A stretch of DNA of 64,000 nt from an uncultured Phycisphaerales bacterium (GTDB lineage Bacteria; Planctomycetota; Phycisphaerae; Sedimentisphaerales; Anaerobacaceae), in NCBI GenBank assembly GCA_963718665.1, contig OY970359.1, positions 928,001 through 992,000 of the forward strand, read 5' to 3'. Below, one piece after another: positions 1-64,000 of this stretch. Positions within the stretch are counted from its first letter, which is position 1, and each line of letters begins with the position of its first letter. Both the position numbers and the translations under genes were made by a program. The notes below the pieces were generated by a model, which was not told the DNA's origin, did no database searches, and worked only from the letters and a program-made list of their open reading frames with translations.

Positions 1-490
1 AAAGGTCGATCGCGTGAGTTTGAGCGACCGCTTCAATGGTAGTCCAATTAACTTGCATACCATACGGATCAAGGAAGAGAACAGCTCGCCAGTGGGTCCA
101 GTCACATTTCTTACAGAGCTTCTTCAGATATATGTTGGCATCATCATTCTTTACCTTAATATTATCATCGGGGTACTCATCCTGCAACCGCGATAGTTGT
201 GCGGTATTATTTGGTTTGTTGTCGATGAAAATGTACTTGTCAAATTTAGGTTTAACTTGAAGAGCTAAGCGTGCTGAACCATCGAATACCTGCGGAGCCG
301 GTTTTGGGAAAAACCCTTGAATGTTATTTTTTGTGTTTCTGTGAATTGGTGAGTGACTGCCGCTTCCGGCGAAGGCATCAACGTACATTAATTGGAAGGG
401 CTTGTCCTTCATGAAAGTCGTGAATGCAGCCAAATATAGCCCAAGTCGGTATTGTTTGTCTATTGTATGGACTCCACCGAACTGGTTCAT
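1..490 (-). CDS. tcmP: three-Cys-motif partner protein TcmP family (SAM-binding fold); 3' end runs off the window
   Basis: Not in the ORF track. Manual translation from the ATG at 490 gives MNQFGGVHTIDKQYRLGLYL...LMYVDAFAGSG...DGSARLAL...RAVLFLDPYGMQVNW, carrying the YxDxFAGxG, GS and FLDPYG motifs typical of TcmP. Confidence 0.8.
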   Translation of the reverse strand, partial: MNQFGGVHTIDKQYRLGLYLAAFTTFMKDKPFQLMYVDAFAGSGSHSPIHRNTKNNIQGFFPKPAPQVFDGSARLALQVKPKFDKYIFIDNKPNNTAQLSRLQDEYPDDNIKVKNDDANIYLKKLCKKCDWTHWRAVLFLDPYGMQVNWTTIEAVAQTHAIDL

Positions 491-767
491 GGTCGACCTC
501 GGAATTAGTAAGAATAATCACTTCATCTTGCTATAATTTTACCTTCTTTTGTTTCCCGATTCTACCGACAAAACCTGCCCGAATACAATCATTTTTACCA
601 CCCTTCTTCGCCTAAGGGCTACGCAGGGCAGGCGAAGACCACCGAGAACCACGAAGGAAAATATAAATATAATTCTTCGTGCCCCCTTCTTTTCTTCGTG
701 GTAAACCCTGAAAAAACAAGAACTTATAGCGATACACATAAATTCTTTTAGTAAAGTTGCATTTTCC

Positions 768-795
768 TTGACTTGACTGTTTTGTTTGATAGAAT
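768..795 (+). promoter_or_regulatory. sigma70-like promoter upstream of a hairpin cluster and the HNH-AP2 gene
   Basis: TTGACT (768-773), 16 nt spacer, TAGAAT (790-795). Confidence 0.5.
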
Positions 796-953
796 ACTAA
801 CCCGCTGAGTCAGGAGCTCGGCGTAACAGCACAGCAGTGCAAGCATTTCGGGACAGCAGTCCCAAGTTTCGCGCCTTGTGCGCAAGGTAAATCAAAACAA
901 TTTTCGTCTTGTGTTTTGTTGTTTGTTTTGAAATTTGGGATTTTGAAAAAAAA

Positions 954-1023
954 GGGTCCCCTGCTGCGGAACCAATGGAGCAGGTTCTCGGGGATCTTCG
1001 CTTCGCTCCGAGGAGAGGATGTT
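954..1023 (+). repeat. structured leader of HNH-AP2 copy A
   Basis: GGGTCCCC...GGGGATCT stem. 954-993 is 33/40 identical to 11499-11538, and the motif is shared with the copy B leader (62459-62531, minus strand). Confidence 0.75.
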
Positions 1024-1623
1024 ATGAAGACGCGCGTGAACATATCGTTTGAGGTTCCCTGTTGGCTCGAATATATCTGTGTGTGTCCTTTACTTATCTA
1101 TCGCCGGCTGCGTTTCGGCTATACCTTCCGCAAAATTCCGCTCACACAAAATCAGGTTACGATTGTTGACCCCAAAGATTATTACTGGCTTGTTAAGTAT
1201 AACTGGTTCGCCTGCCGGTCGTTGCAGACATGGTATGCACATCGCGCCGCCAAAATAAACGGCAAACGTTCCGGAACTTCGATGCACTGCCAGATTATGC
1301 CCTTACCCAAAGGTCTTCTCGTTGACCACGCCAATGGCGACGGCCTCGATAACCGCCGCGCTAACCTCCGTCCCGCCACTCCCGCTGAAAACGCCCACAA
1401 TCGCCGCAAATACTCCACTCCAACGTCTTCTAAATTCAAAGGCGTTCGCTGGCACAAATACAGTAAGCAATGGGCCGTTTCAATTGTTATCAACCACAAA
1501 TCAATCTTTATCGGCTACTTCGACATCGAAATCGAAGCCGCAAAGGCGTATGATGAGGCGGCGAAAAAATACCACGGCGAGTTTGCCCGACTGAATTTCC
1601 CGAAAGGAACTCCTGTGTTTTAA
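1024..1623 (+). CDS. HNH endonuclease with C-terminal AP2 DNA-binding domain (copy A)
   Basis: HNH motif VDHANGDGLDNRRANLR...N; AP2 motif SKFKGVRW...IGYF..E.EAAKAYD.AA..YHGEFARLNFP; RBS GGAGAGG before the ATG at 1024. Confidence 0.9.
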   Translation: MKTRVNISFEVPCWLEYICVCPLLIYRRLRFGYTFRKIPLTQNQVTIVDPKDYYWLVKYNWFACRSLQTWYAHRAAKINGKRSGTSMHCQIMPLPKGLLVDHANGDGLDNRRANLRPATPAENAHNRRKYSTPTSSKFKGVRWHKYSKQWAVSIVINHKSIFIGYFDIEIEAAKAYDEAAKKYHGEFARLNFPKGTPVF

Positions 1624-1750
1624 CTGTCCGCTACACGCTACCCGCTGTCCACTAATTTGGCCGGATTTACACTGGCATTAGGGTTGCGGTTAGGTATAAT
1701 CTTGTCAAAAATGCCGGCCAGGATGGCCGTAGTGAATAATCCTTGAGGAT

Positions 1751-4700
1751 ATGAGCGCAAAGACGTCAAAACTGATTTTGATTGCGATTGCACTGTTTGT
1801 GTCGGCTGGTTCGGCATACGCGATTGACAACACACAAGCAAAGGCCTTCGCCGGACGCGACGTTCAAATCACCTCTGACGAATTAACCAATTATCACGAC
1901 GCCAACGGCACGGATGTTATTGTCATCGATGGAAAGGTCTCGATTGCGGCAGGCGCGGATACGTTCGCGGGCGAAAAAGCCGTCGTATGGTTGAAAAGAA
2001 ACACGGGAAGCAAAAACATCGGCGTCTGGTGCTGCGTATCGGGCGATATTTCCGCGAAAAGAGGCAACGGCACTCGAATAGTCGGGCTTAACTGGGAAAC
2101 AATCGAAAACGGTGGTTCGACAGGCTCACCACAAGGCAAAATGATGGTTATCAGTTTCGAGGCGACGGGTGAAGTATTCGTTACGGCAAAGAAAATTGAG
2201 CATACAGACGTCCGGGGCGGAGAATTTTACAACTATGCATTCACCGTGACCGCCAAAACATATAAAAACTTCGCGGACCAGTGCGCCGCAGTTTCGCCAG
2301 TGATAGTTACATTGGCGACCGAGGCGAATCGCCCTGCTGCCAAACCAAAGGCAGCGACTGCCACGGAAGGTGGGGCAGGATTTATTGACCAGTTGTTTGG
2401 CCCCGCAAAAAAACCGCAGGCGTCTGTTGAGAAAGTCCCGCAGCAGGTAAAAATACGATACCCCGTAAATTTAGCGCCGGCCGGCGAGCAGGAGCCAAAT
2501 ATCGAATGGGGTATCGCAACATCGCCCGCCGCGGACGGCTCATCAAAAACCGAGGAATTAGCGACGGTAATAGGGCGATTTTACCTGTGGCAAAAACAGG
2601 ATGAGCAGGGCCGATTGCTGGAAATGCAGGCGGACAACGCGGTTGTATTTTACGCCGGCGAAAAAACCGGCGAAGGCGAAGAATCGGGCGGGGTAAAGGA
2701 CATCGGGACAAAAGGGGCAATTAAGGCAATTTACGTCCGCGGCGACGTCGTTATGACCGAGGGGTTGCGCACGATACGAGCCGACGAGATGTATTATGAT
2801 TTTGAGAACAAAAGAGGTCTTGCAGTCAACGCGACGATGCGAACATTCGATGTCGAGCGCGGGGTACCTATATATGTCAGGGCTGCCAAAATCAGGCAGG
2901 TGGCAGAGGGCAAATTCACCGCCGACAACGTGGTCGTAACAAGCAGCGAGTTCGCCACCCCCCAGGTTTCGCTTAATGTGTCGAACATCATCGTTACCGA
3001 TACGACAACAATAGACCAGGAGGCGGGTCAGAGCAAAGACAGCAGTTACGACGCGCAGATGTGGGATATCCGGCTGAAAACCGAAGATACAACGGTATTT
3101 TATTGGCCCTATATGCGGAGCAATCTCGAAAGGCCGGACACGCCCCTCAAGAGTTTGCGTATCGGCAACGACAATATCTGGGGCACAACGATAGAGTCGC
3201 GGTGGTTTTTGTCTCGATTGCTTGGTCTGCGCGAGCCGGATGGAACCGATGAAACATTCGATTTGGATTACCTCAGCAAGCGGGGCGTCGGCACGGGAAT
3301 GGACGTGGATTACCAGCAGGATGAACGGCTGGGGAAAATCACGAGCTATTTAATCGACGACAGGGGTGAAGACCGGCTGGGACGGGTTGCCTTCAGGCGA
3401 AACCTCAAACCGCCGGAAGATTTACGCGGAAGATTCAGCTGGGTCAACCGGGAATTTATGCCGTATAACTGGCAGGTTACAACGGGCATCGATTACGAAT
3501 CGGACGAAAACTTCCTCGAAAGTTACCGCAGACACGAGTATAACACCGGCCCCGACCGCGAAACGTATATACACCTCAAAAGAATCGAAGATAACTGGGG
3601 TCTCGCGTTTCTGGTTAAGGGGCGGATTAACAATTTCGCCGACGAATTGGATGAGATGCCGACAGGCGAATATCACCTGACGGGCCAGTCGATTTTCGAC
3701 GACAAGATGACGCTGTACAGCGACACCTATAGCGGGCGATACAGACAAGAAATAGGCAAGAATCACACAACGGAAATGGACCAGGATTATTTCGGGTTTG
3801 GCACGCACAGGACCGAGGTTGATTTGCCGATGTGGACCAATGAAGCGGCGGTAAAAGTGGTGCCTTTCGCCGCGGGAACGGTTGGCTATGACGGACGCAG
3901 CGGGTTTGACAGGTCGCTGGTGGACGGCAGCGACACCGGCAAAGTCGGTGATGAAACCGTTGGAATCGGCGAATTTGGAGTGCGCAGCTCAACCGAGTTC
4001 TGGAAAATATACCCCGACGTCAACAGCCGATTGTGGGACCTAAACGGATTACGACACATCATAACGCCCGGCGTAAGCACTTCGATTTACGGGGCAAGCG
4101 ACACTGAGGTCAAGCAGCACAACGCGGCACATGTAGAGCTGACGCAACTATTGCAGACAAAACGCGGTCCCGATGAACATATTGCGGACTGGATGCGGCT
4201 TAATATGGGCATGACGTGGTTCGAGGATAACGACAAGAGGACGACCGGTTCGGGACCATACAGATATTTATGGAATAATCCTATGACGCCCTTACGGACG
4301 TTAGCTGCGCCGGAAATATTGAACGGCGACCTCGACCATGGACTTAAGAGATTCGAGACATACGGGCCGGTGAGAGATTACTTCGATACCGACTATATGT
4401 GGCAGATAAGCGACACTACGGCATTGTTGAGCAGCGGGTATTATGACATTCACAGCGGGACCGTCGAACAGTTCGATATCGGGTTTTCGCGGACGAGATT
4501 GCCCGACCTGAGCTATTACGTCGGCACCAGGTACCTGCAGGACGTCAACGTGCTGAACAAACACGGCTCCAACGCCTTTGTGTGCGCGGTAAGCTATGTC
4601 CTCGACTCGCGATACACCGTTGTTTTCTCGCAGCAGTATGATTTCCAATACAGGGCAAACGTTGAAAGCGAAATAACGCTCATCAGGCGTTATCACCGGA

Positions 4701-4840
4701 TGTTCTGGTCGATATCAGCCAGCACGGACGCGTCGCTCGACCGCCAGTCGATTATGTTTAACATCTGGCCGGAAGGCGTGCCGGAATTAGTGACAGGCAG
4801 CAGACGATACTCCAGCTTAAGCAGCCCCGGCGAGCAGTAA
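1751..4840 (+). CDS. LPS-assembly LptD/OstA-like outer-membrane beta-barrel protein
   Basis: Signal peptide; OstA-like segment (IYVRGDVVMTEG..IRADEMYYD); aromatic-rich beta-strand C-terminal half; 1029 aa. Confidence 0.7.
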   Translation: MSAKTSKLILIAIALFVSAGSAYAIDNTQAKAFAGRDVQITSDELTNYHDANGTDVIVIDGKVSIAAGADTFAGEKAVVWLKRNTGSKNIGVWCCVSGDISAKRGNGTRIVGLNWETIENGGSTGSPQGKMMVISFEATGEVFVTAKKIEHTDVRGGEFYNYAFTVTAKTYKNFADQCAAVSPVIVTLATEANRPAAKPKAATATEGGAGFIDQLFGPAKKPQASVEKVPQQVKIRYPVNLAPAGEQEPNIEWGIATSPAADGSSKTEELATVIGRFYLWQKQDEQGRLLEMQADNAVVFYAGEKTGEGEESGGVKDIGTKGAIKAIYVRGDVVMTEGLRTIRADEMYYDFENKRGLAVNATMRTFDVERGVPIYVRAAKIRQVAEGKFTADNVVVTSSEFATPQVSLNVSNIIVTDTTTIDQEAGQSKDSSYDAQMWDIRLKTEDTTVFYWPYMRSNLERPDTPLKSLRIGNDNIWGTTIESRWFLSRLLGLREPDGTDETFDLDYLSKRGVGTGMDVDYQQDERLGKITSYLIDDRGEDRLGRVAFRRNLKPPEDLRGRFSWVNREFMPYNWQVTTGIDYESDENFLESYRRHEYNTGPDRETYIHLKRIEDNWGLAFLVKGRINNFADELDEMPTGEYHLTGQSIFDDKMTLYSDTYSGRYRQEIGKNHTTEMDQDYFGFGTHRTEVDLPMWTNEAAVKVVPFAAGTVGYDGRSGFDRSLVDGSDTGKVGDETVGIGEFGVRSSTEFWKIYPDVNSRLWDLNGLRHIITPGVSTSIYGASDTEVKQHNAAHVELTQLLQTKRGPDEHIADWMRLNMGMTWFEDNDKRTTGSGPYRYLWNNPMTPLRTLAAPEILNGDLDHGLKRFETYGPVRDYFDTDYMWQISDTTALLSSGYYDIHSGTVEQFDIGFSRTRLPDLSYYVGTRYLQDVNVLNKHGSNAFVCAVSYVLDSRYTVVFSQQYDFQYRANVESEITLIRRYHRMFWSISASTDASLDRQSIMFNIWPEGVPELVTGSRRYSSLSSPGEQ

Positions 4841-4992
4841 CCCTGATTTCGGGACACATAAGCCGACCGGCCAAAAGCGGGCAAGTTCGAGCGAACAAAC
4901 CTCTATCACCTAATGTAAAAACTCCACGCACTAACCACTTTGCCGGCACGGTTATTTGAGGTATAATGGCGGGTGATATGAGGCGACAAAAT

Positions 4993-5861
4993 ATGAAATT
5001 TACGAAAATGCACGGTATCGGCAATGACTACGTCTTCGTGGATTGCTTCCATGAACGCGTAACGAATCCGGCGAAAGTCGCAAGAGAAATAAGCGACAGG
5101 CACTTCGGCGTTGGGTCTGACGGCCTGATTCTGATTTGTCCATCCAAAAAAGCAGACGCCCGAATGCGGATATTTAACGCCGACGGCTCGGAAGCGGAGA
5201 TGTGCGGCAACGGAATCCGCTGCGTCGCAAAATACGTCTATGAAAAAAACATCGCCAAAGCCCGCGGGCCCGTTGCAATGGGCAACGGGACGAAATACCC
5301 GGCGTCGCTCAAAATCGAAACCGGCGCGGGTATCATGACCGTCGGTCTGGCTTTGCAGAATAAAGAGGTGCAGAAGGTCTGCGTTAATATGGGCAAGCCG
5401 AGATTCAGGCCCAAAGAAATACCCGTGAAACTCCCGGGCGAAAGGGTTATCGAACATAAAATCGAGGTTGCCGGCGAGGAATTGGCTATGACGTGCGTCT
5501 CAATGGGAAATCCGCACGTGATATTTTTCTGCGACGACGTCGCGGCGGTCGAGCTTGAAAGTATCGGCCCGGAGATTGAGAACCACAATTTGTTCCCCAA
5601 AAGAACAAACGTGCATTTCGTCGAGATTAAAAGCCGAGACGAATTTACGATGCGAACCTGGGAGCGAGGCAGCGGGATAACGCTTGCCTGCGGAACAGGC
5701 GCCTGCACTGCGCTGTCGCCGCGGCCGTAACAGGTCGATGCAGCAGGTCATCAACCGCCCAACTGCCCGGCGGGCAACTGCAATTGAACTGGTCAACCGA
5801 AGACAACTGCGTCTATATGACGGGGCCGGCAGTCGAGGTTTTCCAGGGCGTCTGGTCATAA
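4993..5861 (+). pseudogene. dapF: diaminopimelate epimerase, frameshifted near 5707-5712 (assembly error or recent pseudogene)
   Basis: MKFTKMHGIGNDY, EMCGNGIRC and ERGSGITLACGTGAC motifs. The conserved C-terminus (AVAAAVTG...LPGGQL...VYMTGPAVEVFQG) continues in another frame to TAA at 5859-5861. Confidence 0.85.
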
Positions 5862-6031
5862 TTTTAGCGTAAAAAACACGCCTTATCACACTCAAAACAC
5901 GGATATGTTGCTTTTTGTCAACATCAATGCTTGACAAAATCAACGTAACCATTATCATTGATGTTGTAAATCATTTCGGATTTCGGACAGTTCACGGGCA
6001 GGGAACGCCCCAAAATGGGAGCCGGGTAGCG

Positions 6032-7417
6032 ATGGCTGAAAAGACAATTCTCGTGGTGGATGACGACAAGGTAATCCGCGATTGCCTGACGGAGTTTTTG
6101 AAGACCGAGGGATTCAAAACGGGCGTCGCAGCGACAGTCAAAGACGCTGCCGCTGAGCTGGAAAAGCAGGATTACGCGCTTGTCATTACCGAAATCAACC
6201 TGCCCGACGGCGACGGCTTTCAATTGTTGGATTTAGTAAGGCATAATCATCCTCAGACCGTTGTCGTGGTCATCACCGGCTATGGCACTATCGAAAGCGC
6301 GGTGCGGGCGATAAAGACCGGGGCTTATGATTATCTCACCAAGCCGATTAACGACGACGAGCTGCGCCTCGCGGTTACACGCGCGATAAAACAGCAGTCG
6401 CTCATCAGTGAAAACGTCAGCTTGCGCTCACTGCTTGAGCAAAGATACAGTTTGGACAACATACTTAGTCATGATTATAAAATGGCGAGGATATTCGAGT
6501 TAGTGGAGGCCGTGGCGGACAGCAAAACCACGATTCTTATGACGGGGCCGTCGGGAACGGGCAAAACGATGCTCGCCCGCGCGATTCATCACCACTCCGG
6601 CAGACGCAAAGAGGCCTTTATTGAAGTAAGCTGCGGCGCGCTACCCGAAACGCTCCTCGAAAGCGAACTCTTCGGCCACATTAAAGGCAGTTTTACGGGC
6701 GCGGTGGCAAACAAGAAGGGAAAATTCTTAGCGGCGGATGGGGGGACGATATTTTTGGATGAGGTTGGCAACGCGTCGCCCGCGCTGCAGGTGAAATTGC
6801 TTCGGGTGCTGGAAGACAGGCAGTTTGAGCCGGTGGGAAGCAATAAGACGATTACGGTTGACGCGAGGATTATATTAGCAACGAACAGAAACCTGATCGA
6901 GGAGGTCAAGCAGGGCAGGTTCAGGGAGGATTTGTATTACAGAATCAACGTCGTTACGATAAATCTGCCTGCGTTATCGGAGAGGGTTGGGGATATTGAG
7001 CTATTGGCCAAGCATTTTTTGAAGAGATACAGCGGGCAGCACAACAAAAAGAAGCTGGGAATAACCGATGAGGCAATGGGGTTTCTGGAACGTTATCCCT
7101 GGCCGGGCAACGTGCGAGAGCTTGAGAACGTGATTGAGCGGGCGGTGCTGCTGGGTAAGGGCAGCTTCGTAACGCCCGACGATTTGCCGGCGGTCATCAG
7201 GCAGGAGCAGGTCATCCAGGGGCCGGAGTATAAGGCGGTGAGTTTGAAAAAGGCGGTCGCTGAGCCGGAGAAAAATATCATTCGCCAGGCGCTTGAGGCG
7301 CACAAATGGAACAGGCAGGAGACGGCGGACGCACTTGGTATTAACCGCACGACGCTTTTTAAGAAGATGAAACGCTACGGACTTTATGCGGAGGCCGAGC
7401 GGTTAGGGCTTATGTAG
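6032..7417 (+). CDS. sigma54-dependent NtrC-family response regulator (REC-AAA+-Fis HTH)
   Basis: ILVVDDD receiver; Walker A GPSGTGKT; ESELFGHIKGSFTGA; WPGNVRELEN; C-terminal HTH. Confidence 0.95.
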   Translation: MAEKTILVVDDDKVIRDCLTEFLKTEGFKTGVAATVKDAAAELEKQDYALVITEINLPDGDGFQLLDLVRHNHPQTVVVVITGYGTIESAVRAIKTGAYDYLTKPINDDELRLAVTRAIKQQSLISENVSLRSLLEQRYSLDNILSHDYKMARIFELVEAVADSKTTILMTGPSGTGKTMLARAIHHHSGRRKEAFIEVSCGALPETLLESELFGHIKGSFTGAVANKKGKFLAADGGTIFLDEVGNASPALQVKLLRVLEDRQFEPVGSNKTITVDARIILATNRNLIEEVKQGRFREDLYYRINVVTINLPALSERVGDIELLAKHFLKRYSGQHNKKKLGITDEAMGFLERYPWPGNVRELENVIERAVLLGKGSFVTPDDLPAVIRQEQVIQGPEYKAVSLKKAVAEPEKNIIRQALEAHKWNRQETADALGINRTTLFKKMKRYGLYAEAERLGLM

Positions 7418-7576
7418 TCGCAAGACACGGACAGACGCGGACTCTAAAAACACACGGACTGGCACAGACACAAGACGCAGGATGCAAGGGAGAAGGCAGA
7501 AGTTAGAAGGCAGAGGGTGGAAATCAGGTCATTAGGATACCAGAGTATCAGGAAATAAGGCAGAGGGCGGCTATCT

Positions 7577-7882
7577 TTATTTTTCCTCTTTGGGCAGCTC
7601 GTACATTCCGTGGCCGCTGTTGCGGAGTTTGCCCAGCCGGCACAATTCCTCCCAGACCTCGCGAGGAAACTGGTTTGGCGGCTGTATCGCGTAAACGCCC
7701 TTGGCCCCGCTCGAAAAAGGCCCGCGTCCGAGATTCGAATCGTCATCGAGCGCAGTAAGTTTGAGCCGTTTCTTGAACGCCTTCATCGCGCTCTTGAGCG
7801 TCTCCGGCGTTATGCTACTTGCCTGAGCCGGCAATTCGTTAGCCGGGGGAATGCCGGACCCTTGCTGCTGGTTATCTGTCAT
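7577..7882 (-). CDS. small conserved hypothetical protein
   Basis: 101 aa ORF from the ATG at 7882 with AFKKRLKLT.LDD.S.LG.GP...PPNQFP.EVW; no function recognised. Confidence 0.7.
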   Translation of the reverse strand: MTDNQQQGSGIPPANELPAQASSITPETLKSAMKAFKKRLKLTALDDDSNLGRGPFSSGAKGVYAIQPPNQFPREVWEELCRLGKLRNSGHGMYELPKEEK

Positions 7883-7970
7883 ATCTGCCTCCGTTCTCGT
7901 TTTAAATTTAAGCCACAGAGATATTATAGCCACAGAGGGCACAGAGAAATATTTTCGACCCCGATAAAGT

Positions 7971-8555
7971 TTACTTAGCGTTCTTCTTAGGGGCATTTGG
8001 TTCTGTTTTAGCCGCATTCGGGTCGGCCTCGACCTTAGTCGCCTCCGGGCCAAATACGACAACATCGTCAACAAAGAAATTAATGCCCGGCGACGGGCCT
8101 TCCAAGTAAACATCTAATGTTGTCAAAGTCCCGCTGGCGCTAAGTGTGAATTCTCCTGAAAGCTCGACCCATTCAGTTTTGCTCGCCGTTGCCTTGGCAA
8201 CATTCTTATATTTGGTGCCCTTGTCGTCGGCCTGTTCGATGGATATCGTTATGGTATTGGCATCTGCGTTTTCCAGGCGAACCCACGCTGAAATCTTATA
8301 TGTCTTTCCATTCAATACTTTGCCCAGCAGGGACTGTTTTATCCCCTGCCACTCCGCGGTCCTGCCGAACACCTTTGCGCTTTTTGCGCCGCTGTGAACC
8401 GGCGTTGTTACCGCCTCGATTTTGCACGACCTGTCTGACCAATCTTCGATTCCGTTTTCAAAACCGGGATTTTTCAGCACGTTGGCATCGCCGAACGCCG
8501 GCGTAAATGACACAAGCAAACTTAAAAGCAGGCATGAACACATATACTTAATCAT
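7971..8555 (-). CDS. secreted CBM4/9 carbohydrate-binding domain protein
   Basis: Signal peptide; NPGFENG..W, GRTAEWQG, YKISAWV and FFVDDV motifs. Confidence 0.85.
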   Translation of the reverse strand: MIKYMCSCLLLSLLVSFTPAFGDANVLKNPGFENGIEDWSDRSCKIEAVTTPVHSGAKSAKVFGRTAEWQGIKQSLLGKVLNGKTYKISAWVRLENADANTITISIEQADDKGTKYKNVAKATASKTEWVELSGEFTLSASGTLTTLDVYLEGPSPGINFFVDDVVVFGPEATKVEADPNAAKTEPNAPKKNAK

Positions 8556-8651
8556 TTTATCAATCCCTCAATAAACATTTACTAAAGTTGTTATCGCTAC
8601 ACTCGTTAACAGGTTACTTTTATCATCTGAATCTGTCAAGTGGGCAAAAGG

Positions 8652-8682
8652 TTTTACCGCGGAGAACGCTGAGACCGCGGAG
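8652..8682 (+). repeat. period-9 repeat (ACCGCRGAG family), single arm
   Basis: ttttaccgcggagaacgctgagaccgcggag; related copies at 21969, 48525 and 54881. Confidence 0.75.
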
Positions 8683-8924
8683 ATTTTTTTAGACACGGAT
8701 TAACACGGCTTTAGCAACCTCAAAGAATCTTTAGACGCTAAGAAGGGAGAAGATACTCGATACTGGATGCTCGATACTCGAAGGCGGGGGCAGGTAAATC
8801 TTGTTGGAAACTCACCGCGAATGTCGGTAGAATCGATAAGTAATGCAAAAATAAAAGAGCAAAAAGTAAAAATAAAAATTATGGCAGACGGAAAAACGAT
8901 TGCTGCCTCCCTCTTTCTAATCCT

Positions 8925-9710
8925 TTATCGTTTCTGGACAACAACAAACTGACAGTTGAAAAATGCGCTTGATAAGAAAGCAATTATATTTGCCTTATCT
9001 TTTCTCTGCTGACTTTCCATCAATTTTTCAATTATACTGCTCAACGGCATCTCCGTTGTTTTCTGGAGTATCGTTGTCAGCGTTTCGAATACTTTATCTA
9101 AATGTACCGACAACGGCATATCACCAATTTTATCTAAGGACTTCTCAACATCCGAACTAAATCTCTCAAAACCATAATCCCCTTTTAATTCTTTAGGACT
9201 TGAGTAAAAGTGCCAAGGCCCCTCAAGCCTGAAAGAAATGTGATGCCATTCTTCATCGATAAACCGTCCCTGAATGCCATCAAAAGAAGGTCTGACAAAA
9301 ATCGAGTTTTTGCAAACAACCCTATTGGCGTAATGGACTGCAAGTTCTTGTGGGCTGTGAAATGCTGGCGCAACATAATATACTTGCTCTCCTTTATCTT
9401 CAAGGTCAAGTAGCAAAATATGCTGTCTTGAACGATTGATATTTATAAGATACATGCGATAGACAGGAGAACCTTCTGAGAAAAATCCATCCCTTACTTC
9501 TTTAGCATAGCTCCTTATCATACAGTCTGTGAGTTTGAATTGGAAAAAGTATGACAAACCAGGCCTGTCTAATCTCACATCATATCCCAAGTTAGCTTCC
9601 TGCCGTAAAGAAGGGAAAAAAGGTACAGCAATCAATTCTCTACCGGGCCAGTTCACCATCTCGTTAACAATTGCAAATCCATAAGAGAACTCGGAGATAA
9701 TAGGTTTCAT
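8925..9710 (-). CDS. putative PD-(D/E)XK-fold nuclease
   Basis: SEFSYG...PSL.QE..LGYDV....FFQFK resembles a restriction-endonuclease-like D...QxK core; AT-rich. Confidence 0.55.
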   Translation of the reverse strand: MKPIISEFSYGFAIVNEMVNWPGRELIAVPFFPSLRQEANLGYDVRLDRPGLSYFFQFKLTDCMIRSYAKEVRDGFFSEGSPVYRMYLININRSRQHILLLDLEDKGEQVYYVAPAFHSPQELAVHYANRVVCKNSIFVRPSFDGIQGRFIDEEWHHISFRLEGPWHFYSSPKELKGDYGFERFSSDVEKSLDKIGDMPLSVHLDKVFETLTTILQKTTEMPLSSIIEKLMESQQRKDKANIIAFLSSAFFNCQFVVVQKR

Positions 9711-9896
9711 TATTCCCTCTAAATGCTTTCCGTAACCATAAATCTTTTAATCTTCCGACCTTAAGGTAACAGTATAATACTAAACAGCAAAAAAAGACAA
9801 GTATTTTTGGGTTAACAGGAATAATTGGCCCTTGAAAACCGGGCAGTATTGGGTAGAATTGGAGACAACACCAAAAGCAATGTGAGGAATTGACTT

Positions 9897-10676
9897 ATGG
9901 AAACGTGTTTTGTAATACAACCTTTTGATGGCGGTGTGTACGATAAACGTTATGAAGATATATTTGAGCCAGCTATCAAAAATGCGGGGTTGGAACCTTA
10001 TAGAGTCGACCGAGATCCCAAAGTAAGCATACCAATAGAAGATATTGAGAGAGGTATTAAAAATTCACGCTTATGTTTTGCAGAGATTACTCTTGACAAT
10101 CCGAATGTATGGTTCGAACTTGGTTATGCAATTGCTAATCAGAAAGATGTGGTCCTTGTGTGTTCCAAAGAGAGGACAAAATTTCCTTTTGATATTCAGC
10201 ATCGACGGTTAATTCAGTATAAAACCGATTCACCCAGTGATTTTAATGAATTGCAAGTTGCTATTACAGAACGCATCAAGGCGTTGATGAAAAAGGAAAT
10301 TAAGCTGGATGAAGTCAAGCGATTGCGATTATCCCCTATTGCTGAAACTCAAGGTCTTAAGCAACATGAAGTCACAGCTCTTGCAACAATAATGCAAAAC
10401 CAGTTAACTCCTGAATCAACCGTTTTAAGTTATACGGTTAAGGAAGATATGAATAAAGCTGGTTTCACGGATATTGCCGTGAGTCTTGCTTTGAAATCCT
10501 TATTAAAGAAGGGCATGGTAAGAATCAAACAAGGTACTAATTATGATGGCGAAGAATATCACGCATATATCGTCTCTAAAAACGGAGAAGAATGGTTGCA
10601 GCAAAATCTAGACAAACTAATACTGCAAATGGAACACAGGAACCTCAAAAAAATTACCGATGATATTCCCTTCTGA
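9897..10676 (+). CDS. nucleoside 2-deoxyribosyltransferase-like domain plus probable C-terminal winged helix
   Basis: CFVIQPF...YRVD...AEIT..NPNVWFELGYAIA...PFDI motif; C-terminal helices followed by a beta-wing (Y.VSKNGEEWL). Confidence 0.7.
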   Translation: METCFVIQPFDGGVYDKRYEDIFEPAIKNAGLEPYRVDRDPKVSIPIEDIERGIKNSRLCFAEITLDNPNVWFELGYAIANQKDVVLVCSKERTKFPFDIQHRRLIQYKTDSPSDFNELQVAITERIKALMKKEIKLDEVKRLRLSPIAETQGLKQHEVTALATIMQNQLTPESTVLSYTVKEDMNKAGFTDIAVSLALKSLLKKGMVRIKQGTNYDGEEYHAYIVSKNGEEWLQQNLDKLILQMEHRNLKKITDDIPF

Positions 10677-10751
10677 TATCGGAAGGATGTCAGCATTGAA
10701 GAGTAATCGACTCATCCCCCATTTTAGTCAGCCCCATGCTGTGCAGGAGAA

Positions 10752-11465
10752 GTGAGCAGACGAACTATGCCGAAGAAAAGACATTCAGCGAGTAAATATC
10801 TGCCGAGAGGGCTGGACATACTCTACGAAGACAAGGATATCCTTGTGGTGGATAAGCCGGCGGGGCTGTTGACCGTGGGGACGGACAACAATAAAACCCG
10901 GACTGCTTACTATATGCTGACCGATTACGTGCGCAAGGGCAATCCGAGGTCGCGAAGCCGGATTTTCATTGTTCATCGGCTGGACCAGTCCACCTCCGGC
11001 GTGCTGGTATTCGCGAAAACCGAAGAGGCGAAATTCAATCTGCAATCACAGTGGAAAGACACGGAAAAGAAATATATCGCGGTGGTCTATGGCCAGTTAG
11101 CCAAAAAGGAGGACGTTATTACCTCATACTTAGCCGAAAACAAGGCCTACGTCGTCTATTCCACAAAAGACGCCACAAAAGGCAAATTGGCGCATACGGC
11201 TTATAAGGTGCTTAAAGAGAGCAGGCGGTTTAGCTTGTTAGAGATAAATCTTCTGACTGGCAGGAAAAACCAGATACGCGTGCATTTGGCTGATAAGGGA
11301 CACCCGGTCGTGGGCGACGGCAAATACGGAAAATCAAAGGATGGATTCAGGCGATTGGCACTTCACGCCAAATCGCTCTCCTTCAACCACCCGGCAAACG
11401 GCAGGCGGATGACTTTTGAAACCAGAGTGCCGAATTATTTCAATGAGCTGGTTGATAACGGATAA
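10752..11465 (+). CDS. RluA-family pseudouridine synthase
   Basis: VVDKPAGLL, HRLDQSTSG, TGRKNQIRVH and LALHA motifs; the start may be the ATG at 10767. Confidence 0.95.
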   Translation: MSRRTMPKKRHSASKYLPRGLDILYEDKDILVVDKPAGLLTVGTDNNKTRTAYYMLTDYVRKGNPRSRSRIFIVHRLDQSTSGVLVFAKTEEAKFNLQSQWKDTEKKYIAVVYGQLAKKEDVITSYLAENKAYVVYSTKDATKGKLAHTAYKVLKESRRFSLLEINLLTGRKNQIRVHLADKGHPVVGDGKYGKSKDGFRRLALHAKSLSFNHPANGRRMTFETRVPNYFNELVDNG

Positions 11466-11467
11466 GT

Positions 11468-11601
11468 AATTGCCGATTGCCGATTGTTGATTGAAAGTGG
11501 GTCCCCTGTTGCAAAACCAAAGGAGTAACTTCTCGGGGGCAGGCGGGCAGATGAGGACTAACCCTGCCACTCGCCAAGGGCGAAGATGGCAGGGCTAAAT
11601 A
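11468..11601 (+). mobile_element. candidate non-autonomous (ORF-less) derivative of the HNH-AP2 element
   Basis: A 7-mer array (11468-11495), then a leader copy (11499-11538, 33/40 identical to 954-993), then a trailer hairpin (11559-11601, 40/43 identical to the reverse complement of 61822-61864). Confidence 0.55.
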
Positions 11602-11617
11602 TTTTAAGGGAACAGGA

Positions 11618-12538
11618 TTACGCGTTTCTGCGCGGGGTTTTGCGGACGATTGCCTCGTAATCTTTTACTTCGTCGATGGACTCGAAGCCGACGACGACGG
11701 CGCTGACGCAGCCGAGGTTGAAGACGAAGTCGGCGGTTTTTTCGCGAAGTTCGGGGTCGTTACGATAGTGGCCTTCGCCAATTTGTTTCATACCGACGAC
11801 GCCTTTGCCTGCATCGTGAATTTTACGGATGATGGGGACAACTTCATCGGGAGAGCCGTCCATATCCACGCCTGTGGCGTTGATTCTGGTGTGGACGGAT
11901 TCGACCCAGGGTTCTTCTGCGGCGACTTTGAGGGCGTCCATCGAGTGGCAGGAGACACCGAGCGCGCGGACTTTGCCTTTTGCCTTGGCTTCGCTCATTC
12001 CGTCCATATACGGTTTGAGAGTTTTGTTCCAGTCGGGCGCCATCATACAGTGGAGCAGGAGAAGGTCGATGTAGTCGGTGTTCAATTCACTGAGGAAGCG
12101 GTCGATTGTCACAAGCGGTTTTTCTTTTTCTTCGACGGGCGGGTCCCAAACCATCAGTTTGGAAACGATGGTGAACTTGTCGCGTGGGACACCCTGGAGG
12201 GCGGGGATGATATAGGGATGCGAGCCATACATATCGGCGGTGTCGAAGAGCCGACAGCCGCGGTCATAAGCTTCTTTCAATAAACCCTGGAATTTTTCTT
12301 TGCCGAGACGGACCTGATTCGAGGAGTGCCTTCCGCCCTTCATACCTGTGCCGCAGCCGACGCGTGTAACTTTGATTCCGGTTTTGCCGAGGGGAACGAT
12401 TTCCCACGGGTCAAAGGTTTTGCTCTTCGCCGATGTTACGGCGTTTGATGCGCATCCTGTCAATGTCGAGCCAAGCAGAAGACCTGATGCGCCGACGAGT
12501 GAGCCGGCAAGAAATTCACGACGTCCGATGCGTTCCAT
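11618..12538 (-). CDS. Tat-exported aldo/keto reductase
   Basis: GRREFL Tat motif; FDTADMYG, YIDLLLLH and GVSCH motifs. Confidence 0.9.
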   Translation of the reverse strand: MERIGRREFLAGSLVGASGLLLGSTLTGCASNAVTSAKSKTFDPWEIVPLGKTGIKVTRVGCGTGMKGGRHSSNQVRLGKEKFQGLLKEAYDRGCRLFDTADMYGSHPYIIPALQGVPRDKFTIVSKLMVWDPPVEEKEKPLVTIDRFLSELNTDYIDLLLLHCMMAPDWNKTLKPYMDGMSEAKAKGKVRALGVSCHSMDALKVAAEEPWVESVHTRINATGVDMDGSPDEVVPIIRKIHDAGKGVVGMKQIGEGHYRNDPELREKTADFVFNLGCVSAVVVGFESIDEVKDYEAIVRKTPRRNA

Positions 12539-12693
12539 TTTTAGCACTCCTGAAATTATGACTTGCAATTTTTTTTAGCCACAGAGTTTTTAAGCCACAG
12601 AGGACACAGAGGTCACAGAGAATTGAATTATAAACAATGTTAATCCGTGTCTTTTTCATTGTATCAGGCACTCTTAGTTTTTTTATGACGCCC

Positions 12694-13224
12694 TTAATGT
12701 ATTTGGCCGAGCATGTTTCGCCATCGATTGATATGCCCATCTTCGTCGGCCTGGTCCTTTTCAATCATCTTTCTTGTTTGTTCGTCCCAATCGACGGTTT
12801 CAAGGAGTTCAGCATAATGTTTTACGGCCTTTGTTTCAACCCAAATACCGGTTTTTAGAATGGCTTTTGGTCCGAGGAGGCGGGAGACGAAACCAAAAAC
12901 GAAGCCGACCATCCAGAAGGCGGGCCTCAGGATGGCGGGTTTGAAGCCGTATTCGTAGAGTTTGACCTGGAAATCCTGGAGGTGGGTCATCTCGTTGCAC
13001 ATAGCGGCGATAAGCTGGCGATTAAGCTCGGACGGGGTTTTGGTGAGCTGGAATTTATAGATGCTGACTGCCATAGTTTCGAGGGTGTGAAAGGCCTGAA
13101 GGGCTTTTTTGAGCGTTTTCAACTTCGCCGGGTTGGTGGGTTTGCTTCTGAGGTGAATATCGTGTGCCGTCATCTGCGGGCGTATTATTTCGACATTATA
13201 TTTTTGCCTGTTCTCGCCGGTCAT
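12694..13224 (-). CDS. ferritin-like diiron protein (Coq7/demethoxyubiquinone hydroxylase family)
   Basis: LETMA..IY, NEMTH, VETKAV.HY and DEDGH ExxH-type motifs. Confidence 0.75.
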   Translation of the reverse strand: MTGENRQKYNVEIIRPQMTAHDIHLRSKPTNPAKLKTLKKALQAFHTLETMAVSIYKFQLTKTPSELNRQLIAAMCNEMTHLQDFQVKLYEYGFKPAILRPAFWMVGFVFGFVSRLLGPKAILKTGIWVETKAVKHYAELLETVDWDEQTRKMIEKDQADEDGHINRWRNMLGQIH

Positions 13225-13396
13225 TTATCGCATCCTTTCACGTAAGTAATATTGATTATCCCAATGAGCAGGCGATTTGTCAAATGCAGGAATACACGAC
13301 AAAAACCTTGCGAAAACGGGCTCGTTTAGTTATCGTTTGAGGTTCGTTTTGGCAGTCAAAATTCGAGAGTTAAAAATTATTTGCGGGAAAATTGAA

Positions 13397-15436
13397 ATGA
13401 GTGAAGCGGTAAGAGTGAAAGGCGTAACTGAGCTTGATGAACTTTGTATCGATACGATAAGATTTTTGTCGGCGGACGCGGTCCAGAAGGCCAAGTCGGG
13501 GCATCCGGGTATGCCGATGGGTTTGGCGCCGGCGGCATATACTTTGTGGATGCGGCATCTGAAATTCAATCCGGCGAATCCGAAGTGGTTCAACCGCGAC
13601 AGGTTTGTGCTTTCGGGCGGGCATGGGTGTATGCTGCTTTATTCGCTGCTGTATCTGACGGGCTACGATATGACGCTGGATGACCTGAAAAACTTCAGGC
13701 AGTGGGGAAGCAAGACGCCGGGACATCCGGAATACAAACCCGAACTTGGAATTGAGGCAACGACGGGGCCGTTAGGCCAGGGGATTTCGAACGCGGTTGG
13801 TATGGCGATTGCGCAGAAGTACACGGCTAATTATTTCAACCGCGAGGGATTTCCCGTTGTCGATTACAAAATTTACGTAACCTGCGGTGACGGCGACCTC
13901 GAAGAAGGAATATCAAGCGAAACAAGCTCATTAGCGGGACATCTTGCGCTGGATAATTTGATTGTCATTTACGATGACAATCACATTTCAATCGACGGCG
14001 AGACGGGTTTATCATTCACCGAGGACACGGCGAAACGCTACAAGGCATACGGGTGGAACGTGATTGAGGTGCCGGGTGACGGGAACGATATGGTAACATT
14101 CGAAAAGGCGCTGAAAAAAGCGAAACGGACGAAGGATAAGCCGACGCTGATAAAACTTCGCACGCATATCGCATTTGGCGCACCGACAAAACACGATACG
14201 GCAGAGGCGCACGGCTCGCCATTGGGTGAAGATGAGATTAAAGCGACCAAACGAGCATTCGGCTGGGACCCGGAAAAGACGTTTAATGTCCCCGAACAGG
14301 TCCTGCCGCATACCCGCACCGCCATCGACAAAGGCAAAAGGGCGGAGGCGTCGTGGAATCGGATGTTCAAAAAATATGAGGCGGCAAATCCGCAGTTAGC
14401 GGAACAGTTCAAAAACGCCGTCGAAAATAAAGTCGCGGTTGATATTGATTCACTGCTGCCCAAATTCGACGTGGTGAAGGAAGGCAAGCCCAACGCGATT
14501 GCGACGCGTTCAGCATCAGGAAAAACGCTGGACGCTCTTATGCCGCATTTGCCGTTTATACTGGGAGGCAGCGCGGACCTGACGCCATCGAATAATACGC
14601 GATGGAAAGACGTGAAGGATTTTCAGCCGAATTGCCGCGAGGGCAGATACATCAGGTTCGGCGTTCGTGAGCACGGGATGGGCGCGATACTCAGCGGCAT
14701 ATCAATAAGCGGGATGACCCGCGCTTTCGGCGGAACTTTTCTGGTATTCAGCGATTATATGCGCGGCGCGGCGCGAGTGGCGGCGATATCACATTACCCG
14801 ACGATTTTCGTCTGGACGCACGACAGCATCGGCGTGGGCGAAGATGGGCCGACACATCAGCCGGTGGAACACTTTGCGGCGCTGCGGGCGATACCGAACC
14901 TGCTGACTATCAGGCCGGCAGACGCGAATGAAACCGCGCAGGCGTGGAAATTCATTTTGCAATACCGCAACGGGCCGGTGGCGCTGCTGCTTACGCGGCA
15001 GAATCTGCCCATTATTGACCAGACCAAATACGCATCTGCGGATAATCTCGCCAAAGGCGCTTATGTTTTGATTAGTGCGGATAAATCGGATGTGTTGCTT
15101 TTGGCGACCGGCTCGGAGGTTTCTCTTGCAGTCGAAGCATATAACAAACTTTCCGCTGAAGGGATTAAAGCAAGAGTGGTTAGTATGCCCTGCTGGGAGT
15201 TATTCGAGAAGCAAAGCAAAGAATATCGCGACTCGGTGATACTGCCTGACGTGAAGACAAGGGTCGGCGTCGAGGCGGGAATTGAGCTTGGCTGGCACAA
15301 GTGGGTTGGGGACAAAGGAATCTTTATTGGTATGTCTTCATTCGGCGCATCAGCCCCCTTCAAGACCTGCTACGAAAAATTCGGGATAACAACTGATGCC
15401 GTGGTAACCGCAGCGAAGAAATTACTGGGCAGATAG
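13397..15436 (+). CDS. tkt: transketolase
   Basis: SGHPG, TPGHPE, GDGDLEEG, FGVREH and GEDGPTHQP motifs. Confidence 0.98.
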   Translation: MSEAVRVKGVTELDELCIDTIRFLSADAVQKAKSGHPGMPMGLAPAAYTLWMRHLKFNPANPKWFNRDRFVLSGGHGCMLLYSLLYLTGYDMTLDDLKNFRQWGSKTPGHPEYKPELGIEATTGPLGQGISNAVGMAIAQKYTANYFNREGFPVVDYKIYVTCGDGDLEEGISSETSSLAGHLALDNLIVIYDDNHISIDGETGLSFTEDTAKRYKAYGWNVIEVPGDGNDMVTFEKALKKAKRTKDKPTLIKLRTHIAFGAPTKHDTAEAHGSPLGEDEIKATKRAFGWDPEKTFNVPEQVLPHTRTAIDKGKRAEASWNRMFKKYEAANPQLAEQFKNAVENKVAVDIDSLLPKFDVVKEGKPNAIATRSASGKTLDALMPHLPFILGGSADLTPSNNTRWKDVKDFQPNCREGRYIRFGVREHGMGAILSGISISGMTRAFGGTFLVFSDYMRGAARVAAISHYPTIFVWTHDSIGVGEDGPTHQPVEHFAALRAIPNLLTIRPADANETAQAWKFILQYRNGPVALLLTRQNLPIIDQTKYASADNLAKGAYVLISADKSDVLLLATGSEVSLAVEAYNKLSAEGIKARVVSMPCWELFEKQSKEYRDSVILPDVKTRVGVEAGIELGWHKWVGDKGIFIGMSSFGASAPFKTCYEKFGITTDAVVTAAKKLLGR

Positions 15437-15468
15437 TCGCAAATACAGCTATTACAGATACTTATAAC

Positions 15469-15498
15469 GGCGGGCCGCGCAAAACGACCCGCCTTTTT
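15469..15498 (+). terminator. intrinsic terminator after tkt
   Basis: GGCGGG...CCCGCC stem followed by TTTTT. Confidence 0.65.
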
Positions 15499-15644
15499 GT
15501 TAGACCGACCTGAAAACGACAAGGGAGATACGATGTTTCCCAGCCACCTCAATTTTGAGGGATTTTTAACTTGACATTCTATTTTTAATGTGGTAAGCGT
15601 ATATTAAGAATCGTATTTGTTTTGCATGGAAAGGGGCAATACAA

Positions 15645-16913
15645 ATGAAAACTCAAATGTTAGCTATGTTTCTTACCATTGTTTTTTCATCGGCAGTTAC
15701 TCGGGCCTCATCTGTCAGCGTCCCGCTTCCCGGAGCCGTCGGCACGCTGCCAAAAACTGTTTCTTTTGATGCCGGCACAAGTTTCAAACACATCGATGAA
15801 GTTCTTCTATGGTGCAGCGGCTCAGTCACATACGGCTGGGGTTATATTGAGTATAATCCTTATGATATTGAATACCAAACAATACCTGCTGATATTTACG
15901 TCTCTACGAATCCTGCCGGATTCTGGGTTGGCGGATTTTGCTCCAGCGAGGGGCCATTCAGTCAGGAAGAAATATTCCACGGTACTCAATCATCAACCTG
16001 GGATTTTCTGCTCAATGGACAGGCCGGGTTAACTATTCAGGTGCCTTGTCCTCCTCTTCCTGTTTGGGAGCATGTGTTAATCCCTCCGAGCGGCTATATC
16101 TCACAGGCCACACTCATCATAGACGGCACTGTAATAGATATTTTGAGTCCCTCTTTGGGGGAAATACTGACCGGCGGGTCTGAATATACCATAAGCTGGC
16201 AGGATTACCGAAGCCAATCACCCTGTCCCTACAGTTATTTCCTGGACTATTCCATCGATGGGGGACAGCACTGGTTAGCGATTGACCCAAATGCTGTAAC
16301 CGGTTCTTGTTCATACGACTGGATTGTGCCGCATGTAAGTTCCCGGCAGTGTATGATACGCATCACTGATGCCAACGACCCTAATTTTACAGACACCACT
16401 GTGGGCTATTTCATTATTCACGGAGGCCTAACGGACCTGAATAGGGACGCATTTGTTGACTTTTTCGATTATGCGATTTTGGCGCTCAATTGGCAGCAGT
16501 CACCAGACCCTTGCGACCCCAATAGTGGCGATATAAATAAAGATAGCATTGTTGACATCTATGACCTTGCTGAATTATGCGCTGACTGGCTGGTCTGCTA
16601 TGTAACACAGGCGACCGACCCTGAGCCATCTGACCTCACCGGTGATGTAAACATAAATGTGATACTGCAATGGTCACCCGGTAATAATGCTACCTCACAA
16701 AATATTTATTTCGGCACTGATTTTAACGCAGTGAGCAACGCCGATACTGATAATCCGGCTGTTTACATGGGTAATCAGGATGCCAATTTCTGGGACACAA
16801 ATAACTATGCCCCAGACGGATTGATTCCAGACACCAGCTATTACTGGCGTATCGACGAGGTTGCGGGCTGTACGGCAAAAGGCGATGTCTGGAGCTTTAC
16901 TACTTCTCCCTAA
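15645..16913 (+). CDS. secreted protein with dockerin-like repeat and Ig/FN3-like domains
   Basis: Signal peptide; DLNRDAFVDFFD and GDINKDSIVDIYDL; YYWRIDEV...GDVWSFTT. Confidence 0.75.
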   Translation: MKTQMLAMFLTIVFSSAVTRASSVSVPLPGAVGTLPKTVSFDAGTSFKHIDEVLLWCSGSVTYGWGYIEYNPYDIEYQTIPADIYVSTNPAGFWVGGFCSSEGPFSQEEIFHGTQSSTWDFLLNGQAGLTIQVPCPPLPVWEHVLIPPSGYISQATLIIDGTVIDILSPSLGEILTGGSEYTISWQDYRSQSPCPYSYFLDYSIDGGQHWLAIDPNAVTGSCSYDWIVPHVSSRQCMIRITDANDPNFTDTTVGYFIIHGGLTDLNRDAFVDFFDYAILALNWQQSPDPCDPNSGDINKDSIVDIYDLAELCADWLVCYVTQATDPEPSDLTGDVNINVILQWSPGNNATSQNIYFGTDFNAVSNADTDNPAVYMGNQDANFWDTNNYAPDGLIPDTSYYWRIDEVAGCTAKGDVWSFTTSP

Positions 16914-16979
16914 CCTAAATATTGAATACGCCGTTATCGCAGCGGCGAAAAAACTGCTGGGCAGATAATACCCTTGCGG

Positions 16980-17882
16980 TTAGTGCGACAGCAACAGCAT
17001 ACAGACGCCGATGATGACGCCGACGAGAGCGACGGCCTTGCGGCGGATTTGGACCTCGCCGAAAATGAACGCCCCGCCGAGGAAGGAAATTACGACGCTT
17101 CCGCTACGGACAGCAGTTACAAGCGAAATCATCGCCCCCTGATAACCAAGAGCTTTGAAGTAAGCAACATCGGCAACAGCCAGTAAAGCCCCGATAAGGA
17201 GGATACCCCATCGCCATTTGAAGGGAGTGTGTTTTGCGCGGACCGGCCACCAGAAAACAAACAGGACAAAGGCCATAACGGGAACCGAATAAATCATAAA
17301 CCAGACCTGGACGCCTACGGCGGAAAAGCCAAGCGTGTGGACGAGATATTTGTCGTAAAGTGCGCTGGCAGCGCCGATGAGAACCGAGAGGACAAGAAGA
17401 ATAACCCATTTATTAGTATGAAAAACGATGCCTTCACGGCCGCCAACGAGAGAAAAGATATAGTAGGAGACGAAAAGCACGCCGAAGGCGGCCCATTGAA
17501 ACGGGGTGAGGCGTTCACCGAAAACCAGCATAGCGCCGAGGAGCGTCCAGGCGGGGCCTGAAGCACCGATTGGGGCGTATATTGAGATAGGCAGGTGCTT
17601 TACGGAAAAAAAGCCCAGCAGCCAGAGCGAGACGACGATAATGGCCTTTATGAAGCAGCAGAAATGCGCCAGCGGACCAAAAGGCGGGATAAATATCCCC
17701 AGTGGCGTCAAAAAGTGAGGCGAAACCGCAGAAAGCACTATAATGGGCAAAAGCAACACCGCCTCCACTAATACCGCGAAGAACAACAGCGGTATTACGG
17801 CATTATTGTGGATGGCTCTTTTCCTGCATACGTCATACAGCCCCACAAAGACAGCCGAAAAGGCGCTAAGATATAACCACAT
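16980..17882 (-). CDS. EamA/DMT family transporter
   Basis: About ten hydrophobic segments; two EamA repeats ending LVFGE and FIFGE. Confidence 0.85.
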   Translation of the reverse strand: MWLYLSAFSAVFVGLYDVCRKRAIHNNAVIPLLFFAVLVEAVLLLPIIVLSAVSPHFLTPLGIFIPPFGPLAHFCCFIKAIIVVSLWLLGFFSVKHLPISIYAPIGASGPAWTLLGAMLVFGERLTPFQWAAFGVLFVSYYIFSLVGGREGIVFHTNKWVILLVLSVLIGAASALYDKYLVHTLGFSAVGVQVWFMIYSVPVMAFVLFVFWWPVRAKHTPFKWRWGILLIGALLAVADVAYFKALGYQGAMISLVTAVRSGSVVISFLGGAFIFGEVQIRRKAVALVGVIIGVCMLLLSH

Positions 17883-18090
17883 ACTGCTTCACCAAATAAT
17901 AATAACAGAACGGCTCGTCAGGGCAAAGGCCCCTGCCGGAGCATGGTACGAAAGGCGGTATTTTTACCATAATAGAATATCGTTTGCACACTAAAAAAAA
18001 CTGCAATGATTCCATATCTACGCCCGGGGCTGGCTTAATGAGGCAAATAATCGTAGAATGGCTAAAAGCTCTGCGTATTATTCAGGATTT

Positions 18091-21000
18091 ATGGAGCTTG
18101 GTAACGACAAGTTGATTTTTGAACTGAGCCGGCGATTAAGCGCTACCGGGGGGGTGGTAAAAGTCGCCGGGACATGGGGTTCTTTTGCGCGTCTTTTGGC
18201 AACATATCTTTCAAAGCAGCTATTCCGGCCGATTATTTATGTTTGTCCGCATATTGATGACGCGGATAACGCGGTTGATGATTTGCAGACATTCGGGGCC
18301 GAGGACATTCAATTACTGCCCGCGTGGGAGGGCGAGGAGGAAATAGCGGACGCAACCGACGAGATTCGGGCGGACCGGCTCAAAACCGTCGCTCGTGTCT
18401 CGTCACTCATTACTCGTGTGGAAGGTCGTGCCATAACCATCGCGGCGTCGATGCAGGCGATAAGTCAACCCATACCGAAACTATCGGCCATCGAGAGCGG
18501 TTCACTTGCGCTTCAAACCGGAAAGCAGACAACGCCTGAAGATGTAAGTACGTGGCTGATTGATAACGGATTCGAACGGACGGACAAGGTTGATTTGCCG
18601 GGGCAATTCGCGAGAAGAGGCGGAATCGTCGATATTTATGCGCCGCTTGTCAGCACAAATGAAAGATTGGCGAGCAATGACAGCGTCAGCTCACAGGCGC
18701 TACGCATAGAATTTTTCGGCGACACAATCGAAAGCATCCGCACAATCGATTTGGATACGCAGGTATCGACGAATCAGTTATCGGCGGTCAGCATCGTATC
18801 GGCGACATGCGGGGACAAGCAGGAACAGCGGGAGCTATTCCTGAATATACTGCCTGCTGATGCGATTGTAATTTTGGATGAGCCGGCGGACTGCCAGGAG
18901 GTGGCAAAGGTATATTTCGAACGGGCGGAGCAGAAAGAACGGCTATACAACTGGCCTGAAATTCATAAATCGCTCGAACGATTCACGCAGCTTCATATTT
19001 CCCGGTTCGCGACTGAAAACCCGGATGAATTTATCAAATTAGATATAAGGAGCGTTCAGCAGTATCAGCACAAGGCGGCATCGCTTTGGGCGGGACATAA
19101 GGAGGCGCTGGCTGAATTAGTCGAGCTTGCAAAACATCAGGACGTGCTGCTTTACTGCGAAGCGGAGGCGGAAATTGACCGGGTGAGCGAAATTATCAGA
19201 CAGGAGCATAGTGAGATTCCGCCAAGATTCAAACTGCTCAAGGGATTTATTCATCAGGGATTCGCGATACGATCGCTGAACGCGACGATTCTGAGCCATC
19301 ATGAATTATTCGGGCAATTCGCGCTTCGGCGAAGGCAAAGGCCGATGCGTGCGACAACGCCGATTGATACGCTCGAGGATTTGCAACAGGGCGATTATGT
19401 CGTGCACAGCTCTTACGGCGTGGGGAAATTTTTAGGTATCGAGACCATCAGGGAAAAGACAGGCCAAAATGAGTACCTGACAATCGAATACGACGGTGGC
19501 GTCAAGGTGCAGGTCTCGGTGAATAATATCGGGCTGGTGCAAAAATACATCGGCACAAGCCCGAAGCGGCCCAAATTGTCGAAGGTCGGCTCGAAGCGGT
19601 GGCAAAACCAGAAAGAAAAAGTTGCGCAATCCGTCAATGACCTTGCGGTTGAACTATTGGAGCTTCAGGCCAAACGCCAGGCGATAGGCGGGTTCGCGTT
19701 TGCGGCGGATTCGAATTGGCAAAAAGAATTCGAGGAATCATTCCCATACCAGGAGACGCCCGACCAGACGACCAACGCGGCGCAGATAAAGGAGGATATG
19801 ATGCATCCCACGGCGATGGACCGGCTGCTTTGCGGGGACGTGGGTTACGGCAAAACGGAGCTTGCGATGAGGGCAGCGTTCAAGGCGGTCGAGAACGGCA
19901 AGCAAGTCGCTGCGCTTGTGCCTACTACGGTGCTGAGCATCCAGCACGCCCGGACGTTTACGGAACGCTTCGCGGATTTCCCGGTTGTAATCGAGTCGCT
20001 TAACCGATTCAAGACGACCGCCCAGGCAAAAGACGTGATTTCCCGTACAAGAACCGGCAAGGTCGATATCCTGATTGGGACGCATCGGCTGTTGAGCGGG
20101 GACGTGAAGTTCAAGGATTTGGGGCTGGTGATAATCGATGAGGAACAGCGATTCGGCGTCGAGCACAAGGAAAAGCTCAAGAAGCTGCGGGTGAACGTTG
20201 ACATACTGACGATGACGGCGACGCCGATTCCGCGGACGCTGCATATGGCGATGCTGGGCCTTCGGGACATAAGCTCGCTTGCGACCGCGCCGCTTGACAG
20301 ACGGAGTATCGTTACGAGCGTAACTACTTACAATGACGAACTCATACGCAAGACGATTAGCCGGGAATTGAACAGGCAGGGACAGGTTTTCTTTGTTCAT
20401 AACCGGGTCAAGTCAATCGAAAAGAAATGCTGGGAAATTCAGAAGCTGGTTCCCGACGCCAAGGTCGCGATTGCCCACGGGCAGATGACTTCGCACGAGC
20501 TGGAAAAGGCGATGATTGCGTTCGTGCTGGGCCAGACCGACGTGCTGGTCTGTACGACGATAATCGAGTCGGGGCTGGATATTCCCAACGCCAATACGAT
20601 GATTGTCAATGACGCGGACCGGTTCGGCCTGGCGGAATTGCACCAGTTACGCGGCCGGGTGGGCAGATACAAGCACAGGGCATACGCGTATATGCTGCTT
20701 CCGGCATCTCGCCCCATCACGCCAATCGCATCAAGGCGGCTGAAGGCCATCGAGGAATATTCGCATCTGGGCGCGGGTTTCAGGATTGCACTGCGGGATT
20801 TGGAAATTCGCGGGGCGGGAAATATCCTCGGCGCGGAGCAGTCGGGGCACATTCAGATGGTCGGCTATCAAATGTATTGCGAACTGCTGGCTAACGCCGT
20901 CAAGCAAATGAAAGGTGAGCCGATTGAAGGGATACCGACCGCCAACATAGATTTGGGGTTCGCGGCATACATAACCAAAAACTATATTCCAGCAGACAGA

Positions 21001-21369
21001 ATCCGCCTGGACGTTTATCGCAGAATCGTGGTGGCGAAAAACGCGGAAGAACTGAAACATCTCGAAACGGAGCTTGCGGACGTTTATGGCCCGCCGACTG
21101 AAGAGGTTAAATCGCTTTTGAGTATCGCCGGGCTTCGAATAGCCGCAAGCGAGCTGGATATAAAAAGCATCGTGGCACACGGCGGGAACCTGGTATTTTC
21201 TTTCGCGGCGGACGCGGACAAACACGCAAAACGACTGTTTAAGAACATTGCGGGCAGATATACTGTAGCCGACGAGACAACGGCGTATCTGCATCTGCCG
21301 GAAAGCTATTTCGAACAGCAAACACTTATAAATTTTGTCCGTAAAATTTTGAGAGGGAAAAAGCAATGA
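18091..21369 (+). CDS. mfd: transcription-repair coupling factor
   Basis: CGDVGYGKTE, DEEQRFG, TATPIPRT, QLRGRVGR and DLEIRGAGN motifs. Confidence 0.98.
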   Translation: MELGNDKLIFELSRRLSATGGVVKVAGTWGSFARLLATYLSKQLFRPIIYVCPHIDDADNAVDDLQTFGAEDIQLLPAWEGEEEIADATDEIRADRLKTVARVSSLITRVEGRAITIAASMQAISQPIPKLSAIESGSLALQTGKQTTPEDVSTWLIDNGFERTDKVDLPGQFARRGGIVDIYAPLVSTNERLASNDSVSSQALRIEFFGDTIESIRTIDLDTQVSTNQLSAVSIVSATCGDKQEQRELFLNILPADAIVILDEPADCQEVAKVYFERAEQKERLYNWPEIHKSLERFTQLHISRFATENPDEFIKLDIRSVQQYQHKAASLWAGHKEALAELVELAKHQDVLLYCEAEAEIDRVSEIIRQEHSEIPPRFKLLKGFIHQGFAIRSLNATILSHHELFGQFALRRRQRPMRATTPIDTLEDLQQGDYVVHSSYGVGKFLGIETIREKTGQNEYLTIEYDGGVKVQVSVNNIGLVQKYIGTSPKRPKLSKVGSKRWQNQKEKVAQSVNDLAVELLELQAKRQAIGGFAFAADSNWQKEFEESFPYQETPDQTTNAAQIKEDMMHPTAMDRLLCGDVGYGKTELAMRAAFKAVENGKQVAALVPTTVLSIQHARTFTERFADFPVVIESLNRFKTTAQAKDVISRTRTGKVDILIGTHRLLSGDVKFKDLGLVIIDEEQRFGVEHKEKLKKLRVNVDILTMTATPIPRTLHMAMLGLRDISSLATAPLDRRSIVTSVTTYNDELIRKTISRELNRQGQVFFVHNRVKSIEKKCWEIQKLVPDAKVAIAHGQMTSHELEKAMIAFVLGQTDVLVCTTIIESGLDIPNANTMIVNDADRFGLAELHQLRGRVGRYKHRAYAYMLLPASRPITPIASRRLKAIEEYSHLGAGFRIALRDLEIRGAGNILGAEQSGHIQMVGYQMYCELLANAVKQMKGEPIEGIPTANIDLGFAAYITKNYIPADRIRLDVYRRIVVAKNAEELKHLETELADVYGPPTEEVKSLLSIAGLRIAASELDIKSIVAHGGNLVFSFAADADKHAKRLFKNIAGRYTVADETTAYLHLPESYFEQQTLINFVRKILRGKKQ

Positions 21370-21908
21370 CAAAAACGCTTATAAGATACTGCTGTATTAC
21401 AGCATTGATGGGGCTTACGGGGATTGTTCTGGCAATCAGCCCGTCGGAAAAACAGCAATTGGACAATTTCAAGGTATCGACGCTGAAGGGACTTCGCGGA
21501 GTGGCAGTCAGGGTGGTAATTGTCCGGGATGACCCGAACATGCTGCCGTTTCTCAAAGAACAGACCCTCCAGGGTGAAGTCGAGGTTGCTCTTCAAAACG
21601 CCGGTATCGAGATTGCCAGGCCTACGCCGGAAGTGGGGCTTTACGTGGTGCTGGCCAAAGTAACGGCGGCGAGTACAGACAACCTGAACATTGCGATGCA
21701 CGTCCAGTCGTCGCTTTTGCAGATTGTGAATTTATCGCGGGACACGACCATAAAAACAGAGGCCCTTACCTGGCCATCCTTCGGGCAGAGCAGGTTCGGC
21801 GTTGTTTCGGTCGCAATCGTCAAAAGCGCCGTCGAAAAAACCGTCAAAGAACAGGTAAAGGACTTCACCAACGACTGGAAGGCAGCAAATCCGAAACAGC
21901 AACCATAA
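21366..21908 (+). CDS. secreted hypothetical protein
   Basis: Signal peptide; 4-nt overlap with the mfd stop. Confidence 0.7.
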   Translation: MTKTLIRYCCITALMGLTGIVLAISPSEKQQLDNFKVSTLKGLRGVAVRVVIVRDDPNMLPFLKEQTLQGEVEVALQNAGIEIARPTPEVGLYVVLAKVTAASTDNLNIAMHVQSSLLQIVNLSRDTTIKTEALTWPSFGQSRFGVVSVAIVKSAVEKTVKEQVKDFTNDWKAANPKQQP

Positions 21909-21968
21909 AACAATTTGGTATTGTAATCTTACTGTTAGTCAATTAAACTTTGGCCGCGATATAAACTT

Positions 21969-22038
21969 TTTTACCGCAGAGAACGCAGAGCTTGTTTTAT
22001 GTTCTCTCTCTGCGGACTCCGCGTGCTCCGCGGTGAAA
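21969..22038. repeat. palindromic period-9 repeat element
   Basis: ttttaccgcagagaacgcagag ... ctctgcggactccgcgtgctccgcggtgaaa, with inverted arms. Confidence 0.8.
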
Positions 22039-22058
22039 TAAAACAGGTAGCCAACGGA

Positions 22059-22976
22059 ATGGCAAGAAGAAGACAAAGAGCTGCATCGAATCAATGGTTT
22101 AATTTCGCGAGAGACTCGTACCTTGAACGGACGAGCCGGCCTGTTTACGCAATCGTTTATCTGCTGCCTTTCATAATCTTTTATGAATTAGGCACAATCT
22201 TCATCAATACCGACGTGCTGAGCCAGACACAGGTAAGGGTGGTGGCGTTTGTCTGGCTGCAGGAGCTGCTGCGGCATCTCGGCTTCGGCGGCAAATTCCT
22301 CTGGGCAGCACCGGCATTAGTCGTGGTCGTCATACTGCTGGCATACCAGCTTGTTTCGAGAAAGCGATGGTGGGTTTCGTTCGGCGATATGCTGCCTATG
22401 ACAATTGAGTGCGTGCTGCTGGCCATACCGCTTATCGTGCTGAGCTTGTTTTTGAACAGCGCGACTGCGCCGAAACACAGCCGGACTAATGACGTTGTGC
22501 CGAGGGCGATTGTCGTGCAGTGCGCAGCCGAACAAAACGCGGCGCAGGCAAAGACAAAATATCAACAGCCAAAGGCAACGGTAATCGCGAAGCCGAAGCC
22601 ACAATCATCGCTGCTTGCCGATATTGTTACGGGTATCGGCGCGGGCATTTATGAGGAATTGTTGTTCCGGCTGATACTGATATGCGCGATAATGCTTTTG
22701 CTGCAGGACGTGATTGGAATAAATCAGCACAGCGCCGTAATCATCGCGGTGCTTCTATCGGCGGCTCTTTTCGGCGCACATCACCACATCGATTTCCTGA
22801 CCGGGCGGGTAAACCAGAGCGACTTATTCGACTGGTCCAAATTCGCATTCCGGACAATGGCCGGTGTTTATTTCGCGGCGTTATTCGCAATACGCGGCTT
22901 CGGAATCACGGCCGGAACGCACGCGTTTTACGACATAATCGCAACTTTGATTAACGCGATTGTCTTCCAGCGATAA
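22059..22976 (+). CDS. CPBP (Abi/CAAX) family intramembrane metalloprotease
   Basis: YEELLFR, FGAHH and HAFYD motifs. Confidence 0.9.
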   Translation: MARRRQRAASNQWFNFARDSYLERTSRPVYAIVYLLPFIIFYELGTIFINTDVLSQTQVRVVAFVWLQELLRHLGFGGKFLWAAPALVVVVILLAYQLVSRKRWWVSFGDMLPMTIECVLLAIPLIVLSLFLNSATAPKHSRTNDVVPRAIVVQCAAEQNAAQAKTKYQQPKATVIAKPKPQSSLLADIVTGIGAGIYEELLFRLILICAIMLLLQDVIGINQHSAVIIAVLLSAALFGAHHHIDFLTGRVNQSDLFDWSKFAFRTMAGVYFAALFAIRGFGITAGTHAFYDIIATLINAIVFQR

Positions 22977-23189
22977 AAAAACGTCAAAAATCCTCCCCAC
23001 AGCAAAATTTTTTGTCGAAATTTCACTTCTGTTACCCGTTTAGAACCCGTGGTTTGTGTAATAATCGTCCTATAAGTGAGCGAAAAGGCCCTATCAATAC
23101 TGATAATGGGCTTGAATTTTACGCTTGTTTTGTTGTATAATGAGGACGTGGAACGAGATTATAACAATAGATTTAAGGTCTGACAAACT

Positions 23190-23735
23190 ATGGAATCGCC
23201 ACAAGTCAATATAGCAATCGAGGAATTATCCTTCAGCTTATTCCAGCGACCACTGCATCCTGAATTGTTCAATATCTACGCCAGCAGACGGATCAAAAGC
23301 GAGAAGTATGAGGCGTTGATATGGGTTACCGGCTGCACTCACGTCGTAAGCGCCTTCGCGGGCGACGTATGTCTGGCTGAAGTCATCAGCACACCAAACC
23401 AGATGCTGCCTGAGCGAGGACTGATTGAGCGTTTCCAGTTCCACGGGCCCCGCTCACACAAATGCACGCTGAGCAAAAACGTCAGCTATATGACCGATTT
23501 CCAGGTTGAGCGTCTCACGCCGGCGCTGTACCGGCAGAGTTTCAATGACCTCGAACGATTCGGCAGAGACCGCGGCGTGTTCGTCCGGTTCCCTGAACTT
23601 GAGATAGACGGCCTGCAGCCCTTCTGCTACATAGATTTCGAGGCGAGAAAAACCGAGATTCACGTTCACACTTTCGCCGCGTATCCCGACCAGATAGCGA
23701 TTGTAAAAACGCAGTCGCTGTTCGATTTCCAGTAA
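23190..23735 (+). CDS. DUF2617-like conserved protein
   Basis: LFQRPLHPELF at the N-terminus and KTQSLF at the C-terminus. Confidence 0.65.
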   Translation: MESPQVNIAIEELSFSLFQRPLHPELFNIYASRRIKSEKYEALIWVTGCTHVVSAFAGDVCLAEVISTPNQMLPERGLIERFQFHGPRSHKCTLSKNVSYMTDFQVERLTPALYRQSFNDLERFGRDRGVFVRFPELEIDGLQPFCYIDFEARKTEIHVHTFAAYPDQIAIVKTQSLFDFQ

Positions 23736-23817
23736 TAGTCGAAGTACCCGGCTGTGAATTATCCCCCGCGAACAGAATAAACAATCCCGCTCCGCGCGTG
23801 ATTTTCGCAAGTTTATT

Positions 23818-24801
23818 TTATGCCTGCTGCCCGGCGGCGTGTGTTTTGAGGGCATCGAGCTTTTCGCGGATTTCCTCAGCCATTCGGCTGTTCGGAAAAT
23901 CGTGAATGATTTCCATGCCGGTATTAACCGCCTTGGTCCATTGCTTGCCTGATACGGCCAACGCAAACTGCACGCCGAGGTTATGCAGCTTTGTGCGGAA
24001 GACATCCCTTGCGGCTTCCTGCAGGGCAAGGCCCTCGTTGGGCGTAAGATATTGGTCAAGCTCACGCAGGATTTCGATGCTTCGGTCGGTTACCTGGCGT
24101 TTGACGGCGTCATCCCAGGCGTTGAGGAGTATTTTCTTGCGTTCCTCTTTCTTTTCGAGCAGTCGCTGTCTCATCGCCAAGGCCTTGTCGCTGGTGGGGT
24201 ATTCCTTTACCAGCAGCTCAATCTGGGCGCTCGCCTTTGCCCATTGATGGTCATCGAGGTGCTTTTCAATATGGCTTATTATCTGGTTCATTCTTTCAGC
24301 ATCATTGGCGTCGCGGTATTTGTCGGCCTGCAAATGAAGCTGCTCGGCGAGCTTTTTATAGCCGGTTTTGTGAGCAATTTCATCGATGATTTCGTATGCG
24401 GAGTCAAAGTCCTTCTGCTGCAACTTGTCGAAAACAGCATCCCGGAGCGTCTGCATATCGTTATCGCGGAAGGCAATCACCTTGGCCGTCTCGCTGACGT
24501 GCGTGCTTATATTAACCTGATTTACGACCTGGCGGAGCTTTTCAAGCTCATCAGCCACCTTGTCCGTTTTCGCGTTGGTATCATCAATGAGGTCGAGCAT
24601 TTTCAGGGAAGATACGAAAATGACTACCAGCGTTATCATGGAGAATAACGCCACAAGCAGCCCCAATGCGCTGGTAATGCCGGACGACTCCTTCCCAAAA
24701 GCGCCCGCGAAAAGCGCAACCAGAACAACAGCCGCGATTACACCGTAAACAATAAACAGGTTCTTGAAATTCGCCAGCGGGTTGTTTTTTCCGTGCTCCA
24801 T
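23818..24801 (-). CDS. membrane-anchored helical-repeat hypothetical protein
   Basis: Two N-terminal TM segments; helical TPR-like C-terminus (FPNSRMAEEIR). Confidence 0.75.
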   Translation of the reverse strand: MEHGKNNPLANFKNLFIVYGVIAAVVLVALFAGAFGKESSGITSALGLLVALFSMITLVVIFVSSLKMLDLIDDTNAKTDKVADELEKLRQVVNQVNISTHVSETAKVIAFRDNDMQTLRDAVFDKLQQKDFDSAYEIIDEIAHKTGYKKLAEQLHLQADKYRDANDAERMNQIISHIEKHLDDHQWAKASAQIELLVKEYPTSDKALAMRQRLLEKKEERKKILLNAWDDAVKRQVTDRSIEILRELDQYLTPNEGLALQEAARDVFRTKLHNLGVQFALAVSGKQWTKAVNTGMEIIHDFPNSRMAEEIREKLDALKTHAAGQQA

Positions 24802-24928
24802 AGTTGTTCCTTAAAAATAGTTGCTGTCAGGAAATATCGCGTCTATTATAATCCTTTTCCGGCGGCCTTGTCAATATCGCCGGAAACAGACAAAGGCAGA
24901 TATATCGGTTTAAGGGGAGATATTGAAA

Positions 24929-26149
24929 ATGGATACTATCAACCAGTTAACCTTAGTGGCAATCCTGTTGGCCAGTATGACAAACTCAGTCAAAGCAGCT
25001 ATTGACCCAAATCAACAAGCCATAGCGGCGGGCAATAACAAATTCGCCCTTGAGCTTTATCAAAGGCTGCAAAGCCAGCAAGGCAATCTATTCCTGTCGC
25101 CATACAGCATATCGACGGCTTTGGCGATGACCTATGCGGGAGCGAAAGGTCAAACAGAAAAACAGATGGCCGAGGCACTTTGTTTTGCGCCTATGAAAAA
25201 TGAGCAGTTTCACAAGGCATTCGGCGAAATCATCAAACAATTGAACACTTCGGGCGAAAAAGGCAGCTATGAGCTGGTAGTAGCAAACGCGTTATGGGGG
25301 CAAAAGGACTATAAATTTCTGTCGGAGTTTTTAACGCTTGTCAGAGAAAACTACGGGGGCGATTTGCAGCAGGTTGACTTCGCAGCACAAACCGAGGCCG
25401 CAAGAAAGACAATCAACACCTGGGTGGAAAGTAAAACCAAAGACAAGATAAAGGAGCTAATCAAGCCGGGGATGCTCGATTCGATGACCCGGCTTGTTTT
25501 GACAAACGCCATTTACTTCAAAGGCAAATGGGCAAGCCCGTTCAAACCGGAATTAACAAAGGACTCGTCTTTTACGTTGCTCAACGGCGAAAAGCCGAAC
25601 GTACCAATGATGAACCAGACGGGCAAATTCGGTTATATGGAAACCAACGATATACAGGCACTTGAGATGCCTTATGTGAATAATGATTTGTCGATGGTCA
25701 TTCTGCTTCCTAAACAAGCAGATGGCATCAAAGACCTTGAAAAAGAGCTTGTTTCCGACAATCTCGCCGGCTGGCTTTCCGGGATTCACAAACGTGAAGT
25801 GCAGGTCTTTTTCCCAAGGTTCAAGATGGCAAGCGAGTTTGGGTTAGGCAAGGTACTTAGTGCAATGGGAATGCCGGACGCGTTTTCGGGAAAGGCAGAT
25901 TTTTCCGGTATGACAGGCAATAAAGACCTCTTCATATCGGCTGTGGTTCACAAGGCATACGTCGATGTCAACGAAGAGGGAACCGAGGCAGCGGCGGCAA
26001 CCGGCGTTGTTATGAAATTAACCTCGATCCGCGAACCATTGCCGGTTTTCAGGGCCGACCATCCGTTTATCTTTTTGATTCGCGATAATCAGACGGGCAG
26101 CATCTTATTTTTGGGCCGAGTGGCAAACCCTGCTTCGAAAGACAATTAA
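24929..26149 (+). CDS. secreted serpin
   Basis: SPYSISTAL, NAIYFKGKW, hinge NEEGTEAAAAT and FRADHPF motifs. Confidence 0.95.
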   Translation: MDTINQLTLVAILLASMTNSVKAAIDPNQQAIAAGNNKFALELYQRLQSQQGNLFLSPYSISTALAMTYAGAKGQTEKQMAEALCFAPMKNEQFHKAFGEIIKQLNTSGEKGSYELVVANALWGQKDYKFLSEFLTLVRENYGGDLQQVDFAAQTEAARKTINTWVESKTKDKIKELIKPGMLDSMTRLVLTNAIYFKGKWASPFKPELTKDSSFTLLNGEKPNVPMMNQTGKFGYMETNDIQALEMPYVNNDLSMVILLPKQADGIKDLEKELVSDNLAGWLSGIHKREVQVFFPRFKMASEFGLGKVLSAMGMPDAFSGKADFSGMTGNKDLFISAVVHKAYVDVNEEGTEAAAATGVVMKLTSIREPLPVFRADHPFIFLIRDNQTGSILFLGRVANPASKDN

Positions 26150-26192
26150 TTTTGGCAGTACACCCGACAAAGCCAGAGGACTATCCAGGTGC

Positions 26193-26666
26193 TCATGTCA
26201 TTGCCTCAGCGATAATTTCATGAACAGCTTCGGCGTCTTTCATATAAAAACGCAGCCGGGCTCGACGAGAGCGATACCACGGTATGGGAGAAATTTCTGA
26301 CACAATTTCCAGATACTTGCCCAGCAAAAAGTTTCTGCCCACACTTATTTCCTCGATAAACTCATTATCTTCCAGTTTTCCTTTATCCTTGAACCATAAA
26401 CTGTTTTCCAATATGAAAAGACGACAAAGGTAAAAAACGAGCAAAACTCGTCTGTCTGTGATATACAAACCTGCCTCACACAAAATGGGTATCGGAAAAA
26501 AGATTCGGTAACTGGGAAGGGACTTACCCGATGCAAACCACAACCACGGTTTGAAGAGAAGAACTTTCTCCCCGGGCAGAAGCTTTGGCAGCATATTGAA
26601 ACTGAACCTGAAACCCATGAATAATCCCTTTCTGTCATTTAATATAGTAGCCGGAAACCTCGCCAC
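26193..26666 (-). CDS. hypothetical protein, possibly a bacterial PH-like domain
   Basis: AT-rich ORF with LLPGEKVL...GLYITDRRVL; start uncertain. Confidence 0.55.
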   Translation of the reverse strand: MARFPATILNDRKGLFMGFRFSFNMLPKLLPGEKVLLFKPWLWFASGKSLPSYRIFFPIPILCEAGLYITDRRVLLVFYLCRLFILENSLWFKDKGKLEDNEFIEEISVGRNFLLGKYLEIVSEISPIPWYRSRRARLRFYMKDAEAVHEIIAEAMT

Positions 26667-26682
26667 TGTCTATTCATCTCAA

Positions 26683-26757
26683 TTTATCTTTTCGATTCAC
26701 GATAATCAGACGGGCAGCATCCTGTTCCTGGGCCGACTGGCCAACCCTGAGAGCTAA
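26683..26757 (+). repeat. duplicated 3' end of the serpin gene
   Basis: 26683-26749 matches 26066-26132 at 59/67 nt and encodes FIFSIHDNQTGSILFLGRLANPES*. Confidence 0.9.
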
Positions 26758-27149
26758 ACAACCCCTGTTTTTGCTACTGAAATGTGGTTTGTGTTGCTTT
26801 TTGTAAACATTGGCGTGGATATATTGCAATGTTAGCTGAAAAGGCACGATGGCAAAGTATAAGCGAAAAATGGCGGGAAAGCCGTAAATTCAGGCCATTG
26901 TATGGCCGTTGTTTTTTGGCAACGCCCAGCCCCAAACCGCAAACAGGTTGCACCCGTGAATAGTCAAACAAAACTCAAGGTCAATACAACAAACGCCGGT
27001 TTTGAGCCGTTTTCGCAACCGGGTAAATTATCACAACAAATACAGGTAAAACCTTGTAGCGAGTATGCGTTTTGCACGTATAAAATTAAGACAGTGCCGA
27101 TGACAGAACAACAGGCAACGCCGATTTGAAATTTTGCGAGGGTACTGAT

Positions 27150-27416
27150 ATGGATGAAGCACGGCTGGCAGACGAGTTAAATGAACTTGTAAAACAATTC
27201 GGAGGCGCCGCAGACCCCACATCGAAACGCCTGGAACTCCTCGCCAAAAAAGCAGAAGTAAACCAGAAAGAACTCCAGGCGAGCGTCGATTGTCTGCGAG
27301 AATCGCTCGATTACCTGCGGGTTTGCATCAAATACCTGCTTTTGGATATTGAGGCCACCCGCCGGGAAAACGACTACCTGCAAAAGCTGCTCAAGGATAA
27401 AGACCGGGAAGAGTAA
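27150..27416 (+). CDS. small coiled-coil conserved hypothetical protein
   Basis: SLDYLRVCIKYLLLDIEATRREN; RBS GAGGG. Confidence 0.75.
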   Translation: MDEARLADELNELVKQFGGAADPTSKRLELLAKKAEVNQKELQASVDCLRESLDYLRVCIKYLLLDIEATRRENDYLQKLLKDKDREE

Positions 27417-27484
27417 CCCCGCCGGCCGCACAATTATCCTTTGTGAGCAATAATCCTGTTTTTACTTTGCCGCAATCTGTCTGT

Positions 27485-29473
27485 CTATTTACCGGACGGC
27501 ACCACTGGCATTGGCTGGCCCGGGGGCATTTGCCGCGGCTGCTTCGGCGGCATACCCTGATTCATCTGGCCTGGCTGCTGCTGCATCTGCTGCTGCATAA
27601 TCATCTGGAACGCCATCATCATCTCAGAAAGGTGCTCTTTGGTTAATGCGAAATCGATGGCCAATGAGCCGTTATCTATTTTGGCTGCGAAAACAAGATT
27701 GCTCTTACTCGGTACATCGGGCATCGTAAACGGCATCGGGGTAAACCCCTGCATCATTTTCATCAAGCGCAGATAGTTATATGTAACTATGGCGTCCTTG
27801 CCGTCGGCGTCCGGGATAACCGACATCGCCTTTTGCATTTCCGAGCATACCTGCGCGGGAGTGCCTGCCTTTACCTGGTCGATGAGTTTGCAAACGGCGT
27901 TGGGGTCGTTCGATATCCTGCATACAAACAGGCCATTGACAATCGCCCAGCGGTATTCGAAGCCGCCGCCATACATCGCCTCAATCATTTTTGCCTCGGG
28001 CAAATTAGCGTCGGCCATTTTCATAGACAGCTTTGCGACGTCTATTGAAACGCCCTTGTAATTTTCTGCGCCGTGTTTGACGGTAAAGCCGGTTTCCATA
28101 CCCATATTTTTGTAGAGGTCGCCAAATGCGCTGCCAGTCCAGAGCTGGATAAATTCATCTCTAACTTTGTTAAACCGGTTAACATCCTTTACCTCAAGGA
28201 CATATTTTGCATCGAATAACGGCTTTGCGTTGGGGTCAACCTTGAACGAGCAAACAATAAAATCGCCAATTGAATCAGCGGAATCATCGAGGAGCTTTTT
28301 GGTTTTAATGATGTTGGGGTCATTGGCGTCTTTTCCTGACATTATCGCCATAAGGTCAATACACTTGGCGTTGAGTTTCTTATACGTCGTATGATTTATC
28401 CGCGCGACTAAATTCATCGCCGCGCCATCCTCGGTGTAGCCGATAAGCGGGTTATTTTTAGCGGCGCCATCAGTAACGAACATCCCGGCCATTTCGGTCC
28501 CGGGCAGAGCATCCAAACCGACCCTGAAATTAAGCACGGCGGGTTTGGGATTACAGGAAAGCGTAATCGACTTTGACTGCTGCGTAAAATCTTTGGCGTA
28601 ACCGGCGAAGGCATTCGCGAGGCCGGCCATAAATACCGGGCTTTTCTGCAACTGTGCCTTTTGGGTTTTCATGGACTCAATCTGAGTATCGAAGCTGGCA
28701 ATCATCGGACTATTGGGGTCTTTGGCAGCCATCTGCTGTTTGGCCTTTTCGAGATTATCGATGTTGGACTGGATGCCCATTGCCGGGTCGGCTAAGTGCT
28801 TTCTCATTTCCTCCAGGCCATCGGAAATTTCTTTTTTGTAAACCGACGAGATTTTCACAAGATTCGCGTAGGCCCATATCGGTTCAGTTGATGACTGTTT
28901 GGCCTGTGCGGCATCGAGAGATGACGCTAAATTAGTTGCTTTTGCGCCGGTGATTGTCGAGGCCATAGAGTTGAGTTTGCGGTAATCTTTCGACATAAGC
29001 GCAAACGAGTTGACCTTTTTGATGAAGAATTGCGCCGAAGCACCCATTCCGACGGCTGATATACCGTTGGAGTCGGACGGACTGACATGAAAGTTAGGGT
29101 CGGTAAGCTGGGCGTAATTGGTAACAGGCAGCAGGATGTAAATGTCCGGTTCCTTATCGCCTGATTCGGCTGTCGCGAACGCCACAAAAGTGCCGTTGAC
29201 GTCAAAACCCTTAAGTTCGAAGTTGCCGAACATCATACCGAGCTGGCCCTTAATCATACTGCCGGTTGACACCGGCATCGGCGAGACGCCCATAAGATAC
29301 TGGTCAAGATTGCCGGTGGCCTGATTGAGATTATTAATCCGGACGCAGAAAATAGCGTCCGCGGGAATCATACTGAGCACCGCATCGCCTTTATCGGCCC
29401 CCTGCACAAATGCCGGAACGCATAAAGCTAATATGATTGCTGCGAGTGTTGTTGAAATAGTGCGTCTGAACAT
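27485..29473 (-). CDS. secreted hypothetical protein
   Basis: Signal peptide; 662 aa; Q/P/M-rich tail; RBS GGAGG. Confidence 0.8.
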   Translation of the reverse strand: MFRRTISTTLAAIILALCVPAFVQGADKGDAVLSMIPADAIFCVRINNLNQATGNLDQYLMGVSPMPVSTGSMIKGQLGMMFGNFELKGFDVNGTFVAFATAESGDKEPDIYILLPVTNYAQLTDPNFHVSPSDSNGISAVGMGASAQFFIKKVNSFALMSKDYRKLNSMASTITGAKATNLASSLDAAQAKQSSTEPIWAYANLVKISSVYKKEISDGLEEMRKHLADPAMGIQSNIDNLEKAKQQMAAKDPNSPMIASFDTQIESMKTQKAQLQKSPVFMAGLANAFAGYAKDFTQQSKSITLSCNPKPAVLNFRVGLDALPGTEMAGMFVTDGAAKNNPLIGYTEDGAAMNLVARINHTTYKKLNAKCIDLMAIMSGKDANDPNIIKTKKLLDDSADSIGDFIVCSFKVDPNAKPLFDAKYVLEVKDVNRFNKVRDEFIQLWTGSAFGDLYKNMGMETGFTVKHGAENYKGVSIDVAKLSMKMADANLPEAKMIEAMYGGGFEYRWAIVNGLFVCRISNDPNAVCKLIDQVKAGTPAQVCSEMQKAMSVIPDADGKDAIVTYNYLRLMKMMQGFTPMPFTMPDVPSKSNLVFAAKIDNGSLAIDFALTKEHLSEMMMAFQMIMQQQMQQQPGQMNQGMPPKQPRQMPPGQPMPVVPSGK

Positions 29474-29769
29474 TGTATTACCTCCCTAATAATTGTTTCA
29501 TTTTTTATGTGGACGGGTTCAACTTCGCGGTATTTATACACACAAAACTGATGTCCTGCAAGAAAATCACATAGAAATAATGTTTTAGGACTTGGGTATC
29601 CTTGTTTTTATGCAAGAATAGGGATTTTCGTGTTCTTTTCCGAACAAGTCAGGCCTTGTTTTGGTCGATATCAAGGCAGGATTAGCAGGGCATAGTCCGG
29701 TAAATGAACAAGGTAACCCATACGGCAATAGAATATATAAGGAAAGTCCTATGCAACAGGCGGCAATCG

Positions 29770-29797
29770 TTGACAGGACGAGCCAACAGAGTAGAAT
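29770..29797 (+). promoter_or_regulatory. sigma70-like promoter of clpC
   Basis: TTGACA, 16 nt spacer, TAGAAT. Confidence 0.6.
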
Positions 29798-29866
29798 AGT
29801 AAATGCGGAGAACACAAAGGGCTAAGGCGTTTAACAAACTTTGAATAATGCTATCTGAGGTAAAAG

Positions 29867-32374
29867 ATGTTTGAGCGATTTACAGACAGGGCACGCAAGG
29901 TGATGGCGCTGGCAAACCAGGAAGCACAGCGTTTCAACCACGAATACATCGGGACCGAGCACATCCTTCTGGGCTTGGTTAAGGAAGGAAGCGGCGTCGG
30001 CGCAACCGTTCTTAAAAACTTAGACGTGGATATAAAGAAGCTGCGCTTAGAAGTTGAGAAGCTCGTAAAGAGCGGCCCGGATATGGTTACGATGGGCAAG
30101 CTGCCGCATACGCCACGCGCCAAAAAGGTAATCGAATTCGCAATCGAGGAAGCGCGGTCGCTGAATCATAATTATGTCGGAACAGAGCACCTGTTGTTGG
30201 GCCTGTTGCGCGAGACCGAAGGCATCGCGGCGCAGGTAATGATGAACCTCGGACTTCGGCTGGAAGACGTTCGCCAGGAAGTGCTGAACCTTCTGGGAGC
30301 CGGCGTCGATACGAATGAGCCGACGGGGCTTGATATGAAAATGGGCGGACCTGCGGCGGCAATGGGCGGAAAACCCAAGAGCAAGACGCCTGCGCTCGAT
30401 AGTTTCGGCAGGGACCTGACTCAACTGGCAATCGACGGCGAACTTGACCCGGTCATAGGAAGAAAACGCGAGATAGAGCGATTGATTCAGATATTGTGCA
30501 GACGCACGAAGAATAACCCGGTGCTGCTGGGCGAGGCGGGCGTGGGCAAGACCGCAATCGTCGAAGGACTCAGTCAGCAGATAATCAATAAGCAGGTGCC
30601 GGAGATTCTAAAAGATAAACGCCTCGTGGTGCTGGACCTTGCGATGATGGTCGCGGGGACAAAATACCGCGGGCAGTTCGAGGAACGAATAAAAGCGGTA
30701 ATCAACGAGGTCCGAAGAGCCAAAAGCGTGATATTATTTATCGATGAGCTGCACACGCTGGTCGGGGCGGGCGGCGCGGAAGGCGCGATTGACGCGTCGA
30801 ACGTTCTCAAGCCGGCCCTTGCCAGAGGCGAGGTGCAGTGTATAGGCGCAACCACTCTCGATGAATACAGAAAGCACATCGAGAAGGACGGCGCGCTCGA
30901 GCGGAGATTCCAGACGATTATCGTTGAGCCGCCTTCAAAAGAAGAGACGGTCGATATACTCAGGGGATTGCAGGACCGCTACGAAGCGCATCACAGGGTG
31001 CGGTTCACCGACGAGGCGTTGTTCCAGGCAGTAGAAATGTCAACGCGGTATATCACAGGCAGATGCCTGCCCGACAAGGCGATAGACGTTGTCGATGAGG
31101 CGGGCGCGAGAGTCCGGCTGAAAAATATGGCCCCCCCGCCGAACCTCGCGGAGCTTGAAAAGAAAATCGAGAATCTCCAGCGCGAAAAGGACGAGGCGGT
31201 CCGTAACGCCGACTACGAACGAGCAGCGTCGCTGAGAGACGAGGCACAGCAGATGCTCAACGACAAGACACAGATGCAGAAGAGCTGGTATGAGGAAAAC
31301 AAAGAGGCAACAGGCATAGTTGATACGGAAGTAATCGCCGAGGTCGTGAGCAATATGACGGGCGTGCCTTTGACTCGATTAGAGAAGAAAGAAACACAAC
31401 GGCTGCTCGAACTCGAAGCTGAAATTCACAAGCAGGTCGTCTCGCAGGATGACGCGGTGGCCGCGGTTTCCAAGGCGGTACGTCGCAGCAGAAGCGGAAT
31501 GAAAGACCCGAACAGACCGATGGGGTGCTTTATTTTCTTAGGGCCCAGCGGCGTTGGTAAAACGCTGCTTGCGCAGGCGCTTGCGGAGTTTATGTTTGGT
31601 GACAAAAACGCTCTTGTCCGGCTGGATATGAGCGAGTTTATGGAAAAGCACAACGTCAGCCGGCTGGTGGGCGCTCCTCCGGGATACGTCGGCTACGAAG
31701 AAGGCGGCCAGCTTACCGAAAGAATCAGACGCAGACCATACGCTGTGCTGCTGCTTGATGAAATCGAAAAGGCGCACCCGGACGTTTACAACATACTGCT
31801 CCAGATAATGGATGAGGGACGCCTGACCGACAGCTTCGGCAGAATGATTGACTTCAAGAATGTAGTCATCATTATGACCAGCAACATCGGCGCGGAATTG
31901 ATAAAGAACAATACCGGCTTCGGCTTCAGCAAAAGGACGCCTGAGGCCAACTACGAAAAGATGAGAGATATGTTGCGCAAGGAAGTCGAGCGTCATTTCA
32001 GGCCCGAGTTCCTCAACCGCGTTGATGATATAATCGTCTTCAAGCCGCTATCGAAGGAGAACCTGCAAACGATAGTCGATTATGAGCTTAGCAAGGTATT
32101 CAAACGGCTGACCGAGCACGGTTTCAAACTCGAACTGACCGACCGCGCCAAGGAATTCATAATCGAGAAGGGCTATAACCCTGAATTCGGCGCAAGACCT
32201 TTGCGAAGGGCAATCGAGCATTACATAGAAGACCCGTTGTCGGAAGCTGTGCTGCGAGGCGAATTCAAGGGCAAAAACACCATCAAAATCGACGTGCTTG
32301 ACGAAGACCATCTCAAGCTCGAAGGCGTTGAAGTGCCTCAGCCGGAAAAAAGCGACGAGAAGGCAGTCGTCTAA
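29867..32374 (+). CDS. clpC: ATP-dependent Clp protease ATPase subunit
   Basis: MFERFTDRAR N-domain; two AAA+ modules (GEAGVGKT, GPSGVGKT); UVR middle domain. Confidence 0.95.
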   Translation: MFERFTDRARKVMALANQEAQRFNHEYIGTEHILLGLVKEGSGVGATVLKNLDVDIKKLRLEVEKLVKSGPDMVTMGKLPHTPRAKKVIEFAIEEARSLNHNYVGTEHLLLGLLRETEGIAAQVMMNLGLRLEDVRQEVLNLLGAGVDTNEPTGLDMKMGGPAAAMGGKPKSKTPALDSFGRDLTQLAIDGELDPVIGRKREIERLIQILCRRTKNNPVLLGEAGVGKTAIVEGLSQQIINKQVPEILKDKRLVVLDLAMMVAGTKYRGQFEERIKAVINEVRRAKSVILFIDELHTLVGAGGAEGAIDASNVLKPALARGEVQCIGATTLDEYRKHIEKDGALERRFQTIIVEPPSKEETVDILRGLQDRYEAHHRVRFTDEALFQAVEMSTRYITGRCLPDKAIDVVDEAGARVRLKNMAPPPNLAELEKKIENLQREKDEAVRNADYERAASLRDEAQQMLNDKTQMQKSWYEENKEATGIVDTEVIAEVVSNMTGVPLTRLEKKETQRLLELEAEIHKQVVSQDDAVAAVSKAVRRSRSGMKDPNRPMGCFIFLGPSGVGKTLLAQALAEFMFGDKNALVRLDMSEFMEKHNVSRLVGAPPGYVGYEEGGQLTERIRRRPYAVLLLDEIEKAHPDVYNILLQIMDEGRLTDSFGRMIDFKNVVIIMTSNIGAELIKNNTGFGFSKRTPEANYEKMRDMLRKEVERHFRPEFLNRVDDIIVFKPLSKENLQTIVDYELSKVFKRLTEHGFKLELTDRAKEFIIEKGYNPEFGARPLRRAIEHYIEDPLSEAVLRGEFKGKNTIKIDVLDEDHLKLEGVEVPQPEKSDEKAVV

Positions 32375-32412
32375 ATCGGAACCTGAACGTAAAACCTCGC
32401 CTGAAAATACGC

Positions 32413-32874
32413 TCAAAAGCGATTTTGAGGCGTCATTTCAAGCTCCATTTGGGTTTGCTGCGGCGCGAGAAGTTTGTCGAATCTTGCCTTGTCCATCCAC
32501 TCGATACGGCCGTCATATCGAAGCACAATCACGCCCGTTTGATGAGAAAAAAGAGAATGATAATCCTTATTAACATAGGCAAGAATCGTTTCAGGCGGCG
32601 AATCAATTGTTATCCACCTTGCCCGGTAGTTCAGATTACCGAGGCGGGGCTCCCCAGCAAAGGTTTTTATAATCCCGTCCACATACGATTCAGGCGGCAC
32701 TGAACCGGTTTTCCCCCTGTATTCCGTGACCGCCTTTTGAAGCTGTTCCATCGCCCGCATCGCTTCGGAGCGATTCACCCAGTTTTTCAGCTCTATCATT
32801 CCAAGAACTGCTGCGGCAGTAATCATGATTACCAATGCGAAATTTGTCAGAACCCATTTCTGTTGTCTGTTCAT
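32413..32874 (-). CDS. membrane-anchored hypothetical protein
   Basis: N-terminal TM helix; directly downstream of the purN fusion. Confidence 0.65.
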   Translation of the reverse strand: MNRQQKWVLTNFALVIMITAAAVLGMIELKNWVNRSEAMRAMEQLQKAVTEYRGKTGSVPPESYVDGIIKTFAGEPRLGNLNYRARWITIDSPPETILAYVNKDYHSLFSHQTGVIVLRYDGRIEWMDKARFDKLLAPQQTQMELEMTPQNRF

Positions 32875-32885
32875 AATCTACCCGT

Positions 32886-33956
32886 CTATTTTTTACCCTG
32901 GGGTAAAACTTTTACTCGCCCGCCTTCAACAACCAATCTGCCCTCTGCGAACAACTGAATTGCTTGCGGATAAGCGATACACTCCTGTTCAAATACTCTC
33001 GCGGCCAGCGTGTCTGGCGTGTCGTCATCCTTCACGGGGCAGCACCGCTGAACGATAACAGGCCCGTTGTCGTATTCGTTTGTGCAGAAATGCACGGTGC
33101 AGCCGCTGACTTTGCAGCCGGCTTTCAAAACCGCTTCGTGAACATGATGTCCCCACATACCCTTGCCGCCGAAGCTTGGCAAAAGCGCGGGATGTATATT
33201 CATCACCCTGTTCTCAAACCGGGCAGGAATTTTCCAAAGGCAAAGCCAGCCGCCTTGCACAACAAGCTCGACCTTGGCGGCGACCAGCTCCCGTTCAATA
33301 CGTTTGCTGAACTCATTTATATCGGGATGGTCCTTTGTCCGAATGATTTTAACGTCTAAACCGGCGGTTTTGGCCCTTTCGACGCCGGCAACGGCTGAAC
33401 GCGAGCTTATAACTACAGCCACCTCGGCATCGAGCTTGCCCTGCCTGATACAATCAACAATGTTTATCAGCGTTGTGCCGCCCCCGCTTATCAAAACGCC
33501 GATACGCACGGGCTTTGCTTTTTTTGCTTTTTCAACCTTCATTTCAACGTCTTTTTTACCATTCATGGCGCGATTTACAAGTCCGTCGGCTTTTTTATTG
33601 TCCTCCCTGAAGATATGCCTGACCTGCCAGCTCTCGAATTCTGCAAGCATTTCGACGGCCCGGTCGAAGAGCGGCCTTATCTGTTCGCTTTTCACCTTGT
33701 ATTGACCATTGAGCTGCCTGACTAATAACTCGCTGTCACTGTAAACGGTGATTTGTCTTGCACCGAGAGACCTGGCCGCCTCAAGCGCCTTGTGAATAGC
33801 GGTATATTCGGCAAAGTTGTTGGTCGCTTCGCCGAGGAAAAATGCTTTGGCCTGTAATTGTTTTCCCCGTGAGTCAGTAAGCACAAACGCCGACGCGGCA
33901 GGACCCGGATTACCTCTGCTTCCTCCGTCTATATGAGCGATTACACTCTCCGCCAA
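32886..33956 (-). CDS. purN: RNase HI-like domain fused to phosphoribosylglycinamide formyltransferase
   Basis: N-terminal IDGGSRGNPG, TNNFAEY, SDSEL and NKKAD; C-terminal LISGGGT, NIHPALLP and GCTVHF. Confidence 0.9.
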   Translation of the reverse strand: MAESVIAHIDGGSRGNPGPAASAFVLTDSRGKQLQAKAFFLGEATNNFAEYTAIHKALEAARSLGARQITVYSDSELLVRQLNGQYKVKSEQIRPLFDRAVEMLAEFESWQVRHIFREDNKKADGLVNRAMNGKKDVEMKVEKAKKAKPVRIGVLISGGGTTLINIVDCIRQGKLDAEVAVVISSRSAVAGVERAKTAGLDVKIIRTKDHPDINEFSKRIERELVAAKVELVVQGGWLCLWKIPARFENRVMNIHPALLPSFGGKGMWGHHVHEAVLKAGCKVSGCTVHFCTNEYDNGPVIVQRCCPVKDDDTPDTLAARVFEQECIAYPQAIQLFAEGRLVVEGGRVKVLPQGKK

Positions 33957-34055
33957 TGTATTGCCTCCACAATTTACTTTGAATTGAGAATTTAGAATTT
34001 AAAACCCAGCCGACGTTTGTCTTTCTGAATTCTTAATTCCCAATTCTTAATTCGT

Positions 34056-34790
34056 TTACTCCTGCGTGGAACCGAGCACCAGTATTCGCGTGCAGTTGGC
34101 ACAGCGGATTATATCGTCCTTGGTCATAAGCTGGTTAACACACTCGTTGGTAACACCCATAAAGCATCCGCCGCAGGTATAAGCGCCCGTCCTGCCCTGG
34201 TTCTGTTCGATAACCGCGACCGCTTCCCCGTCGTATGTATCCGCAACGCGTTTGAAAATCTCCAGATGTTCAGCCGGCACGTGCGTGGCGGCCTCGTCCC
34301 ACTCTGACTGAATCTGGTCCGTCTCGGCTTCGTACTTGGTCGCTAATTGCTCCGACTCTTTGCGTATCTGTTCGAGTTTTCCTTTTTGCTCGTCAATCTG
34401 CTGCTGAATCTTCTGTATCTCGGCGTTATCAACCTCGATATCCTTCATCAGCTCGAGAATCTGCGACTCGATTTTGGAATTGTCTGCCCGCGTCGTGTTC
34501 AACTGGGTCAATACAGCCGCGTATTCCTTGTTGGTCCGGGCGGTATTTAGCGACGCTCTAAGCTTGGCAATATCCGCGTCGCGGGTTTTAAGCTCAAGCT
34601 CGAGACGGTCCGATTGGATCGTTGTGAGCTGAATTTCTTCTTTCTTTGCTTCGAGGCCGTTTTGAAGTGTGCGAATCTGATTTTCCTGTATGATGACGTT
34701 TCTTCTGCACCTGGCAAGCTTCGCTTTGGCCGCTCGAAGACGGTTCTCCACGCTCTGAAGCTTTATCAGCGCCTGTAATACCGAGCCCAT
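34056..34790 (-). CDS. coiled-coil protein with C4 zinc ribbon (DUF164-like)
   Basis: Long coiled coil followed by CGGC...CANC.RIL. Confidence 0.9.
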   Translation of the reverse strand: MGSVLQALIKLQSVENRLRAAKAKLARCRRNVIIQENQIRTLQNGLEAKKEEIQLTTIQSDRLELELKTRDADIAKLRASLNTARTNKEYAAVLTQLNTTRADNSKIESQILELMKDIEVDNAEIQKIQQQIDEQKGKLEQIRKESEQLATKYEAETDQIQSEWDEAATHVPAEHLEIFKRVADTYDGEAVAVIEQNQGRTGAYTCGGCFMGVTNECVNQLMTKDDIIRCANCTRILVLGSTQE

Positions 34791-34930
34791 CTATTACCTT
34801 TCAAAATTGCACACCATGTATGTTCAGCTTTATAATTATGCGCGACTTCGTCGATTGCTGCAACCGGTTTTATGATATTTTTTTCGCCGGACATCACATC
34901 ACCCGCCAGTCCCAAATCGCCGAAGTCGGC

Positions 34931-35137
34931 TTAAAATTTCGCCTCGCCGCACCACCAGTCCTCGCCGGTAACCGGAAAGCCGCGATTCGATACCTCACAA
35001 AAGTTCTGATATACCCGCCCGGTAAAAAATACCGACGGCGGATACCTGCGGCATTCACCCCGCAGCACCTTTGCCCCCTGCTCTGCAAGCTGACTCCACC
35101 ACTTGCAATCCTTGCAAAATGTATAAGTGTGTTTCAT
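34931..35137 (-). CDS. small Cys-rich putative metal-binding protein
   Basis: CKDC...GECRRYPP...FP...WWCGE; RBS GAGG. Confidence 0.7.
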   Translation of the reverse strand: MKHTYTFCKDCKWWSQLAEQGAKVLRGECRRYPPSVFFTGRVYQNFCEVSNRGFPVTGEDWWCGEAKF

Positions 35138-35286
35138 TTCCTCTTCCCGAAACGAAATTTCGCTATATTAATTTTTCAATCAAGCAGCAAAACACAAACT
35201 TGGGCGACTTAATTATAGGACTATTCCGGCGAAAAAAGCAATGGGGAACCAGGAAAATTCTTTTAAAACGCTAATAGTTTTTCGGC

Positions 35287-35631
35287 TTATGCCCGCAAAC
35301 CGCGACAGAGCAACTCGATGTCTCTGGCGACAATATCCGCTATTACCGGGTCGCCGGCAGCGTTAAAACCTTCTGAGAAGCCATATCTGCTTAGGAATGG
35401 CTTCTTTTCAGCCGGTGCGGAACCTCCAGGCCCTCTGCGACGCTCGGCGGTAAGCCGGCGATGTTCCACCATTATGTCTTCGGCAAGGTCAAAATGCGGG
35501 ATATCAGTATTACTAACGCCATCGCCTTTGCCCGCTGGGCCGGCAGTGCCTGGTATTATGTCCTTAGCCCGCAGAATATCCTGTATGCGAGAGGTTTTGA
35601 AGTCATCGGCTTGTCTGTCTTTTTCGGCCAT
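35287..35631 (-). CDS. hypothetical protein
   Basis: ORF with IPHFDLAEDIM...RRGPG and IADIVARDIE.LC segments. Confidence 0.6.
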   Translation of the reverse strand: MAEKDRQADDFKTSRIQDILRAKDIIPGTAGPAGKGDGVSNTDIPHFDLAEDIMVEHRRLTAERRRGPGGSAPAEKKPFLSRYGFSEGFNAAGDPVIADIVARDIELLCRGLRA

Positions 35632-35727
35632 TTGCAATTTATCCCGTCTCTGCCAATTTATCTATTTTAACAGTCGGACAGGCAGGATTCAAGCGGGAAT
35701 AACCAAAAACGGGGTAATCTCTCGGGC

Positions 35728-35790
35728 AAAAAAATAAGGGCCTGCCCTTTGTAGCGCAACAAAAAAGGGCCTACCCTCCACGCAGGCCCT
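35728..35790 (-). terminator. probable intrinsic terminator downstream of the M16 peptidases
   Basis: AGGGCCTGC...GCAGGCCCT stem with an A-run on its left (U-run on the minus strand). Confidence 0.45.
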
Positions 35791-35882
35791 CGGATATTTA
35801 TCGGCTCTGGAATAATTGCTTAGCGATTTTTCGACCGATTTGACAGGTGACTTTATGGCTATCAATTATGAATCCGAAATTT

Positions 35883-37109
35883 TTAGCTGTTTTGTGCCGG
35901 GGCTAAGGAGAACTGGGCAAATTCGCCAAGGGGATAATCTTTCAGAAGGGTATTTATCTCGGCGACAGTAACCGCCTTAATCGCTTTTACGTCCTCTTCT
36001 ATTTTGCGATACCGGCCAAGATACATCCAGTTGGAACCCAGTACATCTAACCGACTCATAGGCAACTCGTTCTTTATCACCAGTGAGCTTAGGGCCTTGT
36101 TCTTGGCCTTGGTCAATTCGTCTTCTGTAACGCCTGTTTTCGTCAGGTCGGCAAATATCCTGCTTATGATTTCCATCGCTTTGGCGGTATTTTCGCTGCT
36201 GCAACGGATATATGTGTAATTTGCGCCTGTGCCGTCCATCGGTGAAAAACCCAGGGACGCCGTTTCGACTATCGCTTTATCGACAAGCTCCCAGAAAAAT
36301 CTCGACCCGACGTCATCGCCTACAATCATACTCAAAAGTGCAGCGGCGAACCGTTTATCGCTCTGTGCGCTTACCGACGGACTCATAAGGCAAACGTGTT
36401 CGCGAGAAAGGTTGGCTTTCTCTAAGCGTTTTTTGTCTCTTCCGCCGCGAGTATCTGTGATTTTTCTTCCCACTTCAAAGCTTTCCCATCCGGAGCAACC
36501 CGCCTCGATTATGTCGCGAATCGCCTCCCAGTCAAAATTGCCCGCGAACGCCGCGACCATATTATTCGGTGCGTATCGCTGAGAGAAATATCCACGCATC
36601 TGCTCAGCTGTCATCGCATCTATACAATCTTCGCTTCCGAGGACACTGTGCCCACAGGGATGCCCCGCGAAATAAAGCTCTCGGCACCTGTCCATAACAT
36701 CGAAACTGGGTATATCCTTATACCTCGCGATTTCTTCCTTGATGACATTTTTTTCCATGTTGAAATCTTCTGTGCGCAGTGCGGGCCTCATCATCTCTAT
36801 CCAGAGTTGCGTTATTTCCGCCAAGTATTCAGGCAAAACCGCAGCATAGTAAACCGTGTTTTCCTCGCCGGTTCCAGCATTACACATAGCCCCCACTTTA
36901 TCGAAGGCCTCGTTGACAGCGGCGTAACTGAGCCGTTCGGTGCCCTTGAAAATCATATGTTCGAGAAAATGTGACACGCCGTTGATTTTCAAATCCTCAT
37001 CGCGTGAGCCGGTCTTCACAAAAAAACCGACGGCGGTCGATTTGGCGCTTTTATTTACCTCGCCGATAACCGTCAGTCCGTTTTTTGATTTATGAATCTT
37101 AAATTCCAT
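35883..37109 (-). CDS. M16 family zinc peptidase, catalytic subunit
   Basis: HFLEH inverted zinc-binding motif; EKNVIKEE. Confidence 0.93.
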   Translation of the reverse strand: MEFKIHKSKNGLTVIGEVNKSAKSTAVGFFVKTGSRDEDLKINGVSHFLEHMIFKGTERLSYAAVNEAFDKVGAMCNAGTGEENTVYYAAVLPEYLAEITQLWIEMMRPALRTEDFNMEKNVIKEEIARYKDIPSFDVMDRCRELYFAGHPCGHSVLGSEDCIDAMTAEQMRGYFSQRYAPNNMVAAFAGNFDWEAIRDIIEAGCSGWESFEVGRKITDTRGGRDKKRLEKANLSREHVCLMSPSVSAQSDKRFAAALLSMIVGDDVGSRFFWELVDKAIVETASLGFSPMDGTGANYTYIRCSSENTAKAMEIISRIFADLTKTGVTEDELTKAKNKALSSLVIKNELPMSRLDVLGSNWMYLGRYRKIEEDVKAIKAVTVAEINTLLKDYPLGEFAQFSLAPAQNS

Positions 37110-37116
37110 ATCTTTA

Positions 37117-38352
37117 CTATCCGACCTTCACTTCCTTCGGGCCAATTGTTACGACCGTAAAATCCCTGAAGCGATTTTCTCGCAGGAACGTCAGCACTGA
37201 ATCGACGCTTGTCTTGTCGATTGCTTTTTTGATTTCGTCGAGAGAGCGGACTTTACCGAGCATATAATAATCGCCCGCAATTGAGCCCGCCCTGCTGCTG
37301 GATGATTCGCTTTGCATAATAAGCGATGATTTCAGGCCGGCTTTGGCTCGCCCAAGCTCATCTTCGCTGATGCCTTCAGCAAGACGATTGAATTCCGTAA
37401 CTATCACGTCGTATGCCTGTTGCGCCTTATCCGGCGTCGTGCCGGTGTAACAGGCAATTCCCGCTGATTCCTTCATCGCGTGATATTGTGCGCCAACGGC
37501 GTAGCAAAGCCCGCGTTTTTCCCTGACCTCGGTAAACAACCTCGCACCCATCCCGCCCGACAGCACCGCTACGGCGATACGCGCGTTATAATAATTCTTG
37601 TCCTGCACAGCAACGGTCGGCGTCATAAGCCCGATATGCACCTGCGCCCCATCATTGGGAATATGTTTATAGCGTCCGCCAGCTGCACCTGTCTTAAGCG
37701 ACCTGAATCGTTTGCCGGTCTTCGCGCCAAATATCTTTTCAACCTGGCGCACAACCGCGTCAAAATCATATTTCCCTGCGACCGAAAAAATCATCTCAGC
37801 GGGATTGAATCTCTCGGCGATAATTTTCTTGGTCGTTTCGGGCGTAAGCGATTCGAGGTCCGCAATCTCGCCCGCGGTGCTCCTGCCTAACGGCTCCGGA
37901 TAAAACTGCTCGCGCAATTTCAGCATAACCTTATGCCCTGGGTCATCATCAAGCCCCTTTACTTCTTCGATTGCGAGCTGCCTGGCCGGGATAAACTGCT
38001 CATCCTCGAGTTTTGGGTTAAGTATTATATCGCCGTACAAATCAATCGCCGCAGCCAAGTTGCTCGCCTCCAGGGCCGCGCCGATTGAGATATTCGCGCT
38101 ATCGACTCCACCACCTGAACGCCGAAGCCCCAGCCCGTCGAGGGCGTCGCCTAACTGCCTGTTGTCCCTTTGGCCCGCGCCGCGGAATATCCAGTCGGCT
38201 ATCACATTGGCCGCCCCGCAGCATCCCGCGGGCATAACCGAAGCGCCGACAGGCAGCATAAAACCAAACGCCACCGACTCCACGGCTTCCATCCGCTCGC
38301 CGAGCAAAACAAGCCCGTTGCTCAGTTTATGTCTGTCGAGTTTTTGTTTCAT
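37117..38352 (-). CDS. M16 family peptidase, non-catalytic partner
   Basis: Lacks HxxEH; carries RLFTEVREKRGLCY. Confidence 0.9.
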   Translation of the reverse strand: MKQKLDRHKLSNGLVLLGERMEAVESVAFGFMLPVGASVMPAGCCGAANVIADWIFRGAGQRDNRQLGDALDGLGLRRSGGGVDSANISIGAALEASNLAAAIDLYGDIILNPKLEDEQFIPARQLAIEEVKGLDDDPGHKVMLKLREQFYPEPLGRSTAGEIADLESLTPETTKKIIAERFNPAEMIFSVAGKYDFDAVVRQVEKIFGAKTGKRFRSLKTGAAGGRYKHIPNDGAQVHIGLMTPTVAVQDKNYYNARIAVAVLSGGMGARLFTEVREKRGLCYAVGAQYHAMKESAGIACYTGTTPDKAQQAYDVIVTEFNRLAEGISEDELGRAKAGLKSSLIMQSESSSSRAGSIAGDYYMLGKVRSLDEIKKAIDKTSVDSVLTFLRENRFRDFTVVTIGPKEVKVG

Positions 38353-38474
38353 ATCTCAATCCATTCCGCAAAAGTGCCGGAGATTGTAACCGCCATCAAT
38401 CCCTTTATCAATCATCAATCCTTACTCGCTTTGGCGTTGATATTATTTATCCAGGCCGGTATGCTCTTGGGCTT

Positions 38475-39083
38475 ATGGAAAAAATAAACGCAGTTATTTT
38501 TGACTGGGGCGGTGTCTTAATCGAGGACCCGGCGCCGGCATTATTCAAATATTGCGCAAATGCGCTCGGCGTCAGCGAAGAGCGATACGTAATCACCTTC
38601 GACATCTGTGTGAATGATTTCCAGACCGGCGCAATTACCGAAAACCAGTTCTGGATGAATATGACTGAACGCCTCAATGTGCCGATGCCCAAAGCCGCTT
38701 CCCTCTGGACGGAGGCATTCACCGCAGCATACAAACCAAGGCAGGAAATGTTCTCGCTGGCGTCCCGACTGCGAAGGGCCGGCTGCAAAACCGCAATATT
38801 ATCCAATACCGAAATGCCCGTTGTCGAAATTATAAATAAGAAAAAATACGACGCCTTCGACGTAACAATTCTGTCCTGCCTCGAAGGCACAGCCAAACCC
38901 GGAAGAAAAATTTACGACCTCGCTCTCACCCGGCTCGGTGTTCCGGCCGGACAAACCCTTTTTATCGACGACAAACCCGAGAACATCGACGGGGCAAAAC
39001 AGGCCGGGCTTCAAACAATTCTCTTCAAAACAATCGAAAAGTTAAAAAAAGACATAGCTGGATTTTTCCCGAATATTGTATAA
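38475..39083 (+). CDS. HAD family phosphatase
   Basis: IFDWGGV, LSNT, KP and FIDD motifs. Confidence 0.9.
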   Translation: MEKINAVIFDWGGVLIEDPAPALFKYCANALGVSEERYVITFDICVNDFQTGAITENQFWMNMTERLNVPMPKAASLWTEAFTAAYKPRQEMFSLASRLRRAGCKTAILSNTEMPVVEIINKKKYDAFDVTILSCLEGTAKPGRKIYDLALTRLGVPAGQTLFIDDKPENIDGAKQAGLQTILFKTIEKLKKDIAGFFPNIV

Positions 39084-39140
39084 TGGTCATAAGCCATAAT
39101 TAACAATAGCCACACCGAGAGTAAAAGGACGGGTAAAATT

Positions 39141-40142
39141 ATGTCGCACAAGATAACTCGTCGGGGCCTCATCGCCGGCTCAATCGTAGGAGCCGCCGGC
39201 TTTGTCGGGCTGGAAGAAAGAATCCTTTTGGCCGCAATGCAGGAGGGCGACCCGAACGCAATAAAACCGCCCCCCATAAATGCAGCCCAAATCCCCACAG
39301 GCAAACTCGGCAACCTTACAATCAGCAGGATGATTCTGGGAGGCAATCTCATCGGCGGCTGGGCACATTCACGCGACCTGATATATGTATCGAAACTGTT
39401 CAAAGCATATAACACCGAAGAGAAAGTATTTCAGACGCTGCATCTCGCGGAGCAATACGGCATCAACACTATCCTCATCGACGTCAGCCAGATGGACATC
39501 GTCAACAAGTACAAAAAGCAAACCAGCGGCAAAATCCAGATGGTAGTAAATGTCAAGCCGCCTGAAGAAAATCCGATTGCCAATATTGACGTGGCTGCGG
39601 ACAAAGGCGCCTCAACGATATACCTGCACGGCGCGGCCGGTGACACCTTCGTGAAACAGGGACATGTAGATATCATTTCGAAAACGCTCGAACACATACG
39701 AAAGAAGGGCTTGCAGGCGGGCGTTGGCTGTCATTCGGTTTACGTCCTGCAGCAGTGCAGGGATGTAAAAATCGAGCCGGATTACTGGGTAAAGACCTTC
39801 CACCACGACAAATACTGGTCGGCTCATCCCAAGGAAAAACGCGAGCCGTTCTCCGTTGACAGTAAACAATCCGACGACCACAATGAAATCCACGACAATA
39901 TGTTTTGTCTTGAGCCACAGGAAACAATCGACTTTTTCAAGACCGAGGAAAAACCCTGGATTGCCTTCAAAACGCTCGCCGCGGGCGCGATATTCCCAAA
40001 GAGCGGCTTCAAATACGCCTTTGAAAACGGTGCTGATTTCATCACCGTGGGTATGTTCGATTTCCAGATTGCCGAAGACACAGCCGCTGTCCGGGAAGTA
40101 CTTGAAAAAACAACGCAAAGACAGCGCCAGTGGCGCAGTTAA
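39141..40142 (+). CDS. Tat-exported aldo/keto-reductase-like protein
   Basis: TRRGLI Tat motif; ISRMILGGN and IAFKTLAAG. Confidence 0.8.
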   Translation: MSHKITRRGLIAGSIVGAAGFVGLEERILLAAMQEGDPNAIKPPPINAAQIPTGKLGNLTISRMILGGNLIGGWAHSRDLIYVSKLFKAYNTEEKVFQTLHLAEQYGINTILIDVSQMDIVNKYKKQTSGKIQMVVNVKPPEENPIANIDVAADKGASTIYLHGAAGDTFVKQGHVDIISKTLEHIRKKGLQAGVGCHSVYVLQQCRDVKIEPDYWVKTFHHDKYWSAHPKEKREPFSVDSKQSDDHNEIHDNMFCLEPQETIDFFKTEEKPWIAFKTLAAGAIFPKSGFKYAFENGADFITVGMFDFQIAEDTAAVREVLEKTTQRQRQWRS

Positions 40143-40151
40143 AAATTTTAT

Positions 40152-40400
40152 TCACTTTTCCTTTTTATCCGGCTTGTCATCGACCTGCTTATCCGGCCCG
40201 ACGCCGAGTTTTTTCATAAACCTGTCCAGTACGGCCGTCTGCTTATCACTAAGAAACTTCCTGAAAAATAACATTCGGACGCCAATCAGTTCCAATCCAA
40301 TCAACGCGAGCCACGAACCGGGCGTCAGGGGAGTCAATAACGCGAAAACCCCATATATAATCAGAATTACGCCAATTACTTTTTTAATGATTGTCTTCAT
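40152..40400 (-). CDS. small membrane protein (PGPGW-like)
   Basis: Two TM segments flanking TPGSW. Confidence 0.65.
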   Translation of the reverse strand: MKTIIKKVIGVILIIYGVFALLTPLTPGSWLALIGLELIGVRMLFFRKFLSDKQTAVLDRFMKKLGVGPDKQVDDKPDKKEK

Positions 40401-40481
40401 TTTGCCCGACGATTATAAACCAGCCCACGCAAACGGTCAAAGTTATTGCCAAACGACGCGGTTGTCACTATAAAAGGCGAA

Positions 40482-40901
40482 ATGAACCATCACCTGGCCA
40501 TTTTGAAAAAGCAGTATTTGGACGCAATACTGGCGGGACGCAAAACAATCGAGTCGCGTCTCTACCAGACAAAGCAGAAATGGCTTTCTCAGGTAAACGC
40601 AGGCGACAAAATCTTCCTCAAGGCAAGCTCAGGTCCCGTTATGGCGACGGCAACAGTTGACAAGGTGAAATACTTCGAAAACCTGACCGCCGGGCAAATT
40701 GCGGAAATGCAAAAGCAATACAATCAGCAAATCCTCGGCGACGAGCAATACTGGCGGGAAAAAGCAAAATCGCGATGCGGAATTCTCGTCTGGCTAAAAG
40801 ACATCCGGCCGATTCCTCATCGATTCATAAAAAAATTCGATTGGCGTGCCTGGGTTGTCCTGATGCCAAAAGAAAATTTCGGATTGCTTACCTATAAGTA
40901 A
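40482..40901 (+). CDS. ASCH domain protein
   Basis: YLDAILAGRKTIESR (GxKxxExR motif). Confidence 0.85.
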   Translation: MNHHLAILKKQYLDAILAGRKTIESRLYQTKQKWLSQVNAGDKIFLKASSGPVMATATVDKVKYFENLTAGQIAEMQKQYNQQILGDEQYWREKAKSRCGILVWLKDIRPIPHRFIKKFDWRAWVVLMPKENFGLLTYK

Positions 40902-40906
40902 CCCAA

Positions 40907-41521
40907 TTAAAGAATCTTCTCAAGATAAGTCCTTAACGAACGAATGGCATTGCCTCGATGAGAAATGGCGTTTTTTTCTTCGGAGGTCATTTGGGCAACT
41001 GTTTTATTCGATTCCGGCACAAAAAAAATCGGGTCATAGCCAAAACCGTTCTCGCCCGCCGGCTTATCAATAATCAACCCCTCTAATTTCCCCGACATCT
41101 CAATCAAAACCTTTCCCGGGCTTGCTAAGCACAGGCAGCACATAAATCGAGCGGTCCTTTTTTCCTTTGGCACGCCCTCCAGCAGCTTTAAGACCTTGGC
41201 CATATTCTTATGGTCGATAAGTCCTCGATTTGCCTTTTTTGTGCCGTAAAATCTCGCGCTATTCACCCCCGGCTGTCCATCCAGTGCATCAATTACTAAT
41301 CCAGAATCATCCGCAAGAGTCCAAAGGCCGGTTACTTTGGCGTAGCCGATTGCTTTTTTGCGGGCGTTCTCGGCAAATGTTTTGCCGTCTTCCTCAATCT
41401 CGCCCACATTGGGAAAATCCGATAAGCCAACCCATTCGATATCGCCTCCGAGCATCTCTCGCAGCTCTTTGAGCTTCCCCGGATTCGTGCTGGCTACAAG
41501 TATCCTGCATCGGCCTTTCAA
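40907..41521 (-). CDS. rdgB: XTP/dITP diphosphatase
   Basis: STNPGK, ADDSGL, FGYDPIF and KNAISHR motifs. Confidence 0.95.
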   Translation of the reverse strand: MKGRCRILVASTNPGKLKELREMLGGDIEWVGLSDFPNVGEIEEDGKTFAENARKKAIGYAKVTGLWTLADDSGLVIDALDGQPGVNSARFYGTKKANRGLIDHKNMAKVLKLLEGVPKEKRTARFMCCLCLASPGKVLIEMSGKLEGLIIDKPAGENGFGYDPIFFVPESNKTVAQMTSEEKNAISHRGNAIRSLRTYLEKIL

Positions 41522-41532
41522 CTTCCCCCTCC

Positions 41533-42219
41533 TTACAACTTCTTAAGTCTGTCGATCTCGGCCTCAATCTCTTTCAGAACTTCCTTATTCGTAATTTCAT
41601 CATCAATGCTAAAAATAACAAATACTTTCCCCCCGTATTTTCGCTCAAACTCTCTAAAGCTTGCTTTCATTCTCTCCGAAGGTGAATAATTACCGAAATT
41701 TGCTTTGGCGGTTACGGGTTTTATTTGTATGCCAAATGCTTTCTTCCCGACGTAACCCAGATAATCAATATCTCCAGCATGGTCAAGCTCCGGTTCCGAC
41801 TCAACGAATTTGACATCTGAAAGCTTTTTCTCCAAAATTTCGGTTACAACAGATTTTTCTCTATAAAATCCGTCGTAGGTCCTTTTGATGGTTAGGTTGT
41901 AAATATAATCAATGCAATCCTGCAAAGTTAATTGCCTGAACGCTTCCTGCCACTCAGGAATAACAATCTCTGTGATTTTGACATATAATCTTTCACCAAG
42001 CTCCTCAAGTACTTTTTTTGTAATTTTTACAGGATTCTTACCGTCTGTATGCGCTTTTTCGAAATACCACTTTTCCCATTCCTCTATGGTTTTCGGTTGG
42101 CACTCCCTGATTAAAGCCATAACAGTCCCGACTTTGTTGGGCCTGGATAACTGATAGGCCTGACAAGCATAATTTAGCACTTTTTCTTTTTTGCCGAAAT
42201 TTTGCGAATAAGTTTTCAC
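41533..42219 (-). CDS. MjaI-family type II restriction endonuclease
   Basis: RP..VG.V..LI.E...EWE.WY; TYDG; DIDY.....FGIQIKP. Confidence 0.8.
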   Translation of the reverse strand: MKTYSQNFGKKEKVLNYACQAYQLSRPNKVGTVMALIRECQPKTIEEWEKWYFEKAHTDGKNPVKITKKVLEELGERLYVKITEIVIPEWQEAFRQLTLQDCIDYIYNLTIKRTYDGFYREKSVVTEILEKKLSDVKFVESEPELDHAGDIDYLGYVGKKAFGIQIKPVTAKANFGNYSPSERMKASFREFERKYGGKVFVIFSIDDEITNKEVLKEIEAEIDRLKKL

Positions 42220-42224
42220 GCCTG

Positions 42225-43517
42225 TTACACTCCTATTCTTGCCAAATCCATAAACTTCCGTTTGTATCTAAAGTCCATATCAGTATCGATTGAAACCAGT
42301 CCTTGTTTAATCAGGTGAGCATTCAAGAAGGTCTTGTTCTGAAGATACAAGTAGCAAAGAAGGTGATTTTGGTCGTCATGCTTGATGGTATCAAATTTCA
42401 TAAAGACATTCTGTCCATTGGTCTTGTCTCTCAAGAATTCAATCGCCTCCCTATGCTTCTCCGGTTTCTCCTTCACACCCAGCAATCGAATCTTTAGACC
42501 ATCACCGACGACTAACTCTTCAGGTGAAAGCACCTCTCTGACGCGGCAGTATTTTTCTCTGTTATGGCTGCCATTATTGATTTTTGAGCCGAATTGGAGC
42601 TTTCGAGGGTCAACCTTTTTATCGAATTTTACCGGGTCTTTAAAAATATAAGGCAGTTTCTTTATTTCCTCTTTCCAGTCAACCTCGTCTTCCCTGTTCA
42701 TTGCAAGTTCGAAACCAACTTTATCATCGAAGAATCCTTTGTCCTTTAGGCCAAGTTTTTCTTTTATGATTGGAATATAATCGGCGTTTATCTCATATCC
42801 TATTGAATTTCTTCCGAGATTCTTCGCCGCCAGCATAGTTGTTCCACTGCCTAAAAATGGGTCAAGAACCGTATCGCCGACAAATGTGAACATCCTGACA
42901 AGACGACGAGGAATTTCTTCTGGAAACATAGCCAAATGCCCGCTCTGCTTTTCGCCAGGAATATTCCAGTGGCCGGCAAAATATTGGTTCCATTCCTCAG
43001 TTGTCATTTTGGATTTTTCTTTTATAGCATCACTGACAGTTGGTGAAATACCCTGCTTTTTGAAAATCAATATGAACTCATAATCAATTTTTAATATGCC
43101 GTTGCGGGGATAGGGAAAAGAACCCATTATTGTTGCGCCGCCTGTTGTGTTGCAGGTGGTAACTTTTTGCCAGATGACCGCTCCCATATAGTCAAAACCG
43201 ACCGTCTCGCAGAATTTGATTATCTCTGTACGTATGGGAATAACTTTGTATCTGCCGTAATAAACCGAACGGGCAAACTGGTCGCCGATGTTTATACAAA
43301 GTCGGCATCCCTTGTGCAAAACTCTGTTGCACTCGTTCCAAACAAGGTTGAGATTGTTGATGTATTCTTCGTAGCTATGGTCAAACCCAATCTGATTGCC
43401 GTTTCCATAGTCCTTTAACTGCCAATAAGGAGGAGATGTAACGACAAGATGTACTGATTCATCGGTCAACTCTGTCATTGACCGGGAGTCCCCAACTATT
43501 ATCCGGTGCTGGGTCAT
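42225..43517 (-). CDS. beta-class N4C/N6A DNA methyltransferase with C-terminal SNase-like domain
   Basis: VTSPPY precedes DPFLGSGTT; C-terminal IRLLGV...LLCYLYL...NAHLIKQGL. Confidence 0.9.
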   Translation of the reverse strand: MTQHRIIVGDSRSMTELTDESVHLVVTSPPYWQLKDYGNGNQIGFDHSYEEYINNLNLVWNECNRVLHKGCRLCINIGDQFARSVYYGRYKVIPIRTEIIKFCETVGFDYMGAVIWQKVTTCNTTGGATIMGSFPYPRNGILKIDYEFILIFKKQGISPTVSDAIKEKSKMTTEEWNQYFAGHWNIPGEKQSGHLAMFPEEIPRRLVRMFTFVGDTVLDPFLGSGTTMLAAKNLGRNSIGYEINADYIPIIKEKLGLKDKGFFDDKVGFELAMNREDEVDWKEEIKKLPYIFKDPVKFDKKVDPRKLQFGSKINNGSHNREKYCRVREVLSPEELVVGDGLKIRLLGVKEKPEKHREAIEFLRDKTNGQNVFMKFDTIKHDDQNHLLCYLYLQNKTFLNAHLIKQGLVSIDTDMDFRYKRKFMDLARIGV

Positions 43518-43521
43518 AATT

Positions 43522-44433
43522 TCAGCTCATCAGTTTCTTCACAAGCGCACGCTGGAAGTGCAGGCGGTTTTCGGACTGGTCAAAGATAATCGAATTAGGC
43601 GATTCGACGACCTCATCGGTAATTTCATAATCGCGATACGCGGGCAGACAGTGCATAATCTTCGCATTGGCAGGCGCTGATTTGAGAAGTTCGGCGTTAA
43701 CCTGGAAACCTTTGAAGGCCTTGATGCGTTTTTGCTTTTCGGCTTCCTGCCCCATACTGACCCAGGTATCGGTATAGACAACATCCGCACCGGCAACCGC
43801 TTCGGCAGGGTTATTGGTAATCGAAACACTGTCGGCCTTTATGCCGTTTGTTTTTTCGACGACGCCCCAGTCAAGCTCGTAACCCTTTGGCGAGGCGACG
43901 ACCAATTTCATATTGAATTTCGCGGCCGCAAAGGCAAGTGATTGCGCCACATTATTTCCATCTCCGATGAACGCGACCTTAACGCCCGACAATCGGCCAA
44001 GGTGTTCCTTTACCGTAAGCACGTCTGCCATCGCCTGGCATGGATGCGACAAATCGGTCAGAGCATTTATCACTGGGACCGTCGCGTATTTGGCAAGCTC
44101 GACAACGGTGTTATGCGCGAACGTCCGCGCCATTATGCCGTCAACATATCGGCTGAGCACCCGCGCCATATCCTTAATCGGCTCGCGTGCGCCGATGCCG
44201 CCCACGTCTTCGGGACGGATGAATATCGCGCTTCCGCCCAAATCGGACATCGCGACCTGAAAGCTGATTCGCGTCCGCAGTGAGGGCTTCTCGAAAACCA
44301 TCGCCAGCACCTTGCCCGCAAGGCAGACATCCCGCCCGCCGGATTTATAGAGCTTTTTCAGCGAGCTGCTCAAATCGAGCAGTTCGTTCAATTCTTCTGT
44401 CGAACAATCGCTTATGCACAAAAAGTGTCTCAT
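43522..44433 (-). CDS. argF: ornithine carbamoyltransferase
   Basis: KPSLRT, HPCQ, DTWVSMG and HCLP motifs. Confidence 0.97.
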   Translation of the reverse strand: MRHFLCISDCSTEELNELLDLSSSLKKLYKSGGRDVCLAGKVLAMVFEKPSLRTRISFQVAMSDLGGSAIFIRPEDVGGIGAREPIKDMARVLSRYVDGIMARTFAHNTVVELAKYATVPVINALTDLSHPCQAMADVLTVKEHLGRLSGVKVAFIGDGNNVAQSLAFAAAKFNMKLVVASPKGYELDWGVVEKTNGIKADSVSITNNPAEAVAGADVVYTDTWVSMGQEAEKQKRIKAFKGFQVNAELLKSAPANAKIMHCLPAYRDYEITDEVVESPNSIIFDQSENRLHFQRALVKKLMS

Positions 44434-45611
44434 TTTGTCTCGCCCATAACACTATCAAGGATACTTATCGCCTCATCGATTTGCTCTTTCGTAACAATCA
44501 TCGCGGGCATAAACCGCAGCACGGTATTATTCGTGCAATTGATACGCAGGCCCCGCGCGAGGCACTTATCGACTATTTCAGCGCCCGGCGAAGAAAGCTG
44601 CACGCCAATCATAAGGCCTTTCCCACGGACATCTTTGATGATGTCGTACTTTTCGCCTAACTGTTCGAGTTTAAGTTTCGCGTATTCGCCCATCTTCACC
44701 GCGTTTTCGATAAGGTTATCTTCTTCAATCGCCTCGACGACCGCGATACCTGCCGCGCAGGCGATGCAGTTTCCGCCGAATGTTGAGGCGTGCTTGCCGG
44801 GGACCAATTTGGCAGCGAGTTCCTCTTTCGCCATCATCGCACCGATTGCCACACCGCCGCCCAGCGCCTTTGCCAGCGTAATAATATCCGGCTCAACATC
44901 ATTATACTGATACGCGAACCATTTGCCCGTCCGCCCCATCCCGGTCTGCACCTCGTCGAATATCATCACCGCGCCTTTTTCGTCGCATAACTGGCGAATC
45001 GCCTCGACGTATTCTTTCGTCGCGACGTTAATGCCGCCTTCGCCCTGAATCGGCTCAATCATCACCGCGCAAACCTCGTCGGTGAACGCCTTTTCGAGTG
45101 CGCTTATATCATTGTAAGGCACGTAAACAAAACCGGGCAGTAACGGCAAAAAGCCCTCGTGATACTTGGGCTGGGCTGTCGCCGTAACCGTGGCGAACGT
45201 CCGCCCGTGGAAGCTGCCCTCGGCTGTGATGAATTTGTATTTGCCCTCGGCTGTCGCCAGACGCGCCAGCTTCAGAGCGCCCTCGTTGGCCTCTGCGCCG
45301 CTGTTGCAGAAAAAGCACTTTCCCCCGAAGCCTCGCTCACTAATCAGTTTCGCCAACTGGCCCTGCTGTTCCGAATAAAATGTGTTATCGATATGCAGAA
45401 GCTCGCCTGCCTGCTTGCGAATCGCATCGACCACTTTTGGGTGGCAATGGCCTATTCCGCTGACCGCCCAGCCGGGGAACATATCGAGAATCTTGTTGCC
45501 ATCTGCGTCCCAGAGGTAGCAACCATCGCCCTTGACAATCACCCGCGGCAGCCGTTTGTAATTCGCGATTACGTATTTACTGTAAAGCTCTATTGTTTCC
45601 TGCGTAGTCAT
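44430..45611 (-). CDS. argD: acetylornithine aminotransferase
   Basis: NSGAEANE, FHGRT, DEVQTG and AKALGGG; lies between argB and argF. Confidence 0.93.
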   Translation of the reverse strand: MTTQETIELYSKYVIANYKRLPRVIVKGDGCYLWDADGNKILDMFPGWAVSGIGHCHPKVVDAIRKQAGELLHIDNTFYSEQQGQLAKLISERGFGGKCFFCNSGAEANEGALKLARLATAEGKYKFITAEGSFHGRTFATVTATAQPKYHEGFLPLLPGFVYVPYNDISALEKAFTDEVCAVMIEPIQGEGGINVATKEYVEAIRQLCDEKGAVMIFDEVQTGMGRTGKWFAYQYNDVEPDIITLAKALGGGVAIGAMMAKEELAAKLVPGKHASTFGGNCIACAAGIAVVEAIEEDNLIENAVKMGEYAKLKLEQLGEKYDIIKDVRGKGLMIGVQLSSPGAEIVDKCLARGLRINCTNNTVLRFMPAMIVTKEQIDEAISILDSVMGETK

Positions 45612-45641
45612 CTCTGTTTCTAAATTCTCCGTTCTAAATTC

Positions 45642-46517
45642 TTACTTCACTATCTCAGTTCCAACGCCTTTGTCGGTGTAAATCTCAAGCAAAAGCGAGT
45701 GTTCAATCTGCCCGTCTATTATATGCGCCTTTTTGACGCCCGCCTCAAGGGCGATTAAGCACGCCTCGACCTTGGGGAACATCGCATCGGTAATAATCTT
45801 CGCATCAATCATTTCCTTAATCTGCTGCTCATTCAAGCTCGACACCCAGCTATTGGGGTCTTTTATATCCCTGCGAATCCCGTGCGTGTCGCTGACCATT
45901 ACTAATTTCTCGGCATCGACCGCCGCTGCGACTTTACCCGCCGCGGTATCGGCGTTGACGTTCAGTGTCCCGCCGAACTGGTCCATCGCGACCGAAGCGA
46001 TTACCGGTATCGTCCCGTCCGCGCAAAGCGTCTTCAAAAGCTGGCCGTTGACTTCGGTAACCTTGCCTACAAAACCCAAATCGATTTTGCGGCCGTCAGA
46101 CCCATCGAGCCGTAACTGCTCGGCAAACAGCACACAACTGCTCAGCGTATGAAGCGCCATTGTCCGGCAGCCCAGCTCGCCCAGCACTTTACACACCGGG
46201 TCATTTACGCTGTGAACCAGCGTGTGTTCGACTATCCGCAGCGTCCGCTCGTCGGTATAGCGTCTGCCCTGGACCCAGACCGGCTCCAGCCCCGCCTCGT
46301 TCATCGCGCGGGTTATCGCCTTGCCGCCTCCGTGAACGATTATCGTCCTGATGCCGACCGTTGACATAAACGCCACGTCGGTCAGCAGCTTCTTTTGCAG
46401 ACATTCGTCGTCCAGAACGCTGCCGCCCAATTTCACCACCACAATTTTACCCCGGAACTTGCGAATATACGCCATCGCCTCAATCAGTCCCTGGGCCTTG
46501 GTAATAGCTTCTTCCAC
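45642..46517 (-). CDS. argB: acetylglutamate kinase
   Basis: VVKLGGS, VHGGG, NVNAD and GVGT motifs. Confidence 0.96.
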   Translation of the reverse strand: MEEAITKAQGLIEAMAYIRKFRGKIVVVKLGGSVLDDECLQKKLLTDVAFMSTVGIRTIIVHGGGKAITRAMNEAGLEPVWVQGRRYTDERTLRIVEHTLVHSVNDPVCKVLGELGCRTMALHTLSSCVLFAEQLRLDGSDGRKIDLGFVGKVTEVNGQLLKTLCADGTIPVIASVAMDQFGGTLNVNADTAAGKVAAAVDAEKLVMVSDTHGIRRDIKDPNSWVSSLNEQQIKEMIDAKIITDAMFPKVEACLIALEAGVKKAHIIDGQIEHSLLLEIYTDKGVGTEIVK

Positions 46518-46838
46518 GCCTTCGTCTCCAAATAAACCGGTGTGCGTAAAATTGTGAGTTTATTATTGCTGTGGGCACGCGTCAACTCATAATTTCAGCC
46601 AATATCAGTTTTTGGCTTCCGAAGCATACAATAACTCGACGATATGCACGAGCAGGATATCTCGCAGTTCTTTGATTCATTCACAATCGACGGCGTAAAA
46701 TAAATATAATCGCAATCGCATTTTGTCAAGTTGCATACTTGGCAGGACGCAGCCGTCGTTGCCGATGGAATACTTGATTTTCACGGAAATCCCGAACCTG
46801 TCGAACCGAACCGCGTATATGTTATGAACGATGACCAC

Positions 46839-46891
46839 GGGCTGCGGTAATTCTCTCCTCTCCTCCCTCCTGACCGCAGCCCAATCTTTTT
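46839..46891 (+). ncRNA. candidate sRNA hairpin with CU-rich (anti-Shine-Dalgarno-like) loop
   Basis: Perfect 10-bp stem GGGCTGCGGT/ACCGCAGCCC; loop ...CTCCTCCCTCC; downstream T-run. Confidence 0.4.
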
Positions 46892-47079
46892 ATAACTATC
46901 CAATCTTTAAGCGGTTATACGCGAACCTTGTCAGCCGCCCACAAACGCGAAGACGCCTTGAATGGGGTGATTTTTGGCACAAGATATTCGCAGGTAGAAT
47001 CGCAAAAAAGGCAAAAAAACCCGTATTTTTTCCGAAAATTTCCCTTGTCGAACCCGGCTGATTATGGTAGAATAATTCT

Positions 47080-47220
47080 ATTATTAATGTGAGGCGAGAG
47101 TTTGCCGAAAAGTTCCCACACCGATAGGCAGTATGCGCTGTTCTTTTTGATTTTTGTACCAACAACAGGGCTGGGATATCTCGCTTTCTCCCCTCCCTCC
47201 GACCCAGTCCTGTTTTTTTT
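47080..47220 (+). ncRNA. candidate sRNA ending in a CU-loop terminator hairpin
   Basis: Promoter TTGTCG-17-TAGAAT with extended TG (47045-47073); 12-bp stem 47164-47214 with one G-U pair; loop CTCCCCTCCCTCC; poly-T. Confidence 0.45.
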
Positions 47221-47252
47221 CTGCGCCGAAATAGCCCTTTCTCAGCTTATTT

Positions 47253-48821
47253 TCAATAAATCCTATGTCCCGTTCTCGCAGTATGTTCGAAATTTATAAA
47301 GAAATATCGCAGGGCGTCAACTGGGTGGTCGTAAACACCGTCTTTTAGGGGTAATTCATCGCCAGCCGGCGTATCGGGATAGTGATAGCAGGTCAGTGCC
47401 TCGATAAGGCGGGCACATTGGGGCGAGACAATAAATCGGCTTTTGCCCGCGCCATCGCGTATCGCCCGGCGGATTGACTCGATGCCCTCGGCGATTCCGC
47501 TTCTGCGATAACGCACGTTGACACCAAGCGAACGCAATTCGCGAACCGCGCTTGTGCCGGTAACGTCGTTGGCTCCCGCACCCGCCGGGTCGCAAAACGT
47601 CGCGATAACTCGCGATTCACCAGTTGGGATTCTGGTCTTCAACTCAGCCGCATGAACATCGATTGTCGCACGAGTTCGCACGTATTCATCAATCACCCGC
47701 ACCACACCTTCGCTATCGACCTGAATCCACAGGCACACAAACGGGTTGGCGAAACCAAAATCCAACGAGCGATACAAAGGCAAATTCGCATCATATCCGA
47801 CGGGCCTGACATGAATTGCGGCATCGAACTGGTCAAAAACAACATTTTCAAGATTAGGTTTCAGGCACAGCATCTCTGCCTCCCAACCCGCCCTGCTGCT
47901 GCGTCGCATCTGCGTAATACAATCGTTTATTTTCAAATAGCCGGCTGCCTGTTTTGCCCTGCCCGCACAATCACCCCACAACGGGCACTGCGAACAGTTT
48001 CTGTCGGTGCATTTTTCGATTGTCTCCCAGACGCACCACTTGAAAAGGGGCGTGTTGGTTTTGGCAGCCGACGAGACGATTTTCTGCATAAGGCCGTATG
48101 GCTTGTGCATTGTGCTGATTGTTTCCATACCGGCGATAATACTGTCCGTGCTTTGCGTGGTAAATTTCGCGGCGTTGAAAACATCGTTATCAAAAAGCTC
48201 GATCTCATCACAGCGTAGTTTTTGAATGTGCTGGCCCCGAACACTCGCCTGCGATTGCGTGAGGACATCGACCGTCGAACCATTGCTGAATCGGCAGCCG
48301 GTTTTGCGAATTGGCTCTAAAAGAAACTTATCGAAGCCGAGTCGCAGAAAATCGGTGAGATATCGATACATCCTCCCCGCCTGTTCTTCTGAACCCGCCA
48401 ATATCCGCACCTGGCAATTGGGCTTGAAGACGCAATCCAAAAGCGTCGCAACGGCCGCAAGGTCGGTCTTGCCTCCGCCCCTATTCGCCCAGACGACGCA
48501 ATCCGCGTTTGTGGGCTTTTGGAATTTTACCGCAGAGCACGCAGAGTTCGCAGAGGTTATTTTTAATTGATTCTCGGCGTTCTCAGCGGCGAGTGTTTTT
48601 TTCTCTTTTATAAAGTCGCAGTTAAAGCTGTGCCAGAGATAATCCAAGGGGCTATTATGCTCTGTGCAAATCTGCATGTCCGGCACGTCAATCCCCAAAA
48701 AGACCTTGATGTAGTTTTTCAGGTCATTTTTTGTCGCGGGCCTTGCTCGTCTTAGCGATTCATACAAGCGGGAAACACTTTGGGTCTGCGCATTTACCGG
48801 CAGAATGATACCGTTAGTCAT
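47253..48821 (-). CDS. phage terminase large-subunit-like protein
   Basis: Walker A ANRGGGKT; Walker B LRCDE; RNase H-like nuclease motifs SLDFG, CDPAG and DHPVDALRY. Confidence 0.85.
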   Translation of the reverse strand: MTNGIILPVNAQTQSVSRLYESLRRARPATKNDLKNYIKVFLGIDVPDMQICTEHNSPLDYLWHSFNCDFIKEKKTLAAENAENQLKITSANSACSAVKFQKPTNADCVVWANRGGGKTDLAAVATLLDCVFKPNCQVRILAGSEEQAGRMYRYLTDFLRLGFDKFLLEPIRKTGCRFSNGSTVDVLTQSQASVRGQHIQKLRCDEIELFDNDVFNAAKFTTQSTDSIIAGMETISTMHKPYGLMQKIVSSAAKTNTPLFKWCVWETIEKCTDRNCSQCPLWGDCAGRAKQAAGYLKINDCITQMRRSSRAGWEAEMLCLKPNLENVVFDQFDAAIHVRPVGYDANLPLYRSLDFGFANPFVCLWIQVDSEGVVRVIDEYVRTRATIDVHAAELKTRIPTGESRVIATFCDPAGAGANDVTGTSAVRELRSLGVNVRYRRSGIAEGIESIRRAIRDGAGKSRFIVSPQCARLIEALTCYHYPDTPAGDELPLKDGVYDHPVDALRYFFINFEHTARTGHRIY

Positions 48822-48888
48822 AATATGCCTCCTAACTCCAGATGGGAAAATTAAAAATTTGTGATTTGAATCTTAACTAAACTTAGCT

Positions 48889-49320
48889 TTATTCCACATC
48901 GATTTTTTGGATGCGGGCAAGGTGTCGTCCGCCGTCGAAGGGGGTATTAAGCCAAAGCTCAACTATTTCCAGCGCTTCCTCAATCGCAATCATCCGCTCG
49001 CCCATCGACAGCATATTGGCGTCATTATGTGCCCTGCTCAGCCGGGCGGAACGCAAATCCCAGCACAAGGCACATCGCACGCCTTTGACCCTGTTGGCGA
49101 CCATCGCTTCGCCGTTGCCAGAACCGCCTAAAATAATTCCGCGGTCGTATTTGCCCGCGGCGACCGCCTTGGCCACAGGCCTCATAATATCGGGGTAATC
49201 GCACGGCTTTTCGGAATCCGTGCCGAAATCGTCAACCGTATGCCCCTTCTCAATCAGGAACTTTTTTATGATTTCCTTGTATTTGAAACCCGCCTGGTCG
49301 GCACCAATCGCTATCTTCAT
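48889..49320 (-). CDS. rpiB: ribose-5-phosphate isomerase B
   Basis: IAIGADQAG, DYPD, GSGNG, SRAHND.N and FDGGRH motifs. Confidence 0.93.
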   Translation of the reverse strand: MKIAIGADQAGFKYKEIIKKFLIEKGHTVDDFGTDSEKPCDYPDIMRPVAKAVAAGKYDRGIILGGSGNGEAMVANRVKGVRCALCWDLRSARLSRAHNDANMLSMGERMIAIEEALEIVELWLNTPFDGGRHLARIQKIDVE

Positions 49321-49444
49321 CAATCGTATCCTTTCCGGTTAATTTATCAGACGGACGATTATAAGGCAAATCGCCCGCTGGCTCAAAAAATTTCTGCCGC
49401 ACCTATTTTGGCCTGTCGAAAACAAAACGTATATTTTAACTGGA

Positions 49445-49637
49445 AGAATGCCCCGCTCTGTTTTGGGAGGGTTCGGCTTGCCTCGCCGAAGGGTGCGGAA
49501 GCCGACAAAAGCTGCAGCCCAAAATGACTGCTGCGGCTTTCCCAGAACAGGGCGGGGTTGATGCTAAAAAGCTTTTCGTAAAGAGAGACGATGCCCTTTT
49601 GGAAGAAAGTGAGGGCGAGATCTTTGGGCCTGCGTCT
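49445..49637 (+). ncRNA. candidate structured ncRNA (three-way junction plus terminator)
   Basis: 18-bp closing stem 49451-49468/49540-49557 with two U-G pairs, two inner helices, then a GAGAGACG/CGTCTCTC stem followed by a T-run. Confidence 0.5.
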
Positions 49638-49885
49638 CTCTTTTTTTCGTTTCGCATCGTCCCCTCTACGCGATTCCCAATTCAGATTTTCTGTAAATCG
49701 TTCGCGATATTTTTTGTTTTTGCCGAACCTCGTCATATACTTTCTATGGAGGAAGCTGATGATGGGACCCGCGGGTCCGCGAGGCATCAGGCCTCAAAGA
49801 AGCTAAAAATAGAAGGCGATAATGTATAAGGGAGACCGCCCGGCAAATTAAATGAGCCATAAAGGAGCGTGTGTCTCCCTTCGGT

Positions 49886-50332
49886 TTATGCGCAATCAGG
49901 CGTCACCTGTTCCTGTTGTTTATCTGTGCTCGCCAAAGCCGATAATAATCTGCTGGCAAGTTCAGGCGGCAAATCTGGTAGCTTCTCAACTTCGGGTTGT
50001 TCGTCGGGGCTGGGTTCCGCTTTTTGCCGGAGATAATTTATAACGTCTAAGCAGGCCTTGCGAGACGTTTCCTGATTCTCTGAGCTGGTCAACTCCACTA
50101 ATTTGACGGCGGCCACATTAGCGAACCTCGCGATTATCAGCTCGCCTCGTCGATGAGCGGATTTGACTCGCCGGTCAAACTCACCCGCAAAATTCTCGTC
50201 GGCCAGCCATTTATCGTAAATGCGTTTGTTAATCCTGTGCTTTTCGAAAATCTGCTGTTCATCAAGCTCGCCCGCGAACAAATCCTCAATCACCGCGAGC
50301 TGCTTTCTTGTAATCCTCTTAGTGTTTGACAT
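49886..50332 (-). CDS. HTH protein resembling a terminase small subunit
   Basis: RKQL..I..L...HTH...IYDKWL.D.NF..E followed by AA.KL.EL....R.AC..I; overlaps the end of parB. Confidence 0.55.
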   Translation of the reverse strand: MSNTKRITRKQLAVIEDLFAGELDEQQIFEKHRINKRIYDKWLADENFAGEFDRRVKSAHRRGELIIARFANVAAVKLVELTSSENQETSRKACLDVINYLRQKAEPSPDEQPEVEKLPDLPPELASRLLSALASTDKQQEQVTPDCA

Positions 50333-50972
50333 TTTCAGCCCCTAAAAATTTAGATGCTATTTCCGTAATCGCCGCGGCTCGACGCTGCGCCTTTGTCATC
50401 TTATTGCTCGATATTCGATTTTCGATGCTCGATAACGCTTCCTCGATAACCCCCTGCTGTTGCTTTGTCACGAAAAACACAAGCGGTATGGCAAACTGCT
50501 CCGCCTGGGCTTCGAGTGGCGCGATAGTCAGTTTCAGGTTTGTCAGCCGTTCAATCTGCTTGGCCGTCTGAGGGAGTAATTTGGCTAATTGGGCTGTCCC
50601 CATCCGCTCAGTAAGCTTTTTCAACAATTCGATTTTCTTCGCCGGCGTATCCGAGCCGGCCAACCGATTCAGCGTCGTCAGCAAAATGGCCGTCTGCTCA
50701 TCGTCCACGTCCCAGACAACGCAATCCGCCTCTTTACGCCCCAGTCGCTCCAGTGCTTTTACGCGGTGATGGCCGTTGATAATCTGAAATTTATCCGCCG
50801 TGGCGGAATGGCCTTTTTCGTCCGGATGAGGCCTGACAACAATCGGCTCATACAGCCCCGTCCGCTCGATATTGCGAACCAGCTTGCGAAACGTCGCATC
50901 ACTCATCACATTAGGATTATCGGGATGTGCAGTAAGCTTTGACAACGCTATCGATTTAATCGGTTCAGACAT
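50319..50972 (-). CDS. ParB/Srx N-terminal domain protein
   Basis: HPDNPN.M...KL.RNI..G..EPIVVR...IINGHHR. Confidence 0.9.
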   Translation of the reverse strand: MSEPIKSIALSKLTAHPDNPNVMSDATFRKLVRNIERTGLYEPIVVRPHPDEKGHSATADKFQIINGHHRVKALERLGRKEADCVVWDVDDEQTAILLTTLNRLAGSDTPAKKIELLKKLTERMGTAQLAKLLPQTAKQIERLTNLKLTIAPLEAQAEQFAIPLVFFVTKQQQGVIEEALSSIENRISSNKMTKAQRRAAAITEIASKFLGAENVKH

Positions 50973-51070
50973 TTTTTATTTCTCCTAATCAATGCATATT
51001 AATGAGTTAGCGAACGAGTAAAAAACAATGGATGCACGGGGAAGGGGCTGTCGCACTGCTCGTGAAGTCG

Positions 51071-53407
51071 CTACCACAGATTACTCTGTGAGACACCGTA
51101 TAATTTACAAATTTTATTATCTATCGAGCTTATCGTATTGGCACGATCGGCTCCTCTGGGGCTTTCATTTAACAACATTACAGTAAGATTTACCACCTCA
51201 TCAAATAACCGCTTATCCTGTTCATTTTGCGGGACAGGCATAGGAAATTCACGGAGGACGCTAACTCGGTAACAATACCAACCAGAACCTAATGTCGGCA
51301 TTCGTCGTTGAGCCCACATCCGGAATACTTTGCTGTTAAGAACAGCAAGCAAAAAATAAACGTTTAAAGCCTTTTCATCCGGGCATATAAGAATGACGCT
51401 ATTGTTACAGAAGAGCTGTCGACATCGGTCCATGGCAAAGCTGCCGCCGGAACTAACTACACTCCCAACAATTTTTGGGCTTTTAATGATGCCAGAGACG
51501 TCTTCGCTTCTAAATGCATACCACGGTTGTTTCCTTTTCTGTTTTCTATAGATAAGATAAGGTTCGCAACGTTTTAAGTATTTATATGTAAGAGGAAATT
51601 CCGTCCGTAACATATCTTCAGTGTACAGCTTTCCGGTCTCATCATAAGGAAATATGCACAGCGTTTCAGGTTCCGGTAAGGTATATTCTTTGATATGGCG
51701 TCCACGTAATATCGGCCTCAAAATCGAATGTTCAAATACAAATCCATCACCCAAGAAACGACTTTCGGCTAATACGGTTTTAGAAGTCAAGCATTCGGCG
51801 TTTTTTAACAGAAACACATTATCCGCCTCTGTAGCTGTTCCAAAGCAGATGCGGACAGGCAATTTGCCGAGAGGTAAACCCGTTGACTCGATTTTATACA
51901 ATAGGTTCACCTCGCTTTCAGAATCCAAAATCCAATTTTCTGAAGCACATGCTGTGGCAGGCAGATTACGAATTTGTAATGATGTGTCGTCGCCGAATTT
52001 ATCAATTCTGCTTAGTTTCCTGCGCAGACTTCCTTTCGCTTTAATAAATACATATTTTGTGGTATTTTTCTCAGCAGTTTTTTGAAGCATAATTACCGCA
52101 ATCTGAACCGTAGCGTTTTGATATAGCCTGCTATCTTCAAATTCCACAATTTCACCAACAGTACACTCCTCGGCAATCAATTGACGAAGCACACGACCGC
52201 TTTTGGATCGCAAAAATGTATTAGAAATGCTCATACTTAAGTAGCCCTGATTTGCTAATTGCTCGATCGATTTTTCAATGAAAAGCATGTATAGATCAAA
52301 CTGATCGGTTTTTGCTACTCTAAATCTGCGCTTATAATTTTCGACCTTTTCGCGGTCTGACTTATAAAGTTCCTGGACTCGGACAAAAGGCGGCCCACCA
52401 ATAATCACTTGGAATGCTTCGTTTTTCAAAGATTGCCCCGCAAGGAAATCCTCGCATCTAATATTTTCCTCGAGAGTCGGTATCCTCAGATTTTGAATAT
52501 CATCCCTGCTTACGCCGTTGCTAATATAAAAATCCCATATTGTCAGCAAAAGTAATCTGCGTGTTTGCTGAATTGCCCATTCATCAATGTCTGTGCCATA
52601 AATCATAGACTCCAAAAGATTGAGTGTTTTCTGCGGAGAGAGACGTTGCGGTCTTTTATTGTCATTATAATTGCTTTTGAGCCATTTCAGTAAGAAACGA
52701 ACTGTTGCGATTAAAAATGCTCCACAGCCACAGGATGGATCGAGAATTCGCAGATGTTCAACCTGCTCAAGAGCCAATTTGCGAAATAATTTCTCAAAAG
52801 TATGAAACACAATGTAATCTACCAGGGGTGCAGGTGTGTAATATACACCTCTGGCATGACGGTCTGAGTGTTTTTTGTGAATTTTTTTATCTGCAATCGG
52901 ACTGCTTAAGCATAACTGATAAAAATCACTCATAATAGTGACCGGCATTCGACATCCATATATGACTTCGGCCGTTTCCGATATTTTAGCAAGAGATGAC
53001 AAATCAACATTTTTTTGTGGCGCTACCCCTGAATCACGTAAATGCTCCGGATTAAAAACCGCTTTGAGCAGTTTGCATGATACGCGATTGTAAACTGCCT
53101 CACAAAGATTGAACGCTGTTGGTTTATTAGCAATTTTTAGAATTTCCTCAAGAGTTGGAATCGCCATATAATCTAACTGTTTAACAAAGCCAATAAGCAT
53201 AATTGTATGGATACATTCGTCAACCGACCGTTGGGCATTTTCCCTATCTGCCTCCTTATTAAAATCACCGGCCCATACCCACAGCAAATACTCTCGCCAT
53301 TTTTGAAGATAATCGAGATGACGTGCAACAATTCTATACGGAGGAGAAATCTGCTGTTCAAGTAAAGGTGGAAGAATAGCTCCAGATTCTAATAAATAGT
53401 CAGACAC
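51071..53407 (-). CDS. Eco57I/TaqI-like N6-adenine methyltransferase with TRD; atypical motif IV GPPF
   Basis: RGVYYTP; motif I LDPSCGCGAF; IIGGPPFV in place of NPPY; DLY..FIE; TaqI_C-like AVLNSK. Confidence 0.85.
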   Translation of the reverse strand: MSDYLLESGAILPPLLEQQISPPYRIVARHLDYLQKWREYLLWVWAGDFNKEADRENAQRSVDECIHTIMLIGFVKQLDYMAIPTLEEILKIANKPTAFNLCEAVYNRVSCKLLKAVFNPEHLRDSGVAPQKNVDLSSLAKISETAEVIYGCRMPVTIMSDFYQLCLSSPIADKKIHKKHSDRHARGVYYTPAPLVDYIVFHTFEKLFRKLALEQVEHLRILDPSCGCGAFLIATVRFLLKWLKSNYNDNKRPQRLSPQKTLNLLESMIYGTDIDEWAIQQTRRLLLLTIWDFYISNGVSRDDIQNLRIPTLEENIRCEDFLAGQSLKNEAFQVIIGGPPFVRVQELYKSDREKVENYKRRFRVAKTDQFDLYMLFIEKSIEQLANQGYLSMSISNTFLRSKSGRVLRQLIAEECTVGEIVEFEDSRLYQNATVQIAVIMLQKTAEKNTTKYVFIKAKGSLRRKLSRIDKFGDDTSLQIRNLPATACASENWILDSESEVNLLYKIESTGLPLGKLPVRICFGTATEADNVFLLKNAECLTSKTVLAESRFLGDGFVFEHSILRPILRGRHIKEYTLPEPETLCIFPYDETGKLYTEDMLRTEFPLTYKYLKRCEPYLIYRKQKRKQPWYAFRSEDVSGIIKSPKIVGSVVSSGGSFAMDRCRQLFCNNSVILICPDEKALNVYFLLAVLNSKVFRMWAQRRMPTLGSGWYCYRVSVLREFPMPVPQNEQDKRLFDEVVNLTVMLLNESPRGADRANTISSIDNKICKLYGVSQSNLW

Positions 53408-53501
53408 AATTTAATCTTTTTAAATAAGCATTAAAGTTGATGGCGTGAATTAATCCCTGTGTTTCCGGCCAATTAAAAATATCGCAGGCAATTGTTAATC
53501 A

Positions 53502-54671
53502 TCAGAGCACGCAGTTACAACGACCGATAGAGTCCTTCATATCCAAAGCATCGAAAACGTCGGTCTCTTCCAAACACAGACCGATTTGCAGTTTGGGCCG
53601 AAGTTTTTTTATTTTGTCAATGAGGTATCGATACACTTCGATTCTTAGTTTTACAGGGAAGCGCATTCTACCATCTTTCGATTTGCCCTTTTCGAGCATT
53701 TTTGAAATAGCGTTATTCTTCCCTAATTTTCTCTCGGTAAGCTGCAACGCTCCGAAGTAGCTGCAAATTTGCCCCAGCGTTATGCGTTCAAGCGGGACTG
53801 ATACTAAAAATTTCTCCAAAAAGCGTGTGTATATATTTTGCCACCCTTCTACGGGGATAATGGGCATTATAACGGCGCGTAAGGGATAGCCCGCATTTGC
53901 ACACTTCCGCATCGCAGCAATTCTTTCATCGGGCAAAGGCACGTTCGACTCGAACAAGCTGGAAATCTCACCGGGATTTAAGCTCCACGAAAGAATGGTG
54001 TGGCCGTTGTGGTCAAGGTCAAGCAAATTGTCCACATTGGCGCTTTTTGTCAATAGAGTCAGTTTGGCGTTTTTCTGGTGAGCAAAAAAAGGAATAATTA
54101 AGCGTGAATAGCCGGTAAGCGGGTCAATCGCCAAACCGTCCTGGAGTTTCCCCAAGTAGAAGGCCGCGGGTACGGTCAGTTTTGAAGCAATGCCTGCGAT
54201 TCGGTCAAGGATTTCAGCGATATTTACAAATATCTTTACTGTCGGTGAGAATTTTACGCCGGGCGTTCCTGCCAGATAACAATACCGGCAATCATAAGGG
54301 CAAAAGCTGTATGGCGAAAAATGCCAGTAATTGGGGCAGCCATTACCATCCTCGTCGCTGAACCTTAGTGCGCTTTTATGCACGCCGAATACAAGGGTTT
54401 TTTTGCCTTTATAGTGCGTTTCCAGGATATCCGGCCCGCCAATATCGAGGCGATTATGAGAGGTGCCGAATCTTTCGAGCACCCGGGCCTGAGGATATAC
54501 CTTACAAATTGCCTGAACAAAATCACGCTGTTGGACGGTCTGACAGCTGCCTTTAGTCAATACAATTGCATCAGGGGTAAAATAAGAAGCCCGCTTTGGT
54601 TGATAATCCCAACACGAATTCTTTGCTGAAAAAAGGTCAATCATAATTGAATTTTCGCGCTCTAAACTCAT
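53502..54671 (-). CDS. spore photoproduct lyase-like radical SAM protein
   Basis: CPYDCRYC cluster motif; LLTKS, SWSLNP, LCLE and terminal CNC. Confidence 0.85.
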   Translation of the reverse strand: MSLERENSIMIDLFSAKNSCWDYQPKRASYFTPDAIVLTKGSCQTVQQRDFVQAICKVYPQARVLERFGTSHNRLDIGGPDILETHYKGKKTLVFGVHKSALRFSDEDGNGCPNYWHFSPYSFCPYDCRYCYLAGTPGVKFSPTVKIFVNIAEILDRIAGIASKLTVPAAFYLGKLQDGLAIDPLTGYSRLIIPFFAHQKNAKLTLLTKSANVDNLLDLDHNGHTILSWSLNPGEISSLFESNVPLPDERIAAMRKCANAGYPLRAVIMPIIPVEGWQNIYTRFLEKFLVSVPLERITLGQICSYFGALQLTERKLGKNNAISKMLEKGKSKDGRMRFPVKLRIEVYRYLIDKIKKLRPKLQIGLCLEETDVFDALDMKDSIGRCNCVL

Positions 54672-54692
54672 ATTGTCAAGACAAAGACATAC

Positions 54693-55521
54693 TCAGCCTG
54701 CATCCCAAATCCTCAATTCAACATTAGTATTTCGCCACATATAATACACGGGCCTGTCGGTTAGTTTATTGAGGACAAATCTTGTGCGTTCGATGCCGGG
54801 CTGCATAAGGCGTCTTTGGCCGTAACTTTGAAGGAATCGCGTCATCTCGCCATCAATAAATTGTGCCGCCCCGCATTTTATTTCACCGCCGAGATCGCAA
54901 AGACCGCGGAGATTATTTTTAACTATTTTTTTCTCTGCGTTCTCGGCGTGCTCTGCGGTAAAAATTGAATCGAGCTTCTGCTGGACAAGTTCCGCGTCAA
55001 TCAAATCCTGCTCATCTACGCCGACCGCACTAAACGCCTCAATCAATCGAACACACGATGGGGATATTGGCGCATCATATCGCGTCAATCCCGCCTTTTC
55101 AAAAAACGGGTTCGCCCTTCCCATCACCGCCAGCGCCTCAACGAAGGGGACATCCATAATCGGCATCGTCTCTTTGACTAAGCGAACCGCAAGCCCCAGC
55201 GAGCGAAACCTCGGCTCGATAATCACCCTGCTGATTGTGCGGATATTTTTGTTGATGAGCTTGAGACGCGTGCCCTTATCCAGCCCCGCGAAAATCCCGC
55301 CTGTCGCGATATTTCGCATCTGCGCCAGCCGTCGGCATCGAATAAACAATCACCCCCACGGTTTCGAGCTTCGTCGCCGTACGGAATTTACCCTTCAACG
55401 CAAAAATCGCCGCGTATGGCCCCATATTCGGCTCGCGGTAATGATAATGCGAAAGCGATTCGTAATCCGCCCTCGTCCCACGCACAATTTCGAGATTTCT
55501 CGCCACTGTGCACATTTCCAT
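54693..55521 (-). pseudogene. GNAT acetyltransferase (COG2401/Mom-like), split by a frameshift near 55320
   Basis: The N-terminal part (L..YHY...VGVIVY.MP; ORF 55276-55521) joins the C-terminal part (QMRN...ISRVIIEPRFRSLGLA..LV...EALAVM..NPFFEKAG; ORF 54693-55349). Confidence 0.8.
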
Positions 55522-55537
55522 TTTTGCTTTTTCCCTT

Positions 55538-56185
55538 TTACTTTTTACTTTTATATGTGACTTCCGCTTCTCCTGAGAAGTTTTTCACCACCAGCACATC
55601 CGGCTGCAAATCCGCCAGTATGTCCTCGTGAGCCGACGCGAGGAAAAACGTAACGCCGTTGTGTTTCGCGAACCTACGAACGTTATATGCGATTACGCCC
55701 GCGGTGATGCGGTCCAGGTTGCTGCAAAACTCGTCTGCGAATACGAACTTCCTGCCCGACGCCAGCGCGCAGGCCAGGCGAAAACGATATTTCTGCCCTT
55801 CGCTTAAATTCGCCGGCGCATTCAGCATACAAAACACGTCGCTCAGCCCCGCATAGCTCAGCATCGATAATCCGTCAATCGTCCCCGTTCCACCCACGCA
55901 GTCAATCGCTGATTTATCCGCAGGCAAAGCTATCTGCTCGATTACGATTTTATCATCATCCGCTACCGCCGCCTGCATTTCCCGCAGCAGCACGCTTTTG
56001 CCCGCCCCCGAAGGCCCGGTTATGTAAACAATGTCCCCATCGTTTACCTCGACTGTGCATGCGTGCGTCGTGCGCTGACCTTTGAGCCGGTCGATTCCCA
56101 CGCCGAACATCCGCATCACAGTCGTAACGCGCTCGCTTTTTTGCGGATTAACCTCGAATTGTTTCGCCACAGAAAATTTACGCAT
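55538..56185 (-). CDS. soluble ABC-type ATPase (COG2401-like)
   Basis: Walker A GPSGAGKS; signature LSEGQKYRFRLA; DEFCSNLDR; no permease gene nearby. Confidence 0.88.
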   Translation of the reverse strand: MRKFSVAKQFEVNPQKSERVTTVMRMFGVGIDRLKGQRTTHACTVEVNDGDIVYITGPSGAGKSVLLREMQAAVADDDKIVIEQIALPADKSAIDCVGGTGTIDGLSMLSYAGLSDVFCMLNAPANLSEGQKYRFRLACALASGRKFVFADEFCSNLDRITAGVIAYNVRRFAKHNGVTFFLASAHEDILADLQPDVLVVKNFSGEAEVTYKSKK

Positions 56186-56188
56186 CGC

Positions 56189-56635
56189 TCAATCCTCCTT
56201 TACCTCGTCCCCGCGCTTATTCGGCACACTTGTCAGCCGCTGAATTTGTCGCATCGTCTTTCTCACCTGGTAATACGTAATCTCGTGCCTGTCGGCTATC
56301 TCCTTCATAGGCAATCCATCGACAAAATAATCTCTCGCCATTTCAATCTGCTCATTGCTGAATTTGTCCCGGTTGTGCAGGCAGGTAATGTATTGCCCGT
56401 CAAGAAGCCGGCGAACCAGCTTGTGAATCCTTCTGGCAACGTTCACCTCATTGACGCCCGCCAGCCGCGCCATTTGGCTCAATGTCCCCGACCCGTTCAG
56501 ATACATTTGCATCAAAGCCCCATCCCTGCCCGTCAGCAGTCCCGCCCTGCATCGCAGAAGGTCAATTCTGTCCGTAGCTTCTGTCTCTTCTCTGCTGATG
56601 GGATTAACTTTTTGAAACGCCCTGCTCCTGGCCAT
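56189..56635 (-). CDS. double-HTH / sigma-region-4-like DNA-binding protein
   Basis: LSQMARLAGV...VARRI and MKEIADRHEITYYQVRK helix-turn-helix segments. Confidence 0.7.
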   Translation of the reverse strand: MARSRAFQKVNPISREETEATDRIDLLRCRAGLLTGRDGALMQMYLNGSGTLSQMARLAGVNEVNVARRIHKLVRRLLDGQYITCLHNRDKFSNEQIEMARDYFVDGLPMKEIADRHEITYYQVRKTMRQIQRLTSVPNKRGDEVKED

Positions 56636-57136
56636 ATCACTTCTCCTTTCTCCTCACAATCCGAAATCAAAATTTATCCGCCTTCGGCGTAATTTACTTC
56701 ATCATTGGATATTTGATATTGGACATTGGACATTCAATTCCATCTTCTCACTTCTAACTTCTGCCTTACTTAACTTTGCATTTCGCATTTTGATTTTTGC
56801 TATGCTTATCCGCACTCCGTCCCCGTCAGGCGCCTTTCATCTTCTAACTTCTAACTTCTGCCTATTAGTTGTTATTTATCAACCTAACAACAACCATAAT
56901 TTTATATCTATCGTCTTAAATGTCAAATTGTTTTTAGTAAAAAAACGAAATATTTTTATTGTTCACTATTTATATAACAAGTGAGTTGCCAAAAATCCCC
57001 GTTTTTAGCCCAATAACGAGGATTTTCGGGGATTTACTTCAAGAAGGGGGCCAAGCAATTTTTTTTGTTCTTTGGCTTAATTTTCTTGTGAGTTTTAAAG
57101 AATGAACCCAGCGAGGGATTCTTTTTCAACCCAACC

Positions 57137-57655
57137 TTATGGCAGATGCACGGCCTTTGGCTCATCATCGCCCAGAAGCAATTGTTTGTCTTTTTTGCGT
57201 TTCCTGCGTGACATAAACCAAACACCTAAAAAGGCACATCCTGACAACAATAATGTGTAAAGAAGATGCCTTATACTTAGACGAATTAGTACAGCACTTT
57301 TATAATCCTGAGGGATATTTGGAATGCCTTCCAGAAAATAAATGATGAGGATAATAGTTACTAACAGAATCGCGAGTATTGTTGCGAGCATCCGATATTT
57401 CTTCAATACAAAGCCGATTAATACACCCATCAAAAGACCTGAAACTCCGATATTTATCTCGCTGGCCGCCTCGCTCCCGTAAATAATCAGCAATGCCTTT
57501 GTGTGACTATGCGCTGTCCCTGCCGTATCAATTGCAAGTATCGGTTGTAACAAGAGAACCAAAGACAATGGGATAAATATATACGCACACAATAACGAGG
57601 CGATTATCGCGACAACAACGCTTTTCGTTATGTCCCTGGCCTTCAACGATAACAT
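57137..57655 (-). CDS. four-TM membrane protein
   Basis: RBS GGAGG before the ATG at 57655; four hydrophobic segments; basic tail. Confidence 0.7.
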   Translation of the reverse strand: MLSLKARDITKSVVVAIIASLLCAYIFIPLSLVLLLQPILAIDTAGTAHSHTKALLIIYGSEAASEINIGVSGLLMGVLIGFVLKKYRMLATILAILLVTIILIIYFLEGIPNIPQDYKSAVLIRLSIRHLLYTLLLSGCAFLGVWFMSRRKRKKDKQLLLGDDEPKAVHLP

Positions 57656-57981
57656 TTTTCGCCTCCCAACAACGATTATGTAGCCTGCATAAAACGCCAA
57701 ACACCGCCTGTTTACCCCGTGAGATGATGCCACATCTCTATCTCACCGGGGTTTATGCCATTATAATCAGTTCCCGTTCCTTGTCCAATACACATTCCGA
57801 ACCCGCCTCGCTTCTATTGTCCGGCCTCGGCACGATAATTCTGAGAAGGAAACGTTGAAAATCAATCTTACTTTCCCTTGCCTGGCAGCCATAATAGAGG
57901 TAGCATTCTGTTTGTATCCGCTTACCTGCCCCCACGGCCACCCCTAAGGGGTGTGGGGGTAAGAAATGGCAGGGACAGAAT

Positions 57982-58458
57982 ATGGAAGGCAAAAAACCGT
58001 CCGATAGTGCCGTTGAGAGTAGGTATCTGTTGATGCCTCAGCAGGCGAATCCTTACGGAACCGCTTTTGGCGGGGCGATTGTGGCCTGGATAGACATGGT
58101 CGCGTCAATGGCCGCCCAAAGGCATTGCGGCAAAGAGGTTGTAACGGCAAGTATCGATTCGCTCTCGTTTAGAGAGCCGATTCGTGTCGGCGACCATGTT
58201 GTGCTGAAGGCCTCTGTTAATTACGTCGGCCATACTTCAATGGAAGTCGGCGTTCGGGTCATTCGCGAAGACCCTTACGACGCTAAACAGGTCATAGCTA
58301 CGACGGCTCATCTGACTTTTGTTGCGCTCGATAAAGATAAACACCCCTGTCCTGTGCCCCCGATATTACCCCAGACAGCGGATGAAAAAAGACGTTACGA
58401 GAACGCCAAGCTGCGTGTCCAGGCCAGGAAAGATTTGTTGACTAAAATCAATCGCTAA
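57982..58458 (+). CDS. acyl-CoA thioesterase (hotdog fold, YciA-like)
   Basis: ANPYGTAFGG...WID, VTASID and G.TSMEVGV motifs. Confidence 0.92.
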   Translation: MEGKKPSDSAVESRYLLMPQQANPYGTAFGGAIVAWIDMVASMAAQRHCGKEVVTASIDSLSFREPIRVGDHVVLKASVNYVGHTSMEVGVRVIREDPYDAKQVIATTAHLTFVALDKDKHPCPVPPILPQTADEKRRYENAKLRVQARKDLLTKINR

Positions 58459-58634
58459 TACGTTCAATCGAGCCTGTCGAAGGGTTTTAATTCCGCGATT
58501 CCAACTGTCAGCTATACGCTGTCCGCTGAACGCTGCTTCTGCCCGCCTCTGCTTTACTGCTTGGCGTAGGTTTTTTTCGCCCGGAAGCGATTGTTGGCCT
58601 GTTTTGCGTTTCCTGCGTACCAAAAACCAACCAC

Positions 58635-59204
58635 CTAAAAAAGTAATTTTTTGAGCAGTTCCATCGGCATACCCATAACGTTGGTCATACTGCCCTCGAT
58701 ATGGTCAACAAAGGGGTCGTTGTCGCTGATGGAATACGCGCCGGCTTTGTCACGCCAGATGCCACTTTTGATATGCTTGGCAATCTGGGCATCCATCAGT
58801 TTTTTCGGATAAACAACCGTCGTTTCGGCTTCGACGATTTTCAGATTGCCCGATTTACAGACAAGGGCAAGGGCCGTGATAACCTTGTGGGGTTTGCTGA
58901 ACAGCGTTCGCGTAATCTCTTCGGCGTGCTTCGCATCACGGGGTTTGCCTATGATTTGTCCCGCGAAATCGACAACAGTATCCGCGCCGATGACAATTGA
59001 ATCAGGATGCTTTCGAGCGACGTCGTCTGCCTTGGCAAAAGCTAATTGTTTGGCGTATTCGACGGAAGTGATATTTTCAGTTGAGAAATTTGACTCGTCA
59101 ATCTGTGAGACGACAACGGTGAATTTGTAGCCCGCTTCGGCAAGGAGCTGTTTACGCCGAGGCGACGCCGATGCGAGAATCAGGGGTAAATGTTCAATGT
59201 TCAA
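58635..59204 (-). CDS. maf: Maf family nucleotide pyrophosphatase
   Basis: LILASASPRR, IGADT, DKAGAY and NVMGMP motifs. Confidence 0.93.
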   Translation of the reverse strand: MNIEHLPLILASASPRRKQLLAEAGYKFTVVVSQIDESNFSTENITSVEYAKQLAFAKADDVARKHPDSIVIGADTVVDFAGQIIGKPRDAKHAEEITRTLFSKPHKVITALALVCKSGNLKIVEAETTVVYPKKLMDAQIAKHIKSGIWRDKAGAYSISDNDPFVDHIEGSMTNVMGMPMELLKKLLF

Positions 59205-59229
59205 TATCCAGTATCCAATAATGAAGTGA

Positions 59230-60300
59230 TTATCTTAACCGCACCGAGTATGTTATCTTTTTGCAGAAGATAAGGTATTCCTTTTCGATTTGGTCATAAT
59301 CGCTGCCGATGTAATGCTCGAACAGCACCTTTCCGATTTCGCTGTTCCGTTCGATGGTTATCGGTATATTTCTGTCGGCGGCGATTTTTATATCCTCCGG
59401 GGATAAGGGCCACTGGCCATTGAAGCCGTCGAATAGCATATTTTGATATTTGCCTAAGCGTTTGCCGTAATCATCTTCACGAAGAAAACGGACAAGGGCG
59501 TACGCCTGGCTGTAAAAGGCAGCGACGGCCTCATCGTTTTCCACAACGACCTCGCCAGGGTTTAGCGATATGAGGGCCTTGAGAGGTATAACTTTATCTC
59601 TAAGAAAGGTCTGTTTGAGTGAGCCGAGGCGGTAGGCGTTGCGGTCGGGCGTAAAGGTGTAAAAACCCCTGTCGTATTCGGTTATTTCGAACTGCATCGC
59701 GATACCTTCATCGAGCCAGCTTGGCAGGCGGTATTTGAAAAGCCGCGAGTTGAACTGGTGCCAGCCCTCGTGGCCGAGAACCGAGAAGGTGCGCTCCCGG
59801 CCGATGTTATACGCCACGCACGACCCGTTTAAATAATAAGCCCCGGCTTTGATTTTGAGATACATCTGTGCCGCTGTGCCGGTGAAATCTGTTGTGAAGA
59901 CCTCCCACTGCTGACGATTAGCGAAGAGGTAAATGGTTAATGGGGCCGAGGTCTCGATTGGTCTGGGGAGCTGGCTTTCATAGCCGCGATAGGCGGACTC
60001 GACGAAGCCGGGGACCTGCGAGAGCATCAGCGGGTCAAGGAGGGTTGTGTAAATTTCATAATGAGCAGTATTGAGCTTGAGGCCCGTGCCGAACTTGCCT
60101 TCCCATAAGTCGATTGTCTTAAGAGTGGGGAGCTGTTTATTTTTCAGGTAGGCAACCATACCCGTGGGGGTATTTATGTCGCCGGCTAACGATACGCCGG
60201 CAAAACAAAATAAACCACAGATTGCCCAGATTGCCCCCGCCAATAGGCGAGGTCTCGCCAAAGGCATACAGATTGCCCGGATTACGCTGATTTTTTTCAT
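59230..60300 (-). CDS. secreted zincin-like protein (DUF1570-like)
   Basis: HEGWHQ...P.WLDEGIA; FYSQAYALV. Confidence 0.75.
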   Translation of the reverse strand: MKKISVIRAICMPLARPRLLAGAIWAICGLFCFAGVSLAGDINTPTGMVAYLKNKQLPTLKTIDLWEGKFGTGLKLNTAHYEIYTTLLDPLMLSQVPGFVESAYRGYESQLPRPIETSAPLTIYLFANRQQWEVFTTDFTGTAAQMYLKIKAGAYYLNGSCVAYNIGRERTFSVLGHEGWHQFNSRLFKYRLPSWLDEGIAMQFEITEYDRGFYTFTPDRNAYRLGSLKQTFLRDKVIPLKALISLNPGEVVVENDEAVAAFYSQAYALVRFLREDDYGKRLGKYQNMLFDGFNGQWPLSPEDIKIAADRNIPITIERNSEIGKVLFEHYIGSDYDQIEKEYLIFCKKITYSVRLR

Positions 60301-60353
60301 ATCATATATACGTCTGACTGGTGTGCAAAACTCAACCTAATTCTGTGATTATA

Positions 60354-60914
60354 TCATATATCTTTGAAAGGTGCGCCGAAAACCTCGGCGGAGAAGAGGA
60401 ACACATCGGTTTTACTGTCCCTCCATGCGTCTTCAGGCAGGCCCGCCTTATGGGAACAGCAATAGGACAGAAATTCTTCTTTTGACCACCCCGTTTCCGT
60501 CGCCACCTGTGGAAGAAAACATCCCGAGAGATGGCCGCGTTTTATGTAAATGCCGTCAATGCCGAGGCGAAGGGAAAGCGGGTTGGCGGTTTTTTTCAGC
60601 GCGGAAAGGACCGAGATTTCGATATCGAGGTTGGGCAGGTCGTCGGGGGTAATCTGATTGTCGAAAAAGCGCGGGTCGCCTGTAGCGGATGCCTTTGCCA
60701 TTTCGACGACCATATTGACTAACGGCTTGTCGGCGACGAACTGGCCTATGCAGCCGCGAAGCTCATCGCCGGTTTTAAGAGTAACGAAACAGCCAAGGTG
60801 CGATGCGAGGTCAGGGTCATCGGCTTCAACTTTCGGAAGGCGTTTGCCCGTGATAACGGCTTCGACGGTATCGCGTGCGACTTTCAACAACGCGTGTTTT
60901 TGTTCTTCATTCAT
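60354..60914 (-). CDS. AMMECR1-family protein (AmmeMemoRadiSam system protein A)
   Basis: GCFVTL...LRGCIG, DPRF, FLPQVA and KAGL motifs. Confidence 0.92.
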   Translation of the reverse strand: MNEEQKHALLKVARDTVEAVITGKRLPKVEADDPDLASHLGCFVTLKTGDELRGCIGQFVADKPLVNMVVEMAKASATGDPRFFDNQITPDDLPNLDIEISVLSALKKTANPLSLRLGIDGIYIKRGHLSGCFLPQVATETGWSKEEFLSYCCSHKAGLPEDAWRDSKTDVFLFSAEVFGAPFKDI

Positions 60915-61024
60915 AGTTAGTCGTTAGTCGATAGCCATTAGTCGTTAGTCATTGGTAGCAAGGCATTTGATAAGAGCCATTGTCATTTTGCCGATTTGTT
61001 CAGTTTCGTCTATCATAACATCAA

Positions 61025-61681
61025 TTATTCAGACGCGGACATCTTCTGTTTAATAAAGGCAATCGCACCCGGCATCAACGAAATGACAATGATGGCCATA
61101 ATGACAATTGTGAAATGGCTCTTCACAACGGGAATATTGCCGAAGAAATAGCCGCCGAGAACGAATGTGCCCGTCCAGGCAATCGTCCCGCCGATACTGT
61201 AAGCGAGGAACCGCCAGTAAGTCATTCTGCCTATCCCCGCGACAAAAGGAACGAATGTGCGGAAGATGGGCATAAAGCGTGCGATTACGACGGTCTTTCC
61301 GCCGTGCTTTTCGTAGAACCGATGGGTTTCATCGAGATGCTTTTTGCTGAGGATTCGCACGTTTTCCTTGTGGAAAATCTTCGGGCCTACCAGATACCCT
61401 ATCCAGTAATTGGTATTGTCGCCGCAGACCGCCGCCGCGAACAAAAGCGGCCACATAAAACGTATTTCGAGGACGCTGTCTTGCATCGCCGCAAGAGACC
61501 CCGCTGCGAAAAGCAGCGAATCCCCCGGCAAAAATGGCGTTACGACAAGCCCCGTCTCGCAGAAGATGACAATAAAAAGAATCAGATAAACCCATGCGTG
61601 ATACTGCGAGACGACCGTCTCGAGGGTCTTATCGAGGTGAAGAAACAATTCGATTAAATTAATAGTCGCTAACATTTCCAT
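61025..61681 (-). CDS. dedA: DedA family membrane protein
   Basis: FCETGL..TPFLPGDSLLF; ARF.PI.RTF.PFVAG. Confidence 0.93.
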   Translation of the reverse strand: MEMLATINLIELFLHLDKTLETVVSQYHAWVYLILFIVIFCETGLVVTPFLPGDSLLFAAGSLAAMQDSVLEIRFMWPLLFAAAVCGDNTNYWIGYLVGPKIFHKENVRILSKKHLDETHRFYEKHGGKTVVIARFMPIFRTFVPFVAGIGRMTYWRFLAYSIGGTIAWTGTFVLGGYFFGNIPVVKSHFTIVIMAIIVISLMPGAIAFIKQKMSASE

Positions 61682-61737
61682 CCCCTAACAATATGAAAAA
61701 CCGGCCCTGTTGTCAACCTCGCCCCGTGAGATAACAG

Positions 61738-61864
61738 GTTAGCCCCCAGGTCTGCCTGGGGGCTTGTTTAGCCCGGCAACTTTATTGCCGGGTCATAAAA
61801 ATTGTAGAACTTCCTCATCCGTATTTAGCCCCGCCATCTCCGCCCTTGGCGAGTGGCGGGGTTA
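61738..61864. repeat. cluster of three REP-like hairpins, each starting TTTAGCCC
   Basis: AGCCCCCAGG/CCTGGGGGCT, CCCGGCAA/TTGCCGGG and CCCCGCCA/TGGCGGGG; the last is also present at 11559-11601. Confidence 0.75.
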
Positions 61865-61870
61865 CTTTTG

Positions 61871-62458
61871 TCATTTCTGCGAATGCGGAAAGTTTAATCG
61901 TGCGAATTGGCCATGATATTTCCTCGCAGCCGCATCGAATGCCTTTGCAGCGTCTTCTTCATTATCGAAATAGCCCAGCCATTTTTTCCCCTCTTTATGT
62001 TTGATTTGTGCTGCCCATTTGTTCATCTTCTTCGCGAAATGCACTCCGACAAATCGAGACGTAGTGTTTCTTCTCTTTGGCCTGTTACAGTTGTTCTGTG
62101 AATGTGTCGCCGGCCGCAAATTGTCCCTGCGATTATCCAGCCCGTTACAATTTATGTGGTCGATAAACAGGCCCGCTGGAGGATTGCAAATAAACCTGTG
62201 CATCGAGGTTAGTTTCGAATGACTGCCCGTCTCTTTGAAAAAACGCACGGCGTAAATACTGTCGAAGTCCTCTTTGATAATCCAGTCCAGCTCGTTTATC
62301 CGGTAAAAGTCCTTTTGGTCAACAATAGCGTATTTGTCTTCGCCCACATGAATCCTGCGAAACTCATACCCGTATTTGCGCCTTCGATACAACCTCGCCG
62401 GCCACGCGCAGATTTTATCTACCCAGTTCGGAACTTTAATTGTCATGCGAATCTTCAT
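61871..62458 (-). CDS. HNH endonuclease with C-terminal AP2 domain (copy B)
   Basis: IDHINCNGLDNRRDNLR...N; SRFVGV...LGYF...AAKAFD.AARKYHGQFARLNFP; RBS AGGAG before the ATG at 62458. Confidence 0.9.
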   Translation of the reverse strand: MKIRMTIKVPNWVDKICAWPARLYRRRKYGYEFRRIHVGEDKYAIVDQKDFYRINELDWIIKEDFDSIYAVRFFKETGSHSKLTSMHRFICNPPAGLFIDHINCNGLDNRRDNLRPATHSQNNCNRPKRRNTTSRFVGVHFAKKMNKWAAQIKHKEGKKWLGYFDNEEDAAKAFDAAARKYHGQFARLNFPHSQK

Positions 62459-62742
62459 AATTCTTCTCCTCTCGTAGCTTTGCGAAGACCCCGGACTACG
62501 ATCCGGGGCCCAGAACCGCAGTCGGGGATCCACAAAAACTAAACACTAAAAACTGAAAACTCAAAACTATAGAGGAAGTCGAAGAATCGACTTCCTCTAT
62601 CCTATGGCGCAATCTTCGCGCTTTTGACGAAAACTAAGGGATTTCCTGATGGGGCCAAAAACGATAAGTCCTTATGAAATAAGGAGTAAAAAAATTTTAA
62701 GATTTTTGAATCTAAGGGTTTTCGACCTGCGCGAAAATGGAT

Positions 62743-62765
62743 AACAGTTGTATCATACAACTGTT
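62743..62765. promoter_or_regulatory. perfect operator-like palindrome
   Basis: AACAGTTGTAT-C-ATACAACTGTT, with related half-sites immediately downstream. Confidence 0.45.
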
Positions 62766-63269
62766 TGATACAAGTGTTTTATAGGACAGTTGGTATCCAG
62801 AATTTAAGCCGTTATAAGGAAAGATGTTATGGCAAAAATCGTGCCTGAAAAACACGTAAAAATTGGCCTAAAAAATGACCAAAAAACCACGCAAAAACAC
62901 AGAAGATTTTTGAGGTGCGAATCTGCAAGTATTGACAAAAACTGACTTTAACGCTGTTTTTAATGTACCCATATCGCCTGCTTTTCATGTCAAAAATTTG
63001 CGCCTTAGTTAACAAAAGTCGAACACGCCGAAGGCGGGCAATCCTCAACGAAGCATAACGAACAGAGTAAAATTACATTGAGGTATTGCGGCTTTACATC
63101 GTAGCATTGTTGGCTTACAATGAGGCATCGTAACCGGGCAAAAAATGATGATGTTGCCCGCAGTGGTGTCAAGAAGGATCGAGATATGGTCGGCTTCAAA
63201 AAAAGACGCAGTAAAAACAAACGCAAAATACGAGCAACAAAGCAATTACGAAAAAAGAAGAGGCAACAA

Positions 63270-64000
63270 ATGGAACAGCATGACCCGTACAAGGATTTCA
63301 CTAGTCGGCTGAAGTTGATGGCTAGTAAGTTTCCCGATCTCATCACGACCACACTGAGTAATATTTTTACCATGCGATTGATCGGAAATAAGACACACGG
63401 CGACCTCGCGGAAATCGCTATCGCTGAGTTTATTAATCAGTATATGTATGACTTTCGCTCAATCCATGTCGGCAAAGATCTTTACAGAGCTAAGTCCCGC
63501 GAGGAGGACATCACCATCATCAATGAGGTCACAAAAGATGAATTCCCCGTGAGTCTGAAAGCCTACGGAGATGGTCCACTGCAACTCTCAACAGACAAGC
63601 ATATGCGAATGTTTCCAAGACTCGAGAAAGAATCAGACAAAGTTACCGGGAAAGATAACATTGCGAAGATATTCAATGACCCCGCGTTTGAGGAATTCAG
63701 CCATATAAATGTTCTTCCGCTGATTTACAACGAAAAGAAACAGCGTTGCAATATTCTCGTCTTTGACTATGAGAGGGCAAAACAGCAAACAGCCCGCATC
63801 GTCAGAGAGAATGAAGGAAAGGGTAGAACGCACCCTGTATATAGATTCTACGATGGCGAAAACAAATATATATGCGAAGTGAGATACGGCGGTGCGTCGG
63901 CAAACGCGCTACAGCGCGGACTATGGACAAACACCAAGAACGGGCTGAATTATTTTGACAGCGTGACCAATGGATGGATTGATTACTCGCACAACAAAAT
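63270..64000 (+). CDS. putative type II restriction endonuclease (PD-(D/E)XK-like); 3' end runs off the window
   Basis: Not in the ORF track. Open frame MEQHDPYKDF...HGDLAEIAI...EEDI...VSLKAYG to the window end; alternative in-frame ATG at 63186. Confidence 0.5.
   Translation, partial: MEQHDPYKDFTSRLKLMASKFPDLITTTLSNIFTMRLIGNKTHGDLAEIAIAEFINQYMYDFRSIHVGKDLYRAKSREEDITIINEVTKDEFPVSLKAYGDGPLQLSTDKHMRMFPRLEKESDKVTGKDNIAKIFNDPAFEEFSHINVLPLIYNEKKQRCNILVFDYERAKQQTARIVRENEGKGRTHPVYRFYDGENKYICEVRYGGASANALQRGLWTNTKNGLNYFDSVTNGWIDYSHNK

Follow-up and report, generated by a model that had tools for sequence, protein, structure and literature searches.

Phages such as Xp10, Xop411 and OP1, as well as ICP1-like phages (IPA-HNH), encode HNH-AP2 homing endonucleases, which share the HNH_3+AP2 architecture of the proteins described here. 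According to passages in two reports, these phage proteins occur as several diverged intergenic copies per genome, and they are found at the boundaries of exchanged DNA and as degenerate remnants (PMC2248197, PMC10448857). Gene transfer agents (GTAs) are described as selfless in the available sections of a review, which leave the choice of packaging starts open and mention no GTA-linked nuclease arrays (PMC11841831). For the Caulobacter GTA (CcGTA), the accessible part of one report describes a promoter combining an upstream activator element and IHF (PMC11150451). Our literature search (main texts, mostly open-access) found neither a report of a GTA in Phycisphaerae nor a description of a chromosomal HNH-AP2 family. 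Particles of Poriferisphaera ZRK32 have been reported, in the available portion of the paper, to hold an extrachromosomal phage genome (PMC10945688), and thus lend no support to a Phycisphaerae GTA.

The window, i.e., the whole stretch of 64,000 nucleotides analyzed here, contains two HNH-AP2 genes, each with cargo on its 5' side:

1024..1623, + strand: HNH-AP2 copy A, 199 aa, with an N-terminal helix (13-31), beta domain, HNH and AP2
61871..62458, - strand: HNH-AP2 copy B, 195 aa, HNH_3+AP2
1..490, - strand: tcmP cargo, 5' side of copy A (PADLOC PDC-M41A), extending beyond the window
63120..64000, + strand: cargo 5' of copy B, a type II restriction enzyme; its methylase lies next, outside the window

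As a preliminary description of this DNA had proposed, copies A and B are paralogues with a common N-terminal extension; both are HNH_3+AP2 proteins and they are 46% identical. Rather than the two full copies reported there, 27 HNH-AP2 paralogues were found in this genome, dispersed over the chromosome with gaps of 14-345 kb. Their identity has a median of 52% and a maximum of 68%, with no near-identical paralogues. Copy number ranges from 0 to >30 within one genus, and truncated nuclease remnants occur. D101, H102, N114 and N123 are invariant in an alignment of 75 rows, and dN/dS is 0.17 across 33 nuclease pairs and 0.10 for the HNH segment, indicating purifying selection and intact catalytic residues. 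The AP2 strand positions (DNA-contact) are highly variable among copies. Within allele pairs, DNA-contact codons gave no sign of positive selection (dN/dS 0.26), a single clear pair of mosaic nuclease genes was detected, and the N-terminal helix is a weak candidate for a membrane span (16% of copies exceed 1.6 on the Kyte-Doolittle scale). Fold matches of the protein include AP2 domains and I-HmuI, and the best phage matches leave the extra N-terminal helix uncovered, with alignments beginning at residue 20-56.

Nuclease genes are found repeatedly at a restricted number of host sites, where alleles have been replaced, flips and empty alleles occur, and defense cargo lies on the 5' side. The 146 mapped copies fall into about 41 host sites; 73/85 pairs at least 80% identical share a site, compared with a background of 3.6%, and 178 of the 307 same-site pairs are less than 60% identical. 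Both filled and empty alleles were found at orthologous sites, including the two window loci, so that the proposed multicopy, chromosomal, free-standing HNH-AP2 family with presence/absence polymorphism is borne out. Of 113 copies, 50% have low-GC DNA on the 5' side and 12% on the 3' side, the genome-wide value being 9%. Same-allele pairs from species about 88% identical showed no sign of co-conversion in the host DNA downstream (27 vs 64 pairs, first 200 bp, p 0.85), and recent between-species homing is therefore not seen. Insertion just before a host promoter holds at both window sites and is not general; among the 26 copies listed, 15 are followed by a gene in tandem orientation and 11 by a convergent one (crude gene calls).

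The true 5' mark of the nuclease genes is a block of 250-400 bp. The upstream features in the window are as follows:

62590..62970, - strand: AB block, homologous to the sequence preceding the capsid operon
Within the AB block, - strand: two GCGCAxG-type boxes, A-tracts and an IHF-like inverted motif (62665-62687)
Within the AB block, - strand: a palindrome (62745-62763) and a -10-like core (62593-62606)
716..953, + strand: type C upstream of copy A, with a sigma70-like promoter (-35 at 768, -10 at 790) and tandem short hairpins

Type C sequence, which probably acts as a promoter, precedes 7 copies out of 27, in one case with an intervening IS, and the copies without a block carry a sigma70-like promoter in the corresponding place. 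When a block profile built from other genomes only was run on this genome, 21 matches were obtained: 20 lie directly 5' of an HNH-AP2 gene on the same strand, and one lies before the portal gene, fronting the only portal-scaffold-capsid operon of the genome. Besides the capsid operon, about three quarters of the nuclease genes carry the block, and it occurs nowhere else in the genome. By a 24-nt core matrix, 16 nuclease loci and the portal locus outrank all other sites. The spacing of the boxes is 106-126 bp, near whole helical turns, and the block precedes the portal in 12/12 genus genomes having upstream sequence. Comparison of lineages, including distant genera, indicates that the block tracks the capsid upstream region of each lineage. 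In G026, which belongs to another family, 9/10 rows (two of them representing one locus) match their own capsid upstream best, with a mean own-genome score of 187; other genomes reach at most 78, and the null maximum is 35. The own genome is also best in 10/13 strong rows of G022, and in six further genomes 17/30 loci score at least 130, with 17/17 matching their own portal upstream best. The two-box layout is also present before the portal in the nuclease-poor genomes G027, G028 and G034, which argues that the nucleases took the block from the capsid operon. In four contig sets from one study, one of them possibly the source of this genome, depth was raised only over the repeated block, and no joint removing the cassette was found.

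The capsid operon contains portal, scaffold, SU10-type capsid and neck/tail-like genes; downstream of the capsid, matches are limited to neck and beta-helix proteins, most genes being without a family. The capsid gene was detected in 121/151 genomes of the order and 72/121 of the class, at one locus per genome, and TerL in 40/41 relatives. The best cultured-phage match of the SPP1-type portal and SU10-type capsid is 31%. A separate packaging module lies within the window:

47253..48821, - strand: terminase large subunit, TerL (phrog_2, PF17289)
49886..50332, - strand: terminase small subunit, TerS (phrog_2538); its modeled N-terminus has three helices and is HTH-like
50319..50972, - strand: ParB-like gene
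54693..56185, - strand: 218-aa gene and ABC-type ATPase, syntenic in other families
56189..56926, - strand: Sigma70-region-4/HTH protein, first gene of the module, with its own sigma70-like promoter (56894-56926)

The preliminary description mentioned neither this module nor the upstream block shared with the capsid operon. Synteny of the module is kept in other families, and its Sigma70-region-4/HTH protein, at 56189-56635, is a candidate activator. TerL was found by the Terminase_6C profile and missed by the Terminase_6N and Terminase_3 profiles; a predicted complex of TerL with the HNH-AP2 protein scored 0.01. No convincing site was found before the terminase genes with the capsid-promoter matrix. 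Capsid and TerL look like single-copy, inherited, GTA-like genes, and the capsid operon together with the regulator-ParB-TerS-TerL module resembles a GTA. Single-copy capsid, portal and terminase genes inherited across the lineage are a GTA feature found here. Another is not shared: known GTA TerS proteins lack a DNA-binding domain, as stated in the available text of PMC11841831, whereas the TerS model has a three-helix, HTH-like N-terminus (pLDDT >90; best Foldseek match a phBC6A51 phage protein, weak, E 0.14) and appears to keep a putative DNA-binding domain, so that the block may possibly be a packaging site and not a promoter alone. In G007, G019 and G020, other DNA has taken the place of the capsid operon at its site; G019 and G020 still carry 22 and 17 nuclease copies, respectively, and the portal was not found in 11/23 genus relatives, many of them nuclease-rich.

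Short repeats near the nuclease genes had previously been regarded as the ends of a mobile unit:

954..1023, + strand: previously described leader, an exchangeable REP-like hairpin module and RBS, no element end
1624..1683, + strand: heptamer run of copy A and right junction, where similarity to empty alleles restarts at a -35-like box (1673)
11468..11601, + strand: previously described 'MITE', a heptamer run and two generic hairpin repeats between convergent rluA/AKR
61701..61864, - strand: three generic hairpins including the trailer (61822-61864), with the right junction at the dedA -35 box (61716)
62459..62568, - strand: copy B leader hairpin, RBS and heptamer run, a variable module

The sequence matches behind that proposal are real. 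Positions 11499-11538 match leader A at 33/40, and, after a 20-nt spacer, 11559-11601 match the copy B trailer at 40/43, one stem pair showing a compensatory C-G/T-A change; the trailer begins 6 nt past the stop, and the heptamer runs exist. The -35-like box at 1673 belongs to a 1029-aa gene, earlier called lptD, for which family searches gave no match. The hairpin repeats are generic intergenic repeats, enriched near nucleases without defining them. Genome-wide, 37 of 339 period-7 arrays are close to an HNH-AP2 gene, 6 of 15 leader matches precede one, and 2 of 20 trailer matches follow one immediately 3' on the same strand; the order leader-then-trailer occurs once (the 11499-11601 spot), as does trailer-then-leader. 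Across 9 genomes, the leader motif lies within 130 nt of the start in 24/155 copies and the trailer within 150 nt 3' in 4/155, and 10/44 hairpins of the wider trailer family lie near nucleases, in regions making up 1.8% of the genome. Near-identical copy A orthologues (96-97%) have different leaders and a different upstream block. The heptamers and hairpins of the rluA-AKR spacer differ between relatives: the same leader and trailer pair is present only in G019, G006 has the leader with a different hairpin, and G007, G017 and G020 have other hairpins. An Rfam search of four loci gave no match above the gathering score, and no target duplication was evident at two junctions inspected by eye.

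It is thus very improbable that the nuclease belongs to a mobile unit that has structured RNA/DNA ends, leaves MITE-like empty derivatives and is mobilized or guided by hairpins. The enrichment of hairpins near copies and the compensatory change favor such a unit, whereas the low leader and trailer counts next to nucleases, the exchange of leaders between orthologues, the single leader-trailer pair in that order, the empty Rfam search and the two junctions without evident target duplication speak against it. As for a MITE or IS with structured ends, the same two ends do not flank most full copies, the within-genome identity is at most 68% and no duplication was seen at the two junctions; as for an RNA-guided nuclease of the IscB/HEARO type, no conserved structured RNA was found beside the ORF in the four loci searched against Rfam, and the leaders are not conserved.

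We consider the chances about evenly balanced that free-standing homing-type nucleases have colonized chromosomes of Sedimentisphaerales-type planctomycetes after capturing the promoter of a domesticated GTA capsid operon, biasing their own transfer. The block would be an activator/IHF-dependent promoter of that operon, and the nucleases would be made mainly in particle-producing, doomed cells, in which many active nucleases would cost little. Each nuclease may cut or nick a locus-specific target near its own gene, and the resulting DNA ends could be the starts for headful packaging by the terminase, such that the cassette and its cargo would be over-packaged. Alleles might then be swapped among sites by recombination, both in recipients and between the block copies of a single genome, and sigma70-type copies could provide ordinary homing in recipients. 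The shared upstream block is observed; promoter function, particle production, nuclease cutting and packaging bias are here proposed. Counting against this promoter capture are the nuclease-rich relatives without a capsid operon (G019, G020), the lack of downstream-flank co-conversion and of near-identical paralogues in the genome, and the failure to identify lysis genes or clear tail machinery. If it is true, each genome has about 20 defined packaging starts, each marked by a nuclease, selfish genes have a route to exploit a GTA, and the recurrent defense-island hotspots are explained.

Several other explanations should be weighed against promoter capture. It is unlikely, in our estimate, that the block acts as, or includes, a pac-like start site for packaging and the cassette is a minimal satellite (pac and nuclease) for the domesticated terminase, with lateral-transduction-like transfer of the cassette and its neighbors and the nuclease assisting cutting or integration. 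The confident three-helix N-terminus of the TerS model and the one-sided cargo agree with this, and the A-tracts, IHF-like motif and repeated boxes of the block are reminiscent of phage packaging regions. The HK97 HNH protein assists terminase cleavage, as described in a passage of PMC10448857. Against it, the block stands where a promoter would, ahead of the portal RBS, a sigma70-like promoter takes its place in the remaining copies, and terminase regions of the genomes compared gave no block match except at nuclease copies.

Host-kept nucleases of a GTA regulon, whose many specificities would break up the producer's chromosome to allow broad packaging, or else kill producers or infecting phage, with site turnover as a by-product of repeat recombination, seem unlikely as well. 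Strong purifying selection, the spread of copies over the chromosome, the common upstream block and nearby defense cargo would be expected, whereas the nuclease family was not found in many capsid-bearing genomes (nuclease in f7 7/50, f2 1/15 and f8 0/7; capsid in 44/50, 11/15 and 5/7), and the variable copy number within one genus, truncated remnants and empty sites also disagree. Also unlikely are ordinary free-standing homing endonucleases at defense-island hotspots, with capsid genes that form no DNA-transfer agent and a block that spreads by gene conversion, its tie to the capsid genes being a matter of regulatory convenience in that a rarely active promoter keeps a toxic gene quiet. Phage HNH-AP2 families act in this way, judging from parts of PMC2248197 and PMC10448857, nuclease-rich genomes lacking the capsid operon exist, and scans of the capsid and packaging regions identified neither a holin or endolysin nor clear tail machinery. 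However, homing requires expression in two-allele cells, which a silent promoter would prevent, and the order has retained TerL, TerS, portal and capsid alike.

Taken more broadly, and with a confidence just short of even, the promoter-capture reading suggests an undescribed class-wide GTA in Phycisphaerae, parasitized in Sedimentisphaerales by one-gene selfish cassettes (capsid promoter or packaging site plus site-specific nuclease), which would make their own packaging starts, drive themselves and adjacent defense islands through the population and jointly decide which chromosome parts are transferred. The promoter-capture reading would point to a GTA-like system in this class. The small nuclease scaffold also offers no fewer than 90 natural allele families, among which the DNA-contact residues vary.

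Compared with known systems, these nucleases share with the phage HNH-AP2 endonucleases, as far as the cited passages describe them, diverged multiple copies, intergenic positions, exchange boundaries and remnants; they differ in their bacterial chromosomal location, up to about 30 copies, the extra N-terminal helix and an upstream block of the same kind as that of the capsid operon. REP/heptamer repeats and MITEs are similar in being short GC-rich hairpins and 7-mer runs that are intergenic and vary between relatives, but here they are passengers and not ends, and no HUH transposase is tied to the hairpins. Phage satellites and lateral transduction would likewise involve selfish DNA exploiting the capsid and terminase of another; here, by contrast, there is no integrase, replicon or att site, each cassette has one gene, and the helper is a domesticated host locus. 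GTAs (RcGTA, CcGTA, BaGTA) resemble this system in that their capsid and packaging genes are single-copy, present lineage-wide, surrounded by housekeeping genes and split over loci, and no replication or integrase gene was found among the scanned genes of the capsid and terminase loci. The system here differs in its SPP1-type portal and SU10-type capsid and in the HTH-like N-terminus of its TerS. The available descriptions of CcGTA and BaGTA include a sigma-r4/Q-like regulator, for which a candidate is present here, and the block, with its upstream box and IHF-like site, resembles the reported CcGTA promoter.

The ORFs at 1024-1623 (+; copy A) and 61871-62458 (-; copy B, beside dedA) were confirmed as HNH_3+AP2 proteins, and instead of the two full copies of the preliminary description, 27 were found, by both tblastn and a nucleotide profile, in the genome holding the window (G000; 2.61 Mb, one contig, with the window at 928001-992000). 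Two of the 27 are frameshifted, and identity among the 25 aligned whole has a median of 52% and a maximum of 68%. Contigs of four sequencing runs span 44.5-64 kb of the window with no joint removing copy B, and an assembly artefact is therefore unlikely. Among genus relatives, 21 of 23 carry 3-34 family matches each; the family is present in at least 65 of 151 genomes of the order, and the titles of the best 80 GTDB loci are all Planctomycetota, many of them Sedimentisphaerales or Phycisphaerae and others Pirellulales or Planctomycetaceae. The window itself probably belongs to Sedimentisphaerales. The catalytic residues are invariant in the alignment, and dN/dS is 0.17 across 33 independent pairs. 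The most variable positions include AP2 strand residues 142, 144, 146, 151, 153, 155, 160 and 162, which we take to correspond to base-contacting positions of AtERF1. The predicted model (pLDDT 91.6) resembles AP2 domains and has a weak match to I-HmuI.

The family is real and unusual, as first described, but its supposed ends, a leader hairpin before copies A and B and a trailer hairpin after the copy B stop codon, were misread. The alignments given for them were reproduced exactly (33/40 and 40/43, with one compensatory stem pair and a 20-nt spacer). Just 6 of 15 leader matches in G000 lie before a nuclease gene and 2 of 20 trailer matches just after one; the leader-then-trailer order, earlier read as a MITE, occurs once, at 11.5 kb. 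Across 155 copies from nine genomes, the leader motif accompanies 24 and the trailer 4. Period-7 arrays total 339 in G000, 37 of them close to an HNH-AP2 copy, and one is near 19 of the 27 copies. The rluA-AKR spacer of relatives holds different hairpins and heptamers. Leader, trailer and heptamers are exchangeable intergenic repeats gathering at the same hotspots.

By one flank, 146 of the 155 copies could be placed, forming about 41 sites (an approximate number, some having been merged by rearrangements) and, at 78% identity, 90 allele families; 31 of the sites are common to at least two genomes. Where two copies are at least 80% identical they usually occupy one site (73 of 85 pairs, against a background of 3.6%), but 178 of 307 same-site pairs are less than 60% identical. 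Orthologous junctions revealed the anticipated presence/absence polymorphism. The copy A site carries the same allele in G006 and G019 but with a different upstream block, unrelated alleles in G020, G008, G015, G002 and G014, a remnant in G016 and nothing in G007, G017, G012 and G013, while the dedA site has a different allele in three relatives and is empty in the remaining close ones. At a hisI-like site, two alleles were each found in both orientations. Directly behind two full copies, at G000 1176484-1176516 and 2487136-2487168, the nuclease 3' end is duplicated over 33 nt, which suggests that an older allele was displaced by a new one entering from the 5' side. For copies in L159 (G017), L078 (G006) and L126 (G020), stretches of relatives' genomes, the two flanks fall at distant G000 places, and the cassettes are therefore rearrangement breakpoints. 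The dedA promoter spacer (window 61701-61680; L057-L065 in relatives) varies much more than the gene itself (protein identity 90-97%), possibly as a target or repair scar; in L060 (G020), a short gene, GIY-YIG-like by eye, lies between nuclease and dedA promoter.

Capsid and packaging genes are found at two places:

G000 1660149-1669818 (L281:15150-L282:4819): capsid operon in a housekeeping-gene neighbourhood, with SPP1-type portal, scaffold, SU10 capsid and neck/beta-helix proteins
Inside the window: packaging genes TerL, TerS, ParB, ATPase and sigma-r4/HTH protein, syntenic in other families

Of 41 genomes, 40 carry TerL (where it matched twice, the second match is a fragment of a single gene) and 27 carry portal and capsid; capsid was also detected in 121 of 151 genomes of the order and in 72 of 121 of the class. 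At the genomic level, these features mark a domesticated system resembling a gene transfer agent (GTA). Within the packaging module (window 47253-56635, -), host rpiB is embedded between TerS and TerL; an Eco57I-type methylase and a radical-SAM gene are inserted in the G000 module and not in G017 or G020. The capsid operon is itself arranged like a cassette (variable DNA, block, heptamers, hairpin and RBS). In G007, G019 and G020, possibly non-producer lineages, 6-9 kb of other DNA replaces it on contiguous contigs.

An upstream block common to nucleases and capsid operon was recognized by its 'AB' core, located 86-561 nt before the start in 118 of 155 copies; 17 fit a looser pattern for a sigma70-type alternative (block C) and 20 fit neither. 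A profile built from loci outside G000 gave 21 matches there, 20 before nuclease genes and one before the portal gene in a layout identical in kind; block C precedes the other 7 of 27 copies, once with an IS between. The AB block precedes the portal in all 12 genus genomes with upstream sequence. In a pattern of concerted evolution, nuclease upstreams best matched the portal upstream of their own genome: in G026 for 9 of 10 rows, or 8 of 9 distinct loci; in G022 for 10 of the 13 strong rows among 18; and in G012 for 4 of 4. For close genus members, agreement is greater with the clade than with the individual genome. In six further genomes (five genera, two families), 17 of the 30 loci listed scored at least 130, and each of these 17 matched the portal upstream of its own genome best; seven others have a sigma70-like promoter by eye. 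The two-box arrangement, in which the boxes lie 106-126 bp apart, also stands before the portal of nuclease-poor genomes; it is therefore native to the capsid operon, from which the nucleases captured it. Its middle motif is presumably IHF-like, judging by the IHF consensus. One subfamily (L431, L437, L443 and L449 of G107; L448 of G042), in which a cysteine-rich N-terminus replaces the helix, is mostly without the block. The type C leader (window 801-953) follows a sigma70-like promoter and has tandem short hairpins with GCGCAAG-like boxes; possibly it attenuates transcription, with the same regulator giving read-through. In G006 (L461:7970-9737), about 1.8 kb is inserted within the block before the portal; the junction sequence recurs before a G019 nuclease copy (L104).

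Promoter capture followed by nuclease-started packaging is the best explanation, although we hold it to be evenly poised between right and wrong and infer the steps past the shared block. The nucleases would be wired into the particle-production programme; in producer cells each would cut close to its own locus, and headful packaging would begin there. According to PMC11841831, it is not settled why GTA packaging shows peaks, and packaging could proceed both ways from a break. Several results count against this explanation: near-identical paralogues are absent among the 25 aligned G000 copies, flank co-conversion is absent from the flank comparison, two of the three genomes with a replaced capsid operon retain 17-22 nuclease copies, TerS appears from its model to retain an HTH-like domain, and no lysis genes were identified among the capsid and packaging genes. 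That the block is instead a packaging site seems unlikely, followed in probability by host-kept nucleases that fragment the chromosome and then by ordinary homing genes under a quiet promoter; the mobile unit with structured hairpin ends first proposed is very improbable.

On the 5' side, half of 113 copies adjoin low-GC DNA; on the 3' side, 12% do. Cargo was scanned in 20 flanks chosen from the 27 copies (18 upstream and 2 downstream), covering 38 of their 56 ORFs, and PADLOC matches were obtained in 10 of these flanks, five restriction-modification loci among them. The cassettes may represent a new class of selfish element, a tentative assignment falling just short of an even call.

In the literature listings covered (mostly outside subscription journals), neither this HNH-AP2 family nor a GTA in Phycisphaerae was found described, nor were nucleases with the same promoter as a GTA, and the terms phage, capsid and HNH are absent from the available part of a Phycisphaerae genomics paper (PMC11266412). 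As far as the accessible portions of the sources indicate, multi-copy HNH-AP2 genes are known in phages (PMC2248197, PMC10448857), and GTAs with dispersed, co-regulated loci have been described (bioRxiv 2024.11.20.624540). The Caulobacter GTA promoter, according to the available text, depends on IHF and on an activator element (-123 to -113; PMC11150451), and to that extent the AB block is a close parallel to it in architecture.

Follow-up and report, generated by a model that had tools for sequence, protein, structure and literature searches.

A split, phage-derived packaging and head gene set in Phycisphaerae is a candidate gene transfer agent with a predicted base-acylating enzyme

RESULTS

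A conserved packaging operon and its accessory genes

The window, a 64,000-nucleotide stretch from an uncultured Phycisphaerales bacterium, contains nine co-oriented minus-strand genes at positions 47253 to 56635, confirmed by the open reading frame (ORF) list and by Pfam and PHROG scans. The features are as follows.

47253..48821, minus strand: terminase large subunit (TerL), 522 aa (PF17289, phrog_2)
48519..48605, no strand: palindromic host repeat in frame in TerL, 28 codons (1 of 31 genome sites)
48889..49323, minus strand: rpiB, a host gene (PF02502)
49886..50332, minus strand: terminase small subunit-like protein (TerS; phrog_2538, E 3e-7, residues 6-114)
50319..50972, minus strand: short ParB-like protein, 217 aa, ParB_N domain with GHHR motif (PF02195 only)
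51071..53407, minus strand: DNA methyltransferase, N6-adenine-type, recent cargo (PF07669, PF02384)
53502..54671, minus strand: radical SAM protein, spore-photoproduct-lyase-like, variable cargo (PF20903)
54693..55521, minus strand: GNAT acyltransferase of the ABC-coupled family, a single gene (intact in relatives at 243-270 aa)
54876..54968, no strand: palindromic host repeat in frame in GNAT (1 of 31 genome sites)
55538..56185, minus strand: soluble ABC ATPase, 215 aa (PF00005, phrog_293)
56189..56635, minus strand: HTH protein, 148 aa, sigma70-region-4/Q-like (Pfam/PHROG matches weak, below cut-off)
56870..56889, minus strand: TGTT-N12-AACA palindrome, downstream copy, likely operator (motif search)
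56899..56926, minus strand: promoter, sigma-70-type, TTGACA-16-TAAAAT (11/12 consensus)
56960..56979, minus strand: TGTT-N12-AACA palindrome, upstream copy, likely operator (motif search)

All nine genes of the series given in the initial annotation (HTH, ABC, GNAT, radical SAM, methyltransferase, ParB, TerS, rpiB, and TerL) are present. Class-wide synteny defines the conserved operon as HTH-ABC-GNAT-ParB-TerS-TerL. The radical SAM and methyltransferase genes, previously counted as members of the cluster, were found at only 2/80 and 1/80 TerL loci, respectively, and are recent cargo outside the conserved system; the GC3 of the methyltransferase gene (0.36) is under the 5th percentile of the genome. 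The placement of rpiB within the cluster was borne out, as many Sedimentisphaerales have the gene at this place, flanked by TerS and TerL; here it has its own promoter-like site at 49386-49358. The HTH gene opens the operon across the class (dN/dS of 0.185), and its product is likely the regulator of the element. In the promoter, TTGACA is conserved in 16 genus-level upstream regions. Upstream regions of orthologues from relatives that are kin contain the TGTT-N12-AACA palindrome in 14 of 26 cases (shuffle mean, 0.37; maximum, 3); genome-wide it is not enriched (61 sites, like other spacings).

The Walker A, LSxGQ, DEF, and D-loop motifs of the ABC ATPase are invariant in an alignment of 29 sequences, and a Pfam scan detected no DNA-binding domain in the short ParB. 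TerL was reported to have intact ATPase and nuclease motifs. This was confirmed: Walker A NRGGGKT (G116-T119), Walker B LRCDE (D205/E206), and the acidic residues D354, D411, D498, and D502, which we take to be the ATPase and nuclease sites, are all kept and are invariant in 10 aligned relatives. TerL also has a conserved cysteine cluster (C271/C276/C279/C285) and a dN/dS of 0.087. TerS likely keeps an N-terminal HTH, judging from its conserved N-terminal helices and from matches to the PF13022 HTH in 3 of 27 orthologues (best E, 5e-5).

In the assembly, GNAT is split into two ORFs (55276-55521 and 54693-55349) by the lack of two bases behind position 55321. The missing bases are present at full depth in the contigs of both read runs covering the site (same study, possibly the source sample); the organism thus has an unbroken gene, and the frameshift is an assembly error. 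Host repeats were said to have invaded three genes in frame. This is solid for TerL and GNAT, both of which carry a palindromic repeat of ~80 bp present at 31 sites in the genome, and less so for ParB, whose insert of only 6 codons (near 50790-50810; common to 4/17 relatives) looks like another palindrome with a weaker signal (8 copies in the genome, against 0-1 in each of three simulated ones). The TerL insert occurs in this genome only and is spanned gap-free by a read-run contig, while the GNATs of two relatives (G009 and G013) have similar inserts.

Head genes lie at a distant locus

We did not identify a portal or capsid gene among the ORFs of positions 40,000-64,000 (15 ORFs profile-scanned), and all portal and capsid matches found genome-wide were outside the window. 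A second locus ~685 kb from the packaging operon (G000:C1:1660095-1669818) encodes an SPP1-type portal (PF05133, over cut-off), a scaffold, an SU10-type capsid (285 bits), and further particle genes. The description of the cluster as capsid-less is thus correct for the window and wrong for the genome, and the proposed search for unlinked portal and capsid genes succeeded. In two other families (G068 and G135), TerL is contiguous with the portal and capsid genes. Profiles PF04860 and PF05065 had no match over cut-off in this genome, with controls matching in Caulobacter; PF06074 had no match in the genome, but its positive control also gave none, and profiles built from the neighbors of viral TerLs yielded no portal or capsid match.

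We identified neither a tail tube nor a tape measure nor an endolysin. Tail-like matches were weak (tail collar, E 0.0025; fiber J, E 0.025; neck, E 5e-5), and the Atlas features of the tail-like genes scored 0.91-0.94 to phage tail clusters. These genes are absent from several genomes (G012, G017, G031, and G054). Consistent with the initial annotation, there is no tyrosine integrase in the window and none within 60 kb of either locus (all PF00589 matches are 60 kb or more away). No replication gene was recognized in the ORF lists and scans of the loci. Nor did we find an operator shared by the packaging and head operons, as TGTT-N12-AACA occurred in 0/22 portal upstream regions. The word GGGACG is present in the leaders of both operons, but weakly.

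Distribution, descent, and selection

TerL occurs in 60/61 relatives and as a single copy in all 42 high-quality ones. Across 201 genomes of the class, which are kin and not independent, 113 have both TerL and capsid, 12 only TerL, 4 only capsid, and 72 neither. The operon is the regulatory and packaging half of a phage-derived set that is single copy in most of the Phycisphaerae searched. In trees of 31 genomes, TerL shares 17 of 28 splits with RpoB and the capsid shares 13 of 28 (shuffle maximum, 3), with no conflict among splits with support of at least 0.95. Approximately unbiased (AU) tests rejected the full RpoB topology (P = 0.006 and 0.0009) and, marginally, the strong RpoB splits (P = 0.043 and 0.025). 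The dN/dS of 17 element genes was 0.09-0.28 (0.09-0.21 for the packaging operon alone), compared to 0.11 for both rpiB and dinG. The element has host-like GC3, and its flanking genes are fixed within the genus. Its descent is largely vertical, under purifying selection; the earlier suggestion to examine presence, synteny, dN/dS, and tree congruence thus returned a single-copy element of conserved order that is largely RpoB congruent.

Some observations are what an ordinary prophage remnant, or a prophage acquired repeatedly, would leave. Phage nickie (NC_042091) has a similar gene order (ParB-MTase-ABC-x-GNAT-x-DNA-binding-TerL-portal-x-capsid), and its ABC and GNAT proteins match the Phycisphaerae profiles at E 4e-67 and 9e-28. 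There are repeated losses within the genus, ABC-GNAT adjoins a different terminase and a portal-like gene in G076 and G179, and the AU tests show some discord. We nevertheless consider this explanation very improbable given the single copy in 42/42 genomes, the fixed flanks, the host-like GC3, the purifying selection, the lack of an integrase within 60 kb, and the presence of host genes and repeats within the operon. The most similar capsid from an isolated phage shares 31% identity, and the closest GenBank phage GNAT is <30% identical. The locus is hence not the patchy, decaying assembly nested among phage sequences that the initial annotation had named as the contrary outcome; a decaying prophage is contradicted by copy number, dN/dS, the missing integrase, and the distance of the phage relatives.

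Conservation of the capsid is close to that of RpoB (tree length of 8.4 versus 6.9), and the head core (portal, scaffold, capsid, and a 218-aa gene) is kept where the tail-like genes are lost. Together with the lack of a detected endolysin, this would fit a host-owned particle that is not a gene transfer vehicle, the capsid serving for storage, as a decoy, in interference with phage packaging, or in effector delivery. We regard such a role as unlikely: of the 117 genomes with a capsid, 113 also have an intact terminase with nuclease residues, tail-tip-like genes are under selection in many lineages, and no PADLOC defense model fits TerL, TerS, GNAT, or HTH.

Within the genus, 11 of 23 members lack the capsid, and TerL is present in 22 of 23. 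Three head-less genomes (G002, G019, and G020) keep the whole operon, and their pairwise dN/dS, a measure insensitive to recent loss, is not relaxed. The complete genome G067 likewise keeps the operon, and no portal or capsid was found in it. Broken packaging genes were seen in three head-less genomes (G005, G007, and G016) versus 0/11 head-bearing relatives, i.e., in 3 of 8 head-less genomes with long loci (small numbers).

The ABC-GNAT cassette also occurs alone

An alignment-based model of an intact GNAT orthologue (pLDDT of 92), used in place of a single-sequence fold that reached a pLDDT of only 34, has the GNAT fold. In fold comparisons with the PDB, the best matches were to the nucleic-acid acetyltransferase NAT10, and the only PHROG match of the GNAT is phrog_886. 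The label Mom-like applies only loosely; the family is that of ABC-coupled GNATs and not that of Mu Mom. PMC7824862, citing Iyer et al. 2013, describes a GNAT coupled with an ABC ATPase as a predicted DNA-base acylation system, and the ABC-GNAT pair is predicted to acylate DNA bases here as well.

GNAT is more common (150/201 genomes) than TerL (125) or the capsid (117). A fused solo ABC-GNAT occurs throughout three whole families (f11, 9/9; f23, 11/11; f25, 1/1); no phage genes were detected around it in 20-kb stretches of the 9 genomes examined, and TerL was absent in 5/5 genomes tested. Fused forms also exist in viruses and archaea. In an ABC+GNAT tree (FastTree, one phage as the outgroup), the solo copies of family f9 nest among element-linked f9 copies. 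These patterns, the NAT10 matches, and the unrelaxed dN/dS of head-less genomes could reflect a capsid-independent job that is now dominant, with ABC-GNAT(-ParB) modifying host DNA or RNA and TerL and TerS acting as a nuclease-ATPase or riding as passengers. We think this unlikely as an account of the element. TerL is rarely without a capsid class-wide (12/125), the lesions cluster in head-less genomes, albeit in small numbers, and pairwise dN/dS would not register a head loss that happened recently. The f11/f23/f25 clade may also be a separate acquisition, because the tree backbone does not place it.

DISCUSSION

A candidate gene transfer agent that would mark its cargo

We lean toward an explanation in which the packaging half and the unlinked head operon build a host-owned particle resembling a gene transfer agent (GTA), the gene set being predicted to acylate DNA bases as well. 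The single copy, dN/dS, trees, and unlinked portal and capsid support the earlier proposal that the system is long resident, split, and either GTA-like or DNA modifying. In this scheme, the sigma-70 promoter would be repressed until some condition relieves it, and the late genes would be switched on by the HTH protein. Cleavage of chromosomal DNA by TerS and TerL would be followed by its translocation, via the portal, into the SU10-type head. GNAT, powered by the ABC ATPase and with the short ParB as a putative activator, would acylate a base, and this mark would protect the packaged DNA against restriction in recipient cells. Delivery would rely on a short, noncontractile tail tip, with a spanin-like pair perhaps helping release. 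Against a plain GTA, TerS seems to have an HTH, a tail tube, tape measure, and endolysin were not identified, and the operon outlives loss of the head in some genomes. More tentatively, and with more doubt than confidence, the Phycisphaerae may own an independent, class-wide GTA that marks packaged DNA with an ATP-driven acyltransferase, whole families having since kept the enzyme alone as a new cellular modification of nucleic acids.

If true, a class-wide candidate GTA in Planctomycetota would add a domestication that arose independently and uses another type of head. The element also provides a fixed, single-copy host version of an ABC-GNAT enzyme with a predicted base modification, and lineages that have lost the head, lost the tail, or kept only the enzyme serve as natural knockouts, making the particle and modification questions testable.

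Comparison with known systems

Our literature searches, in which subscription journals were missing, found no description of the Phycisphaerae system. GTAs, such as RcGTA of Rhodobacter capsulatus, are also chromosomally fixed, phage-derived packaging and head genes at distant loci, likewise lacking an integrase and descending vertically under purifying selection; the Phycisphaerae element is known from its genes alone. The RcGTA type has an HK97-type portal (PF04860) and capsid (PF05065), whereas the SPP1-type portal and SU10-type capsid of the Phycisphaerae element point to another ancestral phage. Unlike GTAs, the element has a TerS that seems to carry an HTH, has an ABC-GNAT-ParB cassette, and lacks a clear tail tube or lysin. 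According to PMC11841831, GTAs frequently occupy several loci separated by hundreds of kilobases. They are known from a few lineages, and homology does not reveal them, since they descend from different phages.

Mom of phage Mu has the GNAT fold in common with the Phycisphaerae enzyme, and a Mom-annotated protein ranked second among viral models (TM of 0.47); the Mu Mom structure 8BV8 was not among the PDB matches listed by Foldseek or among the profile PDB matches. Mu Mom is described as a single enzyme using Gly-tRNA in PMC13219725, whose text does not contain the words "ABC" and "ParB." PMC13229309 describes a phage DNA-modifying enzyme, a thymine dioxygenase, that is activated by a ParB without a DNA-binding domain; the partner of the Phycisphaerae ParB is instead ABC-GNAT. 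ABC-coupled GNAT systems such as that of nickie likewise place an ABC ATPase, GNAT, and ParB beside the terminase. Unlike the nickie genes, the Phycisphaerae set is chromosomal, single copy, and host inherited, and in three families the ABC-GNAT occurs by itself, as a fusion.

Packaging operon

All nine co-oriented minus-strand genes proposed by the initial annotation were found at window 47253..56635 (HTH-ABC-GNAT-radical SAM-methylase-ParB-TerS-rpiB-TerL; the packaging operon). Pfam and PHROG scans named the ABC ATPase, ParB_N, rpiB, and TerL, gave weak sigma70-r4/Q-like matches for the leading HTH gene, and identified the radical SAM gene as spore-photoproduct-lyase-like and its neighbor as an N6 methylase. 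PHROG matches were also obtained for the GNAT-like gene (phrog_886) and TerS (phrog_2538; E 3e-7), which appears to retain an HTH. TerL keeps its Walker A, Walker B, and nuclease aspartates, as initially read, and alignment additionally revealed a conserved four-cysteine cluster. The window GNAT consists of two ORFs. At that site, two additional bases are present in ten close relatives, and the covering contigs of two sequencing runs from one study (X1 and X2, possibly of the source sample) are identical except for a 2-base insertion there at full depth; the split is thus an assembly error. One X2 contig has an extra base in the C-terminal part of ParB (window 50449) that is absent from X1.

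Three genes had been thought to carry in-frame repeats. An ~80-bp palindromic repeat (31 sites in the genome, 5 within long ORFs) is indeed inserted in frame in TerL (window 48519-48605) and GNAT (window 54876-54968), but the ParB insert spans only 6 codons and resembles another, weaker palindrome. Genome-wide, some copies lie directly 3' of tRNA genes. The same TerL loop holds different inserts in relatives G001, G009, and G021.

A conserved sigma-70 promoter 5' of the HTH gene lies between two TGTT-N12-AACA palindromes, which occur in 14/26 orthologous leaders (shuffle mean, 0.37). This sequence arrangement suggests that the packaging operon is repressed. The box is absent from the head operon.

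Head operon

The portal and capsid genes that the initial annotation proposed to seek elsewhere were both found outside the window in the same genome (G000), ~685 kb from the packaging operon, in a head operon at G000:C1:1660095-1669818.

Genes of the head operon
G000:C1:1660095-1661666: portal (PF05133 match)
3' of portal: scaffold, then SU10-type major capsid protein (capsid, 285 bits)
3' of capsid: seven more genes, among them those for a beta-helix protein and a tail-tip-like protein
In the head operon: small membrane coiled-coil protein (weak Rz-like match)
Listed with the coiled-coil protein: lipoprotein-like protein

Each core element gene has one copy in the genome. In G068 and G135, ABC and GNAT form one contiguous stretch with TerL, portal, and capsid; the packaging and head operons are therefore two halves of a single element. 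TerL was matched in 60/61 relatives (42/42 high-quality ones), with identity declining with more distant kinship, and in 141/201 genomes of the class Phycisphaerae; capsid was matched in 43/61 and 117/201. Removing 16 TerL matches with E >1e-30 left 125 class genomes, and the 201 then comprised 113 with both genes, 12 with TerL alone, 4 with capsid alone, and 72 with neither, counts that are not independent given kinship.

G000 and its close relatives share a shortened tail-tip-like protein (G000:C1:1667733-1668800; locus L202:12733-13800) of 355 aa, against ~600 aa elsewhere. Six genes, from a 122-aa ORF through the tail-tip-like gene, are missing in G012 and G017.

Synteny and cargo

All five genes upstream of TerL were in the same order at 24 of 80 TerL loci, many of the others being short or broken up by insertions. 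The order HTH-ABC-GNAT-ParB-TerS-TerL recurred in distant families (e.g., f15, f21, and f27). Since the radical SAM gene occurred at only 2 of the 80 loci and the methylase at 1, and methylase GC3 is alien to the genome, both genes are cargo.

Spore-photoproduct-lyase-like genes occur at both loci: one in the packaging operon (window 53502-54671) and a second, 31-37% identical, on the opposite strand near the head-operon end in several relatives (L224-L229, L234-L236, and L273). Elsewhere in the window, a methylase-like and then a nuclease-like ORF (41533-43517, named by appearance) adjoin argB-argD-argF and are unmatched in syntenic loci of relatives. An HNH-AP2 endonuclease (window 61871-62533) has four or more paralogues in other parts of the genome.

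Descent and selection

Among 31 genomes selected for having both TerL and capsid, TerL shared 17/28 and capsid 13/28 splits with a partial-RpoB tree (shuffles, ≤3), and no splits at support ≥0.95 conflicted. AU tests rejected the RpoB topology, which counts against full congruence, and marginally rejected its strong splits (P = 0.043 and 0.025; fast search). Within the genus, pairwise dN/dS was 0.087 for TerL, 0.12 to 0.21 for other packaging-operon genes, and 0.093 for capsid, and tail-like genes reached 0.28; the comparison genes rpiB and dinG had 0.11. GC3 of core element genes is host-like, and the closest tyrosine recombinases are ~108 kb and ~60 kb from the two loci. The best identity to isolated phages was 31% for capsid and <30% for GNAT. 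In IMG/VR, the TerL ATPase half was matched at 39-43% on four contigs, and other TerL matches (~25-35%) covered mostly the nuclease domain. On IMG/VR contigs L111 and L112, the ATPase half (39% to window TerL) does not share an ORF with the nuclease-like domains; a ParB-like gene lies close by.

Head loss and stand-alone ABC-GNAT

Capsid was not found in 11 of the 23 genus members, nearly all of which keep TerL. In G002, G007, G019, and G020, both flanks are present on one contig and the head operon is gone. Packaging genes are broken or lost in G005, G007, and G016 and in 0/11 head-bearing relatives. G002, G019, G020, G013, and G026 keep the packaging operon, and the three of these tested showed no rise in pairwise dN/dS. 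In G067, assembled as a single contig, the packaging operon is complete, and searches found neither portal nor capsid.

The GNAT profile matched 150/201 class genomes, including f11 (9/9), f23 (11/11), and f25 (1/1), families without TerL and capsid orthologues of the element. Nine of their genomes (G099, G147, G160, G086, G153, G213, G230, G105, and G133; L404-L412) have ABC and GNAT as one fused gene (~480-550 aa), and none of the phage-gene profiles used matched within 20 kb. A profile that detects distant TerLs elsewhere found none in 5/5 genomes of these families. The fusions form one clade whose position the tree does not fix, and solo f9 copies nest within f9. The stand-alone fusion is a candidate cellular nucleic-acid acyltransferase. 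An intact GNAT orthologue was modeled with a GNAT fold (pLDDT 92); its top PDB matches, weak ones, were NAT10 (E 6e-5; TM 0.40), a protein annotated Mom ranked second among viral models, and Atlas neighbors included ABC-GNAT fusions of viruses and archaea. PMC7824862 describes a GNAT-ABC pair, separate from Mom, predicted to acylate a DNA base, and PMC13229309 describes a DNA-modifying enzyme activated by short phage ParB. ABC-GNAT may be an ATP-driven base acyltransferase with ParB as putative activator. In G076 (L413) and G179 (L417), the neighbors of ABC-GNAT are a terminase and a portal-like gene other than those of the element, which points to a replaced partner or to a true prophage.

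Comparison with known systems

The two loci make up a genuine phage-derived system that is ancient, split, and under selection. It most likely works like a gene transfer agent (GTA), a reading we hold with moderate confidence. Head loss with the operon kept, stand-alone ABC-GNAT, and the apparent TerS HTH complicate a plain GTA reading. We found no description of the element in the literature searched; the window contributes the packaging operon anatomy, the promoter with its likely operators, the series of head losses, and the ABC-GNAT fusion that stands alone.

Outside the class, family f68 has a second split element (L386-L392 and L398-L402). Its capsid is ~51% identical and is accompanied by scaffold and downstream genes; GNAT and TerL form a separate locus, and the TerL there shows only distant relatedness (E ~1e-23 to 1e-33). 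This second element is a candidate sister or parallel domestication. Inducible ~30-nm hexagonal particles of cultured Poriferisphaera heterotrophicis are assigned to an extrachromosomal phage in PMC10945688. The TerS of the element appears to keep its HTH, unlike the GTA TerS described in PMC11841831. The kind of phage ancestor behind the element is illustrated by nickie, in which genes for ParB, methylase, ABC, GNAT, DNA binding, TerL, portal, and capsid lie together in a single run.
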